Part shown: positions 1 to 64,000 of the stretch, piece by piece
How positions within the stretch are numbered: the stretch's first letter is position 1
How the letters are laid out: every line of letters starts with the position of its first letter
Position numbers and translations under genes: made by a program
NCBI GenBank assembly: GCA_022711115.1
Contig: JAKLFP010000006.1
Span: 86,214 to 150,213 of the forward strand
DNA length: 64,000 nucleotides
DNA from: Candidatus Omnitrophota bacterium
GTDB taxonomy: Bacteria > Omnitrophota > Omnitrophia > Omnitrophales > Aquincolibacteriaceae
Direction: 5' to 3'
The notes under the pieces: generated by a model
The model's input: only the letters and a program-made list of their open reading frames with translations
Databases searched by the model: none
Told to the model about the DNA's origin: nothing

Positions 1-3000
1 TAAAGTGTTTGCGCCCAGTTGTTTTTCCAAACGGTTCATCAAAATATCCATGGGATCCAGAAGAGCGCTTTGATTTTTAACTTTTCCGGCCGTCTCTTTT
101 TCTATTTGGGCTTTCCTTCCCGCCAAGTTAATCGCTTCTTCCAGTCTCTGCAGACCCAGAACAAATTCATCCATACCCGGGAAAATAGGTTGGGCTTTAG
201 CTGCCTCCAGTTTGCTTTTTGATTTTTTCAGATCGTCTTTTGCTAAAGCGCCTTCGACACCTGCCAAGAAACTTTTTAAAATCTCATTCCGCCGCGTCCA
301 TTCCTGTATGTCCTGCCCGTTTCGGACAAATTTTCCGAGTGCTTCAAGTTCTGTTTCTGAAAGAAGCGAAACCATGGCTTCATAAATTCTTCCGGCTTCA
401 TAAAGTTTTTTCTTTTTGGAATCGACATCCTGCAAGGCGCCCCGCTCCTCCATAAGGGCAACCAGCATCTCAAGTTTTTCAAGTACTAGAAGCTCCTTCG
501 CGCTCTGTTCTTTTGATGTCGCGAGAAAAACCTCGGCGATTCGTTCAACGGACGCAAGATATTCCTGAGAAGTGACCCATGGCAAAATCGTTTGCCGAAA
601 ATTTGCGGCAGAAGTTGCCTTTTTTGTTTTCAACATTTGGATCGTTGCGGCAAGCCGCCCCGCCGCGCCGCCATGTCCGCTCAACGCATCCTCCCACGAA
701 GCTTTGAAAAGAGCGCTACGGCCTTCTTTTTCTTCAGAGAAACCTATTTGGATCCACTCATCCGCATTGGGCCATTGGCCGCTTGGATCGAAATATTCTT
801 TGAGAAAATCAAAAAATTTTGTCCGCACAGCGGAAAGCCGGGTTTCCTTCACGGTCCTTTGATCATCCAGGCCCATGCGCTTGAAAAAAGCCACATTAAG
901 CGCGATCAGAAAACGGTTCTTTTCTCCGGCGTCCGGAATGGCATCGAGATAACTCTGCATCTTCTCTGTCGCGGGAACCATATCGTCAAGAACCTTTTTT
1001 AGCGGTGGAAAAAGAGACGTCCCGCTGGAAAAACGGCCGAAATCTTTCTGAGTGATCAGTGCTTGTCTTGGGTTCTCCTGCATAGCAAGGAATAGACCGA
1101 GTACCGGCATATAGATTTCACGCATTTGTTCTGGAATCTCAAAAAGCCTTTGCCTTTCCGGGGGAACCTTGCCGAACTCCTTTTGAAGCCGTTCCAAAAG
1201 ACTTCGCTTGGGACGCGCCGCTTCTGACAAAGATTGGACGGTACGCGCGACCTGTTTATGAGCTTGTATCAAGGGGTAGAGCACTGAACGCAGTTCCGGA
1301 AAATCTTCGCGCAAGGCTTCATAGGCCTGCGCCGAATCTTGCGGGGTGCCCGTTTCAAGGGCTTTACGAAAATCAATCAGCCGTTGGAATTGAGCAAGCC
1401 GCACGTTTAGATCTTCCACGACACTTCTTAATTCACTGCGCGGCGTTTTAGTTTGCACCCATTGAAAAATAGCCTCCACGCTTTGGACAAAAGCATCTTG
1501 TGAACTTAAATCGAAAGACGGCGGGCTGTTCATTCTTTTTATTTCGCTAAGCTCGATAAGCCGGCGAACCTGTCCTTGATAAATCTCAAAAGCCTGGGTT
1601 AATTCCTTTAAAATTTTATTGGCATAATCAGCCGCCGCCAGATTTTTAATCTTTTGTTCGAGACCGGCCAGATTTTTTTGTTTTTCAAATTCACGAACCG
1701 CGCCATGCCAAGTCTTATAAAAAACGGGCGTTTCTCCGGCGTCCGGGGCATACTTCATCATGAAATCGTCCAACCGGTCTCTCAGCACTTCGCCATCGGA
1801 TGTTTTAAAGGCATCATTGGAATCCATTCCAAGAGAGGTCAAGAAGGCCAGATTGAGGGCAACATACAATTCCCTTGCGGTTTCCGGCTTCGCTTGAAAA
1901 CGCTTTAAGATTTCAGAAGATGCCTTCTCGATCCATGGGTTGATAATGCGGAATTTGGAGCGGAATGCATGCATGTCTTGTGGCTGCAACAGGAAAACAA
2001 CTTTTCCGCTTGTTTTATCGAGATAAGTCGCAAGGAGAAGTCCGAGAACAGGAAAAAAGTGATCGGCTATTGAAATGTATTCCGTGAAGAATCCCATCCG
2101 GCCTTCAAGACCGGAATAACTTTTTGCGGGATCCAATCCGAACTCCCGCATCAGATTTTCTTTGGAAGCTAGGGGTTTAAGCGCGCGGCGGATCTGTGTT
2201 TCGGCTTGATGAAATGCTTGCAGGATCTGTTGGGTAGAACCTGCGGGGATCGTTTCCGGAGAGTGGAGTTTAAAAACACGCCGCTCATACTGTAATTCTA
2301 CTTTCATATGGTCATAGGTGGCCTGTTTCTCTTCTTCGGTCCGGGTGATTTGATGTGAATAAGCAACAATGGCCGGGGAGTTTCGCCCATGCTGGCGCGA
2401 CTCCGGAAAAAGACGCCCGTGCAGGGCGACTTCGGTAAGGAGTTTTTTCAGAGTATCAAATTTTTCATCTGTGTTCATCCCTTCATGAAACGCATATTTT
2501 TGAACCTCCGTATCCGCATAGACCATATTGGGAATCTCCTGAATGTCAACGCTGGGAGAACGAAGCGGCGATTCCAAAAACGCTACGATGAGCTCCTTCA
2601 TGAAACTTGCTTTGCTTTCATGGCCATGGGCCTCTGCCGGGGGGTCGACGATAGGCTGGTTGAAAACCAGTTTTAAACGGGGCGGATAATGGATCAAAGG
2701 TGAGAACTCTTTGCCCAGAGGATCCGCCGGAACGGACGGAATAAACTGGATGTCTACCACGTTCTTCAAGGCACGTGCAATTTCATATTCGGAACGTAGC
2801 ACCGGTCGAAAACCAAGATTGAGCATGACCCACAGCAAGATGATATTGGCTGCTCTGGGACTGGGTGGTGTGAAGCGGGGTTTTTCTGACGATGGAAGCG
2901 ATTCCGGAAAAAGATTCAAGAGACGATAGGCGAGAAGTTCATTGTCCCGGAACGCGCTAACAGTCGTGATTTCATTCGGAGGCTTGGGTTTGTCGCCAAG

Positions 3001-6000
3001 AGACGGCACCTTCGGATCGATGTCCGTGTCCAAATTAGCCAGGATCCGCCGAACCTTGAAGGCATCCCGAAGAAGGACCCAGATGGGATGGTTTTGATCT
3101 GCTAAGAGCAAATTATATTTTTTTCTTGCCCCGACAAGAACATGCATTAACTGAACTAGATTTCCGGTCTTTCCTTTCGTAAGATACTCCTGATAGTACA
3201 ATTTTCTGGCCATTTCTTCTGTGGTAAAAAGATTTTTCCCCGCATTGAGCCGTTCCAGATCTTTGAGAACATATTGGAAAAAGATTCTATGTTGTTCTTG
3301 CAATTCAGGAACGTCATGAGGTGAAAGCGCCACACCCGGTCGCGAATCAATATCAAACAAGCTGATATCTTGAAGCAATTTCCGGTACTGCAAGCCTTCC
3401 TGAACCCGATTCAGTTGGTCCATGACATCGGGATTGATCCGAGAAACTTCTTGAGCTTCGACATGACCTTCGGCATCCATACTTAAATAGGAAATACCAT
3501 GGGGCTCCGAAGGAGCTTGGACGGCCATATGAATGCTTTTGTCGGCTCCAAAAACAAACCCGAAAATATGTTCAATGGTATTTTCTTTCGCATTCGACTG
3601 CGTTGTGATTTTAAGCACACCCGCGCCACTGACAGAAAACACATAAAAGTTTTGATCCGGGAAATCACTTCGAATCTCATTTATCCGCCTCTGGAGGGCT
3701 TTGGAATCCATCACGATTTTTCCGTTTGCCGCCGGAGCTTGCGACATTTTCGAAGAGCCTTCCCCGCTGCGCACTTCAGAACGTACAGGACCATCTGCTC
3801 GTGATTTTTCTACAGCCTTTGAAACAGCATAGATGACCGGCTCCCAGCTCACCTGACCCGCTTTATCTTCCAAGATGCTTGTTAGCTGGGTATGGACGTA
3901 ACTGCTTATCGCATTGTAATGAGGCCGGACTTCACCGCTGCGAACTCTTGCAACAAAAAACTCCACCCATTTTTGTCCGGAACCTTCGCCAAAAGCTTTA
4001 TCGATTTTTTCAAAAGAAGAACGCACCTCCGCTCGATGTATAGACCTATGTTTCGGTTGTAAGATTATCGCGGTCGCTCCCCCATCATAGAGTTGCTCAA
4101 TTTTTTTAGACGCATACCATTGGCCTTCAGGGTCGAGATGCTCAAGATATCGGCGATAGCGGTCTTGCAGCATTTGCCTGAAATAGGTATGCCTGCTGAT
4201 GGTGTTATCCCACAATGGAATATCCGCGTCCTTTTCGACAGAGCTTTTTTCCAACAGCAAATGGGATCTTAAACTATTAGCAATCACGGCCGCCTTGGGC
4301 AATTGGGTTAAAGAATGAAGCGACGCTGTGGTGATCCTGACTGCATTATCAAACGGGTCTCCTTCTTCACTCCCCCCCAGCGATAAAACTCCACTATTGA
4401 GAATAAGATCGAATTTTTTCCCATGAAAATATCCTTTCGTATCCATCAGGCGCGCATCACCGTTTCGGGCATCTATTCCATTTTCTCTTTTACCATTCCA
4501 TCCTCCGACCGTAAGGGTCGACATAGCGCCACCGGCTTTTTTCAGAATATCATTGAGGAAATTCTCAAACACTCCGTCCGAGCCAATCTCTAAAATGTTT
4601 TTGATGCCATAATGCCTGAGGAGAAAGAGCAGCCGGTCCTCGGGATCCGATGGAAGCTCACCGTCAAAATCGTGCTCAAGATGATAAAAAATCATTGCTA
4701 AAAGATGCACATAATTGAATCTGGGAAGCTCAAAGCCTTCTTCGCCTTTCTTAATCAGCAAAGCTCTTGCCAAATAGTAATATTTTTTGGTTTTTGAATC
4801 CGGGAATTCTACGTAATTGAGAGGAACGACAGTTTTCGAATCATAGCGTTGTTGCATGTCCGACTGCAGTTTCTGCCATAGAGTAGGTTCAACAATATTG
4901 GGATGCGAAATAATGGACTGGGATTCTTGCTTGTACATCTGTGCCACAACGGTTTTGGATTGATCGAAAATGGGAGTCAACTGACCTTCAAAAGGTAAAG
5001 TTGCATTTCTTATTTCGGAACGATCAAAGGTAAGGCCTTGATTTGCAACAGTGAGACCGTGCTCTTCCAGGACAAGGGGATCAAGTGAACGGAGTAAAGC
5101 GGCAAACGGATGGTCGGCATCACCGACCTCGCGAAGACCTGTATTCAAACCCTCCAAATATTGAGTCCCCATTGCTTCGCTGAGCTGTGACTGAATAGCG
5201 CCTAACCCCATGAGGAGTGTAGGTTGGCGAATCGTTGACCCTGCCAAGACCCGGTCTTTGATCTCATGCGCACGAAGCTTAAGACCGGGTCTTGATTGTT
5301 CGGTCATAAGCTTGAGATAGCACTTGCCGTCGATTTTTTTCGAAATCCTTGGCGTAACGCGTATAAAAGAAATCTGGTGATCCTTGAAATATTGCGAAAG
5401 CCCTTCCGAGTGAAAGCCCCCGGTTACGAGAACCGCGTTTGGTTGATTGAGTGATTTCATCCGCCGCAGCATTTTTTCGAACATAATTTTTTCGCGTGCT
5501 TCCGCCAGCTCATAGAATCGCAAAGCGTCCACTACCCTGTCTTGGACGGTTCCGTTCCCTGGCGGATTATGCTCAGCGTTCAAAAGACGGTTTTGATCGT
5601 TGCCCGCTGACCGTTTTTCTTTGATTGTTCGATATTCTTCCCTGCTTAGTTCCAGAGCAAAGAGCTTCTTCAACAACAAATAATCTTGGTAACGATGGAT
5701 CACTTCTTTTTCAAAAGTTGTCTTCCCGAGCTTCTCCAGAACTTTTTCATTAAGTTGTTCGATTTCCTTAAATAGATCCGTCGCTTGAAGTTCGCTGGAA
5801 AGAATCGCCACGCCTATCCGACGCGTAAGGTTGGGATAATCTTCGAAACGAAAACCTTTCGGGGCAACGATACTATAAAATTCTTCAAAAAAACTTCGGG
5901 ACTCAAGACTCGGGGCTGGGGACTTGACTAAAAACGTTTCAAAACCATCTGCCATGGTGCCCAGTTTATGATCTATGAGCCATTTTTTCAGTTTTTGTAT

Positions 6001-6942
6001 TTCAGATTCAACAAGGGACGAGTTCCGGGCAACAAGTTTCTGTAAATTTTGGATTTTAAAAAATCGAACTAGCATGGGCCATTCAATCTGATGGCGAGTA
6101 TCGTTAAAATCGTGCCCTAAATAATCACGGGCATATTTCTCAAGAAGCGTTAAATGCGAAAGGATATCCTTGCCGGCTTCTTCTTGAAAAATCCAGGCTT
6201 TAAAAAAATCTTTTAGCTCTTTATTCAGAACCTTCGAGCTCTGCACCATAATCTTTCGGCGCATCTCATTCAAAAAACGATCCGTTTCGTTCTTGTGGCC
6301 GTAAACATCTCGAAAGACTTCAAGGTTCTTGCGATAGAGCACTTCGTCTTCAACTCCATAGACCACAGACTGAAGACTGGCGACTGAAACTTTAAAGTCT
6401 TTGGCCTGACGTCTTTGGCCGGCAGTCTGTTTTGAAAGAAACCGCTCCACGCCGCCAACGAACCCGAGTTTCGTCAATGCATCGATATATTTTTGATTCA
6501 GTTTTTCATCTTTGAAAAAAGCAAGTCTTTCCGGTTTTAACTCTCCGAAGCCGCCTTCTAAAAGAATCGTGTCGAACCCGTAACGGTCCTTCAGATGATT
6601 GAGAATGCGTTCTGTCTTGATCTGTGCTTCCTCACTGCCGTGGGCATCTTCGATATGGACAACCAGACTGGAGACTGAAAATGGAAGACCGAAGCGAGAG
6701 GTATTGCCAATTTCGGGTTTATAAATCTCGTTGATGATACCGATTTCGGAAGGAATAGCGATTTGATCGACCAATGAGGAGATGCTAGTCTCTAGTCTCT
6801 GGTCTACAGTCTGTAGTCTTGGAATTGAAAGATCCGCAGGCGCAGCTTGGGTGATGGTGGTGGTGGTGAAAATAAATACAATGATTCCCGCCACCAAGCG
6901 AATAGGAAAAGAGAATCTGGCACTTTTCTCGACGAAGCGCAT
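1..6942 (-). CDS. Giant modular protein, paralog of the 35-kb ORF (gene A). It is 5'-complete (ATG at 6942, GGAG about 14 nt upstream) and runs past the window start with no stop (at least 2,314 codons in window). Its N-terminal ~640-aa module is homologous to module 1 of the giant ORF and to the gene at 61396..63573. In-frame junction motifs: RSEIR (5008..5022), RAEVR (4021..4035), RSEVR (3769..3783), RSELR (1426..1440).
   Basis: Hand translation of the minus strand from 6942 gives MRFVEKSARFSFPIRLVAGIIVFIFTTTITQAAPADLSIPRL...VHIEDAHGSEEAQIKTERILNHL...AVLVTGGFHSEGLSQYF, which aligns with VHIQDAHANYDAQKNIENILRHL / AVLVTGGFHTNGF in the giant ORF. No stop met in the stretches translated. The ORF track shows no ORF longer than 136 aa on any frame across 1..6950, as expected if the real ORF is open-ended and omitted from the track. 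All four motif copies share the frame of the ATG at 6942. Confidence 0.75.
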   Translation of the reverse strand, partial: MRFVEKSARFSFPIRLVAGIIVFIFTTTTITQAAPADLSIPRLQTVDQRLETSISSLVDQIAIPSEIGIINEIYKPEIGNTSRFGLPFSVSSLVVHIEDAHGSEEAQIKTERILNHLKDRYGFDTILLEGGFGELKPERLAFFKDEKLNQKYIDALTKLGFVGGVERFLSKQTAGQRRQAKDFKVSVASLQSVVYGVEDEVLYRKNLEVFRDVYGHKNETDRFLNEMRRKIMVQSSKVLNKELKDFFKAWIFQEEAGKDILSHLTLLEKYARDYLGHDFNDTRHQIEWPMLVRFFKIQNLQKLVARNSSLVESEIQKLKKWLIDHKLGTMADGFETFLVKSPAPSLESRSFFEEFYSIVAPKGFRFEDYPNLTRRIGVAILSSELQATDLFKEIEQLNEKVLEKLGKTTFEKEVIHRYQDYLLLKKLFALELSREEYRTIKEKRSAGNDQNRLLNAEHNPPGNGTVQDRVVDALRFYELAEAREKIMFEKMLRRMKSLNQPNAVLVTGGFHSEGLSQYFKDHQISFIRVTPRISKKIDGKCYLKLMTEQSRPGLKLRAHEIKDRVLAGSTIRQPTLLMGLGAIQSQLSEAMGTQYLEGLNTGLREVGDADHPFAALLRSLDPLVLEEHGLTVANQGLTFDRSEIRNATLPFEGQLTPIFDQSKTVVAQMYKQESQSIISHPNIVEPTLWQKLQSDMQQRYDSKTVVPLNYVEFPDSKTKKYYYLARALLIKKGEEGFELPRFNYVHLLAMIFYHLEHDFDGELPSDPEDRLLFLLRHYGIKNILEIGSDGVFENFLNDILKKAGGAMSTLTVGGWNGKRENGIDARNGDARLMDTKGYFHGKKFDLILNSGVLSLGGSEEGDPFDNAVRITTASLHSLTQLPKAAVIANSLRSHLLLEKSSVEKDADIPLWDNTISRHTYFRQMLQDRYRRYLEHLDPEGQWYASKKIEQLYDGGATAIILQPKHRSIHRAEVRSSFEKIDKAFGEGSGQKWVEFFVARVRSGEVRPHYNAISSYVHTQLTSILEDKAGQVSWEPVIYAVSKAVEKSRADGPVRSEVRSGEGSSKMSQAPAANGKIVMDSKALQRRINEIRSDFPDQNFYVFSVSGAGVLKITTQSNAKENTIEHIFGFVFGADKSIHMAVQAPSEPHGISYLSMDAEGHVEAQEVSRINPDVMDQLNRVQEGLQYRKLLQDISLFDIDSRPGVALSPHDVPELQEQHRIFFQYVLKDLERLNAGKNLFTTEEMARKLYYQEYLTKGKTGNLVQLMHVLVGARKKYNLLLADQNHPIWVLLRDAFKVRRILANLDTDIDPKVPSLGDKPKPPNEITTVSAFRDNELLAYRLLNLFPESLPSSEKPRFTPPSPRAANIILLWVMLNLGFRPVLRSEYEIARALKNVVDIQFIPSVPADPLGKEFSPLIHYPPRLKLVFNQPIVDPPAEAHGHESKASFMKELIVAFLESPLRSPSVDIQEIPNMVYADTEVQKYAFHEGMNTDEKFDTLKKLLTEVALHGRLFPESRQHGRNSPAIVAYSHQITRTEEEKQATYDHMKVELQYERRVFKLHSPETIPAGSTQQILQAFHQAETQIRRALKPLASKENLMREFGLDPAKSYSGLEGRMGFFTEYISIADHFFPVLGLLLATYLDKTSGKVVFLLQPQDMHAFRSKFRIINPWIEKASSEILKRFQAKPETARELYVALNLAFLTSLGMDSNDAFKTSDGEVLRDRLDDFMMKYAPDAGETPVFYKTWHGAVREFEKQKNLAGLEQKIKNLAAADYANKILKELTQAFEIYQGQVRRLIELSEIKRMNSPPSFDLSSQDAFVQSVEAIFQWVQTKTPRSELRSVVEDLNVRLAQFQRLIDFRKALETGTPQDSAQAYEALREDFPELRSVLYPLIQAHKQVARTVQSLSEAARPKRSLLERLQKEFGKVPPERQRLFEIPEQMREIYMPVLGLFLAMQENPRQALITQKDFGRFSSGTSLFPPLKKVLDDMVPATEKMQSYLDAIPDAGEKNRFLIALNVAFFKRMGLDDQRTVKETRLSAVRTKFFDFLKEYFDPSGQWPNADEWIQIGFSEEKEGRSALFKASWEDALSGHGGAAGRLAATIQMLKTKKATSAANFRQTILPWVTSQEYLASVERIAEVFLATSKEQSAKELLVLEKLEMLVALMEERGALQDVDSKKKKLYEAGRIYEAMVSLLSETELEALGKFVRNGQDIQEWTRRNEILKSFLAGVEGALAKDDLKKSKSKLEAAKAQPIFPGMDEFVLGLQRLEEAINLAGRKAQIEKETAGKVKNQSALLDPMDILMNRLEKQLGANTL

Positions 6943-7149
6943 CTTCTTTTTTGTAACTCCAATGAGGCTTGGTATTTAGAGCATGTAAAAGTTAACACAT
7001 GTTTTTAAGTCTTACAATGGACTTATAAAATTTATTTATAAAATATAACAAGCTTTGGATAAAAAAAACTATCTTAAAATAGCATTATTATTCATAAAAT
7101 CAGCAACCTGCTACCTGGAGTTATTTATGAAATCCTTGTGATTTTTAAC

Positions 7150-7191
7150 AATATTTTTGAGACTTTACGATGATTTTTGTCATGCTATAAT
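7150..7191 (+). promoter_or_regulatory. Putative sigma70-type promoter with an extended -10 (TGcTATAAT, -10 at 7186..7191) upstream of the Prx remnant and sodB.
   Basis: Sequence ...gatttttgtcaTGcTATAATgcc in an AT-rich 460-bp intergenic region. Confidence 0.3.
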
Positions 7192-7226
7192 GCCTCTTCT
7201 TGAAATTGTAAAGGGGGACCTGAGCC

Positions 7227-7350
7227 ATGCTGCAGATCGGCGAAACCGTTCCTGATTTTGAAATACCATTCATTTAAATGGGAACGAAGTCTTTCCGGCA
7301 GGCTGGCAACCCGATAAAAGGATATTTAGACTTAACCAAGCTTTGGTTAA
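7227..7350 (+). pseudogene. Peroxiredoxin gene remnant. A 16-codon N-terminal fragment (MLQIGETVPDFEIPFI*) with a strong SD (AAAGGGGGA) is followed in a shifted frame by a C-terminal fragment (..NEVFPAGWQPDKRIF..). The ~150 codons of the catalytic core are missing.
   Basis: The N-terminus matches the Prx/Bcp pattern M.L.[IV]GD.APDF..P. The C-terminal piece matches the 2-Cys Prx EVCPAGWKPGDKTI tail. The two pieces lie about 50 nt apart and in different frames. Confidence 0.45.
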
Positions 7351-7442
7351 AAAAATATAAAACCCAGCGATTAATTTCAGGCCATTGCGGTAGAAAACTT
7401 TTTACGGCTGTGTTTTTATCGCTTACAAAATGAGAGGTATTT

Positions 7443-8021
7443 ATGCCATTTTCACTTCCTGAACTCCCTTACGCCATGGACGCTCTCGCGCCTCACATCA
7501 GCAAGGAAACCCTCGAATACCATTATGGGAAGCACCATAATGCCTATGTCACGAATCTCAACAAACTTACGGAGGGAAAACCTGCGGCTGGAAAAACCCT
7601 TGAAGAATTGATCAAGACTGCCAAGGGACCTGTTTTCAATAATGCCGCCCAGGTTTGGAACCACACCTTTTATTGGAATTGTTTGAAAGCGAACGGCGGC
7701 GGCATTCCCACCGGGCCGGTAGCCGAAGCCATCAACGCTTCTTTCGGTAGTTTTGAAGAATTTAAAACTCTTTTTACAAATATGTCGGTCGGACTTTTTG
7801 GCTCAGGCTGGACATGGCTTGTCAAAGACAGCGACGGCTCTCTCGGCGTCGAAGCGCTCTCCAATGCCGGAAATCCGCTGACCAATGACCAGAAACCCCT
7901 TCTCACCTGCGATGTCTGGGAACATGCCTATTACATCGATTACCGGAATGAGCGCGCGAAATACGTGGAAACTTTCTGGAATTTGGTGAATTGGGATTTT
8001 GTGAATCAGCAACTCAGCTGA
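7443..8021 (+). CDS. sodB: Fe/Mn-family superoxide dismutase (Fe-SOD-like).
   Basis: PFSLPELPYAMDALAPHISKETLEYHYGKHHNAYVTNLN and DVWEHAYYIDYRN are the classic Fe/Mn SOD signatures. AGAGG RBS 7 nt upstream. Confidence 0.9.
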   Translation: MPFSLPELPYAMDALAPHISKETLEYHYGKHHNAYVTNLNKLTEGKPAAGKTLEELIKTAKGPVFNNAAQVWNHTFYWNCLKANGGGIPTGPVAEAINASFGSFEEFKTLFTNMSVGLFGSGWTWLVKDSDGSLGVEALSNAGNPLTNDQKPLLTCDVWEHAYYIDYRNERAKYVETFWNLVNWDFVNQQLS

Positions 8022-8095
8022 GTCTGCAGGCTGAAGACTAGAGACTTAAGACTAAAACTGTGAAAAGCTTCAGTTTGTAGTCTTTGGTCTTCCGG
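8022..8095. terminator. Bidirectional terminator hairpin between the convergent sodB and TPR genes (AGACTAaAACTG ... CAGTTtGTAGTCT, extended by GAAGAC/GTCTTC).
   Basis: Imperfect inverted repeat with a ~12-bp stem and a 10-nt loop, lying exactly between two convergent stop codons. Confidence 0.45.
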
Positions 8096-8590
8096 CTAAT
8101 TGAGCATGGATTCCATACGACTGATCGCTTTCGCCGCCAAAGTGTATTCCGTGTTTTGTTGAAGGGCATGACGATAAGCTTCAAGCGCCTTGCTCCAATC
8201 ACCCTGATGCTCCCAAACTCTTCCCAAGTTATACCACGCATAGAACCGACCGTCATAACGTTCCGCAGTGGTCGCCTTTTCAAGCCAGGGAAGCGCTTCC
8301 TGCCAACGGCCTGTTTCGATCAGATAGGCTCCGATATCGTTATAAGGATTCCCATATTGCGGATCAATCCGAATCGCTCTCTCGCATTCCCTGATGGCAT
8401 CCCCGTAACGGCCTTTGACACTGTAGGCCCATCCTAAAAAGGTATGTGCCTCAGCGGTCGGCTGAGAGGCTATGGATTGGAGATACAATGTGACGGCCTC
8501 GTCGACTTTTCCGGCCATTTGTTTTTCATAACCTTCCTGAAGATAGCGATTTGCGGTTTCTTGAGGGTTCGGGATATCGAAGTTTTCCAT
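8096..8590 (-). CDS. Tetratricopeptide-repeat protein. Start at 8590 (MENFDIP...) sits 1 nt after the upstream gene's stop. The track ORF extends to 8662 and would overlap that gene by 70 nt.
   Basis: Several TPR-like 34-aa repeats (AHTFLGWAYSVKGRYGDAIRECERAIRIDPQY, PYNDIGAYLIETGRWQEALPWLEKA, AWYNLGRVWEHQGDWSKALEAYRHALQ). Confidence 0.7.
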   Translation of the reverse strand: MENFDIPNPQETANRYLQEGYEKQMAGKVDEAVTLYLQSIASQPTAEAHTFLGWAYSVKGRYGDAIRECERAIRIDPQYGNPYNDIGAYLIETGRWQEALPWLEKATTAERYDGRFYAWYNLGRVWEHQGDWSKALEAYRHALQQNTEYTLAAKAISRMESMLN

Positions 8591-8591
8591 A

Positions 8592-9200
8592 TTAAAATCG
8601 CATAAAAGGGTTGGTTTTCTTTTCGTGACCCATCGTTGACTCCTCAGCATCGCCATAGGCATGGCCTGGAAAAACCTTGAGAGTTTCTTTCAAACCGGCT
8701 AGTCGCTTCAAACTTTCCCGCATTTTCAGTTCACTGCCTCCCGGAAGGTCACAACGCCCGCAAGCCCCGACAAAAAGTGTGTCCCCGGTCACCAGCCTAT
8801 CCTCGACAAGAATACATTGAGATCCTTCCGTATGACCCGGCGTGTGTATCAATATCAACTCCACATTGCCGATCTTCAGCAGAAAGCCTTCATAAGTTTC
8901 CAGAAGACGCTCTTTGATATCCTTGAGATGCCTTGCCTCTTTTTCGTGGACATAGACAGGACCCGCTATTTTTTGAATAAGATCGTTGACGCCGTTGCAG
9001 TGATCAAAATGCGTATGCGTCAAGACTCCGGCCACAACCTTCATTCCATCTTTCTCGGCTTCGCTCAAAACCGCATCCACATCCCAGGCCGGATCAACCA
9101 CAACGCATTCTTTTTTGCTTTTGTCCCCGATCAAATAGCAAAAATTCTGCATATAGCCAACCGGTATTTGTTTAAAATAAAGATTGCCGCTGTTACTCAC
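8592..9200 (-). CDS. MBL-fold metallo-hydrolase (hydroxyacylglutathione hydrolase-like).
   Basis: THTHFDHCNG (HxHxDH motif) plus downstream His and Asp ligands (HTPGHTEG, FPGHAY). Confidence 0.75.
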   Translation of the reverse strand: MSNSGNLYFKQIPVGYMQNFCYLIGDKSKKECVVVDPAWDVDAVLSEAEKDGMKVVAGVLTHTHFDHCNGVNDLIQKIAGPVYVHEKEARHLKDIKERLLETYEGFLLKIGNVELILIHTPGHTEGSQCILVEDRLVTGDTLFVGACGRCDLPGGSELKMRESLKRLAGLKETLKVFPGHAYGDAEESTMGHEKKTNPFMRF

Positions 9201-9684
9201 CGCATGGACACCTTTTCGTCTGGATACGTTCGTAATAAATACTTTCTATCTTAGGCTGGTCGCATAAATTCAAACGGGATTGTTCCGAAAAAGAAAACGG
9301 AAGCGGTGGATAAAAAACATCGCCGTCATAATTCTGATGAATCCGCGTCATATAGACCCCATCAATGAGAGAAAGTGTTTGCATGAAAAGATCCGCTCCC
9401 CCAAGGATAAAAGCCTTTTGTGTTTTGATTTGCCCAAGGGCATCTCCGAGCGTATCGAAGAATTGCGGATTGTCACCTCCTGAGGGAAGAGATTTGCTCA
9501 GAACAAAATTCTGACAATCCGGCAACGGTTTGCCGAGACCTTCATAGGTTTTGCGACCCATGATCACCGTGCTCCCAATGGTCAACTTACTGCGGTGTTC
9601 CCTGTCTTCTGGAAAACACCAAGGTATTTTCTGGTTCTTTCCGATAATATGATTTTGAGCGACCGTCACGATATGAAATAGCAT
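9193..9684 (-). CDS. folA: Dihydrofolate reductase, tandem copy 1.
   Basis: 163 aa; HIVTVAQNHIIGKNQKIPW...TVIMGRKTYEGLG...FILGGADLF is the DHFR fold pattern. Confidence 0.8.
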   Translation of the reverse strand: MLFHIVTVAQNHIIGKNQKIPWCFPEDREHRSKLTIGSTVIMGRKTYEGLGKPLPDCQNFVLSKSLPSGGDNPQFFDTLGDALGQIKTQKAFILGGADLFMQTLSLIDGVYMTRIHQNYDGDVFYPPLPFSFSEQSRLNLCDQPKIESIYYERIQTKRCPCGE

Positions 9685-9726
9685 AAGACCTTCCCTGCAG
9701 CAGCTACCTTAAAGAATTAAAAAGAC

Positions 9727-10221
9727 TCACGCTTGTTTCTCATAAAAAACAACTTCAAGCAAGGGATCGTCCTGCAGTTTTTCCCGTGATTTTTCTTTAA
9801 AGGCAGCCGGGATTTCCGGATAAAAAACATCGCCCTGGTAATCGGCGTGAATACGGGTGAGATAAATGCCGTGGGCTCGATTAATGGAAGTCCTGTAAAG
9901 CTCCGCACCCCCAATGATAAAAGCGCGCTCGGTCTTCACATTTTTCAAAGCGTCCTCGAGCGTGGAGAAATAGGTTTGACCTGGATAGGGATTTTGACCG
10001 CTCCGATCCAAAATAAAGTTTTGACGTCCCGGCAACGCCTTGCAACCAAGGCTTTCAAATGTCTTGAGGCCCATAATCACCGTCTGGCCTGTGGTCATTT
10101 TTTTGAAATGCTGCAGATCTTTTGAAAAATGCCAGGGGAGTTGATTCCCCTTCCCAATCACTCGGTTATTCGCAACAGCCACAATATGGTAAAGCACAAA
10201 ACCTCCAAACTTTTTGACCAA
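9727..10221 (-). CDS. folA: Dihydrofolate reductase, tandem copy 2 (about 45% identical to copy 1).
   Basis: 164 aa; IVAVANNRVIGKGNQLPWHF...TVIMGLKTFESLG...FIIGGAELY. Confidence 0.8.
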   Translation of the reverse strand: MVKKFGGFVLYHIVAVANNRVIGKGNQLPWHFSKDLQHFKKMTTGQTVIMGLKTFESLGCKALPGRQNFILDRSGQNPYPGQTYFSTLEDALKNVKTERAFIIGGAELYRTSINRAHGIYLTRIHADYQGDVFYPEIPAAFKEKSREKLQDDPLLEVVFYEKQA

Positions 10222-10277
10222 AGCTTATGGCTCATAGCTTAGAGCTAGCCGCTAGGGGCTATAGTCTATGGTCTGAT

Positions 10278-11072
10278 TTAAACAGCAACAGGTGCCTTGA
10301 TCGCCGGATGAGGGTCATAACCTTCCAGCTTAAAATCTTCGTATTTAAAATCAAAAATATTTTTTACCGAGGGATTCAGAACCATCTTCGGCAGAGTTTT
10401 CGGCTCGCGGCTCAACTGCAGCTGAACCTGTTCCCGATGATTCAGATAAATGTGCACGTCTCCAAACGTATGCACAAATTCGCCCGACTTCAGACCCGTC
10501 ACCTGTGCCATCATCATAGTCAGAAGCGCGTAAGAAGCAATATTGAAAGGCACCCCCAGAAAAACATCCGCGCTCCGCTGAAAAAGCTGGCAGGAAAGCT
10601 TCCCGTTCAGAACATAAAACTGGAAAAACGCATGGCAGGGCGGCAAAGCCATTCGGTCGATCTCCCCGGCGTTCCATGCGCTGACGATGATTCTCCGGCT
10701 GTCCGGATTGATTTTGATCATGTTAACCGCGTCCGAGATCTGGTCCACCGTCGTTCCGTCATTTTTTTTCCAAGACCGCCACTGAGCGCCATAAACCGGC
10801 CCAAGATCTCCGTTCGCGTCGGCCCACTCGTCCCAGATGGTCACACCGTTGTCTTTCAAAAATTTGATGTTCGTATCCCCTTTTAAAAGCCAAAGCAATT
10901 CATAGAAAATCGATTTGGTGTGGATTTTTTTGGTGGTCACTAGCGGAAACCCTTCCGCCAGATCAAACCGCATCTGATAACCGAAGGTGCTGATCGTCCC
11001 AACGCCCGTGCGGTCTTTTTTTTCGGTGCCGTTTTTGAGGATATGCCGTAGAAGATCAAGATACGGCTTCAT
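10278..11072 (-). CDS. thyA: Thymidylate synthase.
   Basis: [50 protein letters not shown] (catalytic Cys), 264 aa. Its ATG overlaps the stop of the upstream gene (ATGA). Confidence 0.92.
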
Positions 11073-12142
11073 GAAGCCTGTCCGGCAGCATTGAGCTCTT
11101 GCATCTTTGTCTTCTGCGAATCTGCGGGCGGCTGAGACTCTTTGAAAAAATGAGTGTCATCGATATTAAGATCTCCGAAGTAATAACCATTCACAAGAAA
11201 AATCGAGGATGCATCGGAGATCTTCGCATAATAACCCCCTGCTTTTTCGTCATTCACCCCTAGACTGATCGCGGTTTCTTTCCCCCCTGCCGTCACAGCG
11301 ATTTCTAACACCGGTTTCTCAAGGCCATACCCTTTTCCGTCCGGGTCCACGACATTCTTCGCTTTAATGCTGTTCAAAGTCGCGATAAAACGTATGACCT
11401 TATCCGGATCAATGGAGGAAGAAAGATCCTGCCTTAAAAATTTCCAGGAGTTTTTCGTGGGATCTGATTTATCGGTGACTAATTCTATTCCGGCAGCGCC
11501 CGTTTTCGCGCCGTTCTTTAACTGGAATACTGTTATTTTTTGAACGTTTTCGGGTTGAAACTTAAAAAGAGTCAAATCCGCCCAATAATCACTTGAGGGT
11601 TTCCCTTCTTCAAGGGGCGTATAGATCCCAAGGAGATCCGCCATGTTCACATCGGAGAAGTAAACCTCATCGCTGGCCGTTTGGCGCAAAAAACACCCCT
11701 GCATCCCGGCCTGTTTCGTGCCCACCTTCAGATCTAAAAGAACCTTTCCTCCGTCCCCTGAAATCACCATGGAAAAAGCATCTTCATTTTTTATTTTAAA
11801 ATCCTCAAAAAGCTTTTTTTCATTCCCGCGCAATTCGCCTTTGGCCGTACTAAGTTTTTCCAAAAGATGATTCACCTTCGTAACATCTGCCGGAACATCC
11901 CAAAGGCTTTTGACTCTCCAAAGATCCTTTTCTTTGACAAGTTCGACAGGCGGCATGGCCACACCGCGGCCGATCAGGATCTTTTTCGCTTTCGTCGAAT
12001 CGAAATGAAACAGCCTAGTCCCCTCCGCTGACTTCAAGGATGCAACAGTCGTGTCACCGGACCGAACCCAGTATTTCGCTAAGATACCGAGCGAAAGAAT
12101 TCCAAGGATCAAAACCAAAACGATTATTTGTTTTTTTTCCAT
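11069..12142 (-). CDS. DUF4340-like periplasmic protein with an N-terminal TM anchor (GldG-associated).
   Basis: N-terminal hydrophobic helix [17 protein letters not shown]. Its position just downstream of a GldG-type gene is the usual DUF4340 context. Confidence 0.45.
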
Positions 12143-12193
12143 AGCAAGAGAGGCGCCAGAAGTTTGTTCCGCTGACGCTCGGTCTGAGGTCCG

Positions 12194-14701
12194 TTAAGCT
12201 GTCAAACTTTTCAGATACACCTGTTTTGCTCGACGCCGCCAATAAGCCCGTCCAAAACCAAGGATCGCAATAAGCAGCGGTACAAGAAGCGTCGCAAAAA
12301 AACGCCAAAACATTTTTTGAGTTGCCGAGATCTTCGGCAACATCCGATCCACAGGCCCTTTGGAACGGATCCCGATCAGGGCATCCCCTAACGTCAATAT
12401 ATCCATGGCATTAATGAAAAAGTTGAGATGACCGCCCCCCTGCATCAATTGTTTTTGAAAAGGAATAGAAGCACCGATTAAAATGAGTTTCCCCGGTTTC
12501 GGCTGAAGAGGGGGCGCATTTTTTTCCGAAGTTGCATTCGGTTCAGGAGGTGTCGAAGGCGGCTGTGTGGGTGTCGATTCGGCCCATTCAGGGATTTTTT
12601 GGTCTTTAAATGCATCGGCGAATTGGCCTTCCGCCATCACTGCCAACGGAAATGGCCCTTTGGGACTCTTGGGCTGAGACGCGAGAGATGCCGCGCCCAT
12701 AGGCTCTTTTTTAAACGGTACTGTCCAGGAGTTCTTCGACGATGTCAACAAAGTCTCGAGCTTAAGCTGCTGCTCGTTGATTTTCTTGGTATCGATCTTT
12801 AAGGCGCTCCCCCACATATAGAAAAAAGTCGAAAGACGAGAAGTGATGGAAACGTTTAAATTCATCTCCGCATCAGACAAGCGTATCTGAACCGGCAGTT
12901 TGACGGGAATAGAAAGACCCAGGAGTTCGGCACGGGCGCCGCCGCCAAGACTGATCACTTCACTCTGTTCATCCGCCAGAATGTTTTCATCCACTTGGAA
13001 TCCCCAATGTGAAAGCAGGTCATTTACTTCAGGCTCTTTGTTTTTGGGAACAAGAGACAAAGACCCCGTTGCCGAAGGCCGGTAGCTGAATTCATAATTT
13101 TGAACGGCCATGAAAACGGACCCGCCCTGGTAAAGGAACCTGTTGATCTCGTATTTTTGGCGTTCGCTCAATTTGTGAGGTTCGATAACGGCGAGAGTTT
13201 TCATCCCGTCAGGAATCGGCGTCTCTTTATCAAGGGCAATCCGCGCCACAGAATAGCCCTCATACTGCAATCCCAACTGGAGGAATTCATAAGGATCGTC
13301 CCGGTAACTTGGCGGGATCTGACCGCCTCCGAGCTGCTGCAGCAAAGCCATCAGGTTCGGGTCCATGGAACGCTCTTCATAGGGTGCCACCAGTGCGATC
13401 TTGGGAATTTCCGGCAAGGTCATGCGGTAAAGTTTTGAAACAATGGTGTATTCGAGCTCGTTGAGATTCCCGGGATGAATACGCGGCAAAACCTCCTCGG
13501 GCTTTTCTTTATAGGAAAGCGTGATCCCTGAATAAATCAACCGGACGCCCATTTCATCGGACTGGATGGATTCCACCTGAAAAGGCTCAATGCCTTTTTT
13601 GGAAATTTTTTCTTCCATCGTCTCTTCTTTCTTACTTCCTTCGACCGCGTTCGCCGCATCCATATGGAACACCTTATACTGAAAACGGCCTTCAGATACG
13701 GCGCGCAATTCCTCGAGTTTGTCGCGGACATCCTGCTCCAGGGTTTTCATGGCAGTCGGCATCTTATCGGCGGAGGAAATATAGAATTTTGCGATCACGG
13801 GTGATTTAAGATCCCGCAGGATCTTTTTCGTTGCCGTTGAGATCGTGTACATTTTCCCTTCGCTCAAATCAAAACGGCCAAGCGGAATCTCCGCCACAAA
13901 CCAATTGCTCAAAAGAAAAATAGCGGTGCAGATTACCGTCGTTGTTGTAAATATCGATACCGCTTTCGGACGCATCCGTCCTTCGACCCAAAACCCGTTC
14001 AGCACAAGCGCCACCGCGCTACCGACCACAAAATAAAGCACATCCCGGTTATCAACCACTCCTTTGGCAAAAGAAGCATAATGGTCCGCGGCCCCCAGAA
14101 AATGCCTGAGAAACGTGCCCAAACCCGAGACCCAGCCGTCGAGTGATGTGGCGACAAATTCCGTCCCGATCAGGAACAGGCCGAAGCAGATCATCATCGA
14201 GAGAATAAAAGAAACAATCTGATCGCGAAAAAATCCTGAAATAAGAATGCCCATAGCGAGAAAAAAACCTCCCAGAAATGCCGCACCGACATAACCGCTT
14301 AAGATGGCCCCGGTATCCGGACGGCCGAGCGCTTGAAGCATGACCGGGACGGGAAAAGTAGCGACAAGGGCGATTAGATAAAAAAGGAAGCTTGCAAAAA
14401 ATTTCCCGAGTACAAGTTCTTGAGGCTGCATCGGGAAAGTCAGCAGAAGCTCCTGAGTGTTCCCTCGTTTTTCTTCGGACCAAAGCCGCATCGAAACCGC
14501 GGGAATAAACGCGGCCAGCAAGAACGGCAACATATAAAAGAAAGTCCGCATATCCACACGGCCGATCAAAAAGAACTGGGTCATAAAAAGACCGCCGTTC
14601 AGAAGCGTAAAAATGATCAGGAAGATATAAGCGATGGGAGAATTGAAATAGGTTGCCATTTCCCGCCGCAGAATAATGGAAAGATTCGAAAGCGTTTTCA
14701 T
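12194..14701 (-). CDS. ABC-2 family permease fused to a GldG-like auxiliary domain (gliding-motility-type ABC transporter, GldF+GldG fusion).
   Basis: 835 aa. Six predicted N-terminal TM helices of ABC-2 type, then a large extracytoplasmic domain and a C-terminal TM helix. Start overlaps the stop of the ABC ATPase (ATGA). Confidence 0.6.
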   Translation of the reverse strand: MKTLSNLSIILRREMATYFNSPIAYIFLIIFTLLNGGLFMTQFFLIGRVDMRTFFYMLPFLLAAFIPAVSMRLWSEEKRGNTQELLLTFPMQPQELVLGKFFASFLFYLIALVATFPVPVMLQALGRPDTGAILSGYVGAAFLGGFFLAMGILISGFFRDQIVSFILSMMICFGLFLIGTEFVATSLDGWVSGLGTFLRHFLGAADHYASFAKGVVDNRDVLYFVVGSAVALVLNGFWVEGRMRPKAVSIFTTTTVICTAIFLLSNWFVAEIPLGRFDLSEGKMYTISTATKKILRDLKSPVIAKFYISSADKMPTAMKTLEQDVRDKLEELRAVSEGRFQYKVFHMDAANAVEGSKKEETMEEKISKKGIEPFQVESIQSDEMGVRLIYSGITLSYKEKPEEVLPRIHPGNLNELEYTIVSKLYRMTLPEIPKIALVAPYEERSMDPNLMALLQQLGGGQIPPSYRDDPYEFLQLGLQYEGYSVARIALDKETPIPDGMKTLAVIEPHKLSERQKYEINRFLYQGGSVFMAVQNYEFSYRPSATGSLSLVPKNKEPEVNDLLSHWGFQVDENILADEQSEVISLGGGARAELLGLSIPVKLPVQIRLSDAEMNLNVSITSRLSTFFYMWGSALKIDTKKINEQQLKLETLLTSSKNSWTVPFKKEPMGAASLASQPKSPKGPFPLAVMAEGQFADAFKDQKIPEWAESTPTQPPSTPPEPNATSEKNAPPLQPKPGKLILIGASIPFQKQLMQGGGHLNFFINAMDILTLGDALIGIRSKGPVDRMLPKISATQKMFWRFFATLLVPLLIAILGFGRAYWRRRAKQVYLKSLTA

Positions 14702-15450
14702 GCATTCACCGTTTTCCGGGGGGCCAATAGCTGGATAAAAATATCTTCGAGGCTCAGCTCTTTTGCAGACTGACCTTGCGCTAAAACTTTTTCCGCCAGT
14801 TCTCTTTTCGTCCCCTGCGCCACCAATTTCCCTTCGTTGATGATCACAATCCGGTCCGCAAGAACTTCGACTTCTTGTAAAATGTGTGTGGAAAAAATAA
14901 TGGTCTTTTCTTTGGCAAGGCTTTTGATCAGGGAACGAATCCCGATGATCTGAATCGGATCCAGCCCGGAGGTCGGCTCATCAAGGATCAGAACTTTAGG
15001 GTCATGGATCAGCGCCTGCGCAAGCCCGACGCGCTGTCCATAGCCTTTGGATAACTCGCAAAGCAAATGTTTCCACACGGATTTCAGCTGACAAGCCTCT
15101 CTCACCCATCCGAGACGTTCCTGGAGACTCTTCGAAGAAAGTTCACGCGCCTTGCCGACAAAATTCAGATATTCCTCTACTTGCATATCGGCATAAAGCG
15201 GCAAGGTTTCCGGCAGATAGCCGATGCGTTTGCGGACTTCAAGCGGATTTTCCAGAATGTCGATCCCGTCGACCTTCGCGGTGCCCGAGGAAGGATAAAG
15301 GTAGGTCGTCAGAATTCTCATCGCCGTGGTTTTACCGGCACCATTCGGCCCCAAAAGACCGAGAATCTCTCCGGGATTTGCCTGAAAAGAAACCCCGTCA
15401 AGTGCGACCACGGGGCCGTACCGCATGGCTAAGGATTGAACATCTATCAT
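14698..15450 (-). CDS. ABC transporter ATP-binding protein (GldA-like).
   Basis: Walker A GPNGAGKTT, ABC signature LSKGYGQRVGLAQAL, Walker B LILDEPTSGLD. Confidence 0.9.
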   Translation of the reverse strand: MIDVQSLAMRYGPVVALDGVSFQANPGEILGLLGPNGAGKTTAMRILTTYLYPSSGTAKVDGIDILENPLEVRKRIGYLPETLPLYADMQVEEYLNFVGKARELSSKSLQERLGWVREACQLKSVWKHLLCELSKGYGQRVGLAQALIHDPKVLILDEPTSGLDPIQIIGIRSLIKSLAKEKTIIFSTHILQEVEVLADRIVIINEGKLVAQGTKRELAEKVLAQGQSAKELSLEDIFIQLLAPRKTVNA

Positions 15451-15491
15451 AAAAAATAAAATTCCTTAAAAAATATAGATCAAAGTTAAAT

Positions 15492-16199
15492 TTACCGGCG
15501 CCGTCCAAAAAGCCGGAGGAGAAACAGAAACATATTAATGAAATCGAGATAAAGCCTCAAGGCGCCCATGATCGCAAGCTGTTCCGGCGCATGGGACCCG
15601 CTCTGGTGGATCGCTTTCAGTTTTTGAGTGTCATAAGCCGTGAGACCGATAAAAACCGCGACCCCGACATAAGAGAGGATCCAGTCAAAGACCGGCGAGT
15701 GAAAGAAAATATTTACAACACTGGCAAGGATCACTCCCCAGAGAGCCATCCCGCAAAAACTGCCGACTGAAGTTAAATCTTGTTTGGTCACCCATCCGTA
15801 CAAGCTCACCCCTGCGAAGGTCATGGCCGTGATAAAAAAAGTCGCAGAGATCGACGCCATGGTGTAAATAAGGAAAATAGTCGCCATGGTAATGCCATTC
15901 AGCGCGGAATAAATAAGAAACCCGAGTACGGCCGTTTGTGCGGAAATCCTTTGGATGCTCGCGGAAAGCCATAGGACGATTCCGAATTCCGCGATAAAGA
16001 AAAGCCAAATACCGCCTTTTAAGAGAAACCGAAGTAAGGGAACATTGCCTGCCGTAAAAAAAGCGATAAGCCCTGTCAGTGCAAGCCCCATGGCCATCCA
16101 CTGATAGACGCGTTGCATAAAAGTCGAAAAAACGGCTCCGTGGGAATAGGAAAATTGGTTCTGTTCATTCTGCTCCATAAAAAAATCCTCCTTTGACAT
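15492..16199 (-). CDS. Bax-inhibitor-1/YccA-family membrane protein.
   Basis: Seven TM helices, 235 aa, with the BI-1 C-terminal motif AIMGALRLYLDFINMFLFLLRLF. Confidence 0.7.
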   Translation of the reverse strand: MSKEDFFMEQNEQNQFSYSHGAVFSTFMQRVYQWMAMGLALTGLIAFFTAGNVPLLRFLLKGGIWLFFIAEFGIVLWLSASIQRISAQTAVLGFLIYSALNGITMATIFLIYTMASISATFFITAMTFAGVSLYGWVTKQDLTSVGSFCGMALWGVILASVVNIFFHSPVFDWILSYVGVAVFIGLTAYDTQKLKAIHQSGSHAPEQLAIMGALRLYLDFINMFLFLLRLFGRRR

Positions 16200-16291
16200 T
16201 ACTGATGTGCGTGTATTGTAGCTAAAAAAACACTCTTTCTCAAGACAGATGCGAGACCCACCCGCATGGAAGGAATAAAAGCTTTTTCAGA

Positions 16292-16678
16292 TCAAGCAAC
16301 CGGCGGCACGTCTGAAGTAACAGGAGGCGCCAGAAATTCCCTGATCTTTTTGGCCGGTCTCGCCACAATGGCCTTATCCCCCTTTTCCACAATCGGTCTT
16401 TGAAGAAGATCCGGATAAATTGCTAAAAGATCCAGCCATTGGTTTTCGGTAAGTTTTTTCTGGTTCAATTTCAAGTCAAGATACAGCTGGTCCTTTTTCC
16501 GGATCAGTTCTTCGATGGGAAGTCCGATCTTCTGAATGAGTTCCTTAAGTTTTGATTTCGGGATCGGGTCTGTAAAATAATCCACCGCTTCAAAATCTAC
16601 ATTGGATTCTTTCAGGATCTGATGAACTTCCTTACAAGTCGTGCAGGTAGGTTTCTGATAAACTGTGATCTCTGACAT
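16292..16678 (-). CDS. ArsC/Spx-family protein (YffB-like thioredoxin-fold reductase). The track ORF starts at 16693; MSEIT at 16678 avoids overlap with the NUDIX gene.
   Basis: ITVYQKPTCTTCKEVHQIL has the CxxC-type Cys near the N-terminus of an ArsC-family fold; about 128 aa. Confidence 0.55.
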   Translation of the reverse strand: MSEITVYQKPTCTTCKEVHQILKESNVDFEAVDYFTDPIPKSKLKELIQKIGLPIEELIRKKDQLYLDLKLNQKKLTENQWLDLLAIYPDLLQRPIVEKGDKAIVARPAKKIREFLAPPVTSDVPPVA

Positions 16679-16680
16679 GC

Positions 16681-17280
16681 TTACTCCTTCCAATCATTAG
16701 GCGGACGGATCTGACAGGAAGAAGGTCCTTGGTCAGGGTTTTGCTTTTCTTCCTTCACTTTGCGGTCCGCAAAGTAAATTTTTAAAAAATAGAGTCCTGT
16801 ATACACTTTCGGGTCCACAAGATAACCGTGTTTTTCCATGGTATGCAGCCACAAAGCCGCTCCCGTCAGAGGGACTTCATGGACGATGATGGATTCTGTC
16901 GCGTCCCCTCCGCCCGGCCCTTTTTTAACAACGCCGATGGCTTGATAGAATGTAATGATCTCGGAACTCAACCCGCTTGAAACAGGTCCCTCGACGATCA
17001 AGGAAAGATGTTCCGCTTCATAACCTGTTTCTTCCAAAAGCTCGCGCCGGGCCGCATCTTCCATGGTCTCGGGATCATGGGACAGCTTGTCATTGACGAG
17101 GCCGGCCGGGAATTCGATCACGTGAGATTTGACCGGTCGGCGAAACTGTTCGACAAAAAGAACCTTTTCTTCCCTCGTCACCGCCACAATGACCACGATA
17201 CCGCTGCAATTGGTCCTTTTGACGTACTCCCAGTTGTCTTCGCGAATCAAATCAAGATACTTCCCCTTAAAAAGAATCAT
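16681..17280 (-). CDS. NUDIX hydrolase (ADP-ribose pyrophosphatase-like).
   Basis: Nudix box GLVNDKLSHDPETMEDAARRELLEETG (GX5EX7REUXEEXGU). Confidence 0.8.
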   Translation of the reverse strand: MILFKGKYLDLIREDNWEYVKRTNCSGIVVIVAVTREEKVLFVEQFRRPVKSHVIEFPAGLVNDKLSHDPETMEDAARRELLEETGYEAEHLSLIVEGPVSSGLSSEIITFYQAIGVVKKGPGGGDATESIIVHEVPLTGAALWLHTMEKHGYLVDPKVYTGLYFLKIYFADRKVKEEKQNPDQGPSSCQIRPPNDWKE

Positions 17281-17318
17281 GCCTGGAATCTCCGTTTTCG
17301 ATGAATGGAAGCGGCTGC

Positions 17319-19013
17319 TTATAAAGTTTGCCGCGGATCACTTTCGCCCGCTATTTTACCAGAACTATCTTCAAAACAAATCATTTGTGCAGTACCGATC
17401 TTTTCCTTTTTCTCGATCTTATGGCCTAGAAGCTCAAGCTTGACCCGCATCGTCTCTTGCGCATAGATCCCCGGCTCCATCCATAAAATGCCCTCGCGAT
17501 CCAAAACACGTGAAGCCGCTATGGAATCAGCGCAGGTCCTGCCGAAATCGATCTTCTGGACAAAAAGATTCATCAGAACCGCCGCGGGATCTTCATCCCC
17601 ATAGGCATCCATCACAAGAAAAGGCTTCCCCTTTTCAAAGACCAGTGTCGAAACAACCGGAGCTCGCGGTCTCTGCCCGGGGGAAGGAATATTGACGGCC
17701 TCCCCCTTTTTGACAAGGTCGGGTGTGGCATTAAAATCTGTCAACTGGTTATTCAGGAAAAAACCATAACCGGGGACCATGACCGCAGAACCAAAGGCGT
17801 CTCCGAGCGTCATAGTTAATGCGGCGATATTCCCGTGAGTATCCGCAACAAGAACAGAAGACAGCATCTGTTTTCTGCCGGTCTCAGGGGTATTTTTTTG
17901 AGAATCTTTTAATCGGAGAACTTTATCAAATTTGATCGATTCCCTGAGTTCCTGAGCCCATTTTTCAGACAGAAGCTCCTCCAGAGGAACTTCAAAGACA
18001 TCCGGATCGGCAATGGCAAGGCCCCCGGTAAAAGCATGTTTTTGAGTTTCCTCCAAAATATGATAGGTCTCCGCGGTTTTTCCAAAACCCGCAAGTCCGA
18101 ACTGAGACAAAATATTGAGCGCACGAAAAAGCATGATACCGCCGGCCGCCGGAGGACTGACGCTGAAAACATCATACCCTTCATAGGTGATATGGATCGG
18201 GTCCCGCCTGGCTACACTGTAATCTTCAAGATCACGATAGTTTAGAAACCCCGGCCGAAAAGAATTTTTTTGGACCGTTTGCACTATCGCTTTGGCAATC
18301 TCTCCCTCGTAAAAAATCCGGATCCCTTTTGACTGTATGAGTCGAAAAGTTTTGGCAAGGTCGGGTTGAGAGATTTTGGATTCTGCGCTGACCGGTTGGT
18401 TGTTTTTTAAAAAAAGCCCGCGCCCCGCATCAAAAAGCGCCAGTCTTTCTTTGTGTTCCTGAATCGCTTGCGCCAACGATGCAGAAACAGCGGCCGCCCC
18501 ACCGGCTTCCTGGATGGCAGGATCAAAAAGTTTTGCAAAAGAAAATTTTTGAGTGCCATACCGCGCATGCACCTCCTCCAACAATTTCAGAAGCCCGGGC
18601 GTGCCGACAGGAAGTCCGCCGGTGTTCCGATCCGACCGATAAGGACGAAGTTCCCCTTTTTCATCAAAAAACATTTCCGCAAAGACCTCTGCCGGCGTTT
18701 GAACGCTGCCATCAAAAAAAAGGATCCGCCTTGTCCCGATATCATAAAAAAGGAGATACCCGCTTCCGCCAAGGCCGGACGACTGAGGCTGCACCACATT
18801 GAGAACCCAAGCCGCGGCTACCGCAGCATCAATCGCATTGCCTCCCTGCCCTAAAACTTCCGTGGCGGCTTTTGTCGCACGGAGATCTGAAGTCACAGCA
18901 ATAGCTTTATCACTCAGGGCTGCCTGAAGTACCGGAGAAAAAAGAAAGGTGAGAAAAAGGCTTCGTAAAACACAGGAAGCAACGGGGAAGGTATACTTTA
19001 GAAAAAACTTCAT
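17319..19013 (-). CDS. ggt: Gamma-glutamyltranspeptidase with a signal peptide. Start taken at MKFFLKYTFPV..; the track ORF extends to 19085.
   Basis: 566–588 aa. Nucleophile region VADTHGNIAALTMTLGDAFGSAVMVPGYGFFLNNQLTDF is characteristic of the GGT small-subunit junction. Confidence 0.85.
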   Translation of the reverse strand: MKFFLKYTFPVASCVLRSLFLTFLFSPVLQAALSDKAIAVTSDLRATKAATEVLGQGGNAIDAAVAAAWVLNVVQPQSSGLGGSGYLLFYDIGTRRILFFDGSVQTPAEVFAEMFFDEKGELRPYRSDRNTGGLPVGTPGLLKLLEEVHARYGTQKFSFAKLFDPAIQEAGGAAAVSASLAQAIQEHKERLALFDAGRGLFLKNNQPVSAESKISQPDLAKTFRLIQSKGIRIFYEGEIAKAIVQTVQKNSFRPGFLNYRDLEDYSVARRDPIHITYEGYDVFSVSPPAAGGIMLFRALNILSQFGLAGFGKTAETYHILEETQKHAFTGGLAIADPDVFEVPLEELLSEKWAQELRESIKFDKVLRLKDSQKNTPETGRKQMLSSVLVADTHGNIAALTMTLGDAFGSAVMVPGYGFFLNNQLTDFNATPDLVKKGEAVNIPSPGQRPRAPVVSTLVFEKGKPFLVMDAYGDEDPAAVLMNLFVQKIDFGRTCADSIAASRVLDREGILWMEPGIYAQETMRVKLELLGHKIEKKEKIGTAQMICFEDSSGKIAGESDPRQTL

Positions 19014-19130
19014 TTTAAGAGGCCCAGAACGCCGCACATCATGCGTTGGATAATTGAAAATTTTCATTCCGAAAATATTCTCCACCCAGGAAAAGTGTGA
19101 TCATCGGTACAAACCACGAGGGCCTAACGG

Positions 19131-20075
19131 TTATCGGCCAAGGATTTTTTTTGCAGTCTTGACAATATAAGGCGAAGTAAGATTGTATTTTTCCAAAAGC
19201 TCTTCGGGTTGACCGGATTCCGCGTAAGTATCCTGAATAGCCACAAATCCCACCTTGCAAGGATGTTTCCTGGCAAGCAATGTCGCAACCGCACTCCCGA
19301 GACCGCCCCAGATTTGATGTTCTTCCGCGACTACCACGTGCCCGGTCTTTTTAGCTTCTTCAAGGATCAGTTCGGCATCCAGGGGCTTTACAGTGTGCAT
19401 ATCAATGACGCTAGCTTGAATACCATCATCCTCGGCTAGTTTTTCTGCGGCGCATAGGGCTTCAAAAACAAGAAAACCGTTGGCGATAATCGTTAGGTCC
19501 TTTCCTTCGCGCATCCGAACGCCTTTACCGATTTTGAATGGGGTCGCGGCTTTATGAATGATCGGAGCTTTCGGCCGACCCGTACGGATATACACCGGAG
19601 CGGGATAATGAACCGCTTCCAAAACCAACGCGCGCGTTTCGACCTCATCGCTTGGAACCATGACCACAAAACCGGGCAGACTGGTCATCAAGGCAACGTC
19701 TTCGATGCTCATCTGCGAAGCCCCGTCTTCCCCCACCGTAATACCGCCATGGGAACCGACCACTTTGACATTGAGTTCTGAAAAAGCAACGCCCATGCGG
19801 AATTGGTCAAAACCCTTGCAAACCAAAAAAGACGCAAAACTGGAAATGAACGGGATCTTCCCGCAAGACGCAAGACCGGATGCAACACCGACCAGATTGG
19901 CTTCCTGGATTCCGACATTTAAAAAACGTTCCGGAAACACCTGGCTAAAAGCGTAGGATTTGGTGGATTTGGAAAGGTCTGCATCCAGCACCACCACATT
20001 CGGATTGGCTTTGCCGATCTCGACGATCGTTTCACCGTAAGCATCTCGTGTGGGCTTCCCGTATTTCTTTTCCAT
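19131..20075 (-). CDS. Transketolase, C-terminal subunit (split transketolase).
   Basis: 314 aa with pyrimidine-binding and C-terminal transketolase domains (MTSLPGFVVMVPSDEVE..). Confidence 0.8.
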   Translation of the reverse strand: MEKKYGKPTRDAYGETIVEIGKANPNVVVLDADLSKSTKSYAFSQVFPERFLNVGIQEANLVGVASGLASCGKIPFISSFASFLVCKGFDQFRMGVAFSELNVKVVGSHGGITVGEDGASQMSIEDVALMTSLPGFVVMVPSDEVETRALVLEAVHYPAPVYIRTGRPKAPIIHKAATPFKIGKGVRMREGKDLTIIANGFLVFEALCAAEKLAEDDGIQASVIDMHTVKPLDAELILEEAKKTGHVVVAEEHQIWGGLGSAVATLLARKHPCKVGFVAIQDTYAESGQPEELLEKYNLTSPYIVKTAKKILGR

Positions 20076-20076
20076 T

Positions 20077-20895
20077 TTAAGTGAGTTCCTTCAAAGCTTT
20101 TTCCACTTCCGCCGGCGTCGGAGCCACCCCGTGATAATGATTATTCCCTTCCATGAATGAAACACCTTTGCCTTTAATCGTATGTGCCACGATCATTGCC
20201 GGTCGATCTTTGACCTTTTTGGCTTTTTCAACAGCGTTCAAAATCGCCTTGAGATCATGCCCGTCGATCTCCTGTACATGCCAGCAGAAAGATTCCCACT
20301 TTTTGATGACGGGTTCCATATCGCAGATCACGCGGGTGGCATCATCCAGCTGGAATTTATTATAGTCAAGGAACGCAATCAGATGATCCACCTTATGATG
20401 CGCAGCCATGGCCGCGGCTTCCCAGGTCTGGCCTTCATTCATCTCACCATCGCTTGTGACCACGTAGGTATAATAATTTTTTTTATCAAGACGCCGCGCA
20501 AGCGCCATCCCGATCCCCATCGATAATCCCTGTCCAAGAGACCCCGTGGAAGCTTCCACACCCGGTAGCTTCCGACGATCCGGATGCCCTTGAAGGGGGC
20601 TGCCAAATTTGCGAAAATCTTTTAACGTGCTAGGATCAAAATAGCCGGCCTCCGACAATACAGAATAAAGCGCCGGCGAGGCATGTCCTTTACTTAAAAT
20701 GCAGCGGTCACGGTCCGGCCAATGAGGATCCTGGGGGTTGTGGTCCATGAGGTTAAAATAGAGGGCGACCAGTATTTCAGTCGCGGAAAGCGAGCCGCCC
20801 GGATGACCGGAGGCTGCGGCACCCGTCATCTCGACGATATGTCGGCGAACCACTTTTGCCTTGGCCTTAAGCTGTTCTATCGAAAAATTTTCCAT
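20077..20895 (-). CDS. Transketolase, N-terminal (TPP-binding) subunit.
   Basis: GHPGGSLSATEILVALYF.. and the GDGEMNEGQTWEA TPP motif; 272 aa; directly abuts the C-terminal subunit gene. Confidence 0.85.
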   Translation of the reverse strand: MENFSIEQLKAKAKVVRRHIVEMTGAAASGHPGGSLSATEILVALYFNLMDHNPQDPHWPDRDRCILSKGHASPALYSVLSEAGYFDPSTLKDFRKFGSPLQGHPDRRKLPGVEASTGSLGQGLSMGIGMALARRLDKKNYYTYVVTSDGEMNEGQTWEAAAMAAHHKVDHLIAFLDYNKFQLDDATRVICDMEPVIKKWESFCWHVQEIDGHDLKAILNAVEKAKKVKDRPAMIVAHTIKGKGVSFMEGNNHYHGVAPTPAEVEKALKELT

Positions 20896-21044
20896 GAATA
20901 TAAGGACTGTCCTGACTGCTCATTAAAACACTTGTATAGGGGAATGAGGAATGAAGTTTAACGGCTTTCAGTGTTACCGTCAATGACTAAAAACCTGTGG
21001 TTTGTCCGTTGCGCGCCTTGCCCTCTGCGTGTTATTCTTACGAC

Positions 21045-22169
21045 ATGTCCAAACCAGCGGCTCTGATCATCGGCTCCAGCGAGAAAGATTCTGACCTTTT
21101 TTATGCAACAAAGTTCATCGCACCGGATCCTTTTATTTTTGTGGAGATCCGGAATAAAAAATATCTCCTCGCTAACGATCTTGAGATCGACCGTGCCAAA
21201 AAACAGGCCGCCGTTCATGCCGTGGTCTCAACCTCTGTTTTAAGCAAAGCCTACCGCGCAAAGTTCAAGAAAGCCGCACCCCTCGAGGAGAAGCTTTTCT
21301 GGTTCCTGAAAAAGCATCGGGTCAAGTCCTTGATCATTCCTGCGGATTTCCCAGTCCGGTATTACGAGCCTTTAAAGCGCGCGGGATTCCGGATTCGCTA
21401 CAAAAATCCTCCTTTTTATGAAAAGCGCAGCATCAAGAACCGCTATGAAATTGCGGCGATCAAACAAGCTCTTCGCGCCACGGAATATGCCGTCGCGAAA
21501 GCGATCCAGGTCCTGAAAAAAAGCGTCATCAAAAAAAACAGGCTTTATTACAAATCAAAGCTTCTCACCAGCGAATTTCTCAAAACGATCATCCATCAAT
21601 CTCTTCTGGAAAAAAGCTGCATCGGAGAACATACGATCGTTTCCTGCGGCCAGCAGACCATCGACCCGCATCACCGCGGCTCCGGCCCCCTTTACGCGCA
21701 CCAACCGATCATCATGGATGTCTTCCCCCGTCATGAGCAAACGCTTTATTACGCGGATTTCACGCGCACGGTTGTCCGCGGCAAAGCTTCGCCTGTGTTG
21801 AAAAGAATGTATGCTGCCGTCAAAGAGGGCCAGAAAATTGCCTTTCAAATGATCCGTGCGAGGATGGACGGGAAAAAAGTTCATGCCGCAATTCAAGAAA
21901 GATTCTCGCAATCCGGTTTCCAGACCGGAAACATGGGAGGTCGCATGCAAGGTTTTTTCCATAGCACAGGACACGGCCTCGGGTTGGATATCCACGAGCC
22001 GCCGCGCATCGGCGCCGCCACTGACCTCTTGAAGGCGGGGCAGGTGGTGACTGTGGAGCCCGGACTTTATTATAAGGGTATCGGCGGTGTACGTCTGGAA
22101 GATGTGGTGCTTGTCACAAAAAAAGGCTGCACCAACCTCACTAAATTTCCTAAATTCTTAGAACTCTAA
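21045..22169 (+). CDS. M24-family metallopeptidase (Xaa-Pro aminopeptidase/prolidase-like). Start taken at MSKPAALIIG; the track ORF starts at 20997.
   Basis: Creatinase/prolidase N-domain followed by the pita-bread metal ligands (DPHHRGSGP, HSTGHGLGLDIHEPPRI, VEPGLY). Confidence 0.8.
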   Translation: MSKPAALIIGSSEKDSDLFYATKFIAPDPFIFVEIRNKKYLLANDLEIDRAKKQAAVHAVVSTSVLSKAYRAKFKKAAPLEEKLFWFLKKHRVKSLIIPADFPVRYYEPLKRAGFRIRYKNPPFYEKRSIKNRYEIAAIKQALRATEYAVAKAIQVLKKSVIKKNRLYYKSKLLTSEFLKTIIHQSLLEKSCIGEHTIVSCGQQTIDPHHRGSGPLYAHQPIIMDVFPRHEQTLYYADFTRTVVRGKASPVLKRMYAAVKEGQKIAFQMIRARMDGKKVHAAIQERFSQSGFQTGNMGGRMQGFFHSTGHGLGLDIHEPPRIGAATDLLKAGQVVTVEPGLYYKGIGGVRLEDVVLVTKKGCTNLTKFPKFLEL

Positions 22170-22255
22170 AGGTTGTTGGTGCTGCACTAAATTCCTTATT
22201 CAAAAAAATTAATGGGAGTCAGTGCTGCACCAACCTTACTAAATTTCCTAAACAT
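22115..22255. repeat. The 3' end of the M24 peptidase gene (GCTGCACCAACCTCACTAAATTTCCTAAA) is repeated directly about 100 nt downstream (22222..22252), with a partial inverted copy (GGTTGTTGGTGCTGCAC, 22171..22188) between them.
   Basis: Direct nucleotide comparison. The inverted copy can pair with 22115..22126 as a terminator-like stem. Confidence 0.5.
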
Positions 22256-22298
22256 TTGGAAATTTAAGATCCTGGCAATGCCGGGTACTGCAGAAGCT

Positions 22299-22634
22299 TT
22301 ATCGACCGCCTCTCATGACACCAGAAACAAGCGCTTCTTTTTTCTTCCTCGGCCATTCTTTGACTTCACATTCACGGACAAGGGCCTGTGTCCTATCTCC
22401 GCATTTCTCATGGTAGACCATTTCTACCGGTCGATGCACCCGCGTGTAACGAGAGGCCTTGCCGGTCTGATGCATTTTGAGACGCCGTTCCAGATCTTTA
22501 GTGATCCCCGTATAGAATGAATCGTCGCAGCATTTGAGAATATAAAGAAACCAATCTCCGCGGGTTTTTTCCCTCCGGGAAATCTTCTTCTTTTTTTGAA
22601 GCCCTTGAAGCATTTTTTTATAGGTTGGATGCAT
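22299..22634 (-). CDS. GIY-YIG domain protein (UPF0213-like putative endonuclease).
   Basis: WFLYILKCCDDSFYTGITKDLERRLKMHQ is the GIY-YIG core. Confidence 0.7.
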   Translation of the reverse strand: MHPTYKKMLQGLQKKKKISRREKTRGDWFLYILKCCDDSFYTGITKDLERRLKMHQTGKASRYTRVHRPVEMVYHEKCGDRTQALVRECEVKEWPRKKKEALVSGVMRGGR

Positions 22635-22693
22635 CTTAGAATCCGATCCACGTGCAAGGCGCAAGGTTAGAAGGTCTTTTAGACACGCGTTGC

Positions 22694-22975
22694 TTATTGC
22701 TTTTTTGGGTCTTTAACGCGATGATGATACTTTATCGTTACAAAAACAACCGCGGTGAAAAATATCAGGTTGCTGTATCCAAACAGCCTGAAACTTAATT
22801 CCTTGGACGCGAAAGTCGCCGGCAACATCAAAAGGATGCAAGTCCAGACCCCCAAAAGCCACACCAGACTGATATCGTCCGAGGATTTGCGTTTGATGAT
22901 CCTGAGGATCATGGGGATGTTGAAAAGCGGCATGACAGCTCCCGCATAGATGGCGATATGCTGAAAGATCTCCAT
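22694..22975 (-). CDS. Small three-TM membrane protein, SemiSWEET/PQ-loop-like. Start taken at MEIFQH; the long N-terminal extension in the track ORF is probably not translated.
   Basis: About 94 aa with 3 TM helices, a basic patch (RIIKRK) after TM1, and a conserved Pro in TM1. Confidence 0.4.
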   Translation of the reverse strand: MEIFQHIAIYAGAVMPLFNIPMILRIIKRKSSDDISLVWLLGVWTCILLMLPATFASKELSFRLFGYSNLIFFTAVVFVTIKYHHRVKDPKKQ

Positions 22976-22977
22976 TT

Positions 22978-23592
22978 TTACTTGTACCATTCCCTTGTGA
23001 TGGCTCTGACTTTTTCCTGAGCTTCCGCTACAATCTCCTCCGGCTGACGCTTCCCAGCGTTCATCCCCGACGCGGTCACGGCGCGAATGTCCGAAAATCC
23101 CATGAGTTGAAATTCCACTCTTGCCAGACTTACCGCGTGTTCCCAAGAGGCCATCGGCCCTTCATAAATCCCCCCGCTCGCCAAGAGAATCAGCGCTTTT
23201 TTCCCAGTCATAAGCCCTATGAATTTTCCGTCCTGGATATCCCAGGTCTCACTTTTGAGCAAAATAGAATCGAAATAAGTTTTAACGCATCCAGGCAAGG
23301 AGAAATTATGCATCGGTGTTGCCAGCACCACAATATCCGCCCCCTTGAACTGGGCGGTCATGCGGTCCATGGTTGCGATGGCCTTTTGATGAACGGCATC
23401 CAGCTTTTGTCCCATATAATTGCGTTGGATATAGGCCTCAAGACTTGTTTCCATGAAAAAGCCGGGGATATCTTTAAGAAGATCCAGAGATTCAATGGGT
23501 TGATTTTTTATGCCTTCCAAAAAAGCATCTGCTAACTTTTTTGTGTAGGATCGTTCTCCCCTTGGAAGATACGTCACCATCAGTGTTTTCAT
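22978..23592 (-). CDS. azoR: FMN-dependent NADH-azoreductase / flavodoxin-like NAD(P)H:quinone oxidoreductase.
   Basis: 204 aa, flavodoxin-like fold (MKTLMVTYLPRGERSYTKKLADAF.., VLATPMHNFSLPG). Confidence 0.7.
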   Translation of the reverse strand: MKTLMVTYLPRGERSYTKKLADAFLEGIKNQPIESLDLLKDIPGFFMETSLEAYIQRNYMGQKLDAVHQKAIATMDRMTAQFKGADIVVLATPMHNFSLPGCVKTYFDSILLKSETWDIQDGKFIGLMTGKKALILLASGGIYEGPMASWEHAVSLARVEFQLMGFSDIRAVTASGMNAGKRQPEEIVAEAQEKVRAITREWYK

Positions 23593-23680
23593 GATCAGTC
23601 TCCTCTTCGAATCTCTGTTTGTTCAAGATCCAGTCTCAAACCAGTTTGCGACCGGATCTTAAAACGGGCCATCTGCAAAG

Positions 23681-24280
23681 TCACTCAAGTTGATCTGCTA
23701 ATTTCTGGGCCAAGGTATCCATTTGTTTTAGTAGGTAATCCGGTACAAGATCTTCTTCTTCGAGCTGACTTTTCGCTGAGTTAAGAAAACCTATTAACCG
23801 CTTCAAAACGCCGTTTCGTTTTTGCTCCTTGGCTTCCGGAGTGTCTTTGGGCTTATGGACTTCAAGGATCTTTTTGACCTGGGCCCGAACTTCCTTGGAT
23901 TCTTTGCCTTCGTTTAAAACATCGTTGCGAAGTTCCGCGAATTCATTGGTAGGAATATTTTTATTATTTTTGGCGAGCCGGAGCAAATTCACAGCTTCAT
24001 AATCCGGGATCTTTCTCGGCGTTTCTTCTTCCGTGTAATCCGGCTTTACAATCCGGGGCTCTTCTTTTTCAAGAAAAGAGTAAGATTTGATCAGTTTGGA
24101 GGCTGTGGCCTCTTTAACGCCTAATTCTTTATGACAATAAGTCTCAAACGCTTGATAGCCCCATTCTTTATAAAGCTTGTTCTTGTAGATCGAAAAAAGG
24201 TGCTGCCCGAGCTCGATCCAGGAAGCTTTGTGTTTTTTAGCCACTTCGACTGTTTTAGCTCTCAACTCATCGCTTCCCAT
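23681..24280 (-). CDS. Hypothetical protein.
   Basis: 199-aa ORF with a coding-like composition and no recognised motif. Confidence 0.5.
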   Translation of the reverse strand: MGSDELRAKTVEVAKKHKASWIELGQHLFSIYKNKLYKEWGYQAFETYCHKELGVKEATASKLIKSYSFLEKEEPRIVKPDYTEEETPRKIPDYEAVNLLRLAKNNKNIPTNEFAELRNDVLNEGKESKEVRAQVKKILEVHKPKDTPEAKEQKRNGVLKRLIGFLNSAKSQLEEEDLVPDYLLKQMDTLAQKLADQLE

Positions 24281-24317
24281 GTTTTCCTTTCATGTAACTT
24301 AAAATAACTTTAAACCT

Positions 24318-24944
24318 CTAATTGTTGATTAAAAAAGGCCGTTTTTTAAGCGCCTTTGCCAAAAAAAATCCTAAATTATTTTTAAATAATTTATAAAATC
24401 TGTCCTTCATAGTATTCTTCCTTGGAAAGGCAATCCTCGGAATGGGCTTGCCTAGAAAAGGGCACAACGTCTTCCACCCTTCGCCGTCACAAATCCGAAA
24501 GATCAATAATTGACTCGGTTTTTCCTTAAAATAATGCAACACGTCCGAAGTGTGGTTTAGATATAAATCTTCGCATTTTTCCTTGTCAATTTTTAAAAAA
24601 TCAAACTTATAAAAAGGATCTTTGCGGTTTACCCAGGCGTGCACTTGATTGCTTCGCATCCAAGATTCAAAATCGCGGCCCGTAAAGATAAACTGGCTGT
24701 CGGGATACTGCTGATCCAGGATCTTATAAAACTTTTTTACATTAAACCCCAGAAAGGCATCATATGTTTCAAGGCCGTCTAAAAGTTTTTTACCCTGATT
24801 CATATTTTCTTGAAATAAATCCATGAGGCGTTTGCCTTTAAAAACGTCATGAAGACTCCGATATCCCAAAAGAATCAGAGCCTCATGAAGCGATAAAGTC
24901 CCTGTTTTTCTAAGGCCGATACAAAATATTTTTTTATTTCCCAT
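24318..24944 (-). CDS. Sulfotransferase-family-like protein.
   Basis: N-terminal P-loop-like 5'-PSB motif GLRKTGT, about 208 aa. Weak assignment. Confidence 0.35.
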   Translation of the reverse strand: MGNKKIFCIGLRKTGTLSLHEALILLGYRSLHDVFKGKRLMDLFQENMNQGKKLLDGLETYDAFLGFNVKKFYKILDQQYPDSQFIFTGRDFESWMRSNQVHAWVNRKDPFYKFDFLKIDKEKCEDLYLNHTSDVLHYFKEKPSQLLIFRICDGEGWKTLCPFLGKPIPRIAFPRKNTMKDRFYKLFKNNLGFFLAKALKKRPFLINN

Positions 24945-25023
24945 AATTCCTTATCCAAAAAAACAGTTTTATGCTTCCGGTTTGTGCGTTTTTATTCTGA
25001 AAAATCTCCGCCTTGAACTAAAA

Positions 25024-25875
25024 TCAAATAAATTCCAAAAGGACTTTTCGGGGAATCATGCAACATTGATATGCTTCATCCATCAATCTCTGAAATCCCT
25101 CTTCCCCTTTTATGCCAAGTTCTAGCGTAAAATCGTTCACATACATGCCGACAAAACGATCATTCAGGTCTTCCGAAATACCGCGGCCGTACTGAAGCGC
25201 GTATGCTAAGGCTTCGCGACGGTGCGTCAATGCATACTGAATGCTTGTCTTGAAAAGTCTGGCGAAATCCCTGATTGTTTCTTTTCCCAGGTCGCGACGG
25301 ATAATATCGATGCCAAGCGGCAACGGAAGTTTTGTTTTTTCATGCCACCAGACACCCAGATCCACGGCCTTGTTCAGCCCATGCTTTTCATAAGTGATCT
25401 GCCCTTCATGAATGATCAAACCGTAATCTACTTCACCGTTTTTGACAGCATCAAGGATCTTGTCGAAAGGAACAAAAACAGGCGCAAAATTTTTTTCAAA
25501 AAGCTGGAGGACGAGAAATGCCGTAGTTAATTTACCGGGAATCGCTATTTTTTTATTCTTTAAATCGTGCCCCGGCGAACGAGGAGCATCCCCCTTGCAA
25601 ACCAGAATGGGTCCGTAACCATCGCCCACGCTCGCGCCGGAACGCATCACGATATATGGATCCGCCAGATAAGCGTAGGCGTGACAGGAAACGGCCGTCA
25701 CCTCAAGCTCCCCTTGGAGTGCTCGCTGGTTCAGACTTTCGATATCCTCGATCACATGCTCAACCTCGAACCCGCATATATCGATCTTTTTTTTAGCGAG
25801 CGCATAAAACATGAAGGCGTCGTCAGGATCGGGGCTGTGGCCGATGCGGATAAGTTGTTTGCCTGTGGTTTTCAT
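25024..25875 (-). CDS. MqnA/MqnD-family menaquinone (futalosine pathway) enzyme. Start taken at MKTTGK; the track ORF extends to 25902. It lies 90 nt downstream of the giant ORF's stop on the same strand.
   Basis: LIRIGHSPDPDDAFMFYAL is the hallmark N-terminal motif of MqnA/MqnD periplasmic-binding-like folds. Confidence 0.65.
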   Translation of the reverse strand: MKTTGKQLIRIGHSPDPDDAFMFYALAKKKIDICGFEVEHVIEDIESLNQRALQGELEVTAVSCHAYAYLADPYIVMRSGASVGDGYGPILVCKGDAPRSPGHDLKNKKIAIPGKLTTAFLVLQLFEKNFAPVFVPFDKILDAVKNGEVDYGLIIHEGQITYEKHGLNKAVDLGVWWHEKTKLPLPLGIDIIRRDLGKETIRDFARLFKTSIQYALTHRREALAYALQYGRGISEDLNDRFVGMYVNDFTLELGIKGEEGFQRLMDEAYQCCMIPRKVLLEFI

Positions 25876-25992
25876 AGGGAAGGCATTATAACGCAATTTC
25901 AAAAAAATCGGGACTAGTTCCTCGGATCTTGAAACTCTTTTTGGTTTTTTATTGAGACGAATCTCATGGAACGAAATCCGAATCCGTGCTTT

Positions 25993-28900
25993 TTACGCGC
26001 TTCTTGCCATCGCGAACTGCGCTTGGACTTCCGTCACAAGCGTATTGATGCGGTCCCCAGCAAGGGTGAGGAAATTCTTGAGCATTTTAGGCATCACCAG
26101 CATCGTATCCGGCCATTGCGCTTTCAGGGCCACGGCCAAAGGTTCGCTCGCATAGGCCAATGGCTTGAGATTTAAAGATAAAATACCGGTACTGCGCAGA
26201 CGCGCGGCTTCTATATCCAGGAGTTTTCTCGCTTCATCCAGATGATCGGCTGGAAGGATCGGCGGCCGATGGGCTTGGGCAAGCTGGATATTGATTTTTT
26301 CAAGGAAGCCGCGGTCTGCGGCATTACGTACTAATACGATAACAGGCGTATCGCCGAAAATCGGACGGATAGCCGCGATCAAGCCATGATCCAGCGCAAG
26401 TTCAGGAGCAAGGATCAAGGCATCGGAGGTGGAAATTGTTTTAATCCCAAGGGCTTTAAGCGCTTGGGTGAAACGAACTTTGTCCAGAACCTGTTGAGCC
26501 TTTTGCACCATAGAATCCGGCAAAAGCGATATGGCAAGTTCCGCCGCGTTAAAGGCATAAGCCTGAAGCGAAACAAGGCCATCAGTCAGCTTTTCCGTTA
26601 CTCCTTCGAAACCTTGCAGGTTCCCGCCACCTATTTTTCTGTTTTCCCTGATCAGGTCTTCGATAGTTTTCACGGCAACACGCTCTGGCGTAAAAGTCGT
26701 CAAAGTAACCGTAGGAAGCGGAACAGACAAAGGAACATTTCCAACAACGGCTGCTGTCATGGTGGGTGTTACCGTATGAATCGCCATGGTTTGCCGCACT
26801 TCCGAACGTGACGCCTTTCCTTTGTCTGCCTGTAATTCAGAATGGATAGGTTTAAGATGTAAAATTTGCGCATGATCCCCATCCCTGACCGGTACGCGAT
26901 GTTTCCAACCCGAAAGCAAGTTATCGCGTTCTCCATAGTTTTCCCAGGTTAACATATCCACTACTTGGTAACGGACGCCCGGGTCGATCATTCTTTCAAG
27001 ACCGTTTGTAAGTGTTGTCGATACTTTCCCGTCACCGGCTAATTCACCCTCCTGAATGCCGAAAATAATCGAGGCAAAAACCATTTGCCCAGAATCACTT
27101 TTCCTTGCGAAAACAAGAGAACTCTGATTGGAAGGATCAAAAACTGTCCATTGATGTCCTTCAGCATCGGAAAGATTGTCTCCAAAAACAGCTTTGATCT
27201 CTGTGACTGCCTTCCGAAGTTTTGAGTAATATCCCGGGTTCCAATGTGCAACTTCGGATTTTTCTAGAAGTTCCGGTCTAAAAAGAGCTATCAGGGTCAT
27301 TAAGGGCTTTATGTTTTCTCCAAAGTAATGGGCCGCATCTTTAGCCGAAAAACTGGCCATGATCGCCAATTGTTCAAAAAAGTGGTCCGACCGTACAACA
27401 CCGTCTGTTAAAGTGTACCCTCTGCCTTTTTGGCGGACGAGTTGTTTCATAAGCGCCATCGCAGAGGTTTCACGGTTTCGGATCTTTTCCGCAATATTGG
27501 CAACTTCCGGCAACTCAATGGCCTCCCATTCTTGGACTTCCACAGCGATGGGCATCGAGATCGACGCAGGAACTTCCGAAGCGACTTCATCGCTATGTTG
27601 AATGGTGTGCTTTTTCTCGTATTTGGGGTCCGAGATTCGAACAAGAGGAACATTGCCCGTTTTTCCGACCAACCCGGCAAAGATAGCCGGATCGATGGCG
27701 ATGGAAGTCCGAGACTTGAAAAGTTTCCCCCCGCTCGAGGGGACTTCTTCTCTCACAGGAGCACCTGTATTAATATTCACCTGAAGCGGTTTTCCTCCTC
27801 GTGGAGTAAAAATGAAAGATTGGATCTCGGTGCGCCGGCTCTTTAGGGGTTTGGCGGCCGGATGACCTTCAAGGTAACGCACAATATAAACAGCCCAAGG
27901 CTGATATTTGGGACTGACGTTTTGCGTCAATTCTTTTCTTAGTTTATGGGCTTCCGCGGGAGAAGCTTGCATGTAACGTTCAAACCAATCACCCGCCATA
28001 CGAAGCAACAGTTCTTCTGTCAGATCCAAAGCTTCCAAATTAAGCCGGATTCTTGTCTTTTCATCTGCCGTTTCCGCTTCCGCGGCTAATTGTCCGATCC
28101 GTTTTTTAAAGGGCTCCAATCCTGAAGAAAATTTGGTGAGGACTTGCTCGCGTAAATATCTGAAGATATCATCGTAATAAACATGATGCCGTAAGCTGTT
28201 TAAGGCTTCAACGCCGCGCGAAGAAGGGCTTCCCGTGGGCTGCCATGTTTTGATTTCTCGAAATGAACGGAACATCCCGAAAAGCCCCAAGCCTTCAGCT
28301 GAATGTTTTCGGAATCTGCTTAAACCCTCCCACACAAAATCAGGCGCCTGCACAGGAACCGCATAATCGGAAAACTGATATTGAAGCTGGCTAAATAACG
28401 CTTCCCGCTCTTCATTTTCCTTGAGCATATTTTCAAACAAATAGGCGTGCCCCATGGCCTGTCCTGTCACCATATCCACACGCCAGGCGGCCGCTACGGA
28501 TTGATACATACGTTCACGGCGGGTCGCAGGATCTTTTCTTAATGCTTTGACTGTTTTCAAGGCTTCAAAGAGACTGCGGGCCGAAGGGCGCCTCCCCCCG
28601 CCTTCCTGGCTACTTTTCTCGCTATCGTCATAGGCTACAAAAACACCGCTCAAAATCTCCCAGTCACCGCTTCTTAAACGTTCCCTCAAAATGTCCTGAG
28701 TGATCACTTTGGTGTTCGGTTCCCCTTTTTCATTCAAGACATCGATCATCGCCCCTGTTTTTCTGTCGCGGATCACCCAAACCTCGGGGTTGCTTCCGGC
28801 AAAAGGTCCGACAACTTCGCCTCCGTTGGCCATGACTTTCATCATGCTCGTGGCGGAAGCTTCCAGATCTTCATCGGACAGCATAACTCCTGCTTGGGCT

Positions 28901-31900
28901 CCTCGAAAAATAATTTGCGCTTCGTAATAGGTGTAATCTTCGAGAGTGGCTATCCGGTCTTCCAATCCGAGAAGTTCCGTCATAAAACGTATATAAAGAA
29001 AACGGTCATGCGCGTCGTCTGCAAAAGTACGCCCGCCGATCAACAGGCGAGACATGGTACGCCGCAAAACTTCAACTGCCGGCTGGTTTTTAAGACGTTC
29101 CCGAAGCCCTTCAAAATCATTTTTATAGCGTCCATGATTTTGATCCCTTCCATCTCTATACGCTTTCCAAAAAAGAAAAAGTTGATCGAAAGGCCTTGCA
29201 AAAGGGCCGGAAAATTCCACTTTAAGCCCGGCTTGAGTCACCGCTTCTTCCACTCTTCGTTTGAGCGTTTCTTCGGCTTCTACGGCTGTCATGATAGGTT
29301 TTTTTATCTTTTGGGCGGCTTCGTCTGCGGCTTTGGCAGCGGTGTCTTTCAATCTTTCTTCATATTTATCCGGACCTTTATAAGGTACCTGGCGTCTGAC
29401 ATTCGATGAAATAGGATCGCCAAGAAGCAGATCGCGGGCTTTCCCATAATTTTGTTCAAGTGTCGCCCAGTTTTCTGGTCGGTTTTCTTGAATCGCTGTC
29501 GAAAAAAGTTCCTGCATTTCTCTTAAATGTCCCGCCAGCTGCGTGTCATCTAAATGGCGTTCCGTTTGATAATCTCTAAACGTGCTCCCAAGCCAGTCGC
29601 TCGCGCCTTTGAAACCGCGTTTTTCGCGGAGCCAGATCAGAAGCTGGGCTGCATCGGCCGCGCTGACCCATTCATTTTGAATCTTGAATTGTTCGCGCAG
29701 ATCCGAATGTTTTTCAAGCTCCTGGAAAAATTGCCGGTCGTTGGCTTCTGAAGGAAGTCCGTTTTCCGGTTTTGGGATCTGAAGTTCTTGCTTAAAACGT
29801 TCGATCAAAAGCCTTCTTGCCGGAGACTGCCAACGCGGCAGAAAAACACCGTTCGTACTTCGAATACCTTTAGAAGGATCATAAAAACCTTTGACGCGAT
29901 GCCATGCGGCGCGAAAAATATTTTTTAGAAGCGCCGGTAAGTGTTCCACAAGATTGACGCCGGAAATGAGATGAAAAACCTCTGCCGTAAACCCGGCAAT
30001 ATCGATCATACCGTCATGAACCAGCGTGGAGCGCAACCATTCGGGGAATCCCAAAAGCTCGTAGTGACCTTCCCAGGCTTCAAAAAGACCCGGACGAAAA
30101 ACCGTATGGTTCAGTGTCACTCGCTTCGCACTCTTGAGATGCCGCACCGGGAGGCTCACGAACACTTCATGGTCCAGAAGAATGATGTTCTGGGGATTGT
30201 TTTGATTTTCAAGGATTTGGATCAGACGTTCGCTCGCGGCGCTGAAGAAAGCCATATCAATTTCGCGATTACCCGTATCGTCGTAAACCTCCAAAAAGGC
30301 CGGCGCTTCTTCTTGTCCATTCGGACCTTTGACATAGGCGTCCAGATAATACTGCGGTGATTTGTGAAATTGAAAATAAGTTTTGTAAACCCGGAAAGAG
30401 ACCGTTCTGGGAACTCCTCTCACGGGAAGTGTGACCTCCAAGGCAATATCGGTAGGATCTAAAAACTTTTTGATGATCTGACCGAGAAGTTTCCGCTGAT
30501 GATGATCATAACCTTTGCCGGGCTTATTTTTGATGAAGTTCCAAAGCGGATGAATCCCGGTTACATTCATCCCGAGCGCAGCCCAGGCTTCAAAAAGGTC
30601 CGGCATCAAAGCTCCAAGGCCGCCTGTCAAAGTTGTTTGGGAAGCTTCCCCTGCAGTCCAAGCGCTCATCTCCGCAGCGATTTTTTCCAGAACAGGCATC
30701 GGAAGACCGCATTCGAATTGCCGGCTATAAATATGCTGTTTATGAACTCGGGGCGTATTAACTTCGACCCACTTTGGCACCTTTTGCTCCCGCAATTCTG
30801 AACGTGGAAAAGACGGGGTTATCCCGAGTGTTTTGAAATCAATATTGATCAGGCGGGGATGGCTTAAAAAATCCAACGCGACATCCCAGGATTTCAGCGC
30901 AAGACCCGCTGCGACAAGATTTAAAACGGTCCTGCGGTACAACTCAAAATCCGGACGGTCGACAAGCTCATAAGCTTCCATGCCCTCATAGAAAGATCCA
31001 TGGCCTGCAGCGGCAAGCTTTTGGATCCCTGCCAGGAAATGGGTCTTGGTGTTTTCTTCGAAAATCTTTTTTCTGACCCAAACGATTGTTTTCCCTCTCA
31101 CACCGTAATACCAGCTTGTCTTCATATCCACTTCGACAAATTCATCTGGCTCCGACGGCCGCTCATAGGTCACAAGCCACTGAAGCATACCGGCTAAATA
31201 GTTCGGAGTAATAACGGAATGGTCTATCAAGCTTCGCACCTCGGATCGCCGGTAACGAATGGTTACTTTGGAATTGTTGATCACGGTGTTTTCCCAACCG
31301 CGGGAAGAAGCAGTGACCGATTGGGTTCCCCAGCTTACGGAAACAAACCGGTATCTATTCATATCTGAAATGCCCGCAGCCCTGATTCCGTCAGCACCTT
31401 CAAAATGATTGTCAATGAATTGCCTCACGGTCAGTCCGCGCGGCACATTGATAAAATTGATTGCGATCAGATTTGAAGCGGGCGCAGAAGGTTTCGGCAT
31501 CTCTTGTTGTTTAGGCGCCGGCGGAAGTATTCCCATAATCTTCGCCGCCATTGCTTCCCCGGCAGCTTTCGCTTTTGTTTCATCCGCCACAGTTAAAGGT
31601 ATTTCTTTTTGAACTGGTTCGACGGGTGTTGTTTTTACCGTTGGCACAGACGGTGTATTCCGGGAAGATAGCGCGGCAGCTTCTTCGGTTTTGGACAAAG
31701 CTTGTATGACAAAATGGAGCTCATTCGTCCACGGGTGATCAGGTCGACGGTCTAAAATAGTAAGCGCTTGGATCCGATGGAGAGGATAATGCTCAGGCTG
31801 GTCTCGAAGCATACGGCGCACCGCTTCAGCAATACGTTCCGGAGCTTCGCCCATGCCCACATGATGCACAAGCTTGCGATTGCTATAGCTTGTATCCGTG

Positions 31901-34900
31901 GACGTTTCAAAACTAATCTCATCAATCCTCATCTTCACCTGGAACATAAGCCGATACACAGCATCCCGGACCTCAGAAGGCGTACGTGCAAACACCTCCA
32001 TAGACTTGGATTCTGCTAATGTTTCCGAAACCTTTTTTGGGCTAATTTTCTCTGAAACAGTCATCACGTCGATCTTCTGCCCGATTTGAAACTCGGGTTT
32101 AGGCGCGACAGTCGGTTGAAGTGTGAGCGTGATCTCGCCTTTGTTGTTCTCGGCAGTCAATAAGAACCATCCGTATATTTCTTGGTGGGATGGCACATTC
32201 GCGAAAAAGTCGTTGCCCGTATCGTTCCAAAATGCTGAGGATTGAATCCGGCGACCTGCGCTTTGATAAATAACTTCAATGGCGTGGTCCCGCGCGATAT
32301 TCCACCGATCACCGATTTGGCGCAATGCGTCGGAAATCCGGTCAAATGTCAGCGGTTCAGAGGTCCACGTGTCTTTAGACGGAGCATAAGAAACGCTTAC
32401 AATGCGGTTCGCGTTATAACCGGTTGAACCGGCTTTCTCTTGGATATAAAGCGTCCCGCCTATCAATGCCTCGAATTTTCCTTCGTAAACAGTTCCATCC
32501 TGCATGGAAAGCTTCAACATCGTCCCCAAAGCGACATTTCCCGCTTGAGCATCCGTTTTAAATTGCGCGAACGGGACTTTGGCAAGCAACGTTTCCGCTA
32601 TGTTTTTGGCCATCCCTTCCGGCTTTGGTTGCTCTTCACCGCGCACTTCCGAGCGTTTGGAATCCACATAGGTTAGTGAGGGAGAGAGACGATCATCGGC
32701 AAAATGCAGCCAAAAAATTTCGCCTTTCTGAATAAGAATATCTCGCCATTCCATCGGACGGCTATAAGCATAACGCTGGCCTTTGCTAGAAACCTCTGCA
32801 CCGACCAGGGCCTTATCACTGAGCGAACGAAGACGGATAAGAGATTCCATCAGATCCGCGAGAGACGATTTCTTTAACGCCTTGACTTTTATGAGTGCTT
32901 CCGAGCCATGGATTATCTGGACAGCCTGCTGCGAAGCGCTAAGCCCGGAACCCGGACTCACTAGGCTTCTCAATTCCGAGCGGGACTCGGCGATGAGGAA
33001 GGAATCGCCGGCTCCGGCAATTTCGAAAGTTTTCAAATCCGGATTCAGAAAAGAGCGCCGGAACGCTTCGCCCAAGGACATCCGTCCCGCACTATCCAAT
33101 TCAATAAAAATGGCCCTGCGATGAATTTGATCCATATAGTCTCTTGCCGCAACCGGATCTTGAGGCGTTGTTTGCTCAACCATTTGCTGCCATGCTGTCG
33201 AAGGATAAACCCGCAAGGCTTTGCCTGCCTTTTCCGATACAGCGATAAGTTGAGTCTCCTCTCCTAACATGGTTCGGAAAGGTGCGGGAAGTTGGATCCT
33301 ATTTTTATCATCCACCTTGAAGGTATAAGAGCTGGTGAAGATCACCGGCGCCCGCACTTCAGAGCGGGAAATCACGGGTAAGAGACCTTTATATTTAAGA
33401 TCAGGTCTTTGTATGCCAAGAGAAAAATTTGAACTGCCATCCGCGTACCGGATCACCCATGGTTTTTCGGTTTTGCTTTGGGCTTCCAGCAGTTCAGAAA
33501 GCGATGGTAACTTCACCGGTTGGCCGTTCTTGAACCATTCCAAAACTCGGTTTTGCTGCGACGTATAGCCCAATTTTTTTGCTAGGGTCTCGCGAAGCGC
33601 TTGGGAATCCATGAACTTCATGGGCCAAGGAGCTTTAAGATCAGGCGGGAACCTTGGATTGGTGCGAATCCCGTATACTTGTTTAATTTCACCATCCTGG
33701 GTGATAAAAATTGCCTGGAGAGGGAAACGGCCGTCAAAGCTGCTTCGTAATTGGTCACCGTCAAAAAACCTGGTTTTAAACCGGCCAAAGTGAACGGAAA
33801 TGTTTTTGGCGCCGGTCCGATAAACGAGTTCATGGTCAGGTCCAAGATAAAATCCTTCGAATTCCGGGCTTCTCGGGTCCTGCGTTCCGTTGAACGCGAC
33901 AACTCCCTGCTCAACCGGCTGCTGATACTTCTGCGCCAAATCGAACAGGATTTGTTCTCCTTCAAAATAAGTGACATACGGATCAAGCGCCTGCGCGAGG
34001 TCCCTGTCCCCGAAAAGATTGCCGACGATTTTGACCGTAACGGGTTGCACTGCCTTTGCCCCTTCCGCTTGAGCAAGGCTGATGATCTCGATGCTGTTCG
34101 GATCCTTCGCAGGTTTAAAATCCACGCCCTCGATCAAATAAAGTTTGTCGCGCCAGGCCTGAAGCTGGCTAATCAATTCATTGATAGTGATCTGCGGTCC
34201 GGTTAATGGTTTCAACGTAATCCTCGATTGCCCGATCTGTATCCACCTTGTCGGGCTCGTCACGGACCGGCTGTAAAGAACTTGGGTTTCCGGTAACGCA
34301 ATGGCCGGTTCGGGTTTCTGTTCAACGGGTTCTGTTTTCTTGACTTCTTCTACAGGGGCTTGCGCTGTCTGAACCGGGGTCTTGGGAGAAGCAAATCCCT
34401 GCCGTTGCTGAGCCGCTTTCTCACGGAGTTCTTGCTCTTTCTGAGCTACTTTTGACACCCTGACATCCCACTGCCCGCTACGGCGGGCGTCGTCTTTATT
34501 CATTCGCACTTCAGAGCGGGAGGTAAGCTCGACAATTTGGACGGTAAGTCTTTTCATTTTCTCTTCAGCGGAAGTATTGAGTAATCGATAGGCCGTAAAC
34601 GGTCCCGCAAGCATTTCCGTCACTTCTTGAAAGCCATATTGCCTGACCTTCGGAATAGCGTAATTGAATTCCACAACCGTGACAGTTTGAGAAGCGCTAT
34701 CGACTTTAGCGATCACTCTTTTCCATGAAATGGAGCCGAGATTGGAATTGTCGATGCGCCAATCCTTAGAGATCAACACGCTATTTTCTAAAGTATCGAA
34801 GTCCCCTGCCGAGGTTTGAGAAGTGATCCTGCCGCTTGCCGTATTATTTTCAAGGAGCTTCAGAAGATCGCCATACGGGATGAATCTAACTTCCCCTTCC

Positions 34901-37900
34901 GCTTGCGAAATAACAAGATAAGATTTGTATGCGTCGTGTTCTTGTTCTGCGACAAAAAAGCTAAGATCGCCTGTGGTTTCATCTTTTTGGAAGTCAAGGA
35001 TCCGTTTCCCGGCAAGGAATGTTTCGATTTCTTTTTGAAGTTCCGCGGCAGAACGCCCATTCGCGGCCTCAAATTCAACCTGCCGTTCACCTTGCTTCAC
35101 GATTAATTTTTGTCCGGATTGTTCAATGATAATTGCCGGCGGCGCTGAGTAAGGCCCACCCCACGGAATGCGTCCTTTTCGGGACAGGCTGCGTACTTCC
35201 GAGCGCAACGCAGGTTTTTCCTGCGGTAATTTTCCCAAAACCGCTCTGGCCGCATCATGAACAAGGCTTTTTCCTTTTTCATCAAGACGATTTCCTGAAA
35301 CAAGCTGCTGGACAACATTGGTCACACGGGCATTTACAAAATCGATGAGATCCTGGACCGTCAAACCTGAAAATTCATAATAGGCCGGTTTGCTTTTGGC
35401 CTGCAAGGCGGCTTCATCCGTTTTTGTGATTTCGATGCCGAATCTTTCTTCGAGAGACTGCATCAGACTCATTTCATCCAGGGAATCCATGCCGAGATCT
35501 TCTACTAACCGATCCGTCAGACGAATTTCTTCCTCGATCGCGGGAGGTAAAACCTCTTTTAAAATATCGATGACCTCTTGATCAATATTTTCACTCACCG
35601 TTCCCCGCATTTCCGAGCGACTGGCCTTTCTTCTTTCATTGATGGCGTGCTGAAAGGCATTCGAAAGTATTTTGTAGGGATTTTGCGAATAAAAATAATT
35701 TTGCCACAACCAATGCGCCAGACCTGAAATCCCGATAAAAATCATGCTAAACGCAACCACGCGGGGGATCTGTTCCTCCGCCGGCAAGAAGAATGTTGCC
35801 GTCCCGATAAGAGGAAATATAATCCCCACCAGGACCTTCATAAAAGCACTGCTCCGTCGGAATTGGAGTTCAGCAAGAAAAGAGGTGGGGTTACCGTTTT
35901 CCGCTTTTTTGTAATTGTCGGCATATCGGTTTTTCATTTTTTCCCACAATTGTTCTAAGCGGTCTAAGGTTATCCGGTTTTTACTATTTGATCGGAGATA
36001 TGCTCTGACCGATTCATCAAGAGAGCGCAATTCAGACCTTGCTTCCGTAAAGAGAACAGGATTGATTAAGTCATGGCTTAAATTAAGGGCATCATATTTC
36101 AAAGCTTTTTTTTGCTGTAAAAGTTGAATGCTTTTTGAAGGAATAGTTCGAAACTCAATACGATCAAACTCTGGGACTGTTTCTGTCCTGACGTTTTTGG
36201 TCGGTTTGATGCCCATGGAAGATATCCAGCCTTCAAAGGTTGTTTCCCCTGCTTCTTCCTGAAAGAAGTAAAAACGAAGTTTGAACGGCCCTTGAACAAT
36301 GTCCTCGGGTCCCAATTCGCGGGACCGGATGGTCCCGGCAGCCCCCGCTAACCATGAAAACCACACAAGATGGGAAAATTGTGTCCTTGGCAAATGTTCG
36401 TGGTGGGAATTATAAAGTTTATCGGGAAGTGCGAGATAGTGCTGTACCGCCTTACGGTTCTTAAACAACGTGATCATAAGACCTAAGGATCCTTGCTCAT
36501 CACCTTCAAAGTCATGGGCATCCAACCGAAGCTCCCGCTCCCATCCGATGCCTCCATTTCTCATATTCCAAACAAGCGGTTGGTGGACCAGATCCGACAG
36601 TTTGAATAAAGGTCCCTGAACAGCCCGTACTTCGGAACGAGTTTCCAGCTTCCTTGGCATAAAGAAATTTCCCGCATCGTCCTTCGAATCCCCCATAGAA
36701 AGCTGCTCGATGCCTTTAAAAACTTCGGCAAAAAACTTTTTTGCTTCGGCCTGTCTTATAGATTTTGAAGCGATAGAAAATTCCACTGTGATATCACGGC
36801 CATAGCTATTCAGCATCGCCTGCGTGTGATAGTTCAAGCCTAAAAGGGTCATCTCGTCCCACGACAAAAGATTAAATCTCTGTCCGTCGCTGCGAATAAT
36901 GGCTGCTTGAAAACTCTTGTCTTGAACAAGATATTTTCTTTCGAGAAGATGTTTGGTTCTGGCGGTAGGCGCCGTGTGAAGCCCGAGAGCGTTTCCGATG
37001 CTGTATTTCTTTGCCGCGATCCAGCGATCTCCTATTTTTGTCAGCTTAAAATCAGTTTTTCTTAATTCGGAGCGCTGATCGTTCATGTAATTCGGCTTGC
37101 GGGTCACCGGAAAAGCAGGCTCGGCGGTTTTTCGGGCATATGCAAGCAGGTATTTCTGCATTTTTTCGTATTTTGTACCGACGTTGATCGGGCCTTCGAT
37201 CCCACGGATGGGCTCCGTCAGTGTGAATCCCGCGGCCCGAAGAAGTGTTTCGAAATAACTCGGCGTGACAGTAAAGACCCAGCCATTGAGAAGTCGATCG
37301 CCGCTTAATTTTTGATTTTTAGGCTTGAAGATATTTCCCCCCGGGGCCCATCGGACAAAAAGAGGCGCGTCTTTTTCGAGAAGGTCCCTGAGCGAAAGTA
37401 ATGCGTTTAGCTGTTCTTCGGGCGAAAAATAAAGGAGCACATCGCTGATAAAAATCCCTCCGAAAGTTTTCCCGTTGAAATCAGCCGTTCGGAAATCGGC
37501 GGTCATGAACCTGTCTTTAGACATGTCCCCGAAAGAGGGATCTTCGAGAGCGGCTTTGATAAGCGACGGCGAGATGTCCGTTCCCCAAAGGTCGGTAAAT
37601 CCCTGTTCCTTAAATTTCTTGAGCGCCCTTCCGATGCCCATACCCACATCAAGAATGCTTTTATCCTTGCCGGCCATCAACGCCAGGAACTGATCGATCG
37701 TTTCTTGATGCGGAGAAACGTTCCAATCGCGGAGCTTATGGCGTTCAAAATCAAGGGAGAATTCATCATCCGTCCAGTACCGGACATTGCTGATCGCCGG
37801 GTCGGGGGGTGATTTTCTGAAGGTTTCTACCGCCGCCTGGAATTCCGGAGAAGTTTCCATCAGCGTTGCCAAAACCCGGGCAAATTCCGGATGATGTCTT

Positions 37901-40900
37901 ATCTCGGAACGTTTTGGGGAAGCTGGGACTGCGGAAGATACAGGCAGCAACGGTATGAGCGGCTCATAATAATGTGGCGCCGGATTGTAGTAAGAAGAAA
38001 CGTCTTCTGTTTCTTGTGCGCGTAATTCATTGCGCGGTGGAGCAATGTAGATACCGTCAAAAACAAGTTTGCCAACCAGATTGGTCCCGGCGTATTCTCT
38101 TTTTACAATAAAATCTATCTGGGCAATGCCACCATCTAAATACAGTATTGGCACCTCTACTATTTGATTTGCATATACCCTGGGAATGTCTCTCCCATCA
38201 CTTCCATGCAGTTGTATTCTAAACTGGCTGGGCACATTAATTGTTTCAGCGCCAACATGAAGTCTCAGTATAGTATTAGTCGGCCAACTTGCCAGTGATA
38301 CGTAATTAATTTTCGCCCATGCCCCTTCCCAGTTGCCTTGCCTAAAATCAAAATTAATTGTCCATTTACCCCCTGAGATACTTTCAGTCACTCCGCTCCA
38401 AAGAATGCCATGACTGGTAACTAACGGGATCAGGGATATGTTTCCTGAGGCACTAAAAAATTCCTTCTCGAGCTCTGTGGAATTCAAAGGGCGGGTAAAG
38501 GATGCGTCTCCGTTTTTGCCGGGAACATTCGTAAGGACTGCGGAGGATCCCGTAAAATTAGCCGGATAAGTTCGTATGTCATAAGCGTTGTAATTGGTGG
38601 GGCCGGTAATATTCATCGTGACTTGATTTGTCGCAGGTCCTTTTCTGATCGACATCAGTATATTCGTCATCTGTGCCAGCGCGCTTTGCGCCTGAAGTCC
38701 GAGCACGAGCAGGCCGGTTATGACAAGTTTTGAGATCGCGCTCATCCGTACTTCAGAGCGGCCGGCGTTATTGTTGTCGTTCAGTATCTCCAGTAGTTTT
38801 AGAATGTTTGGCTGAAGAATATCTTCTGTTGAAACATACTTCCGAAGAATGGTTTCGACTTGAGCAACCCGTAAGGTCCTTTGAGCCGCTAAATCCCGTA
38901 TATCTCCGTAAAGAACACTTGCAACGCCCCCCAACCCAAAAGCAATAAGGAATGCTACTGCGCCAAATCCGAAAAGACCGATGCTCCCTATTCCTAAAGC
39001 CAACGCGAAAAGCTTATGACGTTTTAATTGGGATTCTGTTTTAAAGGAAAGCTCATTCATCCAAAACGTATATAAAACGGCTATCTGGGCAAAATCAACC
39101 TGCGCCTCCTCACCCTCCATTTGAGCCCATTTGTATATACTTTCCGCGATCTTATTCCATTCTTCTTCTTGATAAATCGTAAGCCGTTGTTTTACCCATT
39201 GAAGATCGACTTTCTCAATTGGTTTACGGGAAGCCGCCATAGATAGAATGTCATCAATAGCGCGCAAGGAATAAGGATGCGAAATTCTTCCTTTTTTGAT
39301 TGATTCGTTTAAAAAATTGATCCCCTTAAAAACTTCGGTTCTTCTTTCATCTATGAGAGGGGAAACTTCACCTGCAGGGAATGCCTCTCCACGCACCTCG
39401 GAACGTTTTTGAGAAACAGGAACTGTGGCAGGCATGAGTGATAGCCGATGACCGCTCCGGTTATAAATCACTCCATTGAGTGTTAGTGTTTGATCGTCAT
39501 TAAAATGGACGCTCTCAAGAGGAGCCTCTAAGGTTGCCCATTGGATTCCTAAATTGGGATAAGGATTGAACATGTCTATCAGATGGATCCCCGCCAAGTA
39601 ATTAGTCATACCTCCGGCGCGGACCCATTCTCCCCAAACTACCACCTTGCCATCCGGCGAAACATCCCAAACATTAGGAACCAATCCGCGATCTTCCGCT
39701 GAATCATGTAACTTAAACGTTCTCCAGGTATGCGAGCGCGGGTTTCGAAGATCAACCATTTGAAGCGTTTGAATGCCAGAGGGTAAACCTGGACCTACTT
39801 GCACCCATGTTCTAAGCTCAAAATCAGGATTGGAAGTAGCCCGGATAAAAGGTGTTGGCGAATATTGAATCAGTGGAAAAACCTGATCTGTTTTGACACG
39901 ATAAAAAGCCTCAGCCCAGTAAGGCGTCATATTCACTACGGTTTGGGTTGCTCCCACAATGCCGGCCTGTGCCGTGAACCAAGTCCCGGAAGCAAGATTG
40001 GTCGAGATCTGAACCCAGTAAGTACGGTTGGTGGAACTTTTAAAACCCATGCCCATGACTGAACCATTTTTTACAAAAGAAATTATTTCGACCAGATTCG
40101 TCATCTGTGCCAGCGCGCTTTGAGCCTGAAGTCCGAGCACAAGAAATCCAAGCAAGGCAATCTTGGAAATCGTCTTGGCGCGCATTTCGGAACGTGTCTT
40201 TGAATGATAAGTTCCGGGCAAATGATAAGTACCGGGTAATAGCTTTATATAAGTTTGCTGCCCCGGAGAAATAAAAGCCAGTTTCTCATCAAGTTTCGCC
40301 GTCACATCCACTATGTTTTCTTGCAAATTCCATGATGAGATAGCCTTAACAGTAAACAAAGGCCCTTCAGATTTCCAGGAGGGCGCACTCATCATCACAA
40401 ATCCCATCGCACTAAACGCTTCTATCGCATCCTTTTCGAATTCAGCCCTGGAATACGAACGGGCCGTCCGCGCCTCGGAACGCCGGATTCCGTTGCGGTC
40501 ATACGTCCTGTTGCCATTCAGAGTGATGGTTCCGTTTTCATTGAAGCGGATTGATTGCAACGGATCCGGAAGATCAAGAAAGATTCTTTGCTTGGTAGCT
40601 GGTTTATAAAAAACAGCACGATTGCCTAAGATTCCATAGACAACAATGACTCCATCCTGGGAAACATCCCATGGGAAAGCTGAAATACGCGCATAGTAAG
40701 CGTCATCAGAAATGATTGTCCATGTTCGATTACGCAAATTCATCATGTCAAAAAAGATATCCCATGATGTTCCCCCTGTCGTCCGCGGATCAATTCGAAA
40801 AGCGAAATCAGGGTTGGATGGGGCTCGGGTCCAACTAACAATAGATCCGGGTGATGAAGGCACAGCATACAAAGAACCGGCTTGTATTTTAAGAAACCCT

Positions 40901-43900
40901 TTCCCGGTAAAAGATCCGAACAACTGAACAGATGTTTGTGGGGTGCTAATGAAACCCGCCCAGGCAAAATTCCATGTGGGATTTGCCGTAAGATTCGTTG
41001 CAGTTAAAACGCGATGTGCGATATTGGTCCCGAAATTCGTTTCGCTGAGAAATCGTAGCCAAAGATTTGTCGGCGAGTAAGCAAACGAAGTGATCACCGG
41101 CGGGTTTATCTGCGGGATTGCGGGATACCCGATAGCACGGAAAAATCTCTGGCTTGGATTTAGAGCCAATCGATTTAAATAGAGGGCGACAGAATCCACA
41201 TAAGATTCTCGGCCGTAACCGCTGCCCATTACGTCAACTGACGTAACCGTATCGCCTTCCGCAAGTCCGAGCTCCTGAACCGTAAAAGTTCGGGTCACCC
41301 ACTGATTCTGCGGAACTAAAACAAAATTGGTATTGCTGGCTGAATTTTCATCATGCCTGTAATTAAAGTACCTGGCTACCTGATAGGCCGAGCCGTTGTT
41401 TCTCAAGCCATTCAATCGGAAATAAACTGGCGCTTCCCTCCCCGAACCGTCTCCAGTAAGTGGGGCTGAAACAATTTTGAAAGTTATATCAAATCGGCTG
41501 AAATTACTCAGCGTAATCGGTGTGTTATATTCCTGCATCATAAAACGGCCTTCACCGTAATCGGGAGGACGTGACAGGCTAACAACTCCTGTGCGTCCAT
41601 CGTAAGAAGAAAAATATCTGGGAACAGTTTCCGCATTAGTCGAATATGGGACCCAACTGTCTGGCAGGCTATTGGTAGATGATCTTTGAAGAAAATCCCC
41701 ATTGACGACCCCATCAACCACATCCGACGGAACCGTAAAGGTATAAGAAGCTGAACCATTCGTTGCCGCAACATTGGCAAAATGAAGAAAATTTGTGGCT
41801 GTCCCGTTGAAAAGCCGCTCAGCGCTTTGGATCTCATAGGTTTTGTTGGTCGCCGGCCCCGTGATGCCCAGCGTGAATTGATTGGTCGCAGGCCCTTTTC
41901 TGATCGACATCAATATGTTCTGCGCCCATCCTCCGACAGAGGACAGCATCAGGCCAATAAGAGCGGTAATCGCTAATTTGCCCCGCACTTCGGAGCGAGG
42001 TGCGACCGGAGCTGCGGAAGAAGTAGGCGGAGATTCTATTAGCGGCTCATAATAATGCGGCGTCGGGTTGTAGTAAGAAGAAACGTCTTCCGTTCCTTGT
42101 GCGCGCAATTCGTTGCGGCGTGGTGCGACATAGATGCCATCAAACACAATCCTCCCGACCATGTTGGTTCCCGCGTCTCTTTTGTCCAGAACAAAAGCAA
42201 GCTCGTTATGCGCAGTTGGCTTAAGCGGCAACTCTATAATCTGTCCCGCTTGTGGATTATGAACCCCTAGAATTTGCGTATTGGGCTTAAATTCGATTTT
42301 GATATAGGTCGGCAGATTTGTCGTACCGGCGCCAAAATGCAGCCTCAAAACCCTGTCGGCGGGAATGTACATTATATCTCCATACTTCAATCTCCCCCAC
42401 GCGCCGACTAAGCTGCTAATGTTAAAATCAAAGTCGATTGTCCATTTTTTGTCCGCTGAAATTCTCTCGACCACACCTGTCCAAATGATGCCATGGTAAT
42501 AAAATAACGGAATCCACGAGACATTCCCTACGGCACTAAAAAATTCGTGGTCTAATTGGCTCGAATTTAAAGGATGGACATAGGAGGCAATTCCACCCGT
42601 TGCGCGAATATTTGTTAAAACCATGGGTGAGCCTACGAAATTAGGGGGATAAGTTCGCAGATCATAAGCATTGTAACTTTTAGGACCAGTAATGTTCATC
42701 GTGACTTGATTTGTCGCAGGTCCTTTTCTGATCGACATCAAGATATTCGTCGCCTGCGCTAGCGCGCTTTGAACTTGAAGCCCGAGCGCAAGCAGTCCGG
42801 CCATGGCGAGTTTCGAAACCACTCCAACCCGCACTTCGAAGCGGGCGAAAGAAGTGATGAGTTGGCGGACTTCCCTGTGAACGGCAGGAGCCCCTAAAAG
42901 AGCTGAGAGGTTAAAGCGCGGAGAATTGACTTTTTTAAGATTGATATTGTCAAAACGCATCGGAAAGATTGGATCACCGTTCTCAAGAGTCGCTTCTCCA
43001 CCGGCCTTCAAGACCAGAAACGCTCCCTGAACAATATCCCAGATTGACGGAGTGGGTTTCATGTAAAAGATCTCAGGGTCTCCTTGGTTATAAACACCGC
43101 TTGAAATGACGCGCCCGATATTGATAAACCCGGATTCTCCTTTATTGAAGATCACTGAACGAGCCGCCGCCTGAACGGCCGCATAGTAAGGCGCCGGAGA
43201 AACTCCGGCTTTATCGGATTGATAAATAGCAACCCTGGCATTTGCAAGGGTACCGGCTGCAGGATCGATCCAAACGGGTTTTCCGTTCAATAAAACTCCG
43301 GGCCGATCCCGGGTGGCGGTCCACATCGAGCTGCCTGTTCCGTCAACATCGTATTCGGGAGCAAAAATAACTGAAAGGACCGGCATGCCGTCTTCAAGCA
43401 GAAGAAGCGCGGTATCATAGCCTTTCTTTTTTGTCTCATAAGCTTTAGTGCCATCAATAGGGTCCACGATCCAGACATGCTTCGCTTTCTTGGCATTCTC
43501 GATCAGCTGCCTGTTCGCTTCCAGATCGGCATCGTCCTGAGAAAAATTTTCTTCACCGAGGACCACAGAATCAGGCACGATCCTGGGAAGTTCAAGATTG
43601 AAGAGATTCTGAATGTCTCGATCAGCCTTTGTTTGCCCTGAGTTGTCACTTTTGACGACGCGATCCAGATCGGAAGACTGAAGGGCTTTTCGCATAATTT
43701 CACCGGCTTGTCTGGCTAGGCTTTCAACTTCACTCAGCGCTTTTTGAACTTCGCCCGGTGTTAAATCCCGCATTTCGGAACGAGATTTTGGTTTTCCGAG
43801 ACGGACGAAAAATTTATGATCCATGTGACCAATGGCGGTTGTCCGTGCTACCGGACGATCTCGATAAGTCTCATCGATCTTGTGCACCCGCAAACCTTTG

Positions 43901-46900
43901 GGAGCTTCCACGCTCAAGTTTGCCGTTTGAAGATCCGCCACTTGCCGCAAAGAAATCTTAACAACACCTTTTCCTGTCTCGATTACAAGCGGTTGGGACA
44001 ACGAAACCTCAAAAATTTGTCCGGCCAAAATCGCCACACCGCCTTTTGTGATCATCGAACCGTCCTTGATTAAAGGAATGGAAACCATCATCCTTTGCTG
44101 TTGTGAAGACAATGTATCGATCTGGACCCGGAAGATCCCGGGGCCGAAAACAAGTTTATGCCCGCGGGAAACGCGCATTGTCTCTGTGGTAAGGATAGTG
44201 GGCTTTTCCGGATTTCGCATTTCCGAACGATGCTTTTTTTCAATTCCTATTTCAGCATACAAAGGCTGCCCTGTGTCCTGGACTTTATGAAGATGAACAA
44301 TAATATCACCGACGGAAATGCTTTCTCCGGCAATCCGTCTGCCCTCTTGGATTACTTGGCCCTCCTTTAAAATTTGCAAAAAAGCGGCAGGCAGACTATC
44401 CCAACCATAACGACCGGGATAAGCTTCAACATCTACGGTCAAAGATAATCCATGGTCTAATTCGATAGTTTGCTGATCTTCAACACGTTTTAAGGATAGT
44501 TCTATTTCATTCGACACTTCAAGTTTTTGTCTTTGGGGACGGTTTTTATAAAGTTCTTTTATTCCTATCACGATCATCCCTAAGATCGCAGCCGGTGCAA
44601 CAATCCTGGCCAGAACAACCAGGGAATTGACCCAATCGATATCCATCCGCAATTCCGAGCGACGAAAATGAGGCGCTTCGTCCATTTCCGGGGCCAAAAG
44701 ATCTTGAGTTTGCTCCACCGCGGCCCTGACAACCGACATTTCATCAAGATAGCGGCGATAAGCGCGCGTGGTCACGGGATCGGCCGGCGATTCCTCGGAC
44801 AAAGATTCGATTTTCTTTTCCAGACCCTGAAGCCAGCTCGCCCATGCCGCAGAAGCCGCGTAGAGCCATCCCAGAGTTCTTACAAGATTTTCGACGTTTT
44901 CCGGTTTTGCGTTTTGACGGTCCGACAGAAGCCGTTCGGCCGCAGGATTGAATTTACGAACCAACGGATCCCGGATCTGGCTAAGCATGCTCGGTTGGTC
45001 CAGCCGGTTATCCTGGAGATGCCTTCCGATCTCTGTCTTGATCCTCACAGGGTCCGTGGAAGGATTCCCGTTGTGCGGCGCGAGCGCAAATAAAGCGTTG
45101 GAAACTTCTCGGAGCGCGGACAAAGCGTCGGCGTGAACCTGTTCCGGTAACAATTTATTTTGATAAATCTCTTCCAGACTCAACAGCCTGTCCATAAGAG
45201 ACGCGGTATTTGAACCGATAAAATCAAGCCCTTCCTCTCCGGCTACCGCCTCTTGTCCTTCTTTTTCAAGAAAACGCTGCGCTTCCCGTCTGCTCTGAAA
45301 GATCAAGGCCGTTTCATTTTCAATCCGCAACTCCGAGTGAGGCGTTTGGGAAGCCGTGTCCCCGCCCGTAAGCGAGAACAACCGCCCGCGCAACACCTCG
45401 AGCCGGCTCGATAAAACCTTCCGGCTACGTTCCAAATTTATCCGTTCTTGTAAAGAGGTTGCTTGGCGAAACTTTACAGCAAAAGATTTTGAGCTGGATT
45501 CCAAATTGGCGATCCTCAAACGAATCTCTTGTTCGTCAACTGGAATCCCCGGATCCGGATCTTCGGCACGCGCCTCCGACCGGGAGATCTTAGTCATGTC
45601 CGGAATATTCCCGAGCAGCTCTCCGACAGCACGGGCTATGCGAACCCGGGAATTGTTGGGATCATCACCGAAATTCCCGGCATTGCTCTGCACTATTCCG
45701 ATCAAGTCAGAGACAACTTCCGCTTGTTTACGGACAGCCTCGGGAAATCCTTCCGTGGAAATCACGTCGAACAGCCCGCCTTTATTTTCCGTAATAGCCA
45801 GGAAAAGTTCCTTCAGCTTTTCACGATCCCCTTTGAAATTTTCCTTGATGCCGGTCATGTCGGGATTAACGCTCCGGACCAAAAGCCTCAAAAGGATCTC
45901 GGCCTTGATTTCAGAAGTCAATGTCCGGTTGCTCATAATATCGTTCAGGACTTTTGCCCGCCGCTCCGCCTCAGAAAAACCCGTCATGGATTCAGGCAAT
46001 GATTCTCCGAGATTCAGAGCCTTGGATTTTTGTTCCTGCGCGTGAAACTCATAGGCCGAGGCCACGATCAGATCCAACCCACGCTGTGCCCGCCAAGCCA
46101 GTTTCCGCGTCGCCAATTCACTGCTGGCACGAAGAACATCCGGATCGCCCTGCCGGCGCGGACCGTAATCCACCACTAATTTGCCGCGCTCTGCCGCGGG
46201 AAGCACTTTCCTGAAACTTTCAACGATCTGATTATTGGAGGTTGGGGTTCCTGTCCCTAAGGTAAAGACTTCGCCTACTTTTTTATTCTCTGTCTTGGCT
46301 TGATAAGACAGTGACAAAGATTTCATAATCGCGTGACCAATGTCCAGAACATGGATATAATCCCGGATATTGGTGCCATCGGGCGTCTGATAATCTTTCC
46401 CAAAGATCTGGAACGGAACCTTTTCTTTTCCGTAAAGGAAATATTTGATGAGCCTCGGGATGAGGTGCGTCTCCGGACCGATATGCCCTTCCCCGACCCA
46501 CTCTCCGATCTCCTCCCAGTAAAACGCTCCTGCCAGATTGAAAAAACGCAGCGCCGCGAAATTAACGCCCTGCGCTTGATAGGCCTGCATCAGGCGTTCC
46601 ATCAGATATTTGGTCTCTCCGTAAGGGTTCATCGGTTTTGCCGGGATCTTTTCATCAAGCAATCCGTATTTATTGAAATTCTTTCCTTCAAAAACACCAG
46701 CGCTCGAGGCGAACGCCAGGGGGATCCCCAGTTCCTTCGCGACTTCTTCCACATCCAGCGTACCAACCACATTATTGTCAAAGTACGTCGCCGGAAAATT
46801 TCCGGAGACCCCAGCGGCAATGTAAGCCGCCAAATGAACAATGCTGTCCGCGTGATGTTCCATCGCGACCTGCTTCAAAAGATCGCGGCTTGCGATATTT

Positions 46901-49900
46901 CCTTCCACCACTGAAACTCTTCCAGGGTAGGCCGCCTGGACCTTCCGCAGATAGGCCTTCCGCTTGGGTGTGAGCATGTTGTCAAAAAGGACGACCCTGG
47001 ACCCGTTGGAAAGCGCTTCATACATGACCCCTGAGGCTACATAACCAAAACCTCCCGTGATCAAGACGGTCTTTCCTTCATGGATTTTAGGATCCACATT
47101 CGGAGCCACCGGGCTTTCGATCATGGATTTCTGCCAATTTAAAAAGTAGAGACGCTCGTCATCTTTAGGAAGGATCTCAAGTTCCCAGTTCTCTTTGATC
47201 AAAATTCCGCCGAGCTCATAAGATTTCTTGGAAGCCAGAAAGGCCGCGATCTTTTCAGGGATCCCTTTTTCCCGAAGTTTGCGTCCCAATTCTTCAGAAG
47301 ACATGTAAAAAGCTTCCTGGGCCGCGATCTCGACAGCGATATGATCGTCTTGCGTCACCTCCACGCCTCCGATGCTGCCAAGACTGGCCTGAAGACGTTT
47401 TTTCCAGTAATGAGACTGCGCCAGATACGAAGTAGCGACCGTTTCCACCACGGCTACGGCATCGGGCTTTTTGATCGGTTCGAAAGTATCTTCGCGCGTC
47501 AGCCCGACCAGAGGAGATTCCGGTCTGCGGGGCCTGTCATCGCTCGCACGTTCTAATTTTTTGACAGTTCTTGTATTCCCCTCGAAATCCACCTGCGGTT
47601 TGGTGTCAAGCCGCCACGGCGTTCGGCTGGACGCTTTGAGACTTTTTCTCCACAACACGCGAAAACTCGGGTCCCCCCACAGCACTGTGTCCTTAATGGC
47701 GTCCGTGGCGTTCCCGTAGCCGATATGGCGCCACTGCCCGTCGGAGGTTTTGATCTGGTTCCCAAGCCGGTCATCGCGATTATTTTTCTTCACAACACCC
47801 AATGCGATATGGGCTCGGTCATCCTGATTGCCGGGATTCCATGTCATTTGCCCGTAGCCGATCAATCGCTCATCCGCGATGGGGTTCAGCTGATTGTCCA
47901 CATTAAGGTACTGGACCACTTCAACGCCGAAGGAATCGAGAAAAGCGTTCACATCCTCCCGGAGAAGAACATCATCAAACGTATCCCCATGACCGGTTCC
48001 CCCTGTCGCGATCTCGCCGTTCTTGTTCAGAAAAGGCATTCCTGTTTTCGCGTCAAAAAGCGGCATCACGCCCTGTTGGGCGATAAAGATCCGGTCTTTC
48101 ATCCCGAACCACTGATTTTCCTCAAAGAACTGTATCGTTTTTTCATGGGTGATATCGCTTGTCATGATGATGACGGGAAAAGACGCGTCGTGACCGTAAT
48201 ATTTTGCTGCGGCCTGGATCTTCTTGATGATCCCGGCATAAAGCGGGAGCTGGCTCAAGGGTGTTCCGGGCAAAAATCCCTTGGGGTCAGGGCTCTTAAA
48301 CTCAGACCCCGAACCTCCGGCCGCCAGGACAAGCGCAAATCTTGATTTCCCGGGCATCGCCGGATCCGCCCGCAAAACTTTTTCCCGGGCCAGACGCTTT
48401 GCGGCGGCATCCTCCGCTGCTCCCGGTTCATGAACAGGAACGGTGAACGTTTCCGGAACTTCCGGCTTCGGCACTCCCGGCATCACAATCGTGTCCCGGA
48501 GTCGCTTGGCCTCTCTCCACAGAATTGTTTTAATCTGTCCGAGTATTTTTTTCTGCTGCTTTTCGCTTAAGGAATCCCACGGCGCCAGCAGGTGCTCCCA
48601 GCCGACTTCCTTGAGGCTTTTCATGGCCCAGGATGGGATTTCCGCGGCAACGCGTACTTCGGAACGTTTCTGCGAACCGCTTGCCGGAACAATCCCGCTA
48701 AGAATATCTTTTTCCCCCGCCGTCAGAACGGCATACGCTTGCGCGTGTTGTTCCGCAATGTCTCGCAAAACTTCTTCAGCGTAGTCTTCATCATCAACTT
48801 CCGGATCAAGACTTTGCATGACTTCTTTAAGAACGCTGGCGAATACTCTCGTGTTGAATTTCCCGTCGGCAAAAGTCTTCGGCAAAAGTTTCCCTTCCGC
48901 CAATTCCTCGGGAGAAAGGTCAAGTTTGGAGATCGCCTTTGCCGCGGCCTCTTCCATAACATGTAGTTTCAGGTCTTTCAGTGTCGGCACATCACGCAGC
49001 GCCCTGAAAATGGCCGGAAAACTGTAGCTGTTGTTCAAGGTGCTTCCCTGCGGGTATCCAAAAGCGCCTGTTGCGATAAAACGGATGTTCGGCATTTTTT
49101 TGAGTTCTGCCGGGTCCGCTTCGGGAGTCGGGTTCGAGCCCATAAAAGCACTGGCCTGGTCCTTCATGCCAGAAAAGATCGATTCCTTGCCCCACAAAAA
49201 CCCAGGCTCGGATAATCCTATAAAAGCATCCGCCCCTTGCAGTCCTTCCGCCAAACGCCCCTGATCGATCAAAGAAAGGACTATTTGGTTAATCTCGGGC
49301 ATAAGATCGCCGTATTTTTCGCTGAGAAATCCCGCGATGTTCTCCGGCAAACGGCCTTGTTTCTGCAGGGCCTCCATCGCGGCCAATCTTTCTGCCGCGG
49401 CATGGGCAACATGCTTTTTATCTCCTCCCTGCTCGACTTCGGCTAAAGCCAGTTCATGGGCCTTCGCAACCGAAAACTCCAGGCTTCCTTTAAATCCCTG
49501 AATGTTCAAAGCCGCCAGGTCATTTTTATGCTCTTCAAAGATTCCTTTTCGGCCCGAATAAAGAGGGCCCTTGGTGTCGTATACGATAATATTGCCACCC
49601 CCTGTTTTATCCATACCGAAACCGAGACGTTTCAGGAGAAGTGCTGTCGCGGTGGCAGAGGCCCCGGCGCCGGCGATCACCACTTTCATTTTAGAAATAT
49701 CACGGTTGGTTTCTTTCGCGGCCCGTAGAAGAGCTCCCGCAAAAACCATCGCGGTCCCGTGCTGATCGTCATGAATGGTCGTGATCCCTGTTTCGTTCAG
49801 TTCTCTTTCCAGCGGAAAACAGACCGGCGACCCGATATCCTCCAGCATCACCACAACCTCAAGTCCTTCCTCCTCGCGAACCTTGGTGACATAAGCCTGG

Positions 49901-52900
49901 ACTTGCTGTTTGATCTTTTCCTTAATCTCAAACGCTATTCGTTTTTTCGCCCCGGGATCTTTTTCTGCCTTGTATTTGAGCCACATGTCCCGCGTATCCA
50001 CAAACGCGATGTCCACGTTCACGCCGCCGAACCACTTCAGCAAAATCCTTTTCCCTTCCGATACCGCGCGCATCACGGCCGGCCACTGCAGTCCGATCCC
50101 AAGCACCGCGGAAGCGTCCGAAAAAATCACGATCTTTCTTTTTTGAGCCGGGAAAGACAAAGGCTTTTTGCCGTAAAGCGGCGTTTCAAGGTCCAGGCCT
50201 TTTTTCAGCGCGTCCGCGATCGCTTCACAAACGGCTCCCACGCCGGGGGTATAAACCGTCTTCATCGCTTCGATCACATCGACCGGGACAATGCCGTGCT
50301 TAAAAAATATGTCGATGAGTTTTTTGTAAGTCTGATATTCCGATGGGATCGCCGCCGGCAAGCTGTCCTCAGATGTCTCCCGAACTTCAGACCGGGGTCT
50401 GCTTTCCATACTAACCGCTACTTTGCAATTATTTGTGTCGGCCCGGGTCCTTACGCGGACATTTTCCCATCCCAATCGGGTAAGGTTTTTGAATGGAATA
50501 TCAAAGACAACCCAAGTTGTCCGATTTGAATCTACAATAAGCGAAGCTTCTTCTATCAATGCGTGGATATCTCCGTAGATATCAGCAGGCCTTTTCCCGG
50601 AAGGATCCACGTATAACCGCATAGGGATCCGGATCCGATCGTCCGGCTCAATGAGTTCGACTTGAAGTTGTTTGTGATCCTTAAAGAAGGATTGCTTAAC
50701 AAAAATATTGACGGCTTTGTCGTTTGTTTCGACGAAACCCGGAACCAAAAGGCTGATATCCTGTGCGGGTAAATGCCATTGGGGGCCTATGAAATCTCCC
50801 AGCGGCTCCCGAAAACTCCATGCCGTCAGCGCAAGAATTAACAACGCCATAGCCATACTTAGGTTTAAGAAAATAGCCCGTGAACTTAGGTTTGGATTCC
50901 ACCAGCGCCTTATCTGGGTGTCTGTGCGTGAAGCTTCTGGGATGGCAGCAACAGAACCGCCTTTCGGGGGCATGGTTCGTATTTCGGAACGGCGTCCAAA
51001 AGCTTTGGTAAGCGCTTCGGCAAGGGCTTTCGGATTGTCCCATGGAGCAAGATGTAATGAGGAATCTTTTTTGGGGTTTTTAAAAACAATTTTTTTCTGG
51101 AAAGGTTCAAGGCTTCGTTTTTCTCCTGACTGTATGACAGACACTTGTTTTGAGTTCAATCCAAGCGCCCGCTGTAATGTTAAAACAAGGTCTTCCGGAC
51201 TTTGCACAAAATCCAACGGGGCCATGTCAATGCCCACCCAAATACCGTTTCCAGCCTGATGAAAAGTTACCTCATACCCAAGTACTTTTGCCGTCTCACC
51301 CCGCATTTCGGAACGGCCCAGGTTTTGGCTTGGATCTGTTCTACCATTTGCGCGCTGATGAACGTTGATGATCGTTTGGGCGATCTCCATGGAGTTCATA
51401 ACAAAACCGTCTTTCATCACCGGTTTTACATTTTCGGTAACAAACTCCGAGGGACCCTGAGCGTAAACAAGCAACTGGCCGTCTTCGCTCTCAATAACAT
51501 GAATCCCATTCGGCAATGTCCTTCCCATACCTTGGATCAATCCTGCGAGCTGTTTTGCCGAGAAAACCGTGGTGTAATCACCGATGACCGCCGCAAGAGA
51601 TGTCGGATCTTTCCGGCTAGCGGCCCTCACTTCAGCCCGTTGAATGGCAGCAATTGCATTTTTTGCACTTAGGTGAACGGATGGATCTGAATCATTCAGC
51701 GCTGAGTAGAGCGCTGAAAGCGCTGGTTGGGCCTGGGGACCAATTTCCCCAAGTGTGATAATGGTCTGCTCACGAATCTCCGGAGAAGGGTCCCTCAATT
51801 GGGGCATTAACTGCCAAACTGCATCGCCCGCCTCAGAACCCAAGGCGCCAATAGCGGCAATGGCCTTTAAACGCACCTCTTTTTCCGGGTCGCCGATTAA
51901 ATGAAGCCAATCACTCACATTTTTCGGCATAGCCGTTTCAGACGTACTCCTCATTTCAGAGCGATTGTCCGCGGGATGTTTTCCTTCGAAGTGTGATGGT
52001 TTTTTGACAAAGGTGACTTTAGCGGTTGTCCCTTTAGGATAAGGATGTTTCAGGGTTTCGGGATTTTTTAAATCAACTGCTTTATGGCCGGGAGATGGAA
52101 TGATGCTGGCAATGTATTCACCGCCGCCTAGATTTTCACGTACCTCAACGGCTCGCTTGATAGCCTTGAGCGTCATGGTTGCCTCAAGTTTATAGATTTT
52201 AAAATGAAGGGCGTCGTCAGCTTTCACTTCCGTTAGCCCTTTGACCTTCGTCCTCATCTCGGACCTGGCAGAACGGCTTTTCAGGGTATCTATTTTTCTT
52301 TGACCCTCTTGATCTTCCGGTTGGATATAGCGGTGCAGAAAATGCCAAAGAAGAGATTCAGGAGTGAGAAGCGACTGGTCCCAAACCGGCATGTCTTTAA
52401 AAATCGTCTTGAATCGTTTCAGGACGTTGAATACAAAATCATTCTGCTTTCTCTGGAATTGCTGGGCATAGGCGATTTCGATTAACGGCCCCAAAAAACG
52501 GTTAAGAAACGGCAGTTCATAAGCAAGTTGTGTATTAATGGAACGATGCGCTTTTTTCATGGTTTTAAAGCTACGTTCCGTTTCTTCGAATCTCATCTTT
52601 TGCCATCTCCGGATCACCTCGGCAACCGTATGCTCCGGTCCCACCACCAAACTTGCGAGGATATCCCGCATCAAGCGGATGTCATAACCTGTCAGGATAT
52701 TATTGCCGTAAAGCAGCATATCAGGACTTGTATAAAGAAAGATCCCATAATGTGTTTCTTCAGGTTTCAAAACGGCCAACAACTCATCACTCAAAGCTTC
52801 AACCCCTGTCACAATCAAGGTCTCGTCCGGCGCAAGCTGCAAAAGCTGTTTTTCTCCTCGGTCGTCTTTAACGCGGATTTTCTTCCCGTCCAAAGCATTA

Positions 52901-55900
52901 CGGACATCCCACGGATTGGCAAATTCAAGGTCCAAATGTTTCAGCTTAAGACCTGCTTGAGCGAGCATTTCAGAGAGCTCTTCGGTGATTCCATGTTTGC
53001 CCGAAGCGCGCATGCCACCGATCAAGATCACCTTGGGTTTTTTCTCAAGGATCTCACGGATAACCTCCTCGGTCTGTTGCTTTTTGGATCGATCCACCTT
53101 TTCGACCAATGCTTTTCTTTCCTCTTCGGTTTTGATCGCTCGAAGTTCGTCGAGAGTTTCGGGCAGAAGTTCCAGGCTCATGCCTTCAAGGTCATAAGGT
53201 TTTTGGCCCTCAAGTTTTTTCGCCCATGCTTCGGGATGGCGCGCCAATTCCGCATTCATAATACGGATGACGGCCAAAATAAAGGCTGCTTTTCGAAGAC
53301 TTATTTTTTTCGCGTCGGCAATACGAACAACATTGTTAAAAGCGCTGATAATTTTATCTTCCATAATGCGGTTCACGGCATCTTCCGGCCATTGTTCACG
53401 AACAAGGTTCTGCCGCCATTCCAGGTAAGAAACGATCACGCCGCCCGCATTGGCAACCACATCCGGAACAACGATGACACCTTTTTGCTTCAAAATTCCG
53501 TCGGTTTCCTTGTTTTTGATCGGTCCGTTGGCTGCTTCAATCACCAATTTGACCCGGAGCAAACGGGCAATGCGTTCATCAATGGTATTTTCGAGTGCGG
53601 CAGGCACTAGGGTATGAACCTCGCTGGCCCAAAATTCTTCCTCGGAGATCACTTTCACTTCTTCGGGGTATTCTTTTGCATAATCCAAAATGGTTTTCCT
53701 GGGAAGCATGTTGCCGGCCGCGTCTTTCCTGGGTGCCAGGAATTCCAGAATCTTGGGAATGTTCAAACGTTCACCGGTTTTGGTCGCAATAGCGCCTTCT
53801 TTTTCTTTCACGGCCATAATCCTTGCTCCATTTTCATGAAAGATTTGCGCGCCATGCCCGCCCACATTGCCGAGTCCTTCAAACGCAACGGTTTGTTTTT
53901 CTATCTCTGTCCCGATGCCGAGCCGGGCTCCAAAAACTTTGACTGCTTCGCGCCAGACAAAAAACACCCCACGGCCTGTTGCTGCAGTCCGACCATGTGA
54001 ACCGCCTTTTTTCTCGGGCTTGGCGGTCACCACAGCAATGGGAGATCCTTCTACCATTGGAATTTTATGCTTTTCAGGATTTGCTAAATACGCGTCTAAA
54101 TAGGGTGTGTCGACATCTTTGGAATTGCTTAGTTTCCACCGAAATTCGATTGTTTTTTTGAATAATTTGTCATGCTTAATCTTTAAAAATTCATCTGCCA
54201 TCCATGCCATTTCCTTTTCTCCAGTGCCGACATCCGGAGCCGGAATATCATTCAAAGGACCGATCGCATCGGCATCTTTGGCAAGCAAAGCCTTCACATA
54301 ACCTCGAGTCAATCGTGCGAGCTCGCCTTCTGAAAGCTCGCGCGGATTCACGGCAATGCCTCCCTTGCCCCCTCCGTAAGGAAGCCCTGTGATGGCATTT
54401 TTGATGCTCATCCACATGGAAAGAGCCTGCACATCCTCAAGATCGACATTCGATTTATAGCGCACACCGCCTTTTCCCGCCCCCCGCGCATCATTGTGAT
54501 AGACGCGATAGCCTTTAAAGATCTTTGTGGTGCCATTATCCATACGCACCGGAATATTTACTTCAAGGATACGATAAAAGCTGAGGAGCCATTCAAGAAG
54601 TTGGGGATCAAGGTGGATCAGCTCTGCGACCTCCGAAACCTGACGCTTTGCATTATCAAGGGCCACCTGACCTTCGGATGCTTTTGCCTGTGCTTCTTTT
54701 TCTGCTCGCACTTCGGACCGTCCTTCAAGTTGGCCGGGCATGTCGGCCATCAAAATTCCCTCGTCATCTGACAGCAACGTCTGCTGACCGCCAGGCGCTA
54801 CATAGCGCGACACCGGCCTGCTGAGTTTTTTTCCTCCGCTGAAATTCAGGAAAGCGATCGGTTTCCGGTTGAATTTTTCAGAAAGTTTGGAAGCCCAAAA
54901 ATCAGCGCTAAACTGATCCGTTCCGGCCACTACCAAAATCTGGTCTGCTTCTGATAATTCGTTAAATAACCTGTCGGGAGGTGAAGTGATGTCGATGGCC
55001 CATTCACTCTCATTGCAGATGAGCAGTGCCAGTTTGAATTTTTGATTCAATAAAATGATTCGCGATTCTTGGTTATGAGCGTATTTCTTGAATTCTGTTT
55101 TTTGAACTCGACCCGTTCCATCGGAAAGGAAAAAGACATAGAAAGCCCTTAAGTACTCCAGCCCTTCGGGAGGGATCCTCTCCAAACCGTAGCCGACCGA
55201 AATTCCAAGACGCCGGACCGTTTCTGAGAGAATTCTTTCTCTTTCTTTTTCGCGTTCCGGAGTGTAGCTGTTCCAACCCACAACTTCATCCGGGCTTTCA
55301 GGGAAAACAACAAGATCGGGGGCATTTGTTCCGAATTTATCTTTGAGCCCTTGCAGAATCCCCGCCATTCTGGCTGTGCTCGCATCAAAATCATTTTCCT
55401 TCATTTGGACCCAAGCGATCCTTGGAGCGTCACTTTTTGCCTTTTCGTCAAGCCACACAATCTGTGCGGGTAACGCTTCTTCTTTTTTTCTCACTTCGGA
55501 ACGAGAAGAAACTTCGGGCGGCTGTTCTTCAAAAAGAAGATCAAGGGCCAACTGACCTTCTTGACCATAACCTTTCTGCCGAAACAGATCTTCTAAGCGA
55601 GGGCGTTGTACGAGGTCGCTGAAATCCGCATCTTCGGAAATTTGGTCTTGTATGGTCTTGCGAAGCAATTCCAGAATCCTTCCCGCGGATGAATAATCAG
55701 AACCACGTTGAGTCTTACGAATAAGAGAATCTGTTAACGCCGTAAAAATATTAGCGAGAAAAATAGTGTCTCGAGCTTCCTGAGAGATATTGGCAGGAAC
55801 ACGGCTGGCTGGTTTTTGATCCTGCATTTTTGCCCTCGCAATAGCACTTTGAATCCAGTCCATGACCGTTTTCTTGGTTTTGTTTTCAGTCCTCACTTCA

Positions 55901-58900
55901 GAACGAACTGTGGCAGAAACCGTCATCTTTTCAAGAAGCTTTTGAGGTACAGGACGGCCCTCCTCAAAAAAATTGGCTGTCGCCCAATCATAAATGGCAC
56001 CCCCTACGGATTTTTGGGCTTGGAAAAAGTTTTCTTCTTTATTGCCGGGAAATTTTGATAACGTTTCGCCGGCTACCTTTAAAAACTCACTTTCAAGAAA
56101 TGTTTGCATCTCCTTTTTTCGCTTGGATAAATCCTGAAAAAATTTTCTTTCTTCTGCACTTGCGGTTTCTTCTATGTTTTTGGGGCGTTCAAGGAGTCTT
56201 TCGATAAAAAGCTTGGCGTAGAATTGCGCCATTTCGAGGTTAATCTTGTCCCATTTTAAATTTTTAAGCTCTTCGAGGGCTTTCTGCGCTTGCTGCCCCG
56301 CCGTCGTCAAAGCATCTTTTTTGGATAGGGCCAATTTTTGCCAATATTCGGAAGGCATACTCGCGATCATTTCGGGCGTTAGGTCATCCGCGCGAGTTGC
56401 GTTTTTGATTTTTTCCCAAGCAGCTTCGTTTTGTGCTAGGAATGCAGCTTCAGCTTCTCTTTTTTCAGCTTCAACGGCTTCCAGCTCTTCGATCTCCTTG
56501 TTTGTCACATCGAGTAAGAGGCGGCTCTTTTTCTCTAGAGCTTTTTGTTTTAACTCAGGAGTCGGCAACGCTTCGATGATTTCTTTTGTGATTTCTCCTG
56601 GCTCTGTTGCGTTCTGAACTACGGTGAGAGCATTCTTTACAGCCTGTCGCTTATTTTGCTCAACAACGCGCATGTAGTCTGTTTGAACCTGACCCATTTG
56701 CTTTGCTGTCCTGGTTTCTCCTTCTTGCATCAGTTTGGCTGTCGCTAATGCCTTTTTTTTAGCCCTTGCTAATTCCTGCCAATATCCGGATGGCATCCTT
56801 GCGATCATGGCTGGGGTGATGCTTTTGCTGCTTGTGGCTGTCCGGATGGTTTCCCAAACTTTTTTATTTTTTTCTGCTTGGACATCACCGGATCTCCGGA
56901 CTTCAGCTTCTTCAGATTCCATCTTCGAAATTTCCGCAGCTGTTATCTCCGAGAAAAGACGGCTTTTTGTCGCGATGGCTTCCTGTTTCAACGCCTGCGT
57001 CGGCAGTGCGTCGATAATTTCTTGCGTGATTTCTCCGGGCTCCATGGCACGCCGCACTACTTCTAAGGCATTTTGGATGATTTGCCGATCGTGCGCCTGA
57101 AGTTCGCGAGTCTGTTGCTCAAGCAAGGCTGTCTGACGAGCTTCACCGGCCGCTATGACTTTCCCCCATGACAATTGAGAAGCTTTTATTGCCGCTTTTT
57201 GGGCCTTTTGAACAGCAGCTTCTTTTGCAGCTTTTTCATCGGCCTTTTTCTTCGGTAAGGCAGCTCCCTGGGCAAGTTTCGACTTTTGAGCTGCTTCTTT
57301 GGATTTCTGAGTTTCTTGTTTCTCCCTTTCTTTTTGTTCCTTGGCCAACAAAGTAGCTATCTTCAAGGCTTCTGCCTTTTGAGCCGCCTCCTTGGCTTTT
57401 TGAGCCGCTTTTTCTTCCTCTTCTCTTTGTTTTTTTTCTAAAGCAGCTATTTTCGCAGCTTCTGATTTTTGAGCTGCTCTTTCTTCTTTTTCTTTTTCCT
57501 TTTTTTCAAGAGCGGCTAATTGGGCTTCGGACAAGCTTGGCTTTGCCGGTCGCGAAGTAATAATCTTTGGCTCTCTCCTTTGAGCCCGTTCAACCAAATA
57601 AGTTTTAAGAACCTCGCTTTCGGGATACATCTGCTGCAACTGGGTCATGGCACCATGGATCTGCTCCATGGTTCCCGTTTTTTGGATCTGGCGCACGCGG
57701 GCTTCTACTGCATTCCGAACGGTTTGAATATACATGTCCCTGTCACGCCGCTGCCTTTGTTTGATCTGTTGCAGATCCAAAAGTTTTTCGGCTGTCTTTT
57801 TTAAATCAGGATGTTTCGCGACCCACTGAGCCAATGCTTCTTGGAAGCGCCGGCCAATAAACACATTTCTTTTGCCAAAAAAAACATCCGCATTCCCTTT
57901 CCCATAGATTTGATTGATCTTCCGTCCGATACTTGTTGTTTCGATGACGCGCAGTTCGTTGGCGAGTATTTCAAGAGGAACGGGCATATTTTTGAATTGC
58001 GGGTTTCCATAATCGCGGATTCTTTTCAAAGCGCTATCCACTAATTCTGTGAAATCTTTATTTTCACTCGGAAGATGCAGTCCCCAAACTCCCATCTCCC
58101 TGAAATCCACTTCAAAACGGTGGATCGTGGAAGCTACAATCCCCGTTGTTTTTTCAAGGGCTTCCTTCAAACGAAGAAGCGTCAGCTTTTGATCTTTCGC
58201 GAGTTCTTTTTCGAGGTCTTCGACAGTCTTTATCACGGTATCGAACGTCAGCGTGACATGGCCGAGATTGACCTTTGTTTCCTTTGCTTTCTTTGCTCTT
58301 ACCTCGGAGCGAGAATGCGAAAGAAAAAGTTCCTGGATAGCCGACTTCTGATAATTCATGTCGGCGGGCCAGTCCTTTCCAAGAACGCCGTGGGCCCATT
58401 CGTGAAGATCCGCAAGAATATCCAAGAAAAATGCTTCTTTGGGATGGAGATCCGCAAGCTCGTGCGCGTAACCGATAATAGAAAACCGTTTGAGTGAATC
58501 AAGAAAAGTCAGTGCGCCATGAAAATTTGTATCCGCCGTACCGGCCTCAAGCGCCAAAAAAAGATCTTCCGATTCCTGGATCAATCGCTCAAGAAGTGGC
58601 CGCCAAATTTGATGCGCGGGAGTAGAGCTCGAGAGATTCCATTGTTGCAGGACCTTTACAAGTCGATTGTTGGTCCGGTCTAAAAGGCTCTTCAGCTCCT
58701 TGATGGATTTTTCATCCGCAGGCGAAAAAGAAATATTCCTGGAAAAAACAACCCCATAGAAATTTTTATCCGGTATCGGAGAAATCCCAGGGACATGCTG
58801 CCTGGTGAACATATCCAATGCCTCAAGCCATAAACCTGAAAGCTGATAATAAACTGCTCCAAAATGCGCCAAAAGCACGTCACCCTCTTTGGCATTCCCT

Positions 58901-61080: not shown

Positions 61081-61188
61081 GAAATAGGTTGTCTTTCCTT
61101 ATTTCCGATCTGGATCTTTAGGTATGAGAAAACTCGCTGAAAGCGTAACATATTTTTTTATAATTTCAAGTTCTTGAAAAAGGATTTA

Positions 61189-61204
61189 TTAATGCATGCA
61201 TTAA
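61189..61204. promoter_or_regulatory. Perfect 16-bp palindrome TTAATGCATGCATTAA in the 315-bp AT-rich divergent intergenic region between the giant ORF (start 61080, minus) and its paralog (start 61396, plus).
   Basis: Read directly; the sequence equals its own reverse complement. Confidence 0.5.
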
Positions 61205-61395
61205 GATTTTAAATTTCGTTACTAATGACACTCCATTGCTATATACTGCTAGAATAAGAAAATTCATGGCAGGAGCTGTCTCTACTCCGTGTTGATTTTA
61301 GACACGATCTGGGCTATATATATTGTGCATTGCGCGAGAGTTCCAAGGTACACTGCAATAAAATTACGTAATGCTGTTTCCAAAATGAGGACACG

Positions 61396-63573
61396 ATGCG
61401 TCATCCTATTTCCTATAAAAGCGCTAGTGTGGCATTGGCTGCTATTTCAATGTTCCTTTTTTACAACTGGACTGCCACGGCGGAAACAACTCCTTCGTTA
61501 CCTTTAGAAAATCTTGCAATCCCTGAGTCCTTAGGCAAGGTTCAGGAACGTTTCGTCGGTTCCGGAAACCGCATCATTATTCAGATTCAGGATGTCCATG
61601 CACACGCCGCCGCACAGGAAAACATCGCGGCCATTCTGGAGCATCTTCAAATTGTCGGCAGGATCGATAAAGTCGCCTTGGAGGGTGCCTGGATCACAAC
61701 TGATTTGCCGAAAAGCCACGCTTTACCGACTTCCAGAGAAAAACAACTTCTCGCCAGATCCCTGCTGAGCGATGATCTTATTTCAGGCCCTGTCTACGCC
61801 TCCCTGATTGCCCCCTCCCCCTTGATGCTGATGGGGATGGAAGATGCGGAGTTGTATGAAAAAAACCGCGATCTTTTCATTAAACATCTTGAAGCCGCAC
61901 CAGCCATTGATTCGAAAGTTCGTGCTTATGGAGAAAGATTGCAAAACCTGCAAAAACAAGCCTGGAACCAGGATCTTCTGACTTTTGGAATTGCTTTTTC
62001 AAAATTTGAAGAAGCGATGGATTATGGAAAATTTTTTCCTTTCTTAATAGAAATTTCAGGTTCTCACAACGTTGATTTTTCAGACCTCGCTCAGATTGTT
62101 TTAACACGGGACATTATGGCTTTCGAAAAATCCATCTCGAAAGAACGCCTCGAGAAAGAGGCCAAACAGCTTATGCGTCAATTCAAGGACACTCCCTGGA
62201 CGCTGGAAGAATTGATTCGAGGCAATAAAATCCCGTCCGAACAGCTGGGTTTTTATCCGGAAATAAAAAAACTCCTCCACTTATTCAAACTTAGAGATCG
62301 GGTTTCTCTAACCGAGCTCATGTCTCAGACGGAAACCCTCATCAGTCGTATCCTCAAAATGCTTATTCAGACACCGGAAGAAGAGGCTTTGTGGGGAAAA
62401 AGTGAAAGATTTTTCCTGGCGAAACGGATTCTTCTTCTCAAGGCAGCGCCAGATGACCTCAAAACTTATGAGGATGAAAAAGCGGCTCTGGAGGCGGATC
62501 TTCAAGAGGCCGGACTTTCCGAGGGATTAGATCTTTCCTTGAAATTTTATGAAGTTGTTAAAAAACGCGATGAAATCTTTTATGACAAGATCGTTAATGG
62601 CCCCGCGTTCGCGGGTCCCCTTGCCGTCGTCACGGGGGGATTTCATACGGATGGTCTCTCCAAAAAATTTCGCGCCGCAGGAATCTCATATATCACGATT
62701 GCTCCCGAACTCGGGAACACTTCTATGGATGAAAAGCTTTATGTTGAGAGAATGCGTTCTTCAAAACCAGCGCAATACCAGGATTTGCCGCCCTTGGCAG
62801 ATCCCGGTATTGCCGAGGGTAAAACGGAAACTCTCTCGGAGCTTCGCAATGCTATTGCTTGGATCGACGAAAGATTTTTCGAGGCTTATGAGGTCTTGAT
62901 GCAAACCAAGGATGTACGAAAAGCCGTTGCTGCTTTTTCCGGAACAACCGTCACTATTTCTAACGCGCAAAAGATATCGTATGCCTATTCTGCGGGCAAA
63001 GTTGTTTCGGCAAGAAAGACAGGGGGAACCACCATTCCGGCCATTCATGAAGCTGAATTCCTAGCCAGCACGCGACAGGAACAATTAGCCGTTGTGCAAG
63101 GATGGCTTGATAAAGCTCCCCGCGTCGATCAAAAGGCCATGCTGGTCTCTTCTGTCAGTGTTCTTAAAAAATTGCTTTCGGACGAAAAAGTTCCAGGGCT
63201 GATCGAAAAAATCACTAAAAACGGGGATTTGCTTGTACTCCTGCAGGATATTCCCTTAACCGAAGTGCCTGAATCTTTGATGACAGCACGAGGGATCGAT
63301 CGTTTTGATGCGCCGGATTTCCAGCACTTGCTCCAAAATATGCCGCGTTTTCAAAGGCTTGCTAAAAAATATCCTTTTGCAATCATGAAAGAGGGCTACC
63401 GAAGCCAGGCCTATGTGGTGCTTCCGGAAGATCCGGCCTCATTAATCCTTTACCGAATCGTCACCTTAAGCCCAAGCCTTTATCAGGCTGCCAAAAACCC
63501 TCGCTTTCTTAATCTTTTGAAGGAGCTTGTTGCAGAGATCTTGTCCGAAGAGCTTCCTAAAAAATCCGTTTAG
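61396..63573 (+). CDS. Standalone paralog of the giant gene's N-terminal module (gene C): signal peptide plus TraB/GumN-like domain plus C-terminal extension. 725 aa, no RSExR junction.
   Basis: IIQIQDVHAHAAAQENIAAILEHL and AVVTGGFHTDGL align with module 1 of gene B and the N-terminus of gene A. GAGGA RBS 8 nt upstream. Confidence 0.8.
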   Translation: MRHPISYKSASVALAAISMFLFYNWTATAETTPSLPLENLAIPESLGKVQERFVGSGNRIIIQIQDVHAHAAAQENIAAILEHLQIVGRIDKVALEGAWITTDLPKSHALPTSREKQLLARSLLSDDLISGPVYASLIAPSPLMLMGMEDAELYEKNRDLFIKHLEAAPAIDSKVRAYGERLQNLQKQAWNQDLLTFGIAFSKFEEAMDYGKFFPFLIEISGSHNVDFSDLAQIVLTRDIMAFEKSISKERLEKEAKQLMRQFKDTPWTLEELIRGNKIPSEQLGFYPEIKKLLHLFKLRDRVSLTELMSQTETLISRILKMLIQTPEEEALWGKSERFFLAKRILLLKAAPDDLKTYEDEKAALEADLQEAGLSEGLDLSLKFYEVVKKRDEIFYDKIVNGPAFAGPLAVVTGGFHTDGLSKKFRAAGISYITIAPELGNTSMDEKLYVERMRSSKPAQYQDLPPLADPGIAEGKTETLSELRNAIAWIDERFFEAYEVLMQTKDVRKAVAAFSGTTVTISNAQKISYAYSAGKVVSARKTGGTTIPAIHEAEFLASTRQEQLAVVQGWLDKAPRVDQKAMLVSSVSVLKKLLSDEKVPGLIEKITKNGDLLVLLQDIPLTEVPESLMTARGIDRFDAPDFQHLLQNMPRFQRLAKKYPFAIMKEGYRSQAYVVLPEDPASLILYRIVTLSPSLYQAAKNPRFLNLLKELVAEILSEELPKKSV

Positions 63574-64000
63574 ACTTTTTCCGCCAGTTCTTTCCAGTTT
63601 GCAAGCGTCGTTTCAAAGCTTTGTTCGAGAATGTCTCTGACCTTCTGCTCGCCGAGAATCATACCTGCAATCCCCAGATCCCAGGCCACTTCAATGGCAA
63701 CCTGAACACCGTCTGAAACCGGCTGAAAGTCGTGCGTTCTTTTCATGACACCATTCATCGGAAGCTTGCTCTGAATGACCGCATGGCGCATCGGTTCCCA
63801 AACCATCATTTCATGCTCAGCTTCGATATGCTGCCGGCCAAGTTCACAGGATTCGCGCCAGCACAGGCCTTTCCCTTCCACGATCTCACCCATCCGTTCG
63901 GTTTCCTTGACACCATCGATCCATTCGGGATACCGGCGGACATCGGCAAGCAGTCCCCAAACTTTGTCAAGAGACGCATTGATGAAAATTGATTTTTTAA
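63570..64000 (-). CDS. SRPBCC (polyketide cyclase/dehydrase-like) protein, 3' part. The ORF continues past the window end; no stop upstream of 63893 in frame.
   Basis: Extended translation reads ..KKSIFINASLDKVWGLLADVRRYPEWIDGVKETERMGEIVEG.., a typical SRPBCC N-terminus. Confidence 0.55.
   Translation of the reverse strand, partial: KKSIFINASLDKVWGLLADVRRYPEWIDGVKETERMGEIVEGKGLCWRESCELGRQHIEAEHEMMVWEPMRHAVIQSKLPMNGVMKRTHDFQPVSDGVQVAIEVAWDLGIAGMILGEQKVRDILEQSFETTLANWKELAEKV

Follow-up and report, generated by a model that had tools for sequence, protein, structure and literature searches.

The window analysed here, a stretch of 64,000 nucleotides from a Candidatus Omnitrophota bacterium, holds the beginning of one giant gene (gene A) and the whole of another (gene B), both on the minus strand (Table 1). 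Gene A starts at an ATG (6942-6940) with a GGAG and a purine-rich stretch upstream, and translation of its 2,314 codons to the window edge gives zero stops, in agreement with the preliminary description, which had also proposed that the window understates the size of the gene. This proves to be so. The window is 100% identical to the JGI contig Ga0116241_10000037 (a 462-kb metagenome contig, L004). On that contig no in-frame stop occurs within 3,166 codons, and a rescan of the extension adds two junctions, RSEMR at aa 2542 and RSEVR at aa 2976. The JGI call for gene A is 9,554 aa long and uses an in-frame start at window position 4773, equivalent to aa 724; adding the 723 upstream codons implies by arithmetic an ORF of around 10,277 aa or 30.8 kb, with 3,166 codons read directly, and so a length within the range of the Omnitrophota multi-enzyme giants (at least 10 kaa). 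In four other assemblies (two JGI metagenomes and two ENA assemblies) the overlapping stretches are 100% identical to the window, the NCBI MAG protein PLO78_07890 is also identical in its overlap with gene A, and NCBI labels the identical partial protein Candidatus Omnitrophota bacterium. Gene A is thus confirmed as a real gene of an uncultivated Omnitrophota bacterium that is cut by the window edge, and with A and B on one contig the genome carries at least two giant genes, as first claimed.

Table 1. Features of genes A and B in the window (amino acids of the leader, junctions and modules are those of the gene A product)
Feature	Position	Strand	Description
Gene A, visible 5' part	1..6942	-	about 22% of the ORF; runs beyond position 1
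Signal-peptide-like segment	6838..6942	-	aa 1-35; basic N-flank, core LVAGIIVFIFTTTTI, A-x-A-like site ITQA/AP
Leader core	5338..6765	-	aa ~60-535; predicted alpha/beta, Tiki/TraB/Ere/ChaN-like fold
Leader motif H96-I-E-D-A-H101	6640..6657	-	H101 is the first catalytic-type His
Leader E129	6556..6558	-	Glu of the candidate His-Glu pair
Leader motif T507-G-G-F-H511	5410..5424	-	carries the second catalytic-type His
Leader tail	5023..5337	-	aa 536-640; pLDDT 24-40 over aa 535-640; runs to junction 1
Junction 1, RSEIR	5008..5022	-	aa 641-645, in frame
Cargo module 2	4036..5007	-	aa 646-969, 324 aa
Junction 2, RAEVR	4021..4035	-	aa 970-974, in frame
Cargo module 3	3784..4020	-	aa 975-1053, 79 aa; no assigned identity
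Junction 3, RSEVR	3769..3783	-	aa 1054-1058, in frame
Cargo module 4	1441..3768	-	aa 1059-1834, 776 aa; no assigned identity; holds the non-junction RSEYE
Junction 4, RSELR	1426..1440	-	aa 1835-1839, in frame
Cargo module 5, start	1..1425	-	aa 1840 onward; ends outside the window at RSEMR
Gene B	25993..61080	-	11,695 aa; homologous leader, 34 junctions, trailer ending ...FAMARSA

The N-terminus of gene A carries a signal-peptide-like segment of a kind present in 143 of 160 N-complete leaders of the family described below, and in 142 of these 143 the N-flank has the more positive charge of the two flanks. It predicts export of the chain, a poor fit with cargo enzymes of cytoplasmic type and a point against the polyprotein reading given below. 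For the leader core structure prediction gives an alpha/beta fold with a parallel beta-sheet core, as shared by members of the Tiki/TraB/PrgY/GumN/ChaN/erythromycin-esterase superfamily, and in contrast to these the modelled leader has its fold split by some 300 inserted residues, which are helical. The fold matches, which are moderate only, are Tiki-superfamily members and include the site-specific endopeptidase RRSP. At the level of sequence the candidate counterpart of the superfamily's His-Glu pair is H101 and E129, each in 206 of 206 leaders, with a spacing of 28 residues that equals those of H85/E113 in Bcr135 and H3902/E3930 in RRSP (PMC6254334). The second catalytic-type His stands in a G-x-x-H context as in the superfamily, where membrane association is a further likeness (G508, G509 and H511 occur in 205 of 205 leaders and F510 in 204), and H96 is found in 190 of 206. 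Residues H101, E129, E198, E384, E393 and H511 are invariant in the 205-206 leaders, and the invariant E198, R293, E384, E393 and R483 are extra to the superfamily, with no counterpart assigned. Position 99, the first Glu (of E-x-H) in the canonical 2His/2Glu motif, is acidic (D/E) in only ~60% of leaders and otherwise N or T, a departure from the superfamily which counts against the polyprotein reading set out further on. The leader, including in comparison with Pfam TraB_PrgY_gumN, Cofac_haem_bdg and erythromycin-esterase, has no Pfam or NCBIfam match even at E 0.1, and its profile has no match among PDB sequences, so that it is unlike the superfamily in lacking a sequence-level match to any member in these three collections.

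Gene B, the 35-kb gene, is the reference for a leader-cargo-trailer architecture, and the proposal that the N-terminal module of gene A matches its module 1 holds (A aa 15-581 against B aa 9-566, 31% identity, E ~1e-61). Comparison of the module content of the two genes finds no match outside the leader. That both have the same architecture, as was claimed, stands for a homologous leader followed by R-S-E-x-R junctions across the N-terminal ~31% of gene A.

The four R-[S/A]-E-x-R words of gene A within the window all lie in frame where the preliminary description placed them, with 0.04 expected from composition (a Poisson probability of ~1e-7 by our own arithmetic); gene B has 34 with 0.22 expected, and family-wide there are 1,249 in 649,778 aa with 36 expected. 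The window's other five frames hold between none and three matches each, none of them in a credited ordinary gene: nine off-frame matches fall in ORF segments of 11-82 aa, and one non-canonical word, RAEPR, falls within an open segment of 927 aa that surrounds an ABC-transporter auxiliary gene, by its coordinates upstream of the called start. Ordinary genes show 2 words with 3.3 expected, counts too small to give power on whether the word is avoided there. Among 353 family junctions both Arg positions are 100% conserved and position 2 is Ala in 17%, information is confined to the five positions with small residues favoured at -1 and +1, and the flanks from about -28 to +12 are linker-like, being poorer in order-promoting residues and richer in Pro, Gly, Ser, Thr and Ala. 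The string RSEYE (2782..2796), earlier put forward as a possible junction variant, is present but is rejected as a junction, because it lacks the fifth Arg that is invariant in these 353; hydrophobic residues also stand just upstream of it, as judged by eye (FRPVL·RSEYE·IARAL). Codons at all five positions of the junction word vary synonymously (CGN/AGR for Arg, TCN for Ser, GAA/GAG for Glu), and so it is in the peptide and not in the DNA that the word is conserved.

Modules between junctions are protein-sized, with a median of 215 aa. The modules of gene B are, by their domain content, whole enzymes: nine Pfam domain groups (GDH, HEAT, malic enzyme, UDPGP plus epimerase, IMPase, methyltransferase, ACP-like and MraZ-like) each lie within one module, and 0 of the 34 junctions fall inside a Pfam domain (P ~0.003). 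Natural enzyme N-termini occur 0-12 residues past junctions; the full-length GDH fold (E 6e-89) begins about 10 residues past its junction and the IMPase-like N-terminus lies within a few residues of its own. The GDH module carries 320 residues beyond GDH itself, and since some modules thus exceed one protein-equivalent, not every protein boundary has a junction. The MraZ-like module has no PDB match. In contrast to gene B, where many enzyme Pfam domains tile the polypeptide, the cargo of gene A shows no recognisable enzyme domain over the 3,166 aa read: there is no Pfam match above threshold and only a weak PrmA/HemK-like methyltransferase signal. Within module 2 a putative methyltransferase-like pattern (ILEIGSDG ... 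FDLILNSGVL) can be picked out by eye, the module has zero matches in Pfam, NCBIfam and a PDB phmmer search, and single-sequence AF2 without an alignment is uninformative over aa 600-1100 (pLDDT 35). Therefore the equation of a module with a protein is demonstrated for gene B only. An attempt to extend the domain-straddle analysis beyond gene B met with two nearly Pfam-dark proteins (P0035 and P0148). Some modules open with a signal or TM segment of their own, an enrichment (5.4% against 2.8%) too weak for this to count as a general module feature.

The family to which both genes belong is phylum-wide, a scope that was under-called at first. Exhaustive HMM searching with the leader recovers 9,151 cluster representatives, with a partial copy of gene A (P0004) the top match at E 1e-262; the mere 3 leader homologues returned by a word-indexed homology search are an artefact of sensitivity and do not show the leader to be rare. 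Use of the T-G-G-F-H motif as a scan pattern gives 549 or more loci in Omnitrophota. Where related loci come with an organism name, it is almost always that of an Omnitrophota/Omnitrophica MAG, and the others are titled 'uncultured bacterium' or, in one case, 'Candidatus Taenariivivens baikalensis'. As read from these sequences, the family architecture comprises a leader bearing a signal peptide, variable cargo modules split by a five-residue word, and a conserved trailer. The leader usually gives way at once to the first junction, at aa 600-730, and the trailer is a C-terminal module of ~270-310 aa that follows the final junction and ends in -[S/A]-A, as it does in gene B. In gene A the leader is followed by junctions at aa 641, 970, 1054 and 1835 and then at 2542 and 2976. 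Leader-only relatives also occur (L002, L003 and P0003). The leader-cargo-trailer family is absent from Pfam and NCBIfam and is undescribed in searchable papers.

Modules behave as evolutionary cassettes. Residues 10098-11425 of gene B match aa 2348-3745 of a related protein (P0019) at 56.5% identity, and in each of the two proteins the match begins and stops precisely at a junction word. Alignments of homologous modules from other genomes likewise run exactly from one junction to the next, and further HSPs among family modules start or stop at junctions. The word itself differs between genomes and is uniform over the paralogous giant genes of any one genome. CAYQTU has RPExR in 23 of 23, DAOPYQ uses RAExR, CAZDVO and JAZDJU use RSExR, and JAKQXH, JACROU and ASOC use [AG]ASLG. 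Leaders that are 54-67% identical in other genomes head genes with a different word. Paralogous leaders only ~31% identical have one dialect. Such uniformity across the paralogous genes of a genome implies a single genome-wide reader, and if the sites co-evolve with one enzyme that recognises them specifically, dozens of them, though unrelated, are expected to change in concert, as is seen.

We consider it most probable, at about 0.58, that the giant product is a polyprotein which one site-specific endopeptidase per genome cuts at or next to the word. The gene A product opens with a probable Sec-type signal peptide and a conserved leader of about 500 aa, for which the fold of the Tiki/TraB/erythromycin-esterase hydrolases is predicted and in which the His/Glu/His residues of that superfamily are invariant. 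A chain of unrelated, protein-sized cargo modules follows, with R-[S/A]-E-x-R in linker-like sequence between them. The endopeptidase would read the word and cut at or beside it to yield separate module proteins. The leader would be the obvious candidate for its catalytic component, the evidence on a role in specificity being mixed. Cleavage at the word, its scissile bond, the enzyme and the compartment are all things that we infer. Gene B and the family at large present an ORF of several proteins with conserved short sites at the boundaries, and gene A presents the sites only. GDH hexamers, malic enzyme, MraZ and ACP act as free oligomers or diffusible proteins, and hence permanent tethering of such cargo in a chain of 11,695 aa is hard to reconcile with how these proteins work.

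A more specific form of the polyprotein reading names the enzyme, and takes the Tiki-like leader, whether a gene's own or pooled in trans, as the junction endopeptidase that frees itself at junction 1 and then cuts the rest. The leader is the sole universally conserved enzyme-like domain of the family and always N-terminal, with the first junction at ~aa 600-730; it has an invariant His/Glu/His set with Ere/RRSP spacing, in a superfamily to which the site-specific endopeptidases RRSP and Tiki belong, and Tiki/TraB peptidases are predicted to be the leader-cleaving enzymes of graspetide loci. The existence of leader-only relatives also speaks for this form. Against this, the superfamily also holds esterases and non-enzymes (Ere, ChaN and PMT), the fold match is moderate, and the dialect tracks the genome and not the leader lineage. 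Were the leader the protease that sets specificity, some of its conserved residues would be expected to switch with the dialect, and no conserved column of the leader switches between the charged RSExR and the uncharged [AG]ASLG. That the leader does the cutting is accordingly possible but, in our estimate, doubtful.

Alternatively the product might stay uncleaved as a membrane-tethered mega-scaffold, with the word a docking or marking site that one genome-encoded partner reads; this partner might be a chaperone, a scaffold or an enzyme modifying the Ser/Ala position, no bond being cut. Any single specific reader would account for the genome-wide dialect and for the motif statistics, conservation at both ends of the protein, in leader and trailer, suits a function in one piece, and a 2026 preprint takes the Omnitrophota giants to be membrane-anchored. 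Nor has a protease been found, which counts against the polyprotein reading as well: genes A and B have no peptidase Pfam domain, and no conserved protease gene occurs near the family loci, where the synteny is of housekeeping genes only (a UvrD-like helicase, glycine-cleavage genes and an acyltransferase). However, junctions sit at natural enzyme N-termini and junction-to-junction cassettes move between genes, established knowledge makes oligomeric enzymes and ACP-like and MraZ-like modules poor subjects for permanent tethering, and the replacement of Ser by Ala or Pro at position 2 means that modification of a Ser there is not essential. We therefore regard the uncleaved scaffold as unlikely.

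Much less probable, and already disfavoured, is that the word works at the level of DNA or translation, be it as a cassette-insertion scar or target, as a 2A-type recoding or skipping signal, or as a fused intergenic remnant. The exchange of modules exactly at junctions would fit such a signal, as would loci at which the giant ORF is broken into overlapping frames. But the five codons all vary, even between CGN and AGR, with no conserved nucleotide word, a 2A-like nascent-peptide signal needs conservation upstream and none is found, and the window has no Rfam match (nor any tRNA match). The broken ORFs were considered as natural gene boundaries at junctions and this was rejected, the breaks being separated from junctions by tens of residues, or falling in the N-runs of scaffold gaps, and they look like frameshifts or assembly errors. 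As for the view that the long ORF is a product of faulty assembly or annotation, such as a chimeric contig or pseudogene whose motif has no function, every dataset is metagenomic, the first 723 codons are missing from the JGI gene call and several related loci have frameshifts or N-runs, but the identical overlaps, the 3,166 stop-free codons and the same grammar in thousands of homologues make this scarcely credible.

Giant genes of Omnitrophota are known as the 'Archaeovorins' (West-Roberts et al. [quoted passage not shown] The present genes resemble those of both preprints in phylum, in a size of at least 10 kaa, in the N-terminal signal peptide and, for gene B, in HEAT, methyltransferase, sugar-nucleotide and central-metabolism domains tiled along the ORF. 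Post-translational cleavage was already suspected for the Omnitrophota giants, and one of the preprints states that no cleavage points are known, a lack that blocked structure prediction of the pieces, whereas cleavage, motifs and junctions go unmentioned in the other. Neither describes a motif at junctions, a leader that is conserved, a trailer, or words that vary from genome to genome, and the C39/S8 peptidase domains proposed there as possible processors are absent from genes A and B.

In viral polyproteins (picornavirus 3C, potyvirus NIa/TEV, nidovirus Mpro) the cleavage word lies in exposed linkers, and each lineage has its own, which changes together with the protease. The likeness to the Omnitrophota genes lies in one ORF that would give many proteins, in a short sharp word at boundaries in linkers and in the dependence of the word on lineage, here as genome-specific dialects. 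The differences are a cellular chromosome, a number of sites that can reach 34 or more in one ORF, cargo of housekeeping-type enzymes, the lack of any module resembling a chymotrypsin-like or papain-like protease, and a cleavage that we infer. MARTX toxins are also giant exported bacterial proteins (export being predicted here) with conserved termini and interchangeable internal modules; inter-module cleavage releases the MARTX modules, as it may those of Omnitrophota, and the Tiki superfamily takes in one of the MARTX effectors, RRSP, along with the leader. MARTX proteins are processed by their internal cysteine protease domain, which cleaves after Leu, in linkers that are not sharply defined. 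Unlike the present genes MARTX are of 3.5-5 kaa, carry toxin cargo and have no strict five-residue word, and no peptidase or RTX-type Pfam domain (for the cysteine protease domain and glycine-rich repeats of MARTX) is found in genes A and B. In multi-core RiPP precursors (cyanobactin PatE, with the recognition sequences of PatA/PatG) and in Kex2/furin precursors words of 4-5 residues flank cassettes and are read by a dedicated protease. These are alike in having repeated cassettes flanked by conserved short words, and unlike in that their cassettes are peptides of 6-40 aa and not folded enzymes of 80-1,300 aa, their words are other ones and their proteases are subtilisin-like.

Whether the record-size proteins of Omnitrophota exist as single megadalton chains or as many products is a question that both preprints leave open, and the junction word and its genome-specific variants make it concretely testable. 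Together the leader, with ~9,000 cluster representatives, and the trailer mark out a large protein family for which Pfam and NCBIfam have no model. The words also offer a working rule by which 'dark' giant ORFs, in their thousands, can be divided into units of protein size for prediction of structure and function; if the polyprotein reading is true, giant Omnitrophota proteins could in this way be cut computationally into their real products. The broader proposition, that Omnitrophota, as a free-living or host-associated phylum, routinely express large parts of their proteome, housekeeping-type enzymes included, as virus-style polyproteins cut by a genome-specific endopeptidase, seems to us evenly poised. 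If it holds, the products of thousands of leader-cargo-trailer genes, some of them chains of over 10,000 aa, would be cut after translation, and in each genome the endopeptidase would co-evolve with all of its sites, be they RSExR, RAExR, RPExR or [AG]ASLG, an organisation of gene expression without known precedent. Cleavage, if confirmed, would make Omnitrophota the first cellular system to use the viral polyprotein strategy at scale, and the resulting set of orthogonal protease/site pairs would be of possible biotechnological use.

The preliminary description had read the giant minus-strand ORF that starts at 6942 and runs past window position 1 (gene A) as open over its whole visible length, and had listed four R-[S/A]-E-x-R words (junctions) within it; translation gives 2,314 codons with zero stops, and all four words are in frame at their listed positions. 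A possible RSEYE variant is not counted as a junction, as the fifth Arg, invariant across 353 family junctions, is missing and hydrophobic residues lie just upstream. The gene does indeed continue beyond the window edge: at L004, the locus holding its copy, the frame is open for 3,166 codons and two more perfect junctions bound a module that has a GxGxG motif of the SAM-methyltransferase type and weakly resembles PrmA and HemK. The JGI gene call is of 9,554 aa with an in-frame start at aa 724, and so the whole ORF comes to about 10,277 aa, some 21 kb of it beyond the stretch read at L004. That called start is an internal Leu codon, and the call leaves out module 2 and the whole conserved N-terminal module (leader), up to aa 723; leaders may be missed systematically in public annotations of giant genes. 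Homologues of the gene A cargo (its variable modules) were found nowhere except in gene A's own copy, and Pfam and NCBIfam gave no match in gene A, leader included.

Features of the giant genes, their surroundings and related loci (window coordinates unless a locus is named)
Feature	Position	Strand	Remarks
Gene A junction RSEIR	5008-5022	minus	translation
Gene A junction RAEVR	4021-4035	minus	translation
Gene A junction RSEVR	3769-3783	minus	translation
Gene A junction RSELR	1426-1440	minus	translation
Gene A RSEYE	2782-2796		not a junction
Gene A junctions beyond the window	L004, aa 2542 and aa 2976		
Gene A start as called by JGI	4773 (L004 7331)		
Gene A signal peptide	6838-6942		
Gene B	25993-61080		11,695 aa
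Gene B trailer (C-terminal module)	25993-26790		also L016, L021, L027, L028, L031, other loci
Gene B GDH module	52267-54705		aa 2126-2938
Gene B four small modules	50977-51963		aa 3040-3368
VitK2_biosynth (MqnA-like) gene	25024-25902		adjoins gene B
Dihydrofolate reductases	9193-9684, 9727-10221		163 and 164 aa
Thymidylate synthase	10278-11072		
725-aa ORF	61396-63573	plus	divergent from gene B start
199-aa ORF	23681-24280	minus	downstream of gene B
Minimal member P0003	L002, 2180-4264		694 aa
Split leader ORF and remainder	L001, 721-2469 and 2441-12469		also L008, L037, L049, L084
Dialect loci, CAYQTU	L027, L032, L041, L051		RPExR, RAExR or [A/G]ASLG for RSExR
Dialect loci, DAOPYQ	L036, L068		as above
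Dialect loci, JAKQXH	L038, L052, L078		as above
Other dialect loci	L044, L055		as above

The word is far too frequent for chance: amino-acid composition predicts 0.04 copies in gene A, the 35-kb gene B has 34 where 0.22 would be expected, and, family-wide, there are 1,249 motifs against 36 expected in 649,778 aa of members. The junction logo shows five residues with sharp limits, set in linker-like flanks; small residues are preferred just outside the word, and flank conservation goes no further. Gene B modules hold complete enzymes, namely a glutamate dehydrogenase (GDH), a malic enzyme, a UDP-glucose pyrophosphorylase-like domain with an NAD-epimerase, an inositol monophosphatase (IMPase)-like domain and a methyltransferase, together with ACP-like and MraZ-like domains, and all 34 junctions lie outside the nine domain groups (P ~0.003). 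Comparison with solved structures places the beginning of the full GDH fold about 10 residues past its junction, and the IMPase-like N-terminus at its junction to within a few residues. Once the GDH fold is complete, its module runs on for around 320 unassigned residues before any junction, and so some modules hold more than one protein-equivalent; across the family, junctions lie a median of 215 aa apart. Elsewhere in gene B four modules of 101-108 aa follow one another, each with junctions at both ends and one with a Pfam HEAT match; they look like small repeat proteins arrayed in tandem within the polyprotein. An alignment of gene B aa 10098-11425 with aa 2348-3745 of a 5,183-aa protein of unrelated context (56.5% identity) is bounded at each end, in either protein, precisely by junction words, and several further alignments begin or end on junctions; the modules behave as cassettes.

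Some genomes use another word, RPE[S/A]R, RAExR or the unrelated [A/G]-A-S-L-G, itself a bounded five-residue word. One such dialect holds across all giant genes of a genome, as in CAYQTU, where position 2 is Pro in 23 of 23 junctions. Paralogous CAYQTU leaders are only about 31% identical, and RSExR genes of other genomes are headed by leaders 54-67% identical. A concerted change at dozens of otherwise unrelated sites implies one highly specific reader per genome. We infer, as the best-supported reading and with a probability of about 0.58, that the giant product is a polyprotein and that an endopeptidase specific to each genome would cut it at the junction words. The main rival to this, a less probable one, is that the product stays uncleaved as a scaffold, with the word as a docking site. 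No protease was found within genes A and B or among the adjacent genes, and the test for word avoidance in ordinary genes was underpowered.

That the word is a DNA-level or recoding signal is unlikely: several synonymous codons are in use at every motif position, and therefore it is the peptide, not the nucleotide sequence, that is under selection. Each of the other five frames of the window has 0-3 matches, and no credited ordinary gene contains one; nine are in short ORF segments (11-82 aa), and a single non-canonical RAEPR sits, judged by coordinates only, upstream of the called start in a 927-aa open segment around an ABC-transporter auxiliary gene. An assembly artefact is likewise unlikely, the window being 100% identical to part of the 462-kb JGI contig Ga0116241_10000037 and to shorter overlapping stretches in three other assemblies; the same partial gene A protein is at NCBI as PLO78_07890 ('Candidatus Omnitrophota bacterium'), and the organism is present in samples JGI 3300010429 and 3300025706 and ENA ERZ795054. 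Ordinary chromosomal genes surround the giant ones (SOD, two DHFRs, ThyA, an ABC transporter, GGT, transketolase and others), the tandem dihydrofolate reductase genes lying directly downstream of thymidylate synthase. The 725-aa and 199-aa ORFs flanking gene B are without Pfam match.

Genes A and B have the N-terminal module alone in common (31% identity over 586 columns, E 1e-61). A word-indexed protein search with the leader returned three homologues only, and missed gene A itself because of the late JGI start. An exhaustive profile search gave 9,151 cluster representatives (4,861 with E<=1e-30); the leader is N-terminal without exception, and the proteins reach 7,818 aa. Scanning species-representative genomes yielded at least 549 loci, often several per genome, and almost all those with a named organism belong to Omnitrophota MAGs. 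Most leader-headed ORFs exceed the 10-kb flank and carry the same word, its first copy usually at aa 600-730. At several loci a frame change splits the leader ORF from the rest, the two ORFs overlapping; these breaks lie tens of residues from junctions, and so frameshifts or assembly errors are likelier than natural gene boundaries, and programmed frameshifting may also be behind them.

Within the polyprotein reading it is doubtful, if possible, that the leader is the protease. Its superfamily includes site-specific endopeptidases (RRSP, Tiki), and also esterases and non-enzymes. Residues H101, E129, E198, E384, E393 and H511 show no variation across 205-206 leaders, and a spacing of 28 residues separates H101 from E129, matching the catalytic His and Glu of Bcr135 and RRSP (PMC6254334); at position 99, where the 2His/2Glu motif has its first Glu, only about 60% of leaders carry an acidic residue. 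None of the conserved leader residues switches with dialect. The leader may provide catalysis without setting specificity, or have some other role.

A typical Sec signal peptide (positive N-flank, hydrophobic core, A-x-A-like site) begins the leader in gene A and in 143 of 160 family N-termini, which predicts export of the chains, something hard to reconcile with NAD(P)- and SAM-dependent cargo enzymes of cytoplasmic type. Past the final junction, complete members, gene B included, have a trailer of some 270-310 aa that is weakly conserved and without Pfam match. Its last residues are -[K/T/A/S]-[S/A]-A-COOH (...FAMARSA in gene B; SA or AA in 96 of 149 representatives), and it might serve as a degron, for secretion or for recognition by a C-terminal-processing protease. 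In the minimal member P0003 the leader is followed by no more than a short tail, whose final -TQTSA repeats the trailer-type ending; P0003 has neither junction nor cargo, and like gene B adjoins a VitK2_biosynth (MqnA-like) gene; it may resemble the ancestral form that received cargo cassettes.

Giant multi-enzyme proteins of Omnitrophota are already known (West-Roberts et al., bioRxiv 10.1101/2023.11.21.568195; bioRxiv 10.64898/2026.06.07.730766), and so gene A belongs to a known kind of gene. Cleavage had been suspected before, the 2023 preprint calling the cleavage points unknown; the 2026 preprint, which covers 176 complete Omnitrophota genomes, mentions neither cleavage nor motif nor junction, and the papers searched did not have the motif in a relevant context. 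Within the databases and papers searched, the leader-junction-trailer grammar and its dialects are a new feature of these giant genes.

Follow-up and report, generated by a model that had tools for sequence, protein, structure and literature searches.

This analysis showed that W1, a reading frame of 35 kb, is a real gene of a bacterium named 'Candidatus Omnitrophota'. Its product is most likely a polyprotein, in which a leader is followed by no fewer than 34 cargo modules, among them complete enzymes as well as secreted and membrane proteins, joined by copies of the pentapeptide R-S-E-x-R. Based on its features, it was hypothesised that a protease cuts the polyprotein at the junctions, with the leader or the paralogue of the leader as the probable enzyme, and the probability of this reading is put at roughly 0.55. 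A sequence-only reading of this DNA had proposed that the motif serves for processing or recognition between modules, and six independent comparative lines support the proposal: selection at the peptide level, the native N-termini of the modules, the position of signal peptides, the recurrence of the motif in 19 further ORFs, the constant association with the hydrolase-like leader and the existence of a clade-specific motif. The leader domain, its paralogue, a second polyprotein gene (W2) and the scarcity of cysteine had escaped the sequence-only reading. It is the cleavage, the enzyme responsible, the exact scissile bond and the cellular compartment that we infer here.

Junctions and cargo modules of W1

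The window, i.e. the whole stretch of DNA that was analysed, comprises 64,000 nt of contig JAKLFP010000006.1 (positions 86,214-150,213, forward) of assembly GCA_022711115.1. W1 contains 33 copies of RSE.R, all of which match exactly the nucleotide positions listed earlier (Table 1). The composition of W1 gives 0.225 copies by chance, in agreement with the previous estimate of ca. 0.2; the Poisson tail of the excess is 4e-59, and the maximum over 2,000 shuffles was 3. A recount of the fourth position gave V17/M7/L5/I2/A2 in place of V15/M8/L6/I2/A2. Beyond the 33 exact copies, W1 has four or more degenerate sites that resemble junctions (RFEVR, RAEVR and two of RNELR). RFEVR at aa 6080 is clearly a boundary, and RAExR is a regular junction variant in other lineages. 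Scanning W1 with the relaxed patterns [RK]SE.[RK], R[ST]E.R and RS[ED].R yielded no extra copy. R-[S/A]-E-x-R sits in a short linker of small residues, and the residues just before junction 1 (aa 612-626) had pLDDT values <50 in the AF2 model, i.e. they are predicted to be disordered.

About 15 distinct families were found in W1 with Pfam and NCBIfam, coiled-coil modules are present beside HEAT, and catalytic motifs are kept in the enzyme modules. The GDH, malic enzyme, UDPGP, epimerase, IMPase, MTase, PP-binding, MraZ and HEAT assignments of the sequence-only reading were all confirmed by Pfam; its GT35/phosphorylase assignment gave a weak match, below the Pfam and NCBIfam cut-offs. The modules had been described as unrelated. 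This does not apply to M16 (C-terminal half, M16b), M17, M19 and M21, which are paralogues of one another. M12 consists of two modules (UDPGP and GalE) with no motif between them; these halves are separate modules in other genomes. Among the related ORFs compared, M33 was matched in ten, M34 is kept as the final module in L010, L012 and L019, and L010 has a junction-bounded module 57% identical to M22.

The motif had also been placed at module boundaries, and native N-termini, signal peptides and homology-block starts all coincide with junctions. The native N-termini of GDH, MraZ, ACP and IMPase lie 4-10 residues past the motif. Standalone GDHs cover 97-99% of the M6 core, with their N-terminus projecting to module residue 9, and the MraZ, ACP and IMPase profiles begin at module residues 9-11. 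A strongly hydrophobic signal-peptide/TM segment occurs within 30 aa after 17 of 200 junctions, whereas the share is 2.6% for positions taken at random (p = 2e-5) and 0% on the N-terminal side of junctions. Signal peptides located right behind a junction have A-x-A-type ends and are conserved between species, and M16b, M17, M19 and M21 each open with a signal peptide straight after the respective junction.

These observations bear on the possibility that W1 is an uncleaved multi-enzyme scaffold, in which R[SA]ExR is a docking or regulatory tag in the linkers and the enzymes are tethered at the membrane. The sole published view treats such ORFs as single very long multi-enzyme proteins, HEAT and coiled-coil modules could serve as scaffolding, and a short charged motif lying in a flexible linker might just as well serve for binding. 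However, the conserved A-x-A-ended signal peptides right after junctions require a free N-terminus, and an intact chain would not allow M16b, M17, M19 and M21 all to arrive in the same compartment. Besides, oligomeric enzymes such as GDH begin 4 residues past the tag, like standalone proteins, and the free shuffling of modules from one genome to another speaks against a fixed assembly line. A scaffold of this kind, with a tag that is bound or modified, e.g. by the leader domain or another factor, appears unlikely.

Table 1 Features of the window discussed in the text. Positions are those of the window; residue numbers are those of the product of the gene concerned.
Feature	Position	Strand	Residue	Remark
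Polyprotein gene W1	25993..61080	-		11,695 aa; ATG 61080; stop 25993-25995
Signal-peptide-like segment, Sec-type, N-terminal	60979..61080	-		MGYFKKLKRLLSSIVVITFSITNTISPSSVSYA|QI; read from sequence; kept in homologues
Leader hydrolase-like domain (module 1)	59446..60918	-	~55-545	TIKI/TraB/Ere/ChaN-like fold (predicted)
Junction 1 RSEVR	59188..59202	-	627	
Junction 2 RSEVR	58297..58311	-	924	
Junction 3 RSEVR	55891..55905	-	1726	
Junction 4 RSEVR	55489..55503	-	1860	
Junction 5 RSEVR	54706..54720	-	2121	
M6	52267..54720	-		full-length glutamate dehydrogenase; GGGKGG; 0 Cys; ~320-aa C-terminal extension
Junction 6 RSEMR	52252..52266	-	2939	
Junction 7 RSEMR	51949..51963	-	3040	
M8	51316..51963	-		HEAT-repeat module
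Candidate junction RAEVR	51625..51639	-	3148	within HEAT module
Junction 8 RSEMR	51301..51315	-	3256	
Junction 9 RSEIR	50977..50991	-	3364	
Junction 10 RSEVR	50380..50394	-	3563	
M11	48667..50394	-		malic-enzyme-like, divergent
Junction 11 RSEVR	48652..48666	-	4139	
M12	45583..48666	-		UDPGP-like + GalE-like epimerase
Junction 12 RSEAR	45568..45582	-	5167	
Junction 13 RSELR	44647..44661	-	5474	TM-like segment directly after
Junction 14 RSEMR	44215..44229	-	5618	
Junction 15 RSEMR	43768..43782	-	5767	
M16a	42844..43782	-		inositol-monophosphatase/CysQ-like; DPIDGT present
Degenerate junction RFEVR	42829..42843	-	6080	between IMPase-like half of M16 and signal-peptide-bearing M21 paralogue
Paralogous secreted cluster M16b, M17, M19, M21	37912..42843	-		M18 and M20 interleaved
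Candidate degenerate junction RNELR	42103..42117	-	6322	
Junction 16 RSEVR	41983..41997	-	6362	then signal peptide
Junction 17 RSEAR	40468..40482	-	6867	
Junction 18 RSEMR	40180..40194	-	6963	then signal peptide
Junction 19 RSEVR	39391..39405	-	7226	
Junction 20 RSEVR	38746..38760	-	7441	then Met + signal peptide
Candidate degenerate junction RNELR	38020..38034	-	7683	position paralogous to aa 6322
Junction 21 RSEIR	37897..37911	-	7724	
M22	37075..37911	-		SAM methyltransferase module
Junction 22 RSELR	37060..37074	-	8003	
Junction 23 RSEVR	36625..36639	-	8148	
Junction 24 RSELR	36025..36039	-	8348	
Junction 25 RSEMR	35605..35619	-	8488	
M26	35206..35619	-		acyl-carrier-protein-like; GMDSL
Junction 26 RSEVR	35191..35205	-	8626	
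Junction 27 RSEVR	34504..34518	-	8855	
Junction 28 RSEVR	33352..33366	-	9239	
M29	32983..33366	-		MraZ-like
Junction 29 RSELR	32968..32982	-	9367	
Junction 30 RSEVR	32641..32655	-	9476	
Junction 31 RSEVR	31234..31248	-	9945	
Junction 32 RSELR	30790..30804	-	10093	homology blocks of six other genomes begin exactly here
M33	26809..30804	-		1,332 aa; GT5/alpha-glucan-phosphorylase-like
Junction 33 RSEVR	26794..26808	-	11425	
M34	25996..26808	-		271-aa C-terminal module
Leader paralogue, standalone	61396..63573	+		725 aa; signal-peptide-like N-terminus; 0 Cys; IQDVH..LEGA..TGGFHT
Polyprotein gene W2	1..6942	-		at least 2,314 aa; runs past window edge; 1 Cys
W2 leader module	5023..6942	-		31% identical to W1 leader
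W2 junction RSEIR	5008..5022	-	641	
W2 junction RAEVR	4021..4035	-	970	
W2 junction RSEVR	3769..3783	-	1054	
W2 junction RSELR	1426..1440	-	1835	

Related giant ORFs and motif classes

W1 was compared with 19 further ORFs, namely W2, a second polyprotein gene in the window, L003 and 17 Omnitrophota genome loci. R[SA]ExR occurs 201 times in this set of 20 ORFs, where 4.4 copies are expected, and the motif, whose periodicity in orthologous giant genes the sequence-only reading had named as a test, is conserved at module boundaries in the 19 further ORFs. The architecture of W1 is common to seventeen other species; the cargo differs between genomes and the module order is shuffled. Homology blocks start at most 15 aa from a junction in 65% of cases (8.6% at random), and in blocks covering two modules the junction position is conserved throughout. 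Inside leader domains, 10 copies of the motif were observed against 4.9 expected, i.e. there is no avoidance.

The leader family comprises 9,997 metagenome clusters, and its members almost always head proteins several thousand residues long; with few exceptions the leader lies at the N-terminus of the 150 best matches, whose lengths reach 7,498 aa. A search of metagenomic giant ORFs, also suggested earlier, gave 557 motifs against 13.9 expected in 91 long leader-family members. One monophyletic leader clade contains zero RSExR and has a periodic A-x-S-L-G beginning directly after the leader. In these sequences, the motif class tracks leader phylogeny, the pattern expected of enzyme-site co-evolution. 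In L003 and L004, the leader is a separate gene immediately upstream of the giant ORF, which fits an enzyme acting on the giant protein and not a structural part of it. No periodic motif was detectable in the basal clade of leader-bearing proteins or in the giant ORF downstream of the L004 leader, so that leader function is not strictly tied to RSExR.

Leader domain and divergent paralogue

On its predicted structure, the leader is a member of the TIKI/TraB/erythromycin-esterase/ChaN superfamily, and hydrolase activity is predicted for it. The models of the leader (AF2, pLDDT 78) and its paralogue have an alpha/beta fold with a parallel beta-sheet core as in Ere, ChaN, TraB and RRSP, so that the structural result was reproduced with a protein only 20-22% identical; a ~290-residue helical insertion divides the leader domain. 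H84, Q90, E112, E187, R475 and H503 are the invariant residues, with H84, E112 and E187 present in 88/88 leaders and H503 in 87/87 with a residue at that column. The arrangement of [D/E/N]82-x-H84, E112 28 residues on, E187 and H503 is that of the 2His/2Glu site of RRSP and Bcr135, including its spacing, as judged from sequence pattern and strand position and not from residue-level superposition. This constellation comprises E3900/H3902/E3930/H4030 in RRSP and H85/E113 in Bcr135 (PMC6254334). Links to the superfamily at the sequence level are weak: PF04187 (ChaN) was matched by 4 of 16 leader-family members, with a best E-value of 0.0046 and a score under the gathering score. Trimmed leader cores gave no matches, nor did profiles against PDB, and Foldseek gave no significant match. 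Since the TIKI superfamily also includes esterases and a haem-binding protein, the fold is no proof of peptidase activity.

The paralogue is divergently transcribed upstream of W1 and occupies the same position in 13 related loci. The leader and the paralogue carry signal peptides, which points to an extracytoplasmic enzyme. There is thus a topological tension, since the internal signal peptides need cytoplasmic release to function.

An unrelated protease (Arg-specific or trypsin-like, and the organism's own or that of a host or prey) might cut the junctions, the leader being an esterase, an anchor or an export factor. Arg stands at both ends of the motif, leader homologues also precede motif-less giant ORFs, the TIKI fold includes non-proteases, and motif class and leader clade might vary together through organismal lineage alone. 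We consider such a protease rather improbable, as no hydrolase-like component other than the leader or its paralogue was found to be conserved with the polyprotein genes across the genomes examined, and the catalytic-type residues of the leader are invariant. The other peptidases of the window, M24 and GGT, are housekeeping types without a conserved link to the locus.

Codon usage at the junctions and integrity of W1

The codons of the motif vary synonymously. Third positions vary freely, as do the codons for x and for the final Arg, and at the third positions for Ser, Glu, x and the final Arg the usage matches background; nucleotide information at the junctions is confined to amino-acid-determining positions, and no flanking nucleotide conservation was found around them. 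This synonymous variation indicates selection on the peptide. The Ser at position 2 is encoded by AGY in 12/166 cases against a background of 32-38% (p = 2e-14), and the first Arg by CGY in 78% and by AGR in 4.5% (background, 26%). The family bias at these two codons would be compatible with inheritance or recombination of junctions along with their modules, and is explained by S/A interchange via TCN/GCN in combination with co-inheritance of junctions with modules.

If the 15-nt junction were a nucleic-acid feature (a recombination or cassette scar, or an RNA processing site) and peptide conservation secondary, the avoidance of AGY, the preference for CGY and the module exchange falling exactly at junctions would be accommodated. 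The background usage of third positions and the unconserved flanks do not agree with it, nor do the different peptide, AxSLG, conserved in another clade and the placement of every module in one frame across 35 kb, all of which make it very improbable. The scar of concatenation that the earlier reading had offered as an option is thus largely excluded as the main explanation.

The frame of W1 was re-read and is stop-free across 11,695 codons, as claimed, and upstream of the ATG the open frame is only 6 codons longer. The 11,695-aa product was also called in four independent assemblies (ERZ27257456 of ENA, 3300009838 and 3300025706 of JGI, and GCA_035390585.1 of NCBI), and two partial Logan contigs carry W1 sequence. 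The earlier worry about in-frame stops or misassembly was not borne out by these identical calls. Although the sequence is metagenome-derived and the ORF length extreme, a wrongly joined or chimeric contig, or a pseudogene in decay whose frame is still open, has next to no probability in view of these calls, the same architecture in seventeen other species, 35 kb without a stop and the preserved catalytic motifs. Cysteine accounts for 5 of the 11,695 residues of W1. The neighbours of W1 are ordinary housekeeping genes on a cellular chromosome, and the sole ABC system among them is of the GldG/ABC-2 type.

Proposed processing and its implications

The processing by the leader or its paralogue is hypothesised to be as described below. 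R-[S/A]-E-x-R would be recognised at the peptide level and would most likely be where the chain is cleaved. A cut at or right after it would free a module with a near-native N-terminus, after which modules with their own signal peptide or membrane anchor could be sorted individually. The most likely protease would be the leader (in cis or in trans), the divergent standalone paralogue, or both. More tentatively, at slightly less than even odds, Omnitrophota and possibly other uncultured bacteria may have a chromosomal virus-like mode of expression. In it, enzymes together with secreted and membrane proteins, in sets the size of an operon, would be translated as one cysteine-free chain, to be cut at R[S/A]ExR or AxSLG by the leader, a TIKI-fold protease of a branch not recognised before; the products may then be exported or reach the cells of a host or prey.

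Giant ORFs are characteristic of Omnitrophota. Their giant multi-enzyme ORFs are already described, and the literature examined reports no cleavage sites or leader-family protease. The present analysis supplies explicit cleavage-site predictions, a candidate protease family and a natural specificity swap (RSExR vs AxSLG clades), and W1 suggests that bacteria can use a virus-style translate-then-cut strategy. If true, W1 would represent the first case of a cellular organism in which ordinary metabolic and envelope proteins are made on a large scale as polyproteins. The ca. 10,000 leader clusters, including many Omnitrophota giant ORFs, would in that case be polyproteins whose mature products can be predicted, and the annotation of thousands of 'dark' giant ORFs could be replaced by that of such products. 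The TIKI superfamily would gain a new functional branch, and synthetic biology a compact pair of protease and site. The near-absence of cysteine points to an unusual export or folding route.

Comparison with known systems

MARTX toxins carry only a handful of effectors, as compared to the about 35 modules of W1, and their cargo consists of toxins, whereas that of W1 is mainly metabolic-type enzymes. The two share a huge bacterial ORF, a conserved processing element and variable unrelated modules swapped by recombination, and the effector RRSP has the same TIKI fold as that predicted for the W1 leader. In Vibrio and its relatives, MARTX modules are freed by cutting in inter-module linkers (PMC6254334). 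MARTX toxins differ in their InsP6-activated cysteine protease domain, their N- and C-terminal repeats and their type I secretion; no Pfam match to a C80 cysteine protease or RTX-type repeats was found anywhere in the 11,695 aa of W1, and no type I secretion genes were found among its neighbours. MARTX and W1 have no sequence relationship. The leader differs from other members of the TIKI superfamily (the Wnt protease Tiki1/2 and the Ras endopeptidase RRSP) in its helical insertion and its place at a polyprotein N-terminus, and there is no significant sequence-profile match between them.

Viral polyproteins of the picorna-, poty- and flavivirus type are chains from which many mature proteins are obtained by a single translation, and an in-chain protease recognises a short conserved junction motif, with motif and protease co-evolving. 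Their proteases are chymotrypsin-like or papain-like, whereas the candidate in W1 has a predicted TIKI fold and the motif is different; W1 lies on a cellular chromosome and is about ten times larger. Megasynthases and non-cleaved fusions (AROM, CAD, PKS/NRPS) also have several enzymes per chain, but they have no periodic conserved junction peptide and their domain order is fixed and tied to a pathway, unlike that of W1. Pfam and NCBIfam detected no KS, AT, C or A domains in W1, and a single PP-binding match.

Related descriptions are those of the 'multi-enzyme metabolic cluster' giant proteins of Omnitrophota (Nielsen & Lui 2026, bioRxiv 10.64898/2026.06.07.730766) and of the Archaeovorins (West-Roberts et al. 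2023, bioRxiv 10.1101/2023.11.21.568195). Neither reports a junction motif, a TIKI-like leader or paralogue, or cysteine depletion. For Archaeovorins, cleavage was speculated with the cleavage points unknown, and C39 or S8 peptidase domains were proposed (bioRxiv 10.1101/2023.11.21.568195). Starch-synthase-like PF08323 is among the commonest Pfam families in Omnitrophota giant proteins (bioRxiv 10.64898/2026.06.07.730766). As in W1, many unrelated enzyme families and HEAT modules tile giant ORFs of the same phylum in these descriptions, and W1 belongs to the class of Nielsen & Lui 2026 (at least 10 kAA, on an Omnitrophota contig, with many Pfam families and none dominating).

The giant ORF and its junction motif

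The minus-strand frame of the giant ORF (W1) starts with an ATG at 61080 and runs through 11,695 codons without a stop. All 33 copies of the pentapeptide R-S-E-x-R reported by the sequence-only reading were found where it had placed them, against 0.225 expected from the composition of W1 (Poisson tail 4e-59), and the maximum in 2,000 shuffles was 3. Our recount of the fourth position (V17 M7 L5 I2 A2) was slightly off the first tally (V15/M8/L6/I2/A2). When the motif positions were relaxed, the only extra sites were six one-residue variants, four of which look like degenerate junctions: RFEVR (aa 6080), RAEVR (3148) and RNELR (6322 and 7683).

A second gene in the window, W2, belongs to the same family. 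Its product of at least 2,314 aa extends past the left window end, contains 1 Cys, begins with a homologous leader domain and carries three RSExR junctions (RSEIR, RSEVR and RSELR) and one RAEVR. The neighbours of W1 are ordinary chromosomal housekeeping genes, among them thyA, two folA, a split transketolase gene, GGT, MqnA and SOD.

Coordinates of the features in the window and in two related loci
Feature	Coordinates	Strand	Remark
W1, giant ORF	25993..61080	-	modules M1-M34
W2, second polyprotein gene	1..6942	-	
Leader paralogue	61396..63573	+	725 aa, 0 Cys; divergent, upstream of W1
M3	55906..58311	-	strong AT skew (-0.36) in composition profile 56001..58000
Extension of GDH module	52267..53220	-	~320 C-terminal residues, P-loop-like GGMRASGKHG, no family match
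M12	45583..48666	-	UDPGP-like and GalE-like enzymes fused, junction absent between them
Fe/Mn superoxide dismutase gene	7443..8021	+	upstream of W2, which has no divergent leader paralogue there, unlike W1
Two tandem dihydrofolate reductase genes	9193..10221	-	adjoin thyA
ABC/GldG-like and DUF4340 genes	11069..15450		similar to an ABC export system of the gliding type
L003, end of leader	2380..2520		leader stops at TAA; giant ORF goes on in other frame, ~30-nt overlap
L005, 23S rRNA 3' end and 5S rRNA	1..590		~3 kb beyond leader paralogue

Modules of W1

Searches against Pfam and NCBIfam bore out the module identities proposed earlier for GDH, HEAT, malic-enzyme-like, UDPGP plus GalE-type epimerase, IMPase/CysQ-like, SAM methyltransferase, ACP-like and MraZ-like modules. 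For the proposed phosphorylase, a 1,332-aa GT5/alpha-glucan-phosphorylase-like module was found, but the match was weak. Since all identified modules scored well under the NCBIfam equivalog cut-offs, they are divergent relatives of canonical enzymes and not clear equivalogs. Catalytic signatures are retained (GGGKGG, DPIDGT, the DSL serine and MTase motif I). That the modules are whole proteins was confirmed with standalone GDHs of ~420 aa, which align over 97-99% of the GDH core with ~40-43% identity and whose N-terminus projects to module residue 9, four residues past RSEVR; the MraZ, ACP and IMPase profiles start at module residues 9-11.

The modules had been described as unrelated to one another, which does not hold for the second half of M16, M17, M19 and M21. 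These are paralogues, each with a classical signal peptide straight after its own junction, e.g. RSEMR-AKTISKIALLGFLVLGLQAQSALAQ. A homologue search with M21 gave no match in a word-indexed database that did not return the giant ORF of the window either. The two halves of M12 occur as separate junction-bounded modules in the related loci L017 and L016, indicating that junctions can be lost. The AT skew within M3 is due to an Ala/Glu/Lys-rich, coiled-coil-like stretch.

Related genome loci

Scanning a single genome from each species yielded 17 loci, mostly named Omnitrophota (or Omnitrophica), the others being three 'uncultured bacterium', one 'uncultured Planctomycetales bacterium' and one 'Ca. 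Taenariivivens baikalensis'. In 16 of the 17, the leader is N-terminal in an ORF whose length is 1,700 to >4,000 aa, most of these ORFs being clipped by the 10-kb flank; the remaining locus (L018), on a contig of 3 kb, breaks off within the leader. The motif, in the family-wide form R[S/A]ExR, recurs in these giant genes: these loci, L003 and the two window genes, 20 ORFs in all (77,141 aa), have 201 copies against 4.4 expected. Lineage variants include RAE[L/R/K]R in L017 and RSESR in L006. The claim that residues flanking the motif are not conserved stands in so far as the information content lies in the motif's own five positions, but small residues are preferred at -3 to -1.

Homology between relatives respects the junctions: 65% of homology blocks start within 15 residues of one, compared with 8.6% for random positions, and blocks covering two modules have junctions at matching positions in both proteins. 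The start of M33 (1,332 aa) coincides exactly with a junction in six other genomes. M33 aligns together with M34 as consecutive modules in L008, L010, L012 and L019, and M34 is the final module ahead of the stop codon in L010, L012 and L019. A 57% identical copy of the MTase module lies between two junctions in L010. The polyprotein of L003 shares essentially no modules with W1, although its leader is 49% identical. A hydrophobic signal-peptide or TM segment occurs within 30 residues after 8.5% of junctions (2.6% for random positions; p = 2e-5) and never before a junction.

In L004, the leader has a gene of its own immediately upstream of the giant ORF, and the same is true of L003 as sequenced; such an arrangement suits an enzyme that has the giant protein as its substrate. 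The break in L003 is either a true two-gene split or a frameshift, caused by a sequencing error or programmed. Only 1-7 kb of contig precedes the leader in 13 of the 17 loci; this stretch holds ORFs, on both strands, that are conserved between species. An adjacent rRNA operon, observed in L005 alone, would explain both features.

Metagenomic family and motif classes

The leader profile was run exhaustively against 1.84 billion representatives, giving 9,997 clusters with a leader domain (7,080 at E <= 1e-30). The leader was N-terminal in nearly all of the best 150 of the 9,997, the longest of these proteins having 7,498 aa. In 91 long members, whose leader is followed by 1,000 residues or more (258,851 aa in all), R[S/A]ExR was observed 557 times against 13.9 expected, and the top de novo pattern in most of them was RSE.R or RAE.R. 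Minor junction variants were KSExR, RSDxR, RPExR and possibly [V/F]SPxG.

Seven proteins (P0144, P0123, P0131, P0143, P0118, P0158 and P0147) had no RSExR and carried instead a periodic A-x-S-L-G (AASLG, AQSLG or AESLG) from directly after the leader; they form one clade in a neighbour-joining tree of leaders. Periodic motifs were not detectable in a basal leader clade (n=6) or in the giant ORF of L004 (GCA_900206355.1), which has a separate leader; the distant leaders that go with giant, cysteine-poor ORFs of this motif-less kind are those of L004 and of P0111, P0146, P0139, P0136, P0142 and P0132. The idea that every leader implies a junction code was rejected because of the basal clade and L004. 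Motif class thus follows leader phylogeny while the cargo is shuffled, as one would expect of a motif read by the leader or by something co-inherited with it.

Leader domain, paralogue and cysteine depletion

The first modules of W1 and W2 are homologous (31% identity, E = 1e-64). The leader begins with a Sec-type signal-peptide-like segment and contains the conserved motifs hHIQ[D/E/N]AH, LLEG[A/G], G-x-E and TGGFHT. Structure-based matches of its model were Bcr135 and Bcr136 (Ere family), a TraB-family protein, HopBA1, ChaN, RRSP (a Ras endopeptidase) and EreC, and a separate model of the standalone paralogue, which is 20-22% identical to the leader, gave an identical set. Active members of this superfamily have a 2His/2Glu site, formed in RRSP by E3900, H3902, E3930 and H4030, and the site of Bcr135 includes H85 and E113 (PMC6254334). 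The leader has [D/E/N]82-x-H84, E112 exactly 28 residues on, E187 and H503 (W1 numbering). H84, Q90, E112, E187 and R475 were invariant in 88/88 aligned leaders, and H503 in the 87/87 with a residue at that column.

Pfam ChaN was matched by 4/16 leader-family members (best E-value 0.0046). No match came from PDB profile searches (full leader and insertion-trimmed core), from Pfam searches with insertion-trimmed cores or, at significance, from Foldseek of the leader model against the PDB. Because these sequence-level links are weak, membership of the leader in the TIKI superfamily, which also holds non-proteases, is probable but not certain.

The paralogue is kept at the same divergent upstream position in 13 related loci (45-60% identity) and has a signal-peptide-like N-terminus; its C-terminal ~270 residues were poorly modelled and matched no family. 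Judged from their N-termini, both leader and paralogue look exported, which fits the extracytoplasmic habit of Tiki/TraB proteins and an extreme cysteine depletion. Signal peptides inside the chain, however, could work as such only if freed in the cytoplasm. W1 contains 5 Cys in 11,695 residues (0.04%), compared with roughly 1% in most neighbouring ORFs, and its GDH module has none, compared with a median of 3 in standalone GDH homologues. The Cys fraction was 0.11% over the 20 related ORFs, and its median was 0.05% in the 91 long metagenomic members. As a guess, this depletion may reflect an extracytoplasmic location or export of the protein while unfolded.

Proposed processing and alternative explanations

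The comparative evidence upholds the earlier suggestion that the motif is an inter-module processing or recognition site; from it we infer cleavage itself. One polyprotein would be translated and then cleaved, with a cut at every R[S/A]ExR or immediately past it, freeing ~35-38 products with near-native N-termini, and those bearing signal peptides or anchors could afterwards be sorted one by one. The best candidates for the protease are the TIKI-like leader, the standalone paralogue, or both. That the motif marks the functional module boundaries of a processed polyprotein is, on these comparisons, supported but not proven.

Unlikely, but the best surviving of the alternatives, is an uncleaved scaffold that tethers many enzymes, with the motifs as docking tags. 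Cleavage by an unrelated Arg-specific protease also appears improbable. A self-protection test found no avoidance of the motif inside leader domains.

A nucleic-acid-level scar or RNA site is very unlikely. In W1, the motif codons vary synonymously (Arg CGC/CGT/CGG/AGG, Ser TCN, Glu GAA/GAG), showing that conservation is at the peptide level. Over 201 junctions (window, L003 and L005-L021), the motif Ser was AGY in 12/166 (7%; background 32-38%, p = 2e-14), and the first Arg was CGY in 78% and AGR in 4.5% (background 26%); the Glu, x and last-Arg codons and all other third positions followed background usage. The simplest reading of the bias in the first two codons is Ser/Ala interchange via TCN/GCN together with junctions inherited or recombined with their modules, not repeatedly invented, and a weak nucleotide-level constraint may act in addition. 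A 2A-like ribosome skip, inteins and a nucleotide-level repeat were rejected because the flanks are unconserved in peptide and nucleotide; the sole intein-related Pfam match was far under threshold (E = 0.073).

An artefact is hardly credible, the identical 11,695-aa product being called on ~74-kb contigs in four independent assemblies (ENA ERZ27257456, JGI 3300009838, JGI 3300025706 and NCBI GCA_035390585.1). Separate products from internal promoters or internal starts were not supported: promoter-like sites were not enriched in 26000-45999 (16 against 21 expected, 5 on the coding strand), just 3/33 W1 copies of the motif are followed by Met, and family-wide Met is not among the frequent post-junction residues.

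Comparison with known systems

By description, W1 falls in the 'multi-enzyme metabolic cluster' class of Omnitrophota giant proteins, in whose dataset of June 2026 the starch-synthase-like PF08323 is among the commonest families (Nielsen & Lui 2026, bioRxiv 10.64898/2026.06.07.730766). In an earlier study, the cleavage points were unknown, and C39 or S8 domains were proposed (West-Roberts et al. 2023, bioRxiv 10.1101/2023.11.21.568195). The two preprints make no mention of the junction motif, polyprotein processing sites, a TIKI-like leader or cysteine depletion, and a full-text literature search on the motif and bacterial polyproteins in Omnitrophota found no earlier description. The giant ORF class, described though not understood, and protease-processed polyproteins as such are already known; new in W1 are a candidate protease family, a site code and an unprecedented module number. 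Whether and where Omnitrophota giant proteins are cut thus becomes directly testable.

The closest functional analogues are viral polyproteins and MARTX toxins. W1 differs from the latter in having neither a C80 protease nor RTX repeats, and there are no type I secretion genes nearby. It shares variable modules with them and would, as predicted, also share a conserved processing element and cleavage at the linkers.

Follow-up and report, generated by a model that had tools for sequence, protein, structure and literature searches.

A single gene of an Omnitrophota bacterium, 35 kb long and encoding 11,695 amino acids without an internal stop, carries 33 copies of the pentapeptide R-S-E-(V/M/L/I/A)-R, and these fall between units that resemble independent proteins. 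The gene lies within the window, the 64,000 nucleotide stretch of DNA analysed here. The motif marks module boundaries and the natural N-termini of known proteins, its conservation is mainly at the level of the peptide, and it recurs in hundreds of Omnitrophota giant genes. The reading that we favor, with a probability of roughly 55%, is that the 33 pentapeptides are sites at which a protease would process a bacterial polyprotein into its units.

Omnitrophota giant ORFs, of up to 147 kaa, have been described since 2022 with their nature termed ‘poorly understood’ (PMC10066038). West-Roberts et al. state the cleavage points of giant proteins as unknown (10.1101/2023.11.21.568195), and multi-enzyme content has been noted to clash with a secreted or membrane topology (10.64898/2026.06.07.730766). 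Text searches of the latter two papers found no report of the junction motif, of a conserved head or tail, or of the depletion of cysteine. The literature searched contained no mention of RSE.R as a junction motif in this sense, and no match for Omnitrophota or bacterial polyproteins or their cleavage sites, or for Omnitrophota in connection with Tiki or with cysteine depletion. The junction peptides provide candidate cleavage points for the giants and a rational way of splitting them into units, making structure prediction and annotation feasible, within a head-cargo-tail grammar that comes with a candidate processing enzyme. Confirmation of cleavage would make this the first polyprotein strategy on a large scale in cellular organisms, and would add a new pair of site-specific protease and recognition site.

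The giant gene and its setting

The order along the chain is a head, about 33–35 unrelated cargo units and a tail. The gene is cellular and chromosomal with housekeeping genes on its flanks, and its product is an Omnitrophota ‘multi-enzyme’ giant protein: it exceeds 10 kaa in one ORF, many Pfam families are distributed along it with none dominant (ELFV_dehydrog, malic, UDPGP, Epimerase, Inositol_P, Methyltransf, PP-binding, MraZ and HEAT, together with a weak, sub-threshold match to Glyco_transf_5), and the taxon names of its head-domain relatives indicate an Omnitrophota affiliation. The giants already described show the same association of great length (>10 kaa) with unrelated Pfam families tiling one ORF (10.64898/2026.06.07.730766; 10.1101/2023.11.21.568195), and have in common with the present one starch-synthase-like, methyltransferase, HEAT and sugar metabolism content, as well as an N-terminal signal sequence and scattered transmembrane segments. 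Only five cysteines are present in the 11,695 residues. A second giant ORF of the same family has one in 2325 residues and a head 31% identical to that of the first, and a stand-alone paralogue of the head has none. In the family as a whole cysteine is depleted about 10-fold.

Genes, head and tail:
25993..61080, minus: giant ORF, 11,695 aa, ATG at 61080
59401..61080, minus: head domain, aa 1 to about 560, motifs HIQDAH, LLEG and TGGFH
60979..61080, minus: N-terminal signal-peptide or membrane-anchor-like segment, as read from the translation, MGYFKKLKRLLSSIVVITFSITNTISPSSVSYAQ
25996..26793, minus: tail unit, with homology over its last ~230 aa to the very C-terminus of at least 28 proteins of the family
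1..6942, minus: second giant ORF of the same family, ATG at 6942, extending past the left window edge
61396..63573, plus: stand-alone head-domain paralogue, 725 aa, divergently transcribed, no junction motif

The junction motif in the window

The first-pass annotation had claimed 33 sites between 26794 and 59202. All are at exactly its coordinates and in frame within the single ORF.

Junctions, in order of translation:
59188..59202, minus: junction 1, RSEVR, boundary of head and unit 2
58297..58311, minus: junction 2, RSEVR
55891..55905, minus: junction 3, RSEVR
55489..55503, minus: junction 4, RSEVR
54706..54720, minus: junction 5, RSEVR, before glutamate dehydrogenase unit
52252..52266, minus: junction 6, RSEMR
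51949..51963, minus: junction 7, RSEMR, before HEAT-repeat unit
51625..51639, minus: RAEVR within HEAT unit, the family's Ser-to-Ala variant, possible 34th junction
51301..51315, minus: junction 8, RSEMR
50977..50991, minus: junction 9, RSEIR
50380..50394, minus: junction 10, RSEVR, before malic-enzyme unit
48652..48666, minus: junction 11, RSEVR, before UDP-glucose pyrophosphorylase and epimerase unit
45568..45582, minus: junction 12, RSEAR
44647..44661, minus: junction 13, RSELR, transmembrane-like segment begins 9 aa on
44215..44229, minus: junction 14, RSEMR
43768..43782, minus: junction 15, RSEMR, before inositol monophosphatase unit
42829..42843, minus: degenerate junction RFEVR (Ser to Phe), directly before signal-peptide unit that has paralogues in units 17, 19 and 21
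41983..41997, minus: junction 16, RSEVR, then signal-peptide-like N-terminus
40468..40482, minus: junction 17, RSEAR
40180..40194, minus: junction 18, RSEMR, then signal-peptide-like N-terminus
39391..39405, minus: junction 19, RSEVR
38746..38760, minus: junction 20, RSEVR, then Met and signal-peptide-like N-terminus
37897..37911, minus: junction 21, RSEIR, before SAM-methyltransferase unit
37060..37074, minus: junction 22, RSELR
36625..36639, minus: junction 23, RSEVR
36025..36039, minus: junction 24, RSELR
35605..35619, minus: junction 25, RSEMR, before acyl-carrier-protein unit
35191..35205, minus: junction 26, RSEVR
34504..34518, minus: junction 27, RSEVR
33352..33366, minus: junction 28, RSEVR, before MraZ-like unit
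32968..32982, minus: junction 29, RSELR
32641..32655, minus: junction 30, RSEVR
31234..31248, minus: junction 31, RSEVR
30790..30804, minus: junction 32, RSELR, before 1327-aa unit
26794..26808, minus: junction 33, RSEVR, before tail unit
5008..5022, minus: in-frame copy in second giant ORF, RSEIR
3769..3783, minus: in-frame copy in second giant ORF, RSEVR
1426..1440, minus: in-frame copy in second giant ORF, RSELR

The annotation left the strand of the motif unstated. It is the minus strand, and the 15-mers quoted there are the reverse complement of the plus strand, where reading the sequence directly yields PNF*A and similar; the codons belong to the minus-strand ORF.

Every RSE tripeptide in the giant ORF is followed by xR. 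Amino acid composition predicts 0.23 occurrences of RSE.R against the 33 observed, and in 2000 shuffled versions of the protein the count averaged 0.24 and never exceeded 3, which rules out chance or composition as its source. A degenerate DNA pattern for the motif is present 33 times in frame 0, is missing from both remaining sense frames and has one antisense occurrence. Internal tandem repetition is likewise rejected as the source, the spacing of junctions being irregular (96 to 1332 aa) and the segments between them unrelated except for the paralogous units 16b, 17, 19 and 21. The fourth residue is V in 17, M in 7, L in 5, and I and A in 2 each. The codons listed by the annotation are present for Ser (TCC, TCG, TCT, TCA), Glu (GAA, GAG), position 4 (GTG, ATG, GTA, TTG, GTT, ATA, GCG, TTA) and the second Arg (all six), but for the first Arg, where CGT, CGC, CGG, CGA and AGG are used, the AGA of that list is not found.

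The motif is not a peculiarity of this gene. When 160 family proteins (450 kaa) are pooled, no gapped pentapeptide is more over-represented than RSE.R, with 716 observed versus 10 expected, and its density is 1.87/kaa in 71 genomic giant ORFs compared with 0.033/kaa in ordinary ORFs of the same loci.

Peptide versus nucleotide conservation

That selection acts on the peptide, as had been proposed, is borne out by codon-periodic information, by the lock to a single frame and by synonymous change between homologous junctions. When information content was computed position by position for the 33 junctions, the first two codon positions of the four invariant residues held 1.3–2.1 bits and third positions, for Arg and Ser, 0.28–0.45 bits; the 1.13 bits at the third position of the Glu codon reflect there being only GAA and GAG to encode it. 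The flanks are at noise, with at most 0.43 bits per nucleotide and 0.86 bits per residue for the 33, and at most 0.27 bits per residue for 1242 pooled instances. Comparison of homologous junctions for nucleotide identity accompanied by amino acid divergence, which would count against selection on the peptide, revealed the reverse: RSE.R or RAE.R is kept while the codons differ, at up to five synonymous sites, as with CGT TCA GAA TTG CGG here versus CGC TCT GAG CTA CGA before the same module in L015.

A dispersed nucleotide repeat, a MITE or an att site is excluded, as the annotation had argued, by flanks at noise, third positions near background and confinement of the sense-strand pattern to one frame. 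An RNA structure fares no better, there being no Rfam match and no difference in folding energy (MFE) between junction windows of 75 and 135 nt and windows drawn at random from the ORF (p = 0.32 and 0.48). Position 4 is not a start codon for re-initiation, since ATG, GTG or TTG occupies it in only about 30% of instances family-wide.

One argument of the annotation does not hold: the use of both CGN and AGR for Arg was taken as a two-base difference, but a single synonymous base change turns CGR into AGR. TCN versus AGY serine is the stronger test of peptide-level conservation. The window gives no support on this count, AGY being absent from its 33 junction serines, but relatives do, with AGY in 25 of 289. 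Similarly the phrase ‘not the DNA level’ is right in that conservation is mainly at the peptide level, but slightly too strong in view of a residual codon bias. The first Arg codon is CGY in 79% of motifs versus 51% in Arg-Ser contexts elsewhere (p = 4e-16), and the motif Ser is AGY in 8% versus 35% (p = 2e-24) and TCC in 49% versus 21%. Local context does not explain it, since matching for Arg-Ser and Ser-Glu contexts leaves the bias in place, and a purely peptide-level signal for processing leaves it unaccounted for.

Units as independent proteins

The cargo includes glutamate dehydrogenase (GDH), malic enzyme, sugar-nucleotide enzymes, inositol monophosphatase, a methyltransferase, an acyl-carrier protein (ACP), an MraZ-like protein and HEAT repeats, along with secreted units, each bringing its own signal peptide, and many others whose function is unknown. 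The 1327-aa unit after junction 32 matches the glycosyltransferase-5 and phosphorylase models of Pfam only weakly and below threshold, and this junction is kept in homologues from at least seven other genomes. For GDH, ACP and MraZ the natural starts coincide with junctions: residue 18 of the GDH segment is aligned with residues 6–9 of solved GDH chains and residue 8 of the ACP segment with chain residue 3, while the Pfam model of MraZ begins at segment residue 4. Units 17, 19 and 21 have signal-peptide-like N-termini. Family-wide, hydrophobic 15-mers begin within 25 aa after 9.0% of junctions (n = 1225) versus 2.0% of control positions (p = 5e-15), and are nearly absent just upstream of junctions. 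Relic start methionines after junctions are not enriched (2.4% versus 1.9%).

Module boundaries were examined with 65 non-head BLAST HSPs between the giant and 230 relatives. Of these, 26 begin no more than 15 aa from where a segment begins (random expectation 6.0, maximum 13) and 35 end at a segment end (random 5.9), with only 3 running across a junction (random 41.6, minimum 33). Modules are common to different giants and occur in differing order. Independence of the units, to which N-termini, own signal peptides and shuffling all attest, and a conserved short peptide at their boundaries are features of a processed polyprotein. No protease Pfam domain is recognizable in the 34 segments of the giant or in six small complete family members.

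Head, tail and lineage-specific junctions

The head has 6374 relatives (E <= 1e-3), in nearly all of which it constitutes residues 1 to about 550 of a very long protein. Searching GTDB species representatives with a head alignment, a single-protein query having given no match, found at least 549. Among the matches listed, all titles with a taxon name are Candidatus Omnitrophota/Omnitrophica or the genera Omnitrophus and Taenariivivens, the other ~30 being ‘uncultured bacterium’. The motifs HIQxAH, xxEG and TGGFH are conserved in 178–213 of 225 heads, the Glu motif being of the form [LF]xEG. The first junction follows GGFH by 55–440 aa, mostly within 330 aa, with one outlier at 736 aa, so that release would extend to the head itself. 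Distant relatives encode the head in a separate gene 21–27 nt upstream of a giant gene, and there the boundary of head and cargo is a true gene boundary.

The predicted fold of the head is most similar to that of the Tiki/TraB/erythromycin-esterase/ChaN/RRSP superfamily. The best structural matches of the model are to Tiki/TraB/EreA/ChaN members, though the Foldseek matches are weak, and in the model the conserved His, Glu and His are placed at the C-terminal ends of parallel strands as in that superfamily. Two His-containing motifs and a conserved Glu are present in the sequence. Sequence similarity is negligible: there was no significant profile match to TIKI/TraB/EreA/ChaN, the ChaN/Tiki Pfam family (PF04187) gave E = 0.028 with one homologue only, and a head profile had no match among PDB sequences at E <= 10. 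The head further differs in having a ~300-residue all-helical insertion. The positive charges ahead of its hydrophobic stretch suggest that it would face outside the cytoplasm, which, with a signal or anchor, would be a likeness to TIKI, PrgY and ChaN. Many of the cargo units are classical cytoplasmic enzymes, and these sit awkwardly for processing by a head apparently outside the cytoplasm.

Junction motifs differ between lineages at equivalent positions. RAE.R is found alongside RSE.R, and elsewhere RPESR (12 copies in L006), LSDSR (11 in L030) and [AG]ASLG[TDE] (12 in P0101, the first at residue 605, directly after the head) are used; [E/D]-x-R is retained in three of these four variants. 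No junction motif is detectable in the head-bearing L064 and L055, nor in L083 and L084 with their separate heads, implying that the role of the head is not tied to RSE.R alone. At the other end of the giant the tail unit terminates in ARSA-COOH and its predicted fold is generic Rossmann-like.

Processing, and what else the junctions might be

In the reading that we favor, a site-specific endopeptidase would recognize R-[S/A]-E-x-R and cut the chain into units, most likely after the last Arg so that Glu would be P3 and a small residue P1'. The best candidate within the gene is the head, on the basis of its predicted fold and of the arrangement of its His/Glu/His motifs. The superfamily that it resembles includes two known site-specific endopeptidases. 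Replacement of the whole motif in certain lineages fits co-evolution of enzyme and site, and the signal-peptide-like starts and natural N-termini at junctions make most sense if those N-termini are freed. Even the degenerate RFEVR is directly before a signal-peptide unit.

Might the chain instead stay whole? The motif could be an uncleaved linker or docking element in a single multi-enzyme, multi-pass membrane scaffold, to which a chaperone, a secretion or assembly factor or some other partner would bind, or it could serve as a folding ‘punctuation mark’. In published work a giant is treated as one membrane-associated polypeptide that contains many transmembrane helices (10.64898/2026.06.07.730766), the conserved head and tail could export or anchor one intact chain, the motif flanks are enriched for Ser, Pro and Ala, a frequent property of linkers, and the argument for cleavage is throughout one from sequence. 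Nevertheless, four invariant residues over the 1242 instances amid information-free flanks would be abnormal for a passive linker, and neither the swapping of the whole motif between lineages nor signal-peptide-like sequences right after junctions are what an intact scaffold would lead one to expect; we consider it unlikely, while according it, docking to a non-proteolytic partner included, appreciable weight. Much less credible is that the 15 nucleotides, CGY-TCC-GAR-NTN-MGN, are themselves the signal, for RNase processing, ribosome pausing or drop-off, or restart, with peptide conservation a by-product. The codon bias beyond amino acid need, including the lack of AGY serine in the window, is in its favor, but the shortage of AGY is explicable by descent because passage from TCN to AGY requires a non-Ser intermediate, and relatives have AGY Ser, AGR Arg, Ser-to-Ala substitutions and all kinds of position-4 codon. 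With third positions near background, synonymous divergence of homologous junctions, strict framing and unexceptional folding also against it, we regard such a signal as improbable. A motif-coding 15-mer at 61097..61111, 17 nt upstream of the giant ATG, might be thought to support it, but none of 78 related loci has a counterpart; we therefore take it as a chance occurrence and discount it as evidence of an mRNA-level signal.

Least credible of all is that the junctions are scars of gene fusion or module shuffling, translated recombination joints kept by descent with no present function. Modules have indeed been shuffled between giants with breakpoints at junctions, and the near-locking of the Ser codon to TCN fits common descent of the junctions. 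A scar would, however, have decayed at non-synonymous sites as quickly as its flanks, which are random here next to four residues that stay invariant across genomes with heads just 30% identical; a stretch of fifteen degenerate bases is too short to guide homologous or site-specific recombination; and Pfam scans of the window gave no recombinase or repeat signature. Two self-acting mechanisms were also rejected. The 2A (StopGo) consensus is a conserved tract of roughly 18 aa ending D(V/I)ExNPGP, and here just five residues are conserved, there is no NPGP and the flanks are all but devoid of information. Ser-dependent self-cleavage, whether pyruvoyl-type or by N-O acyl shift, demands a nucleophilic Ser, Thr or Cys at the scissile bond inside a folded domain, and is at odds with the occurrence of Ala or Pro for Ser in functional-looking junctions and with the lack of a conserved context.

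A bolder extension of the processing proposal, possible though we would not bet on it, envisages a Sec-exported cellular polyprotein. Giant genes would be the equivalent of operons, each yielding on translation one chain of 1 to more than 10 kaa, which a Sec-type signal sequence would thread out of the cytoplasm and a Tiki-like head would cut at R-[S/A]-E-x-R or its lineage equivalent; dozens of nearly cysteine-free enzymes and secreted proteins would thereby be released to the exterior of the cell, or would enter or coat a host or prey cell. The striking depletion of cysteine points to export of the whole chain. If true, this would be a bacterial expression and delivery strategy without described precedent, and would explain the longest known genes in these ultra-small bacteria.

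Relation to known systems

With the viral polyproteins processed by picornavirus 3C, potyvirus NIa-Pro and coronavirus Mpro, the giant shares many independent proteins in one ORF, a short conserved boundary peptide with variable flanks and a site that varies with lineage, and, if the model of its head is a guide, a candidate protease encoded within the chain. It differs in being a cellular chromosomal gene, 4–5 times longer than the largest viral polyproteins, and in having metabolic and secreted proteins as cargo. The viral proteases are chymotrypsin-like or papain-like, whereas the candidate here has a predicted Tiki/EreA-like fold and cleavage of the giant is a proposal.

MARTX toxins are processed after Leu by an InsP6-activated CPD domain, and the RRSP they contain is cargo, not the processing enzyme. 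Pfam scans of the 34 segments found neither the GD-rich RTX repeats nor the C80 cysteine protease domain of these toxins, and identity of the giant as a MARTX toxin is rejected on both counts. Nor did Pfam scans of the giant ORF find an S8 domain. Prohormone and neuropeptide precursors of the kexin/furin type likewise have repeated Arg sites between units with the last Arg as likely P1; their sites are dibasic (K/R-R), whereas the junction of the giant has an invariant Glu two residues before its last Arg.

The junction motif in the giant ORF

A single ORF of 11,695 aa occupies 25993..61080 on the minus strand of the window, and all 33 R-S-E-Φ-R pentapeptides that the first-pass annotation had reported between 26794 and 59202 lie where it had put them, in frame with this ORF. 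The 15-mers it quoted are the reverse complement of the plus strand, and so minus-strand sequence. Every RSE tripeptide in the encoded protein continues as RSExR, with the fourth residue being Val in 17, Met in 7, Leu in 5, and Ile and Ala in 2 each (n = 33). Composition alone predicts 0.23 copies of RSE.R, and the maximum in 2000 shuffles of the protein was 3. The spacing of these sites, here termed junctions, is uneven (96–1332 aa). Related features in the window are:

1..6942 (-): second giant ORF of the same kind, ATG at 6942, running past the left window edge, with 3 further in-frame motif copies
42829..42843 (-): RFEVR, directly 5' of a signal-peptide unit, the fourth paralogue; Ser replaced by Phe
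51625..51639 (-): RAEVR, within the HEAT unit; same as the family's Ala variant

RFEVR looks like a mutated junction and, given these two near-motif sites, the true junction count may be 34–35. Further, an out-of-frame 15-mer, AGATCGGAAATAAGG, at 61097..61111 (-) would code RSEIR; it is 17 nt 5' of the ATG at which the giant ORF starts, and it overlaps what is probably the ribosome-binding region. It is probably due to chance, since no counterpart was found upstream in any of 78 related loci (0/78).

Conservation of the peptide more than of the DNA

Nucleotide information for the invariant residues has codon periodicity, being 1.3–2.1 bits at codon positions 1–2 and 0.28–0.45 bits at the third positions of Arg and Ser codons, with the flanks at noise. 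When 1242 unique family instances are pooled, flanking residues reach no more than 0.27 bits, with a mild preference for Ser/Ala/Pro upstream and for Thr/Ser at +1. The degenerate DNA pattern has 33 in-frame occurrences and none in the other sense frames. Junction windows have no extra RNA folding relative to random windows (p = 0.32 and 0.48) and an Rfam search gave no match. The comparison proposed as a possible refutation was made: junctions preceding the same module elsewhere keep RSE.R or RAE.R and differ in codons, one homologous pair having five synonymous differences, TTG versus CTA among them. In relatives Ser is encoded by AGY in 25 of 289 cases, and some have Ala at motif position 2. 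The codon periodicity, frame-locking, lack of RNA signal and recoding of homologous junctions together support the earlier interpretation that selection acts on the peptide. Its codon lists agree overall, except that AGA is absent at the first Arg, but the two-base difference it saw between CGN and AGR does not hold since CGR to AGR is one synonymous step. A residual codon bias in the motif, set out further on, is a second qualification.

Cargo segments

The giant protein has a head, cargo segments separated by the junctions, and a tail. Pfam was run on its 34 segments, and the families matched are mutually unrelated.

Pfam matches of the segments
Segment 6: glutamate dehydrogenase (GDH)
Segment 8: HEAT repeats
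Segment 11: malic enzyme
Segment 12: UDP-glucose pyrophosphorylase and NAD-epimerase
Segment 16: inositol monophosphatase
Segment 22: SAM methyltransferase
Segment 26: acyl carrier protein (ACP)
Segment 29: MraZ
Segment 33: glycosyltransferase-5/phosphorylase-like (weak, under the cut-off)

The remaining 25 of 34 segments had no Pfam match. In alignments, residue 18 of the GDH segment pairs with residues 6–9 of solved GDH chains, residue 8 of the ACP segment with chain residue 3, and residue 4 of the MraZ segment with position 1 of the MraZ model; in these three segments the starts coincide with natural N-termini. Units 17, 19 and 21 have near-identical signal-peptide-like starts. Family-wide, 9.0% of junctions are followed within 25 aa by the start of a hydrophobic segment, versus 2.0% of controls (p = 5e-15), and such segments are almost missing immediately upstream of junctions.

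Units 16b, 17, 19 and 21 (~37912..42828, -) are paralogous, with the signal-peptide-like start SK[LI]..GLL.LGLQ.QSALAQ, and represent a secreted module that has been duplicated locally inside the giant gene. After this start 16b, 17 and 21 have the block ILMSIRKGPATNQ in common.

The family: motif variants, modules and tail

Among 160 family proteins RSE.R is the most over-represented gapped pentapeptide (716 versus 10 expected), RAE.R ranks second (197 versus 15), and single proteins carry both. Motif density is 1.87 per 1000 aa in giants versus 0.033 in the ordinary ORFs found at those loci. Some relatives have other junction peptides: RPESR at locus L006 (12 copies), LSDSR at L030 (11 copies) and [AG]ASLG[TDE] in the proteins P0101, P0155 and P0129 (12 copies). 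These occupy the same positions as RSE.R, with the first copy directly after the head. At L064 an LG.GVR.GK tandem repeat takes the place of the junction peptide, and in a few lineages no junction motif was seen.

BLAST of the window giant against 230 relatives gave 65 HSPs outside the head, and module order differs between giants. With a tolerance of 15 aa, 26 of the 65 HSPs begin where a segment begins (6.0 at random) and 35 stop where one ends (5.9 at random), with only 3 HSPs crossing a junction versus 41.6 expected. The tail, the last ~230 aa (within 25996..26793, -), has homologues in at least 28 family proteins, in each case at the extreme C-terminus; matches always reach the final residue, with the consensus ...[RKH]SA-COOH, and in most of 15 members examined a junction is within 40 aa of the tail start. 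Its AF2 model is confident (pLDDT 81) and has a generic Rossmann-like fold, for which no functional match was found. The pattern of head, junctions and tail thus gives a family grammar of head, n cargo units and tail, with complete members being 1164 to 7248 aa long.

In the closest metagenomic relative, L001, a 582-aa head gene is called (721..2469) that runs into the beginning of a second gene (2441.., at least 4765 aa) in another frame, which holds 11 RSE.R; this is probably an assembly frameshift in one giant ORF.

The head

The head, the first ~560 aa, begins with a signal or anchor and contains HIQDAH, LLEG and TGGFH motifs. A search of 1.84 billion representatives gave 6374 relatives, 637 of them with E <= 1e-30, nearly always at residues 1 to ~550 of proteins of 1–8 kaa (1 kaa, 1000 aa). 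At least 549 are in GTDB species representatives, with several genomes having more than one paralogue; the listed matches with taxon names are all Omnitrophota, the others being labelled ‘uncultured bacterium’. The window has three heads, one in each giant and one in a divergent ORF of its own:

61396..63573 (+): ORF of 725 aa, stand-alone head

Two site-specific endopeptidases, TIKI and RRSP, belong to the Tiki/TraB/erythromycin-esterase superfamily. In the head's AF2 model (pLDDT 76, pTM 0.69) the conserved His, Glu and His fall where parallel strands end. The best structural matches of the model are in this superfamily (ChaN and RRSP included). Foldseek gave weak matches, Pfam one weak ChaN match, and a sequence-profile search against PDB was empty. 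Support for a resemblance of the modelled fold to this superfamily is moderate.

Distant relatives have the head as a gene of its own, of ~590 aa (L083, 2207..3988 and 4009..; L084, 1056..2825 and 3219..), which ends 21–27 nt before a giant gene or before a small gene with a giant gene behind it. That position implies that head and giants are functionally linked. The giants concerned have their own signal peptide, low Cys and no RSE.R, so the head is not bound to RSE.R alone.

Cysteine depletion and possible export

Cys is very rare in the family's ORFs in the window: there are 5 residues in the 11,695 aa of the giant ORF, 1 in the 2325 aa of the second giant and 0 in the 725 aa of the stand-alone head, whereas 20 neighbouring ORFs have 0.83% Cys. 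Family-wide the content is 0.10%, and ordinary ORFs at the loci concerned have 1.15%. Such depletion suggests chains that are exported unfolded or that work in an oxidising environment. Taken with the signal-anchored head and conserved tail, it hints at a chain that may be moved out of the cytoplasm.

Is the junction a processing site?

The reading with most support, to which we give a probability of about 0.55, is that R-[S/A]-E-x-R is a site at which a polyprotein is processed. The cut would most probably be after the last Arg, since that Arg and an acidic residue two earlier persist in RPESR and LSDSR, and since the residue following it is small. Among proteases encoded in the gene itself the head would be the likeliest candidate; Pfam disclosed no other protease domain in the window giant and six small complete relatives. 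Cleavage, scissile bond, enzyme and compartment are what we infer.

The junction peptide might instead be a docking or linker motif that stays uncleaved, which we hold to be possible though doubtful. A signal acting at the level of mRNA or translation is improbable given the recoding of homologous junctions, though it has to be considered beside a bias in codon choice. In the window junction codons and pooled loci L004–L082, the first Arg is CGY in 79% of motifs versus 51% in matched dipeptide context (p = 4e-16). AGY encodes Ser in 8% versus 35% (p = 2e-24) and TCC does so in 49% versus 21%, and the last Arg leans to CGG and AGG. This bias survives control for amino-acid choice and dipeptide context; the AGY shortage is explainable by descent, as a codon cannot pass from TCN to AGY without a non-Ser intermediate. 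Least credible to us is a recombination scar: module boundaries do fall at junctions, but what is kept there is the peptide.

Relation to known systems and genomic setting

The window giant is a member of the Omnitrophota ‘multi-enzyme’ giant-protein class (10.64898/2026.06.07.730766). Neither that preprint nor 10.1101/2023.11.21.568195 mentions the junction motif, the conserved head and tail or the Cys depletion (the word ‘cysteine’ is absent from both), and literature text searches for the motif found nothing relevant. The latter preprint states the cleavage points of giants to be unknown, and Omnitrophota giant ORFs have been termed ‘poorly understood’ (PMC10066038). Viral polyproteins and MARTX toxins have a functional likeness of arrangement, but tests of membership place the window giant in neither group. 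If the processing-site reading is right, it would be a polyprotein whose processing sites are conserved, in a cellular setting without precedent. Interest is high because the motif turns an open question on giant genes into a directly testable one.

The chromosomal context is ordinary, with a DHFR ORF and another with a DHFR-like start, SOD, transketolase, GGT, an ABC transporter and a menaquinone gene. The first two ORFs are neighbors and lie beside thymidylate synthase:

9193..9684 (-): dihydrofolate reductase (Pfam)
9727..10221 (-): ORF with a DHFR-like start (beginning of the sequence)

Follow-up and report, generated by a model that had tools for sequence, protein, structure and literature searches.

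A giant Omnitrophota open reading frame with diverged enzyme modules set between copies of a pentapeptide: a candidate polyprotein gene

The window analysed here, a stretch of 64,000 nucleotides from a contig of a Candidatus Omnitrophota bacterium (GenBank accession number JAKLFP010000006.1), includes on its minus strand a region of approximately 35 kb that ORF analysis found to be a single reading frame with no internal stop. It is made up of a head, some 36–37 cargo modules that mix ordinary metabolic enzymes with secreted-type proteins, and a tail (Table 1). Each gene on either side is an ordinary ORF of its own, closed by a normal stop, and, hence, the giant ORF is not a genetic-code artefact. 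The sole peptidase gene among these neighbours is of the M24 aminopeptidase type. A preliminary description of this DNA had covered positions 26809–54705, which are residues 2126–11424 of the ORF and extend from just past one RSEVR to just short of the last, and had read them as metabolic enzymes embedded as modules of one giant ORF; this was borne out, with several of the enzymes recognised by Pfam.

Table 1. Features of the window. All are on the minus strand; modules (m) are numbered from the N-terminus of the giant ORF
Feature	Residues	Position	Basis or remarks
Giant ORF (head, cargo, tail)	11,695 aa + stop	25993..61080	Stop-free ORF
Head, m01: signal peptide, putative TIKI/TraB/ChaN/Ere-like hydrolase, first RSEVR	1–631	59188..61080	
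m05, earlier 'nitrilase-like' module	1865–2125	54706..55488	Only E...C-like motifs by eye
m06, glutamate dehydrogenase (GDH) with C-terminal P-loop-like domain	2126–2943	52252..54705	Pfam, PDB
m07–m10, four consecutive modules of 101–108 aa		50977..52251	
m08, HEAT repeats		51625..51948	Pfam
m12, malic enzyme, diverged	3568–4143	48652..50379	Pfam 1.6e-14
m13, UDP-sugar pyrophosphorylase fused to GalE-type epimerase	4144–5171	45568..48651	Pfam, NCBIfam
m17, IMPase/CysQ-family phosphatase	5772–6084	42829..43767	6e-23
m18, paralogue of m24		42103..42828	Signal peptide (VGVVSKLAMAGLLALGLQVQSALAQ) directly after motif
m20		40468..41982	N-terminal signal peptide directly after RSEVR
m22		39391..40179	N-terminal signal peptide directly after RSEMR
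m24		38020..38745	Met and signal peptide (MSAISKLVITGLLVLGLQAQSALAQ) directly after RSEVR
m26, SAM-dependent methyltransferase	7729–8007	37060..37896	Pfam 1e-9
m30, acyl carrier protein (ACP)-like		35191..35604	Pfam, NCBIfam; DSL serine kept
m33, MraZ-like		32968..33351	Pfam, NCBIfam
m37, very divergent, GT35/alpha-glucan-phosphorylase-like, 1,332 aa	10098–11429	26794..30789	Sub-threshold Pfam, NCBIfam, PDB
Tail, m38	11430–11695	25996..26793	Ends ...ARSA; homologous tails close related genes
Strict motif starts (15-nt sites), first group		59188, 58297, 55891, 55489, 54706, 52252, 51949, 51625, 51301, 50977, 50380, 48652	
Strict motif starts, second group		45568, 44647, 44215, 43768, 41983, 40468, 40180, 39391, 38746, 37897, 37060	
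Strict motif starts, third group		36625, 36025, 35605, 35191, 34504, 33352, 32968, 32641, 31234, 30790, 26794	
Degenerate motif variants		42829; 42103 and 38020	RFEVR; RNELR (two)
Second, paralogous head-led putative polyprotein gene	at least 2,325 aa	1..6975	Runs past left end of window
Motif sites in second gene		5022, 4035, 3783, 1440	

In the GDH module, m06, both Pfam models are covered end to end (ELFV_dehydrog_N, 1e-49; ELFV_dehydrog, 8e-58), the alignment with PDB GDH chains takes in residues 31–429 of 436, and the GGGKGG Lys box described earlier is kept. It carries an insertion of approximately 50 aa and shares no more than 43 % identity with the nearest GDH. The malic enzyme call also stands; the sequence of m12 is diverged, though all of the catalytic motifs (YTPGV, EGK, LEDI, HDDQHGTA, GAGASA, NPTPE and NN..FP.IFR) were found. 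The fusion recognised earlier in m13 was confirmed (UDPGP, 1e-11; GalE part, 7e-38; TIGR01179, 233 bits where the cut-off is 262), and its epimerase retains both GxxGxxG and YxxxK. The methyltransferase is likewise supported, as is the IMPase at the family level (GEE and DPIDGT present). For m37, the previously noted PLP-Lys box does match, but the family call is sub-threshold (19.5 bits, the gathering score being 27; E 1e-4 with yeast glycogen phosphorylase), the likeness to GT35 being confined to that box and a TNGV..RW stretch. Assignment of m05, which falls just outside the range described earlier, to the nitrilase superfamily was not supported, as it has no match in Pfam (E≤10), NCBIfam or PDB. 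The catalytic motifs had been described as intact, and they are indeed kept in the GDH, malic enzyme, UDPGP-GalE and IMPase modules; all enzyme modules, however, score under the NCBIfam equivalog cut-offs. Judged by their sequences, the enzyme modules are thus catalytically intact but diverged, and the divergence is compatible both with specialised paralogues and with sole copies that evolve fast. ACP, MraZ and HEAT repeats, absent from the earlier list of enzymes, are also found in the giant ORF.

A pentapeptide, R-[S/A]-E-[V/M/L/I/A]-R, is present at essentially every module boundary. The giant ORF has 34 strict copies, whereas shuffling predicts 0.15 and none of 500 shuffles had more than two; HSELR and PSEVR add to the degenerate variants in Table 1. 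The copies fall between Pfam domains, and the linker at the first is disordered in an AF2 model. The motif is absent between the UDPGP and GalE parts of m13. Because the codons differ among copies, the constraint appears to be at least largely at the protein level. There is residual codon bias (CGY for 80 % of first Arg and TCN for 93–100 % of Ser, with backgrounds of 41 % and 68 %, respectively), which may be a sign that the copies arose by duplication or that the nucleic acid itself is constrained. We found no report of the pentapeptide, the head or the tail in the literature.

Four modules, m18, m20, m22 and m24, open with classical signal peptides that end in ALAQ or WAQ and start 0–1 residues from the motif, a Met being retained ahead of the signal peptide in one of the four; a signal peptide also directly follows the motif in P0005. 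TM-like segments are present in m11, m15, m23 and m29. Interleaving of enzymes with signal-peptide and TM modules, as reported in the preliminary description, is therefore upheld. By sequence comparison, modules correspond to whole proteins. The m06 module aligns end to end, over residues 3–790, with the 796-aa product of a standalone gene, P0015 (35 % identity, E 3e-140), and in a related ORF, L026, a complete triosephosphate isomerase (TIM; Pfam 253 bits, residues 1181–1441) is flanked by motifs at 1169 and 1446.

The head (~630 aa) has a TIKI/TraB/ChaN/erythromycin-esterase-like fold with near-invariant His, Glu and Arg residues, the two halves of which are separated by a large helical insertion in the AF2 model, and it matches the fold of RRSP, a MARTX effector and TIKI-family endopeptidase. 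No curated HMM recognises it. From the TIKI/TraB/PrgY/GumN/ChaN/erythromycin-esterase superfamily it differs in its size, in this insertion and in that it typically leads a motif-punctuated chain, though standalone heads with neither motif nor tail also exist (P0010–P0013); polyprotein processing would thus not be its only role. Complete related genes finish in a homologous tail, with a C-terminal [S/A]A kept across the family, and one, P0006, is a minimal head-motif-tail gene.

The second gene in the window encodes a signal peptide and the head motifs VVHIEDAHGSEEAQ and VLVTGGFHSEG. More widely, the combination of head, motif-separated cargo and tail recurs in hundreds of Omnitrophota genomes. 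A head profile matched 9,645 cluster representatives, and in the 150 best of these the head is N-terminal. Matches were also found at no fewer than 547 places across GTDB species genomes, the best 80 retained being labelled Omnitrophota/Omnitrophica or 'uncultured bacterium'. Among 42 head ORFs, RSExR was the commonest gapped 5-mer in 30, and among 96 long representatives either RSExR or RAExR ranked first in 65; RPESR, LSDSR, RAEKR or RSESR occur in some genes, and some head-led long ORFs (L037, L063, L083 and several long representatives) have no recurrent motif. The head leads every assessable ORF with three or more motifs, in a sample chosen by head similarity. Cargo modules are shuffled between related genes as motif-bounded units. 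Homologues of m37, m26, m33, the GalE part of m13, m09 and m21 are found in other members, reordered and each flanked by motifs: m37 has counterparts in 11 related loci, bounded by motifs in both of those checked (L014 and L020), the m26 homologue in L014 is 57 % identical, m33 homologues form modules in L006, L015 and L023, and in L022 the GalE part of m13 forms a module alone. The syntenic locus L006, which adjoins an MqnA-like gene, encodes only ~2,800 aa with different cargo.

These features suggest that the giant ORF is probably a polyprotein gene, the product of which would be proteolytically processed, rather than one giant enzyme. The preliminary description had held that the chain must be cut; this is now strongly supported by the motif at the boundaries, the signal peptides that follow it, modules that are whole proteins and the exchange of cassettes. 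Cleavage itself, its position in the motif, its compartment and the enzyme responsible are inferred. A site-specific endopeptidase would cut at or beside R-[S/A]-E-x-R, in exposed linkers, during or soon after translation and ahead of membrane targeting, and each released module would fold and localise independently. The GDH, malic enzyme, UDP-sugar enzymes, IMPase, methyltransferase, ACP and MraZ would remain cytoplasmic, and the Sec pathway would take up the modules that open with a signal peptide or TM segment. Between the head and the tail, cargo would be acquired, dropped and reordered in the form of motif-bounded cassettes. The head, being the most likely candidate, is possibly the polyprotein's own protease. 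This is the weakest step of the proposal, as its signal peptide predicts a periplasmic location, awkward for a protease that would free cytoplasmic enzymes.

That signal peptide would be better accommodated if a cytoplasmic protease from a separate gene elsewhere in the genome cut the polyprotein, the head being the first exported cargo, with a periplasmic or surface job, and the tail its functional partner. The standalone heads without motifs, and P0006, which suggests that head and tail are a functional pair, also favour this arrangement, which we consider possible though unlikely. Apart from the candidate head, no protease domain was found by Pfam within the giant ORF, and the M24-type gene is the only peptidase nearby. 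That head and motif go together in every ORF that could be assessed also counts against a separate enzyme, if weakly given how the sample was selected. In addition, motif variants differ between genes, L074 having RSESR and L011 mixed RSE[S/M/A/L/T]R, and these two apparently belong to one genome, judged by their shared contig-accession prefix (CAZDVO); such variation is harder to account for with one protease serving all of the genes.

Somewhat less probable still is an uncut, membrane-anchored multi-domain giant with enzymes on one or both membrane faces, in which R-S-E-x-R would have a structural, linker or docking role. Published topology analyses do take such ORFs as SP+TM or TM-only proteins, and giant proteins of V. 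archaeovorus have been detected by proteomics. However, an alternating in/out topology would place the normally cytoplasmic GDH and IMPase in the periplasm, linkers are not normally kept as a strict pentapeptide over thousands of divergent proteins, the modules, having termini of their own, are whole proteins, and N-terminal-type signal peptides with AXA-like ends directly follow the motif; the 2026 preprint on Omnitrophota (Nielsen & Lui, bioRxiv 10.64898/2026.06.07.730766), in which such ORFs are read as uncut, membrane-anchored single proteins, suppressed internal signal-peptide calls as artefacts. A MARTX-like effector array, exported or translocated into prey by head and tail and autoprocessed there to rewire prey metabolism, is very improbable, for although conserved ends around shuffled cargo follow MARTX logic, the head fold matches RRSP and Omnitrophota include predators or epibionts, RTX repeats, a C80 cysteine protease and T1SS-type features were not found (Pfam), housekeeping-type enzymes, ACP, MraZ and proteins with bacterial Sec signal peptides would be odd effectors, and a complete TIM looks like self-metabolism.

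[quoted passage not shown] (bioRxiv 10.1101/2023.11.21.568195). The published ORFs resemble the present one in phylum, in great length (≥10 kAA), in their many different and highly diverged Pfam enzyme families, and in HEAT repeats, response regulators, methyltransferases, starch-synthase/GT-like domains, signal peptides and TM helices. The R-S-E-x-R punctuation, TIKI-like head, conserved tail and motif-bounded shuffling are in neither work, and the 2026 text does not use the words cleavage, motif or polyprotein. The archaeovorin hallmarks (>30,000 aa, C39/S8 peptidase N-terminus, SecA-DEAD and dockerin) are absent from the giant ORF. If cutting does occur at the pentapeptide, it would provide the first concrete cut sites for Omnitrophota giant genes.

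With MARTX toxins the giant ORF shares its bacterial origin, size, conserved termini and variable, recombining internal modules, which in MARTX are freed by an internal protease, as well as the resemblance of its head to RRSP. It differs in being without RTX repeats or a C80 domain and in having cargo that is housekeeping-like, not toxic. MARTX junction sites are Leu-X, unlike the strict pentapeptide found here. Viral polyproteins of the picornavirus, potyvirus and nidovirus type likewise have many mature proteins per ORF, a short conserved motif at each junction and a mixture of membrane and soluble products, and a cis-encoded protease is plausible here too, though theirs are chymotrypsin-like or papain-like and the candidate here is TIKI-like. 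Unlike them, the giant ORF is a chromosomal bacterial gene for cellular metabolic enzymes, with a conserved head and tail bracketing highly variable cargo and with cleavage that is deduced. If the processing proposed is correct, the product of the giant ORF would, like a viral polyprotein, be divided into separate pieces.

The metabolic enzymes that a preliminary description had placed at 26809–54705 do lie in one reading frame, an uninterrupted minus-strand ORF of 11,695 aa (the giant ORF), of which that range corresponds to residues 2126–11424. At this length the ORF falls in the class of proteins of at least 10,000 aa of Nielsen & Lui (2026), and its approximately 12 distinct enzyme or domain families in Pfam, none of them dominating, together with an N-terminal signal peptide and several TM-like segments, give it the make-up of their 'multi-enzyme metabolic' proteins (many Pfam families plus a signal peptide or TM segments). 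No entry for the giant ORF was found in a collection of 5.8 billion proteins, and a search with residues 8008–9480 identified a single relative (P0001).

An unusual genetic code or a stop-codon artefact was considered as the cause of such a long frame and rejected, because the neighbours are ordinary genes that are separately terminated by normal stops. They encode a superoxide dismutase, two dihydrofolate reductases (DHFR), thymidylate synthase, an ABC transporter, a Bax1-I protein, a split transketolase, an M24 peptidase, a flavodoxin-like protein, a sulfotransferase and an MqnA-like protein. Contigs about 74 kb long in two independent assemblies (NCBI GCA_035390585.1, contig DAOOUA010000012.1, and ENA ERZ27257456) carry a match to the transketolase gene. 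The divergent ORF upstream of the giant gene could be assigned to no confident family (weak BLACT_WH match, E=0.004). A second, paralogous gene in the window, which starts with the same type of N-terminal domain (the head), has its own signal peptide, the head motifs VVHIEDAHGSEEAQ and VLVTGGFHSEG, and four R[SA]E.R motifs at 5022, 4035, 3783 and 1440.

Positions of the genes and modules discussed (in the window, except for L026, a related locus)
Feature	Position	Strand	Length	Remarks
Second head-led gene (predicted polyprotein)	1–6975	minus	≥2,325 aa	cut by the left end of the window
DHFR gene	9193–9684	minus		tandem with the other DHFR gene, directly downstream of ThyA
DHFR gene	9727–10221	minus		tandem with the other DHFR gene, directly downstream of ThyA
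Thymidylate synthase ThyA	10278–11072			upstream of the two tandem DHFR genes
Giant ORF	25993–61080	minus	11,695 aa	head, cargo modules and tail
Modules m07–m10	50977–52251	minus	101, 108, 108 and 108 aa	four consecutive small modules, near-identical motif spacing; one consists of HEAT repeats
Divergent ORF	61396–63573	plus	725 aa	upstream of the giant gene
Triosephosphate isomerase-carrying predicted polyprotein	L026: 3271–10332		2,354 aa	another Omnitrophota MAG

When the giant ORF was translated, a pentapeptide, R-[S/A]-E-[V/M/L/I/A]-R, was found at nearly all module boundaries, dividing the chain into about 38 modules of 40–1,332 aa (m01–m38, from the N- to the C-terminus). The first of these is the head (residues 1–631) and the last is a tail (residues 11430–11695). 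The strict motif is present in 34 copies where 0.15 are expected, the maximum in 500 residue shuffles being 2, and degenerate variants (RFEVR, RNELR, HSELR and PSEVR) also occur. The flanks are unconserved apart from small residues at position –1. Much of the constraint on the motif appears to act on the protein, because its codons vary. The first Arg is encoded by CGY in about 80 % of copies (background 41 %) and the Ser by TCN in 33 of 33 in the giant ORF and 93 % in related loci (background 68 %), while codon usage for the last Arg is unbiased. This bias could stem from descent of the linkers by duplication, from the mutational neighbourhood of S, A and P, or from a constraint at the nucleotide level. 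Internal re-initiation and a role of the motif as a Shine–Dalgarno sequence were rejected as explanations, given the codon variation, the dominance of GAA over GAG and the presence of Met after the motif only 3 times. Nothing was found in support of 2A-like ribosome skipping, which was also considered. Four isolated copies elsewhere in the window are in short non-coding frames and were dismissed, approximately one or two being expected by chance on our estimate.

Classical signal peptides are of a type that works at N-termini. Four modules (m18, m20, m22 and m24) begin with such a peptide immediately after the motif, for example RSEVR-MSAISKLVITGLLVLGLQAQSALAQ, which, at the sequence level, is direct evidence that the residue following the motif is probably meant as a new N-terminus. 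Other modules include one or two TM-like segments.

The enzyme modules were compared with Pfam, NCBIfam and the PDB. The glutamate dehydrogenase (GDH) and malic enzyme of the preliminary description were confirmed. The GDH module contains both ELFV domains end to end, the GGGKGG lysine box and a Rossmann GxGxxG, with an insertion of about 50 aa, and every hallmark motif of malic enzyme was found in a module of diverged sequence. Profile matches in Pfam and NCBIfam likewise bore out a UDP-sugar pyrophosphorylase (UDPGP) fused to a GalE-type epimerase, the SAM methyltransferase was recovered with Pfam, and the inositol monophosphatase (IMPase)/CysQ-family phosphatase has both GEE and DPIDGT. An ACP, MraZ and HEAT repeats, absent from the earlier list, are also present. 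The match to alpha-glucan phosphorylase (GT35) is weak: the PLP-lysine box EASATSMMK is there and lies in a 59-residue match to the PDB (E 1e-4), but the profile scores stay below threshold (19.5 vs a gathering score of 27 bits in Pfam; 23 vs 192 for TIGR02094). The proposed nitrilase-superfamily enzyme, at residues 1865–2125 and thus outside the range originally given, matched nothing in Pfam (E≤10), NCBIfam or the PDB, its likeness being one seen by eye (VVFPES and LLICNES). Every enzyme module scores under the NCBIfam equivalog cut-offs (346 vs 750 bits for GDH), and the GDH module shares no more than 43 % identity with any GDH among the 5.8 billion proteins. Judged by their motifs and profiles, the enzyme modules have diverged but remain intact. 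Among the closest GDH relatives is P0016 (494 aa, 43 % identity), which has an N-terminal hydrophobic signal-like segment and an insertion between the two GDH domains at a position similar to that in the GDH module, which is unusual for a GDH.

A polyprotein should hold several complete proteins in one ORF and a recurrent short motif at their junctions. The giant ORF contains full-length enzyme profiles, and m06 (818 aa), comprising GDH and a C-terminal P-loop-like domain, aligns over residues 3–790 with P0015, a 796-aa protein encoded by a standalone gene in an ordinary gene neighbourhood elsewhere. In the predicted L026 polyprotein a complete triosephosphate isomerase (TIM; Pfam 253 bits, residues 1181–1441) is exactly enclosed by two RSEAR motifs, at 1169 and 1446. 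Should that genome have no other tpiA, its glycolysis would rely on the polyprotein. The motif recurs both in the giant ORF and family-wide. The cargo varies between loci. A syntenic locus (L006), with MqnA-like and M24/GIY-YIG neighbours, has the same head and tail in only about 2,800 aa and a different cargo (MraZ, a response regulator and UDP-glucose dehydrogenase). Homologues of the GT35-like, methyltransferase, MraZ, GalE, m09 and m21 modules are found in other predicted polyproteins in a different order, with motifs on both sides.

A profile of the head retrieved 9,645 cluster representatives, of which 6,573 reached E≤1e-30, and the head is N-terminal in all of the best 150 representatives, the longest of these proteins measuring 7,498 aa. 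The GTDB species genomes gave at least 547 head matches, several per genome, and the best 80 of these are labelled Candidatus Omnitrophota/Omnitrophica or 'uncultured bacterium'. In an unbiased k-mer count of 42 head-led ORFs from loci fetched by head similarity, RSExR was the commonest gapped 5-mer in 30, and RSExR or RAExR was commonest in 65 of the 96 head-profile representatives of at least 1,500 aa. Other junction pentapeptides are used in some loci, namely RPE[SA]R (12 copies in L009), LSDSR (11 in L030), RAEKR (eight in L072) and RSESR (nine in L074). The contig-accession prefix CAZDVO, shared by L074 and L011, points to a single genome, yet the two differ in motif usage. Among the loci fetched by head similarity, all assessable ORFs with at least three motifs are head-led. 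The minimal member, P0006, consists of the head, a spacer, RSEMR and the tail. In three loci, L003 (721–2469 and 2432–12469), L032 and L040, the head ORF lies in one frame and the motif-rich rest in another, the two overlapping briefly, which could be due to sequencing frameshifts, pseudogenisation or programmed frameshifting.

The head starts with a signal peptide. It matched no Pfam family at E≤10, including the curated families PF01963, PF04187 and PF05139, and the relative P0011 reached only E=0.028 against PF04187. We assign its predicted fold to the TIKI/TraB/ChaN/erythromycin-esterase superfamily with moderate confidence, because a Foldseek search of the PDB gave no significant match. 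This superfamily, to which HopBA1 and TraB belong, counts the site-specific endopeptidases Tiki and RRSP among its members. Residues H84, E112, E187, R475 and H503 are kept in 157–159 of 159 diverse heads. The conserved His and Glu residues appear to match the 2His/2Glu site described for the superfamily, and the predicted pair His84...Glu112 has the same spacing as His85...Glu113 of Bcr135. The conserved tail, which ends in ...ARSA, gave no Pfam or NCBIfam match, and an AF2 model from three sequences (pLDDT 42) yielded no usable structure; related genes close with homologous tails that have [S/A]A at the C-terminus.

We consider it rather likely, from the sequence features, that the giant ORF product is a polyprotein processed at the motif, whichever protease is responsible. 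Cleavage would fall at or beside R-S-E-x-R, after which each module would fold and be targeted on its own. The topological conflict pointed out in the preliminary description, cytoplasmic enzymes interleaved with signal-peptide-bearing and membrane modules, would therefore be resolved. Where in the motif the chain would be cut, in which compartment and by which protease are inferred. The gene's own TIKI-like head would be the most economical candidate for the protease. It is also the weakest link, because its signal peptide predicts a periplasmic head and standalone heads exist. The same two observations make cutting by a separate cytoplasmic protease a serious rival. An uncut mega-protein, which the literature assumes, fits poorly with signal peptides directly after the motif, the strictness of the motif and modules that are whole proteins. 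More tentatively, and with somewhat less than even confidence, we suggest that Omnitrophota may possess a large, hitherto unrecognised class (about 10^4 clusters) of cellular polyprotein genes, in which cytoplasmic enzymes, regulators, and secreted and membrane proteins would be made in one chain and released at R-S-E-x-R by their own TIKI-like head protease. Many of the 'giant proteins' described in this phylum would then be precursors, and cargo would change over evolution through the exchange of cassettes between a head and a tail that stay fixed.

A large share of the small genomes of Omnitrophota consists of ORFs of 10,000 to >100,000 aa, and whether these are single proteins or are cut has been an explicit open question, held up by the lack of known cleavage points. 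A strict family-wide junction motif together with a conserved protease-like head offers concrete, testable cut sites. With these, giant ORFs could be divided in silico into their actual proteins before structures are predicted or metabolism is reconstructed. Statements on topology, for example '147 TM helices', would need revision, and reconstructions that expect standalone tpiA, gdh or galE could be affected.

Among known systems, a MARTX-like effector array also fits less well, as no segment had a Pfam match to the MARTX hallmarks (glycine-rich RTX repeats at either end plus a C80 cysteine protease domain) and cargo such as TIM appears to serve the cell's own metabolism. The giant genes described in Omnitrophota by West-Roberts et al. 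(2023; bioRxiv 10.1101/2023.11.21.568195) include the Archaeovorin/Dockerin type, in which the gene exceeds 90 kb, whereas the gene studied here is 35 kb and had no Pfam match to the corresponding families (C39 or S8 peptidase near the N-terminus, SecA-DEAD, glycosyl hydrolases, NUDIX, dockerin/TSP3). The catalogue of Nielsen & Lui (2026; bioRxiv 10.64898/2026.06.07.730766) comprises 916 long proteins, a 'multi-enzyme metabolic cluster' class among them, and these authors read them as single SP+TM or TM proteins with internal signal-peptide calls suppressed; cleavage, a motif or polyproteins are nowhere mentioned in their text. Our literature search found no paper joining Omnitrophota with polyproteins, or the motif strings in a relevant context. 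Hence, enzymes tiled in Omnitrophota giant ORFs are already known in kind, and what appears to be unreported is the motif that punctuates them, their build of head and tail, and the way in which cargo behaves as cassettes. If cleavage is confirmed, the motif and its protease would be a new pair of site and site-specific protease, and this would be, to our knowledge, a rare free-living cell that uses virus-style polyprotein expression for its core metabolism.
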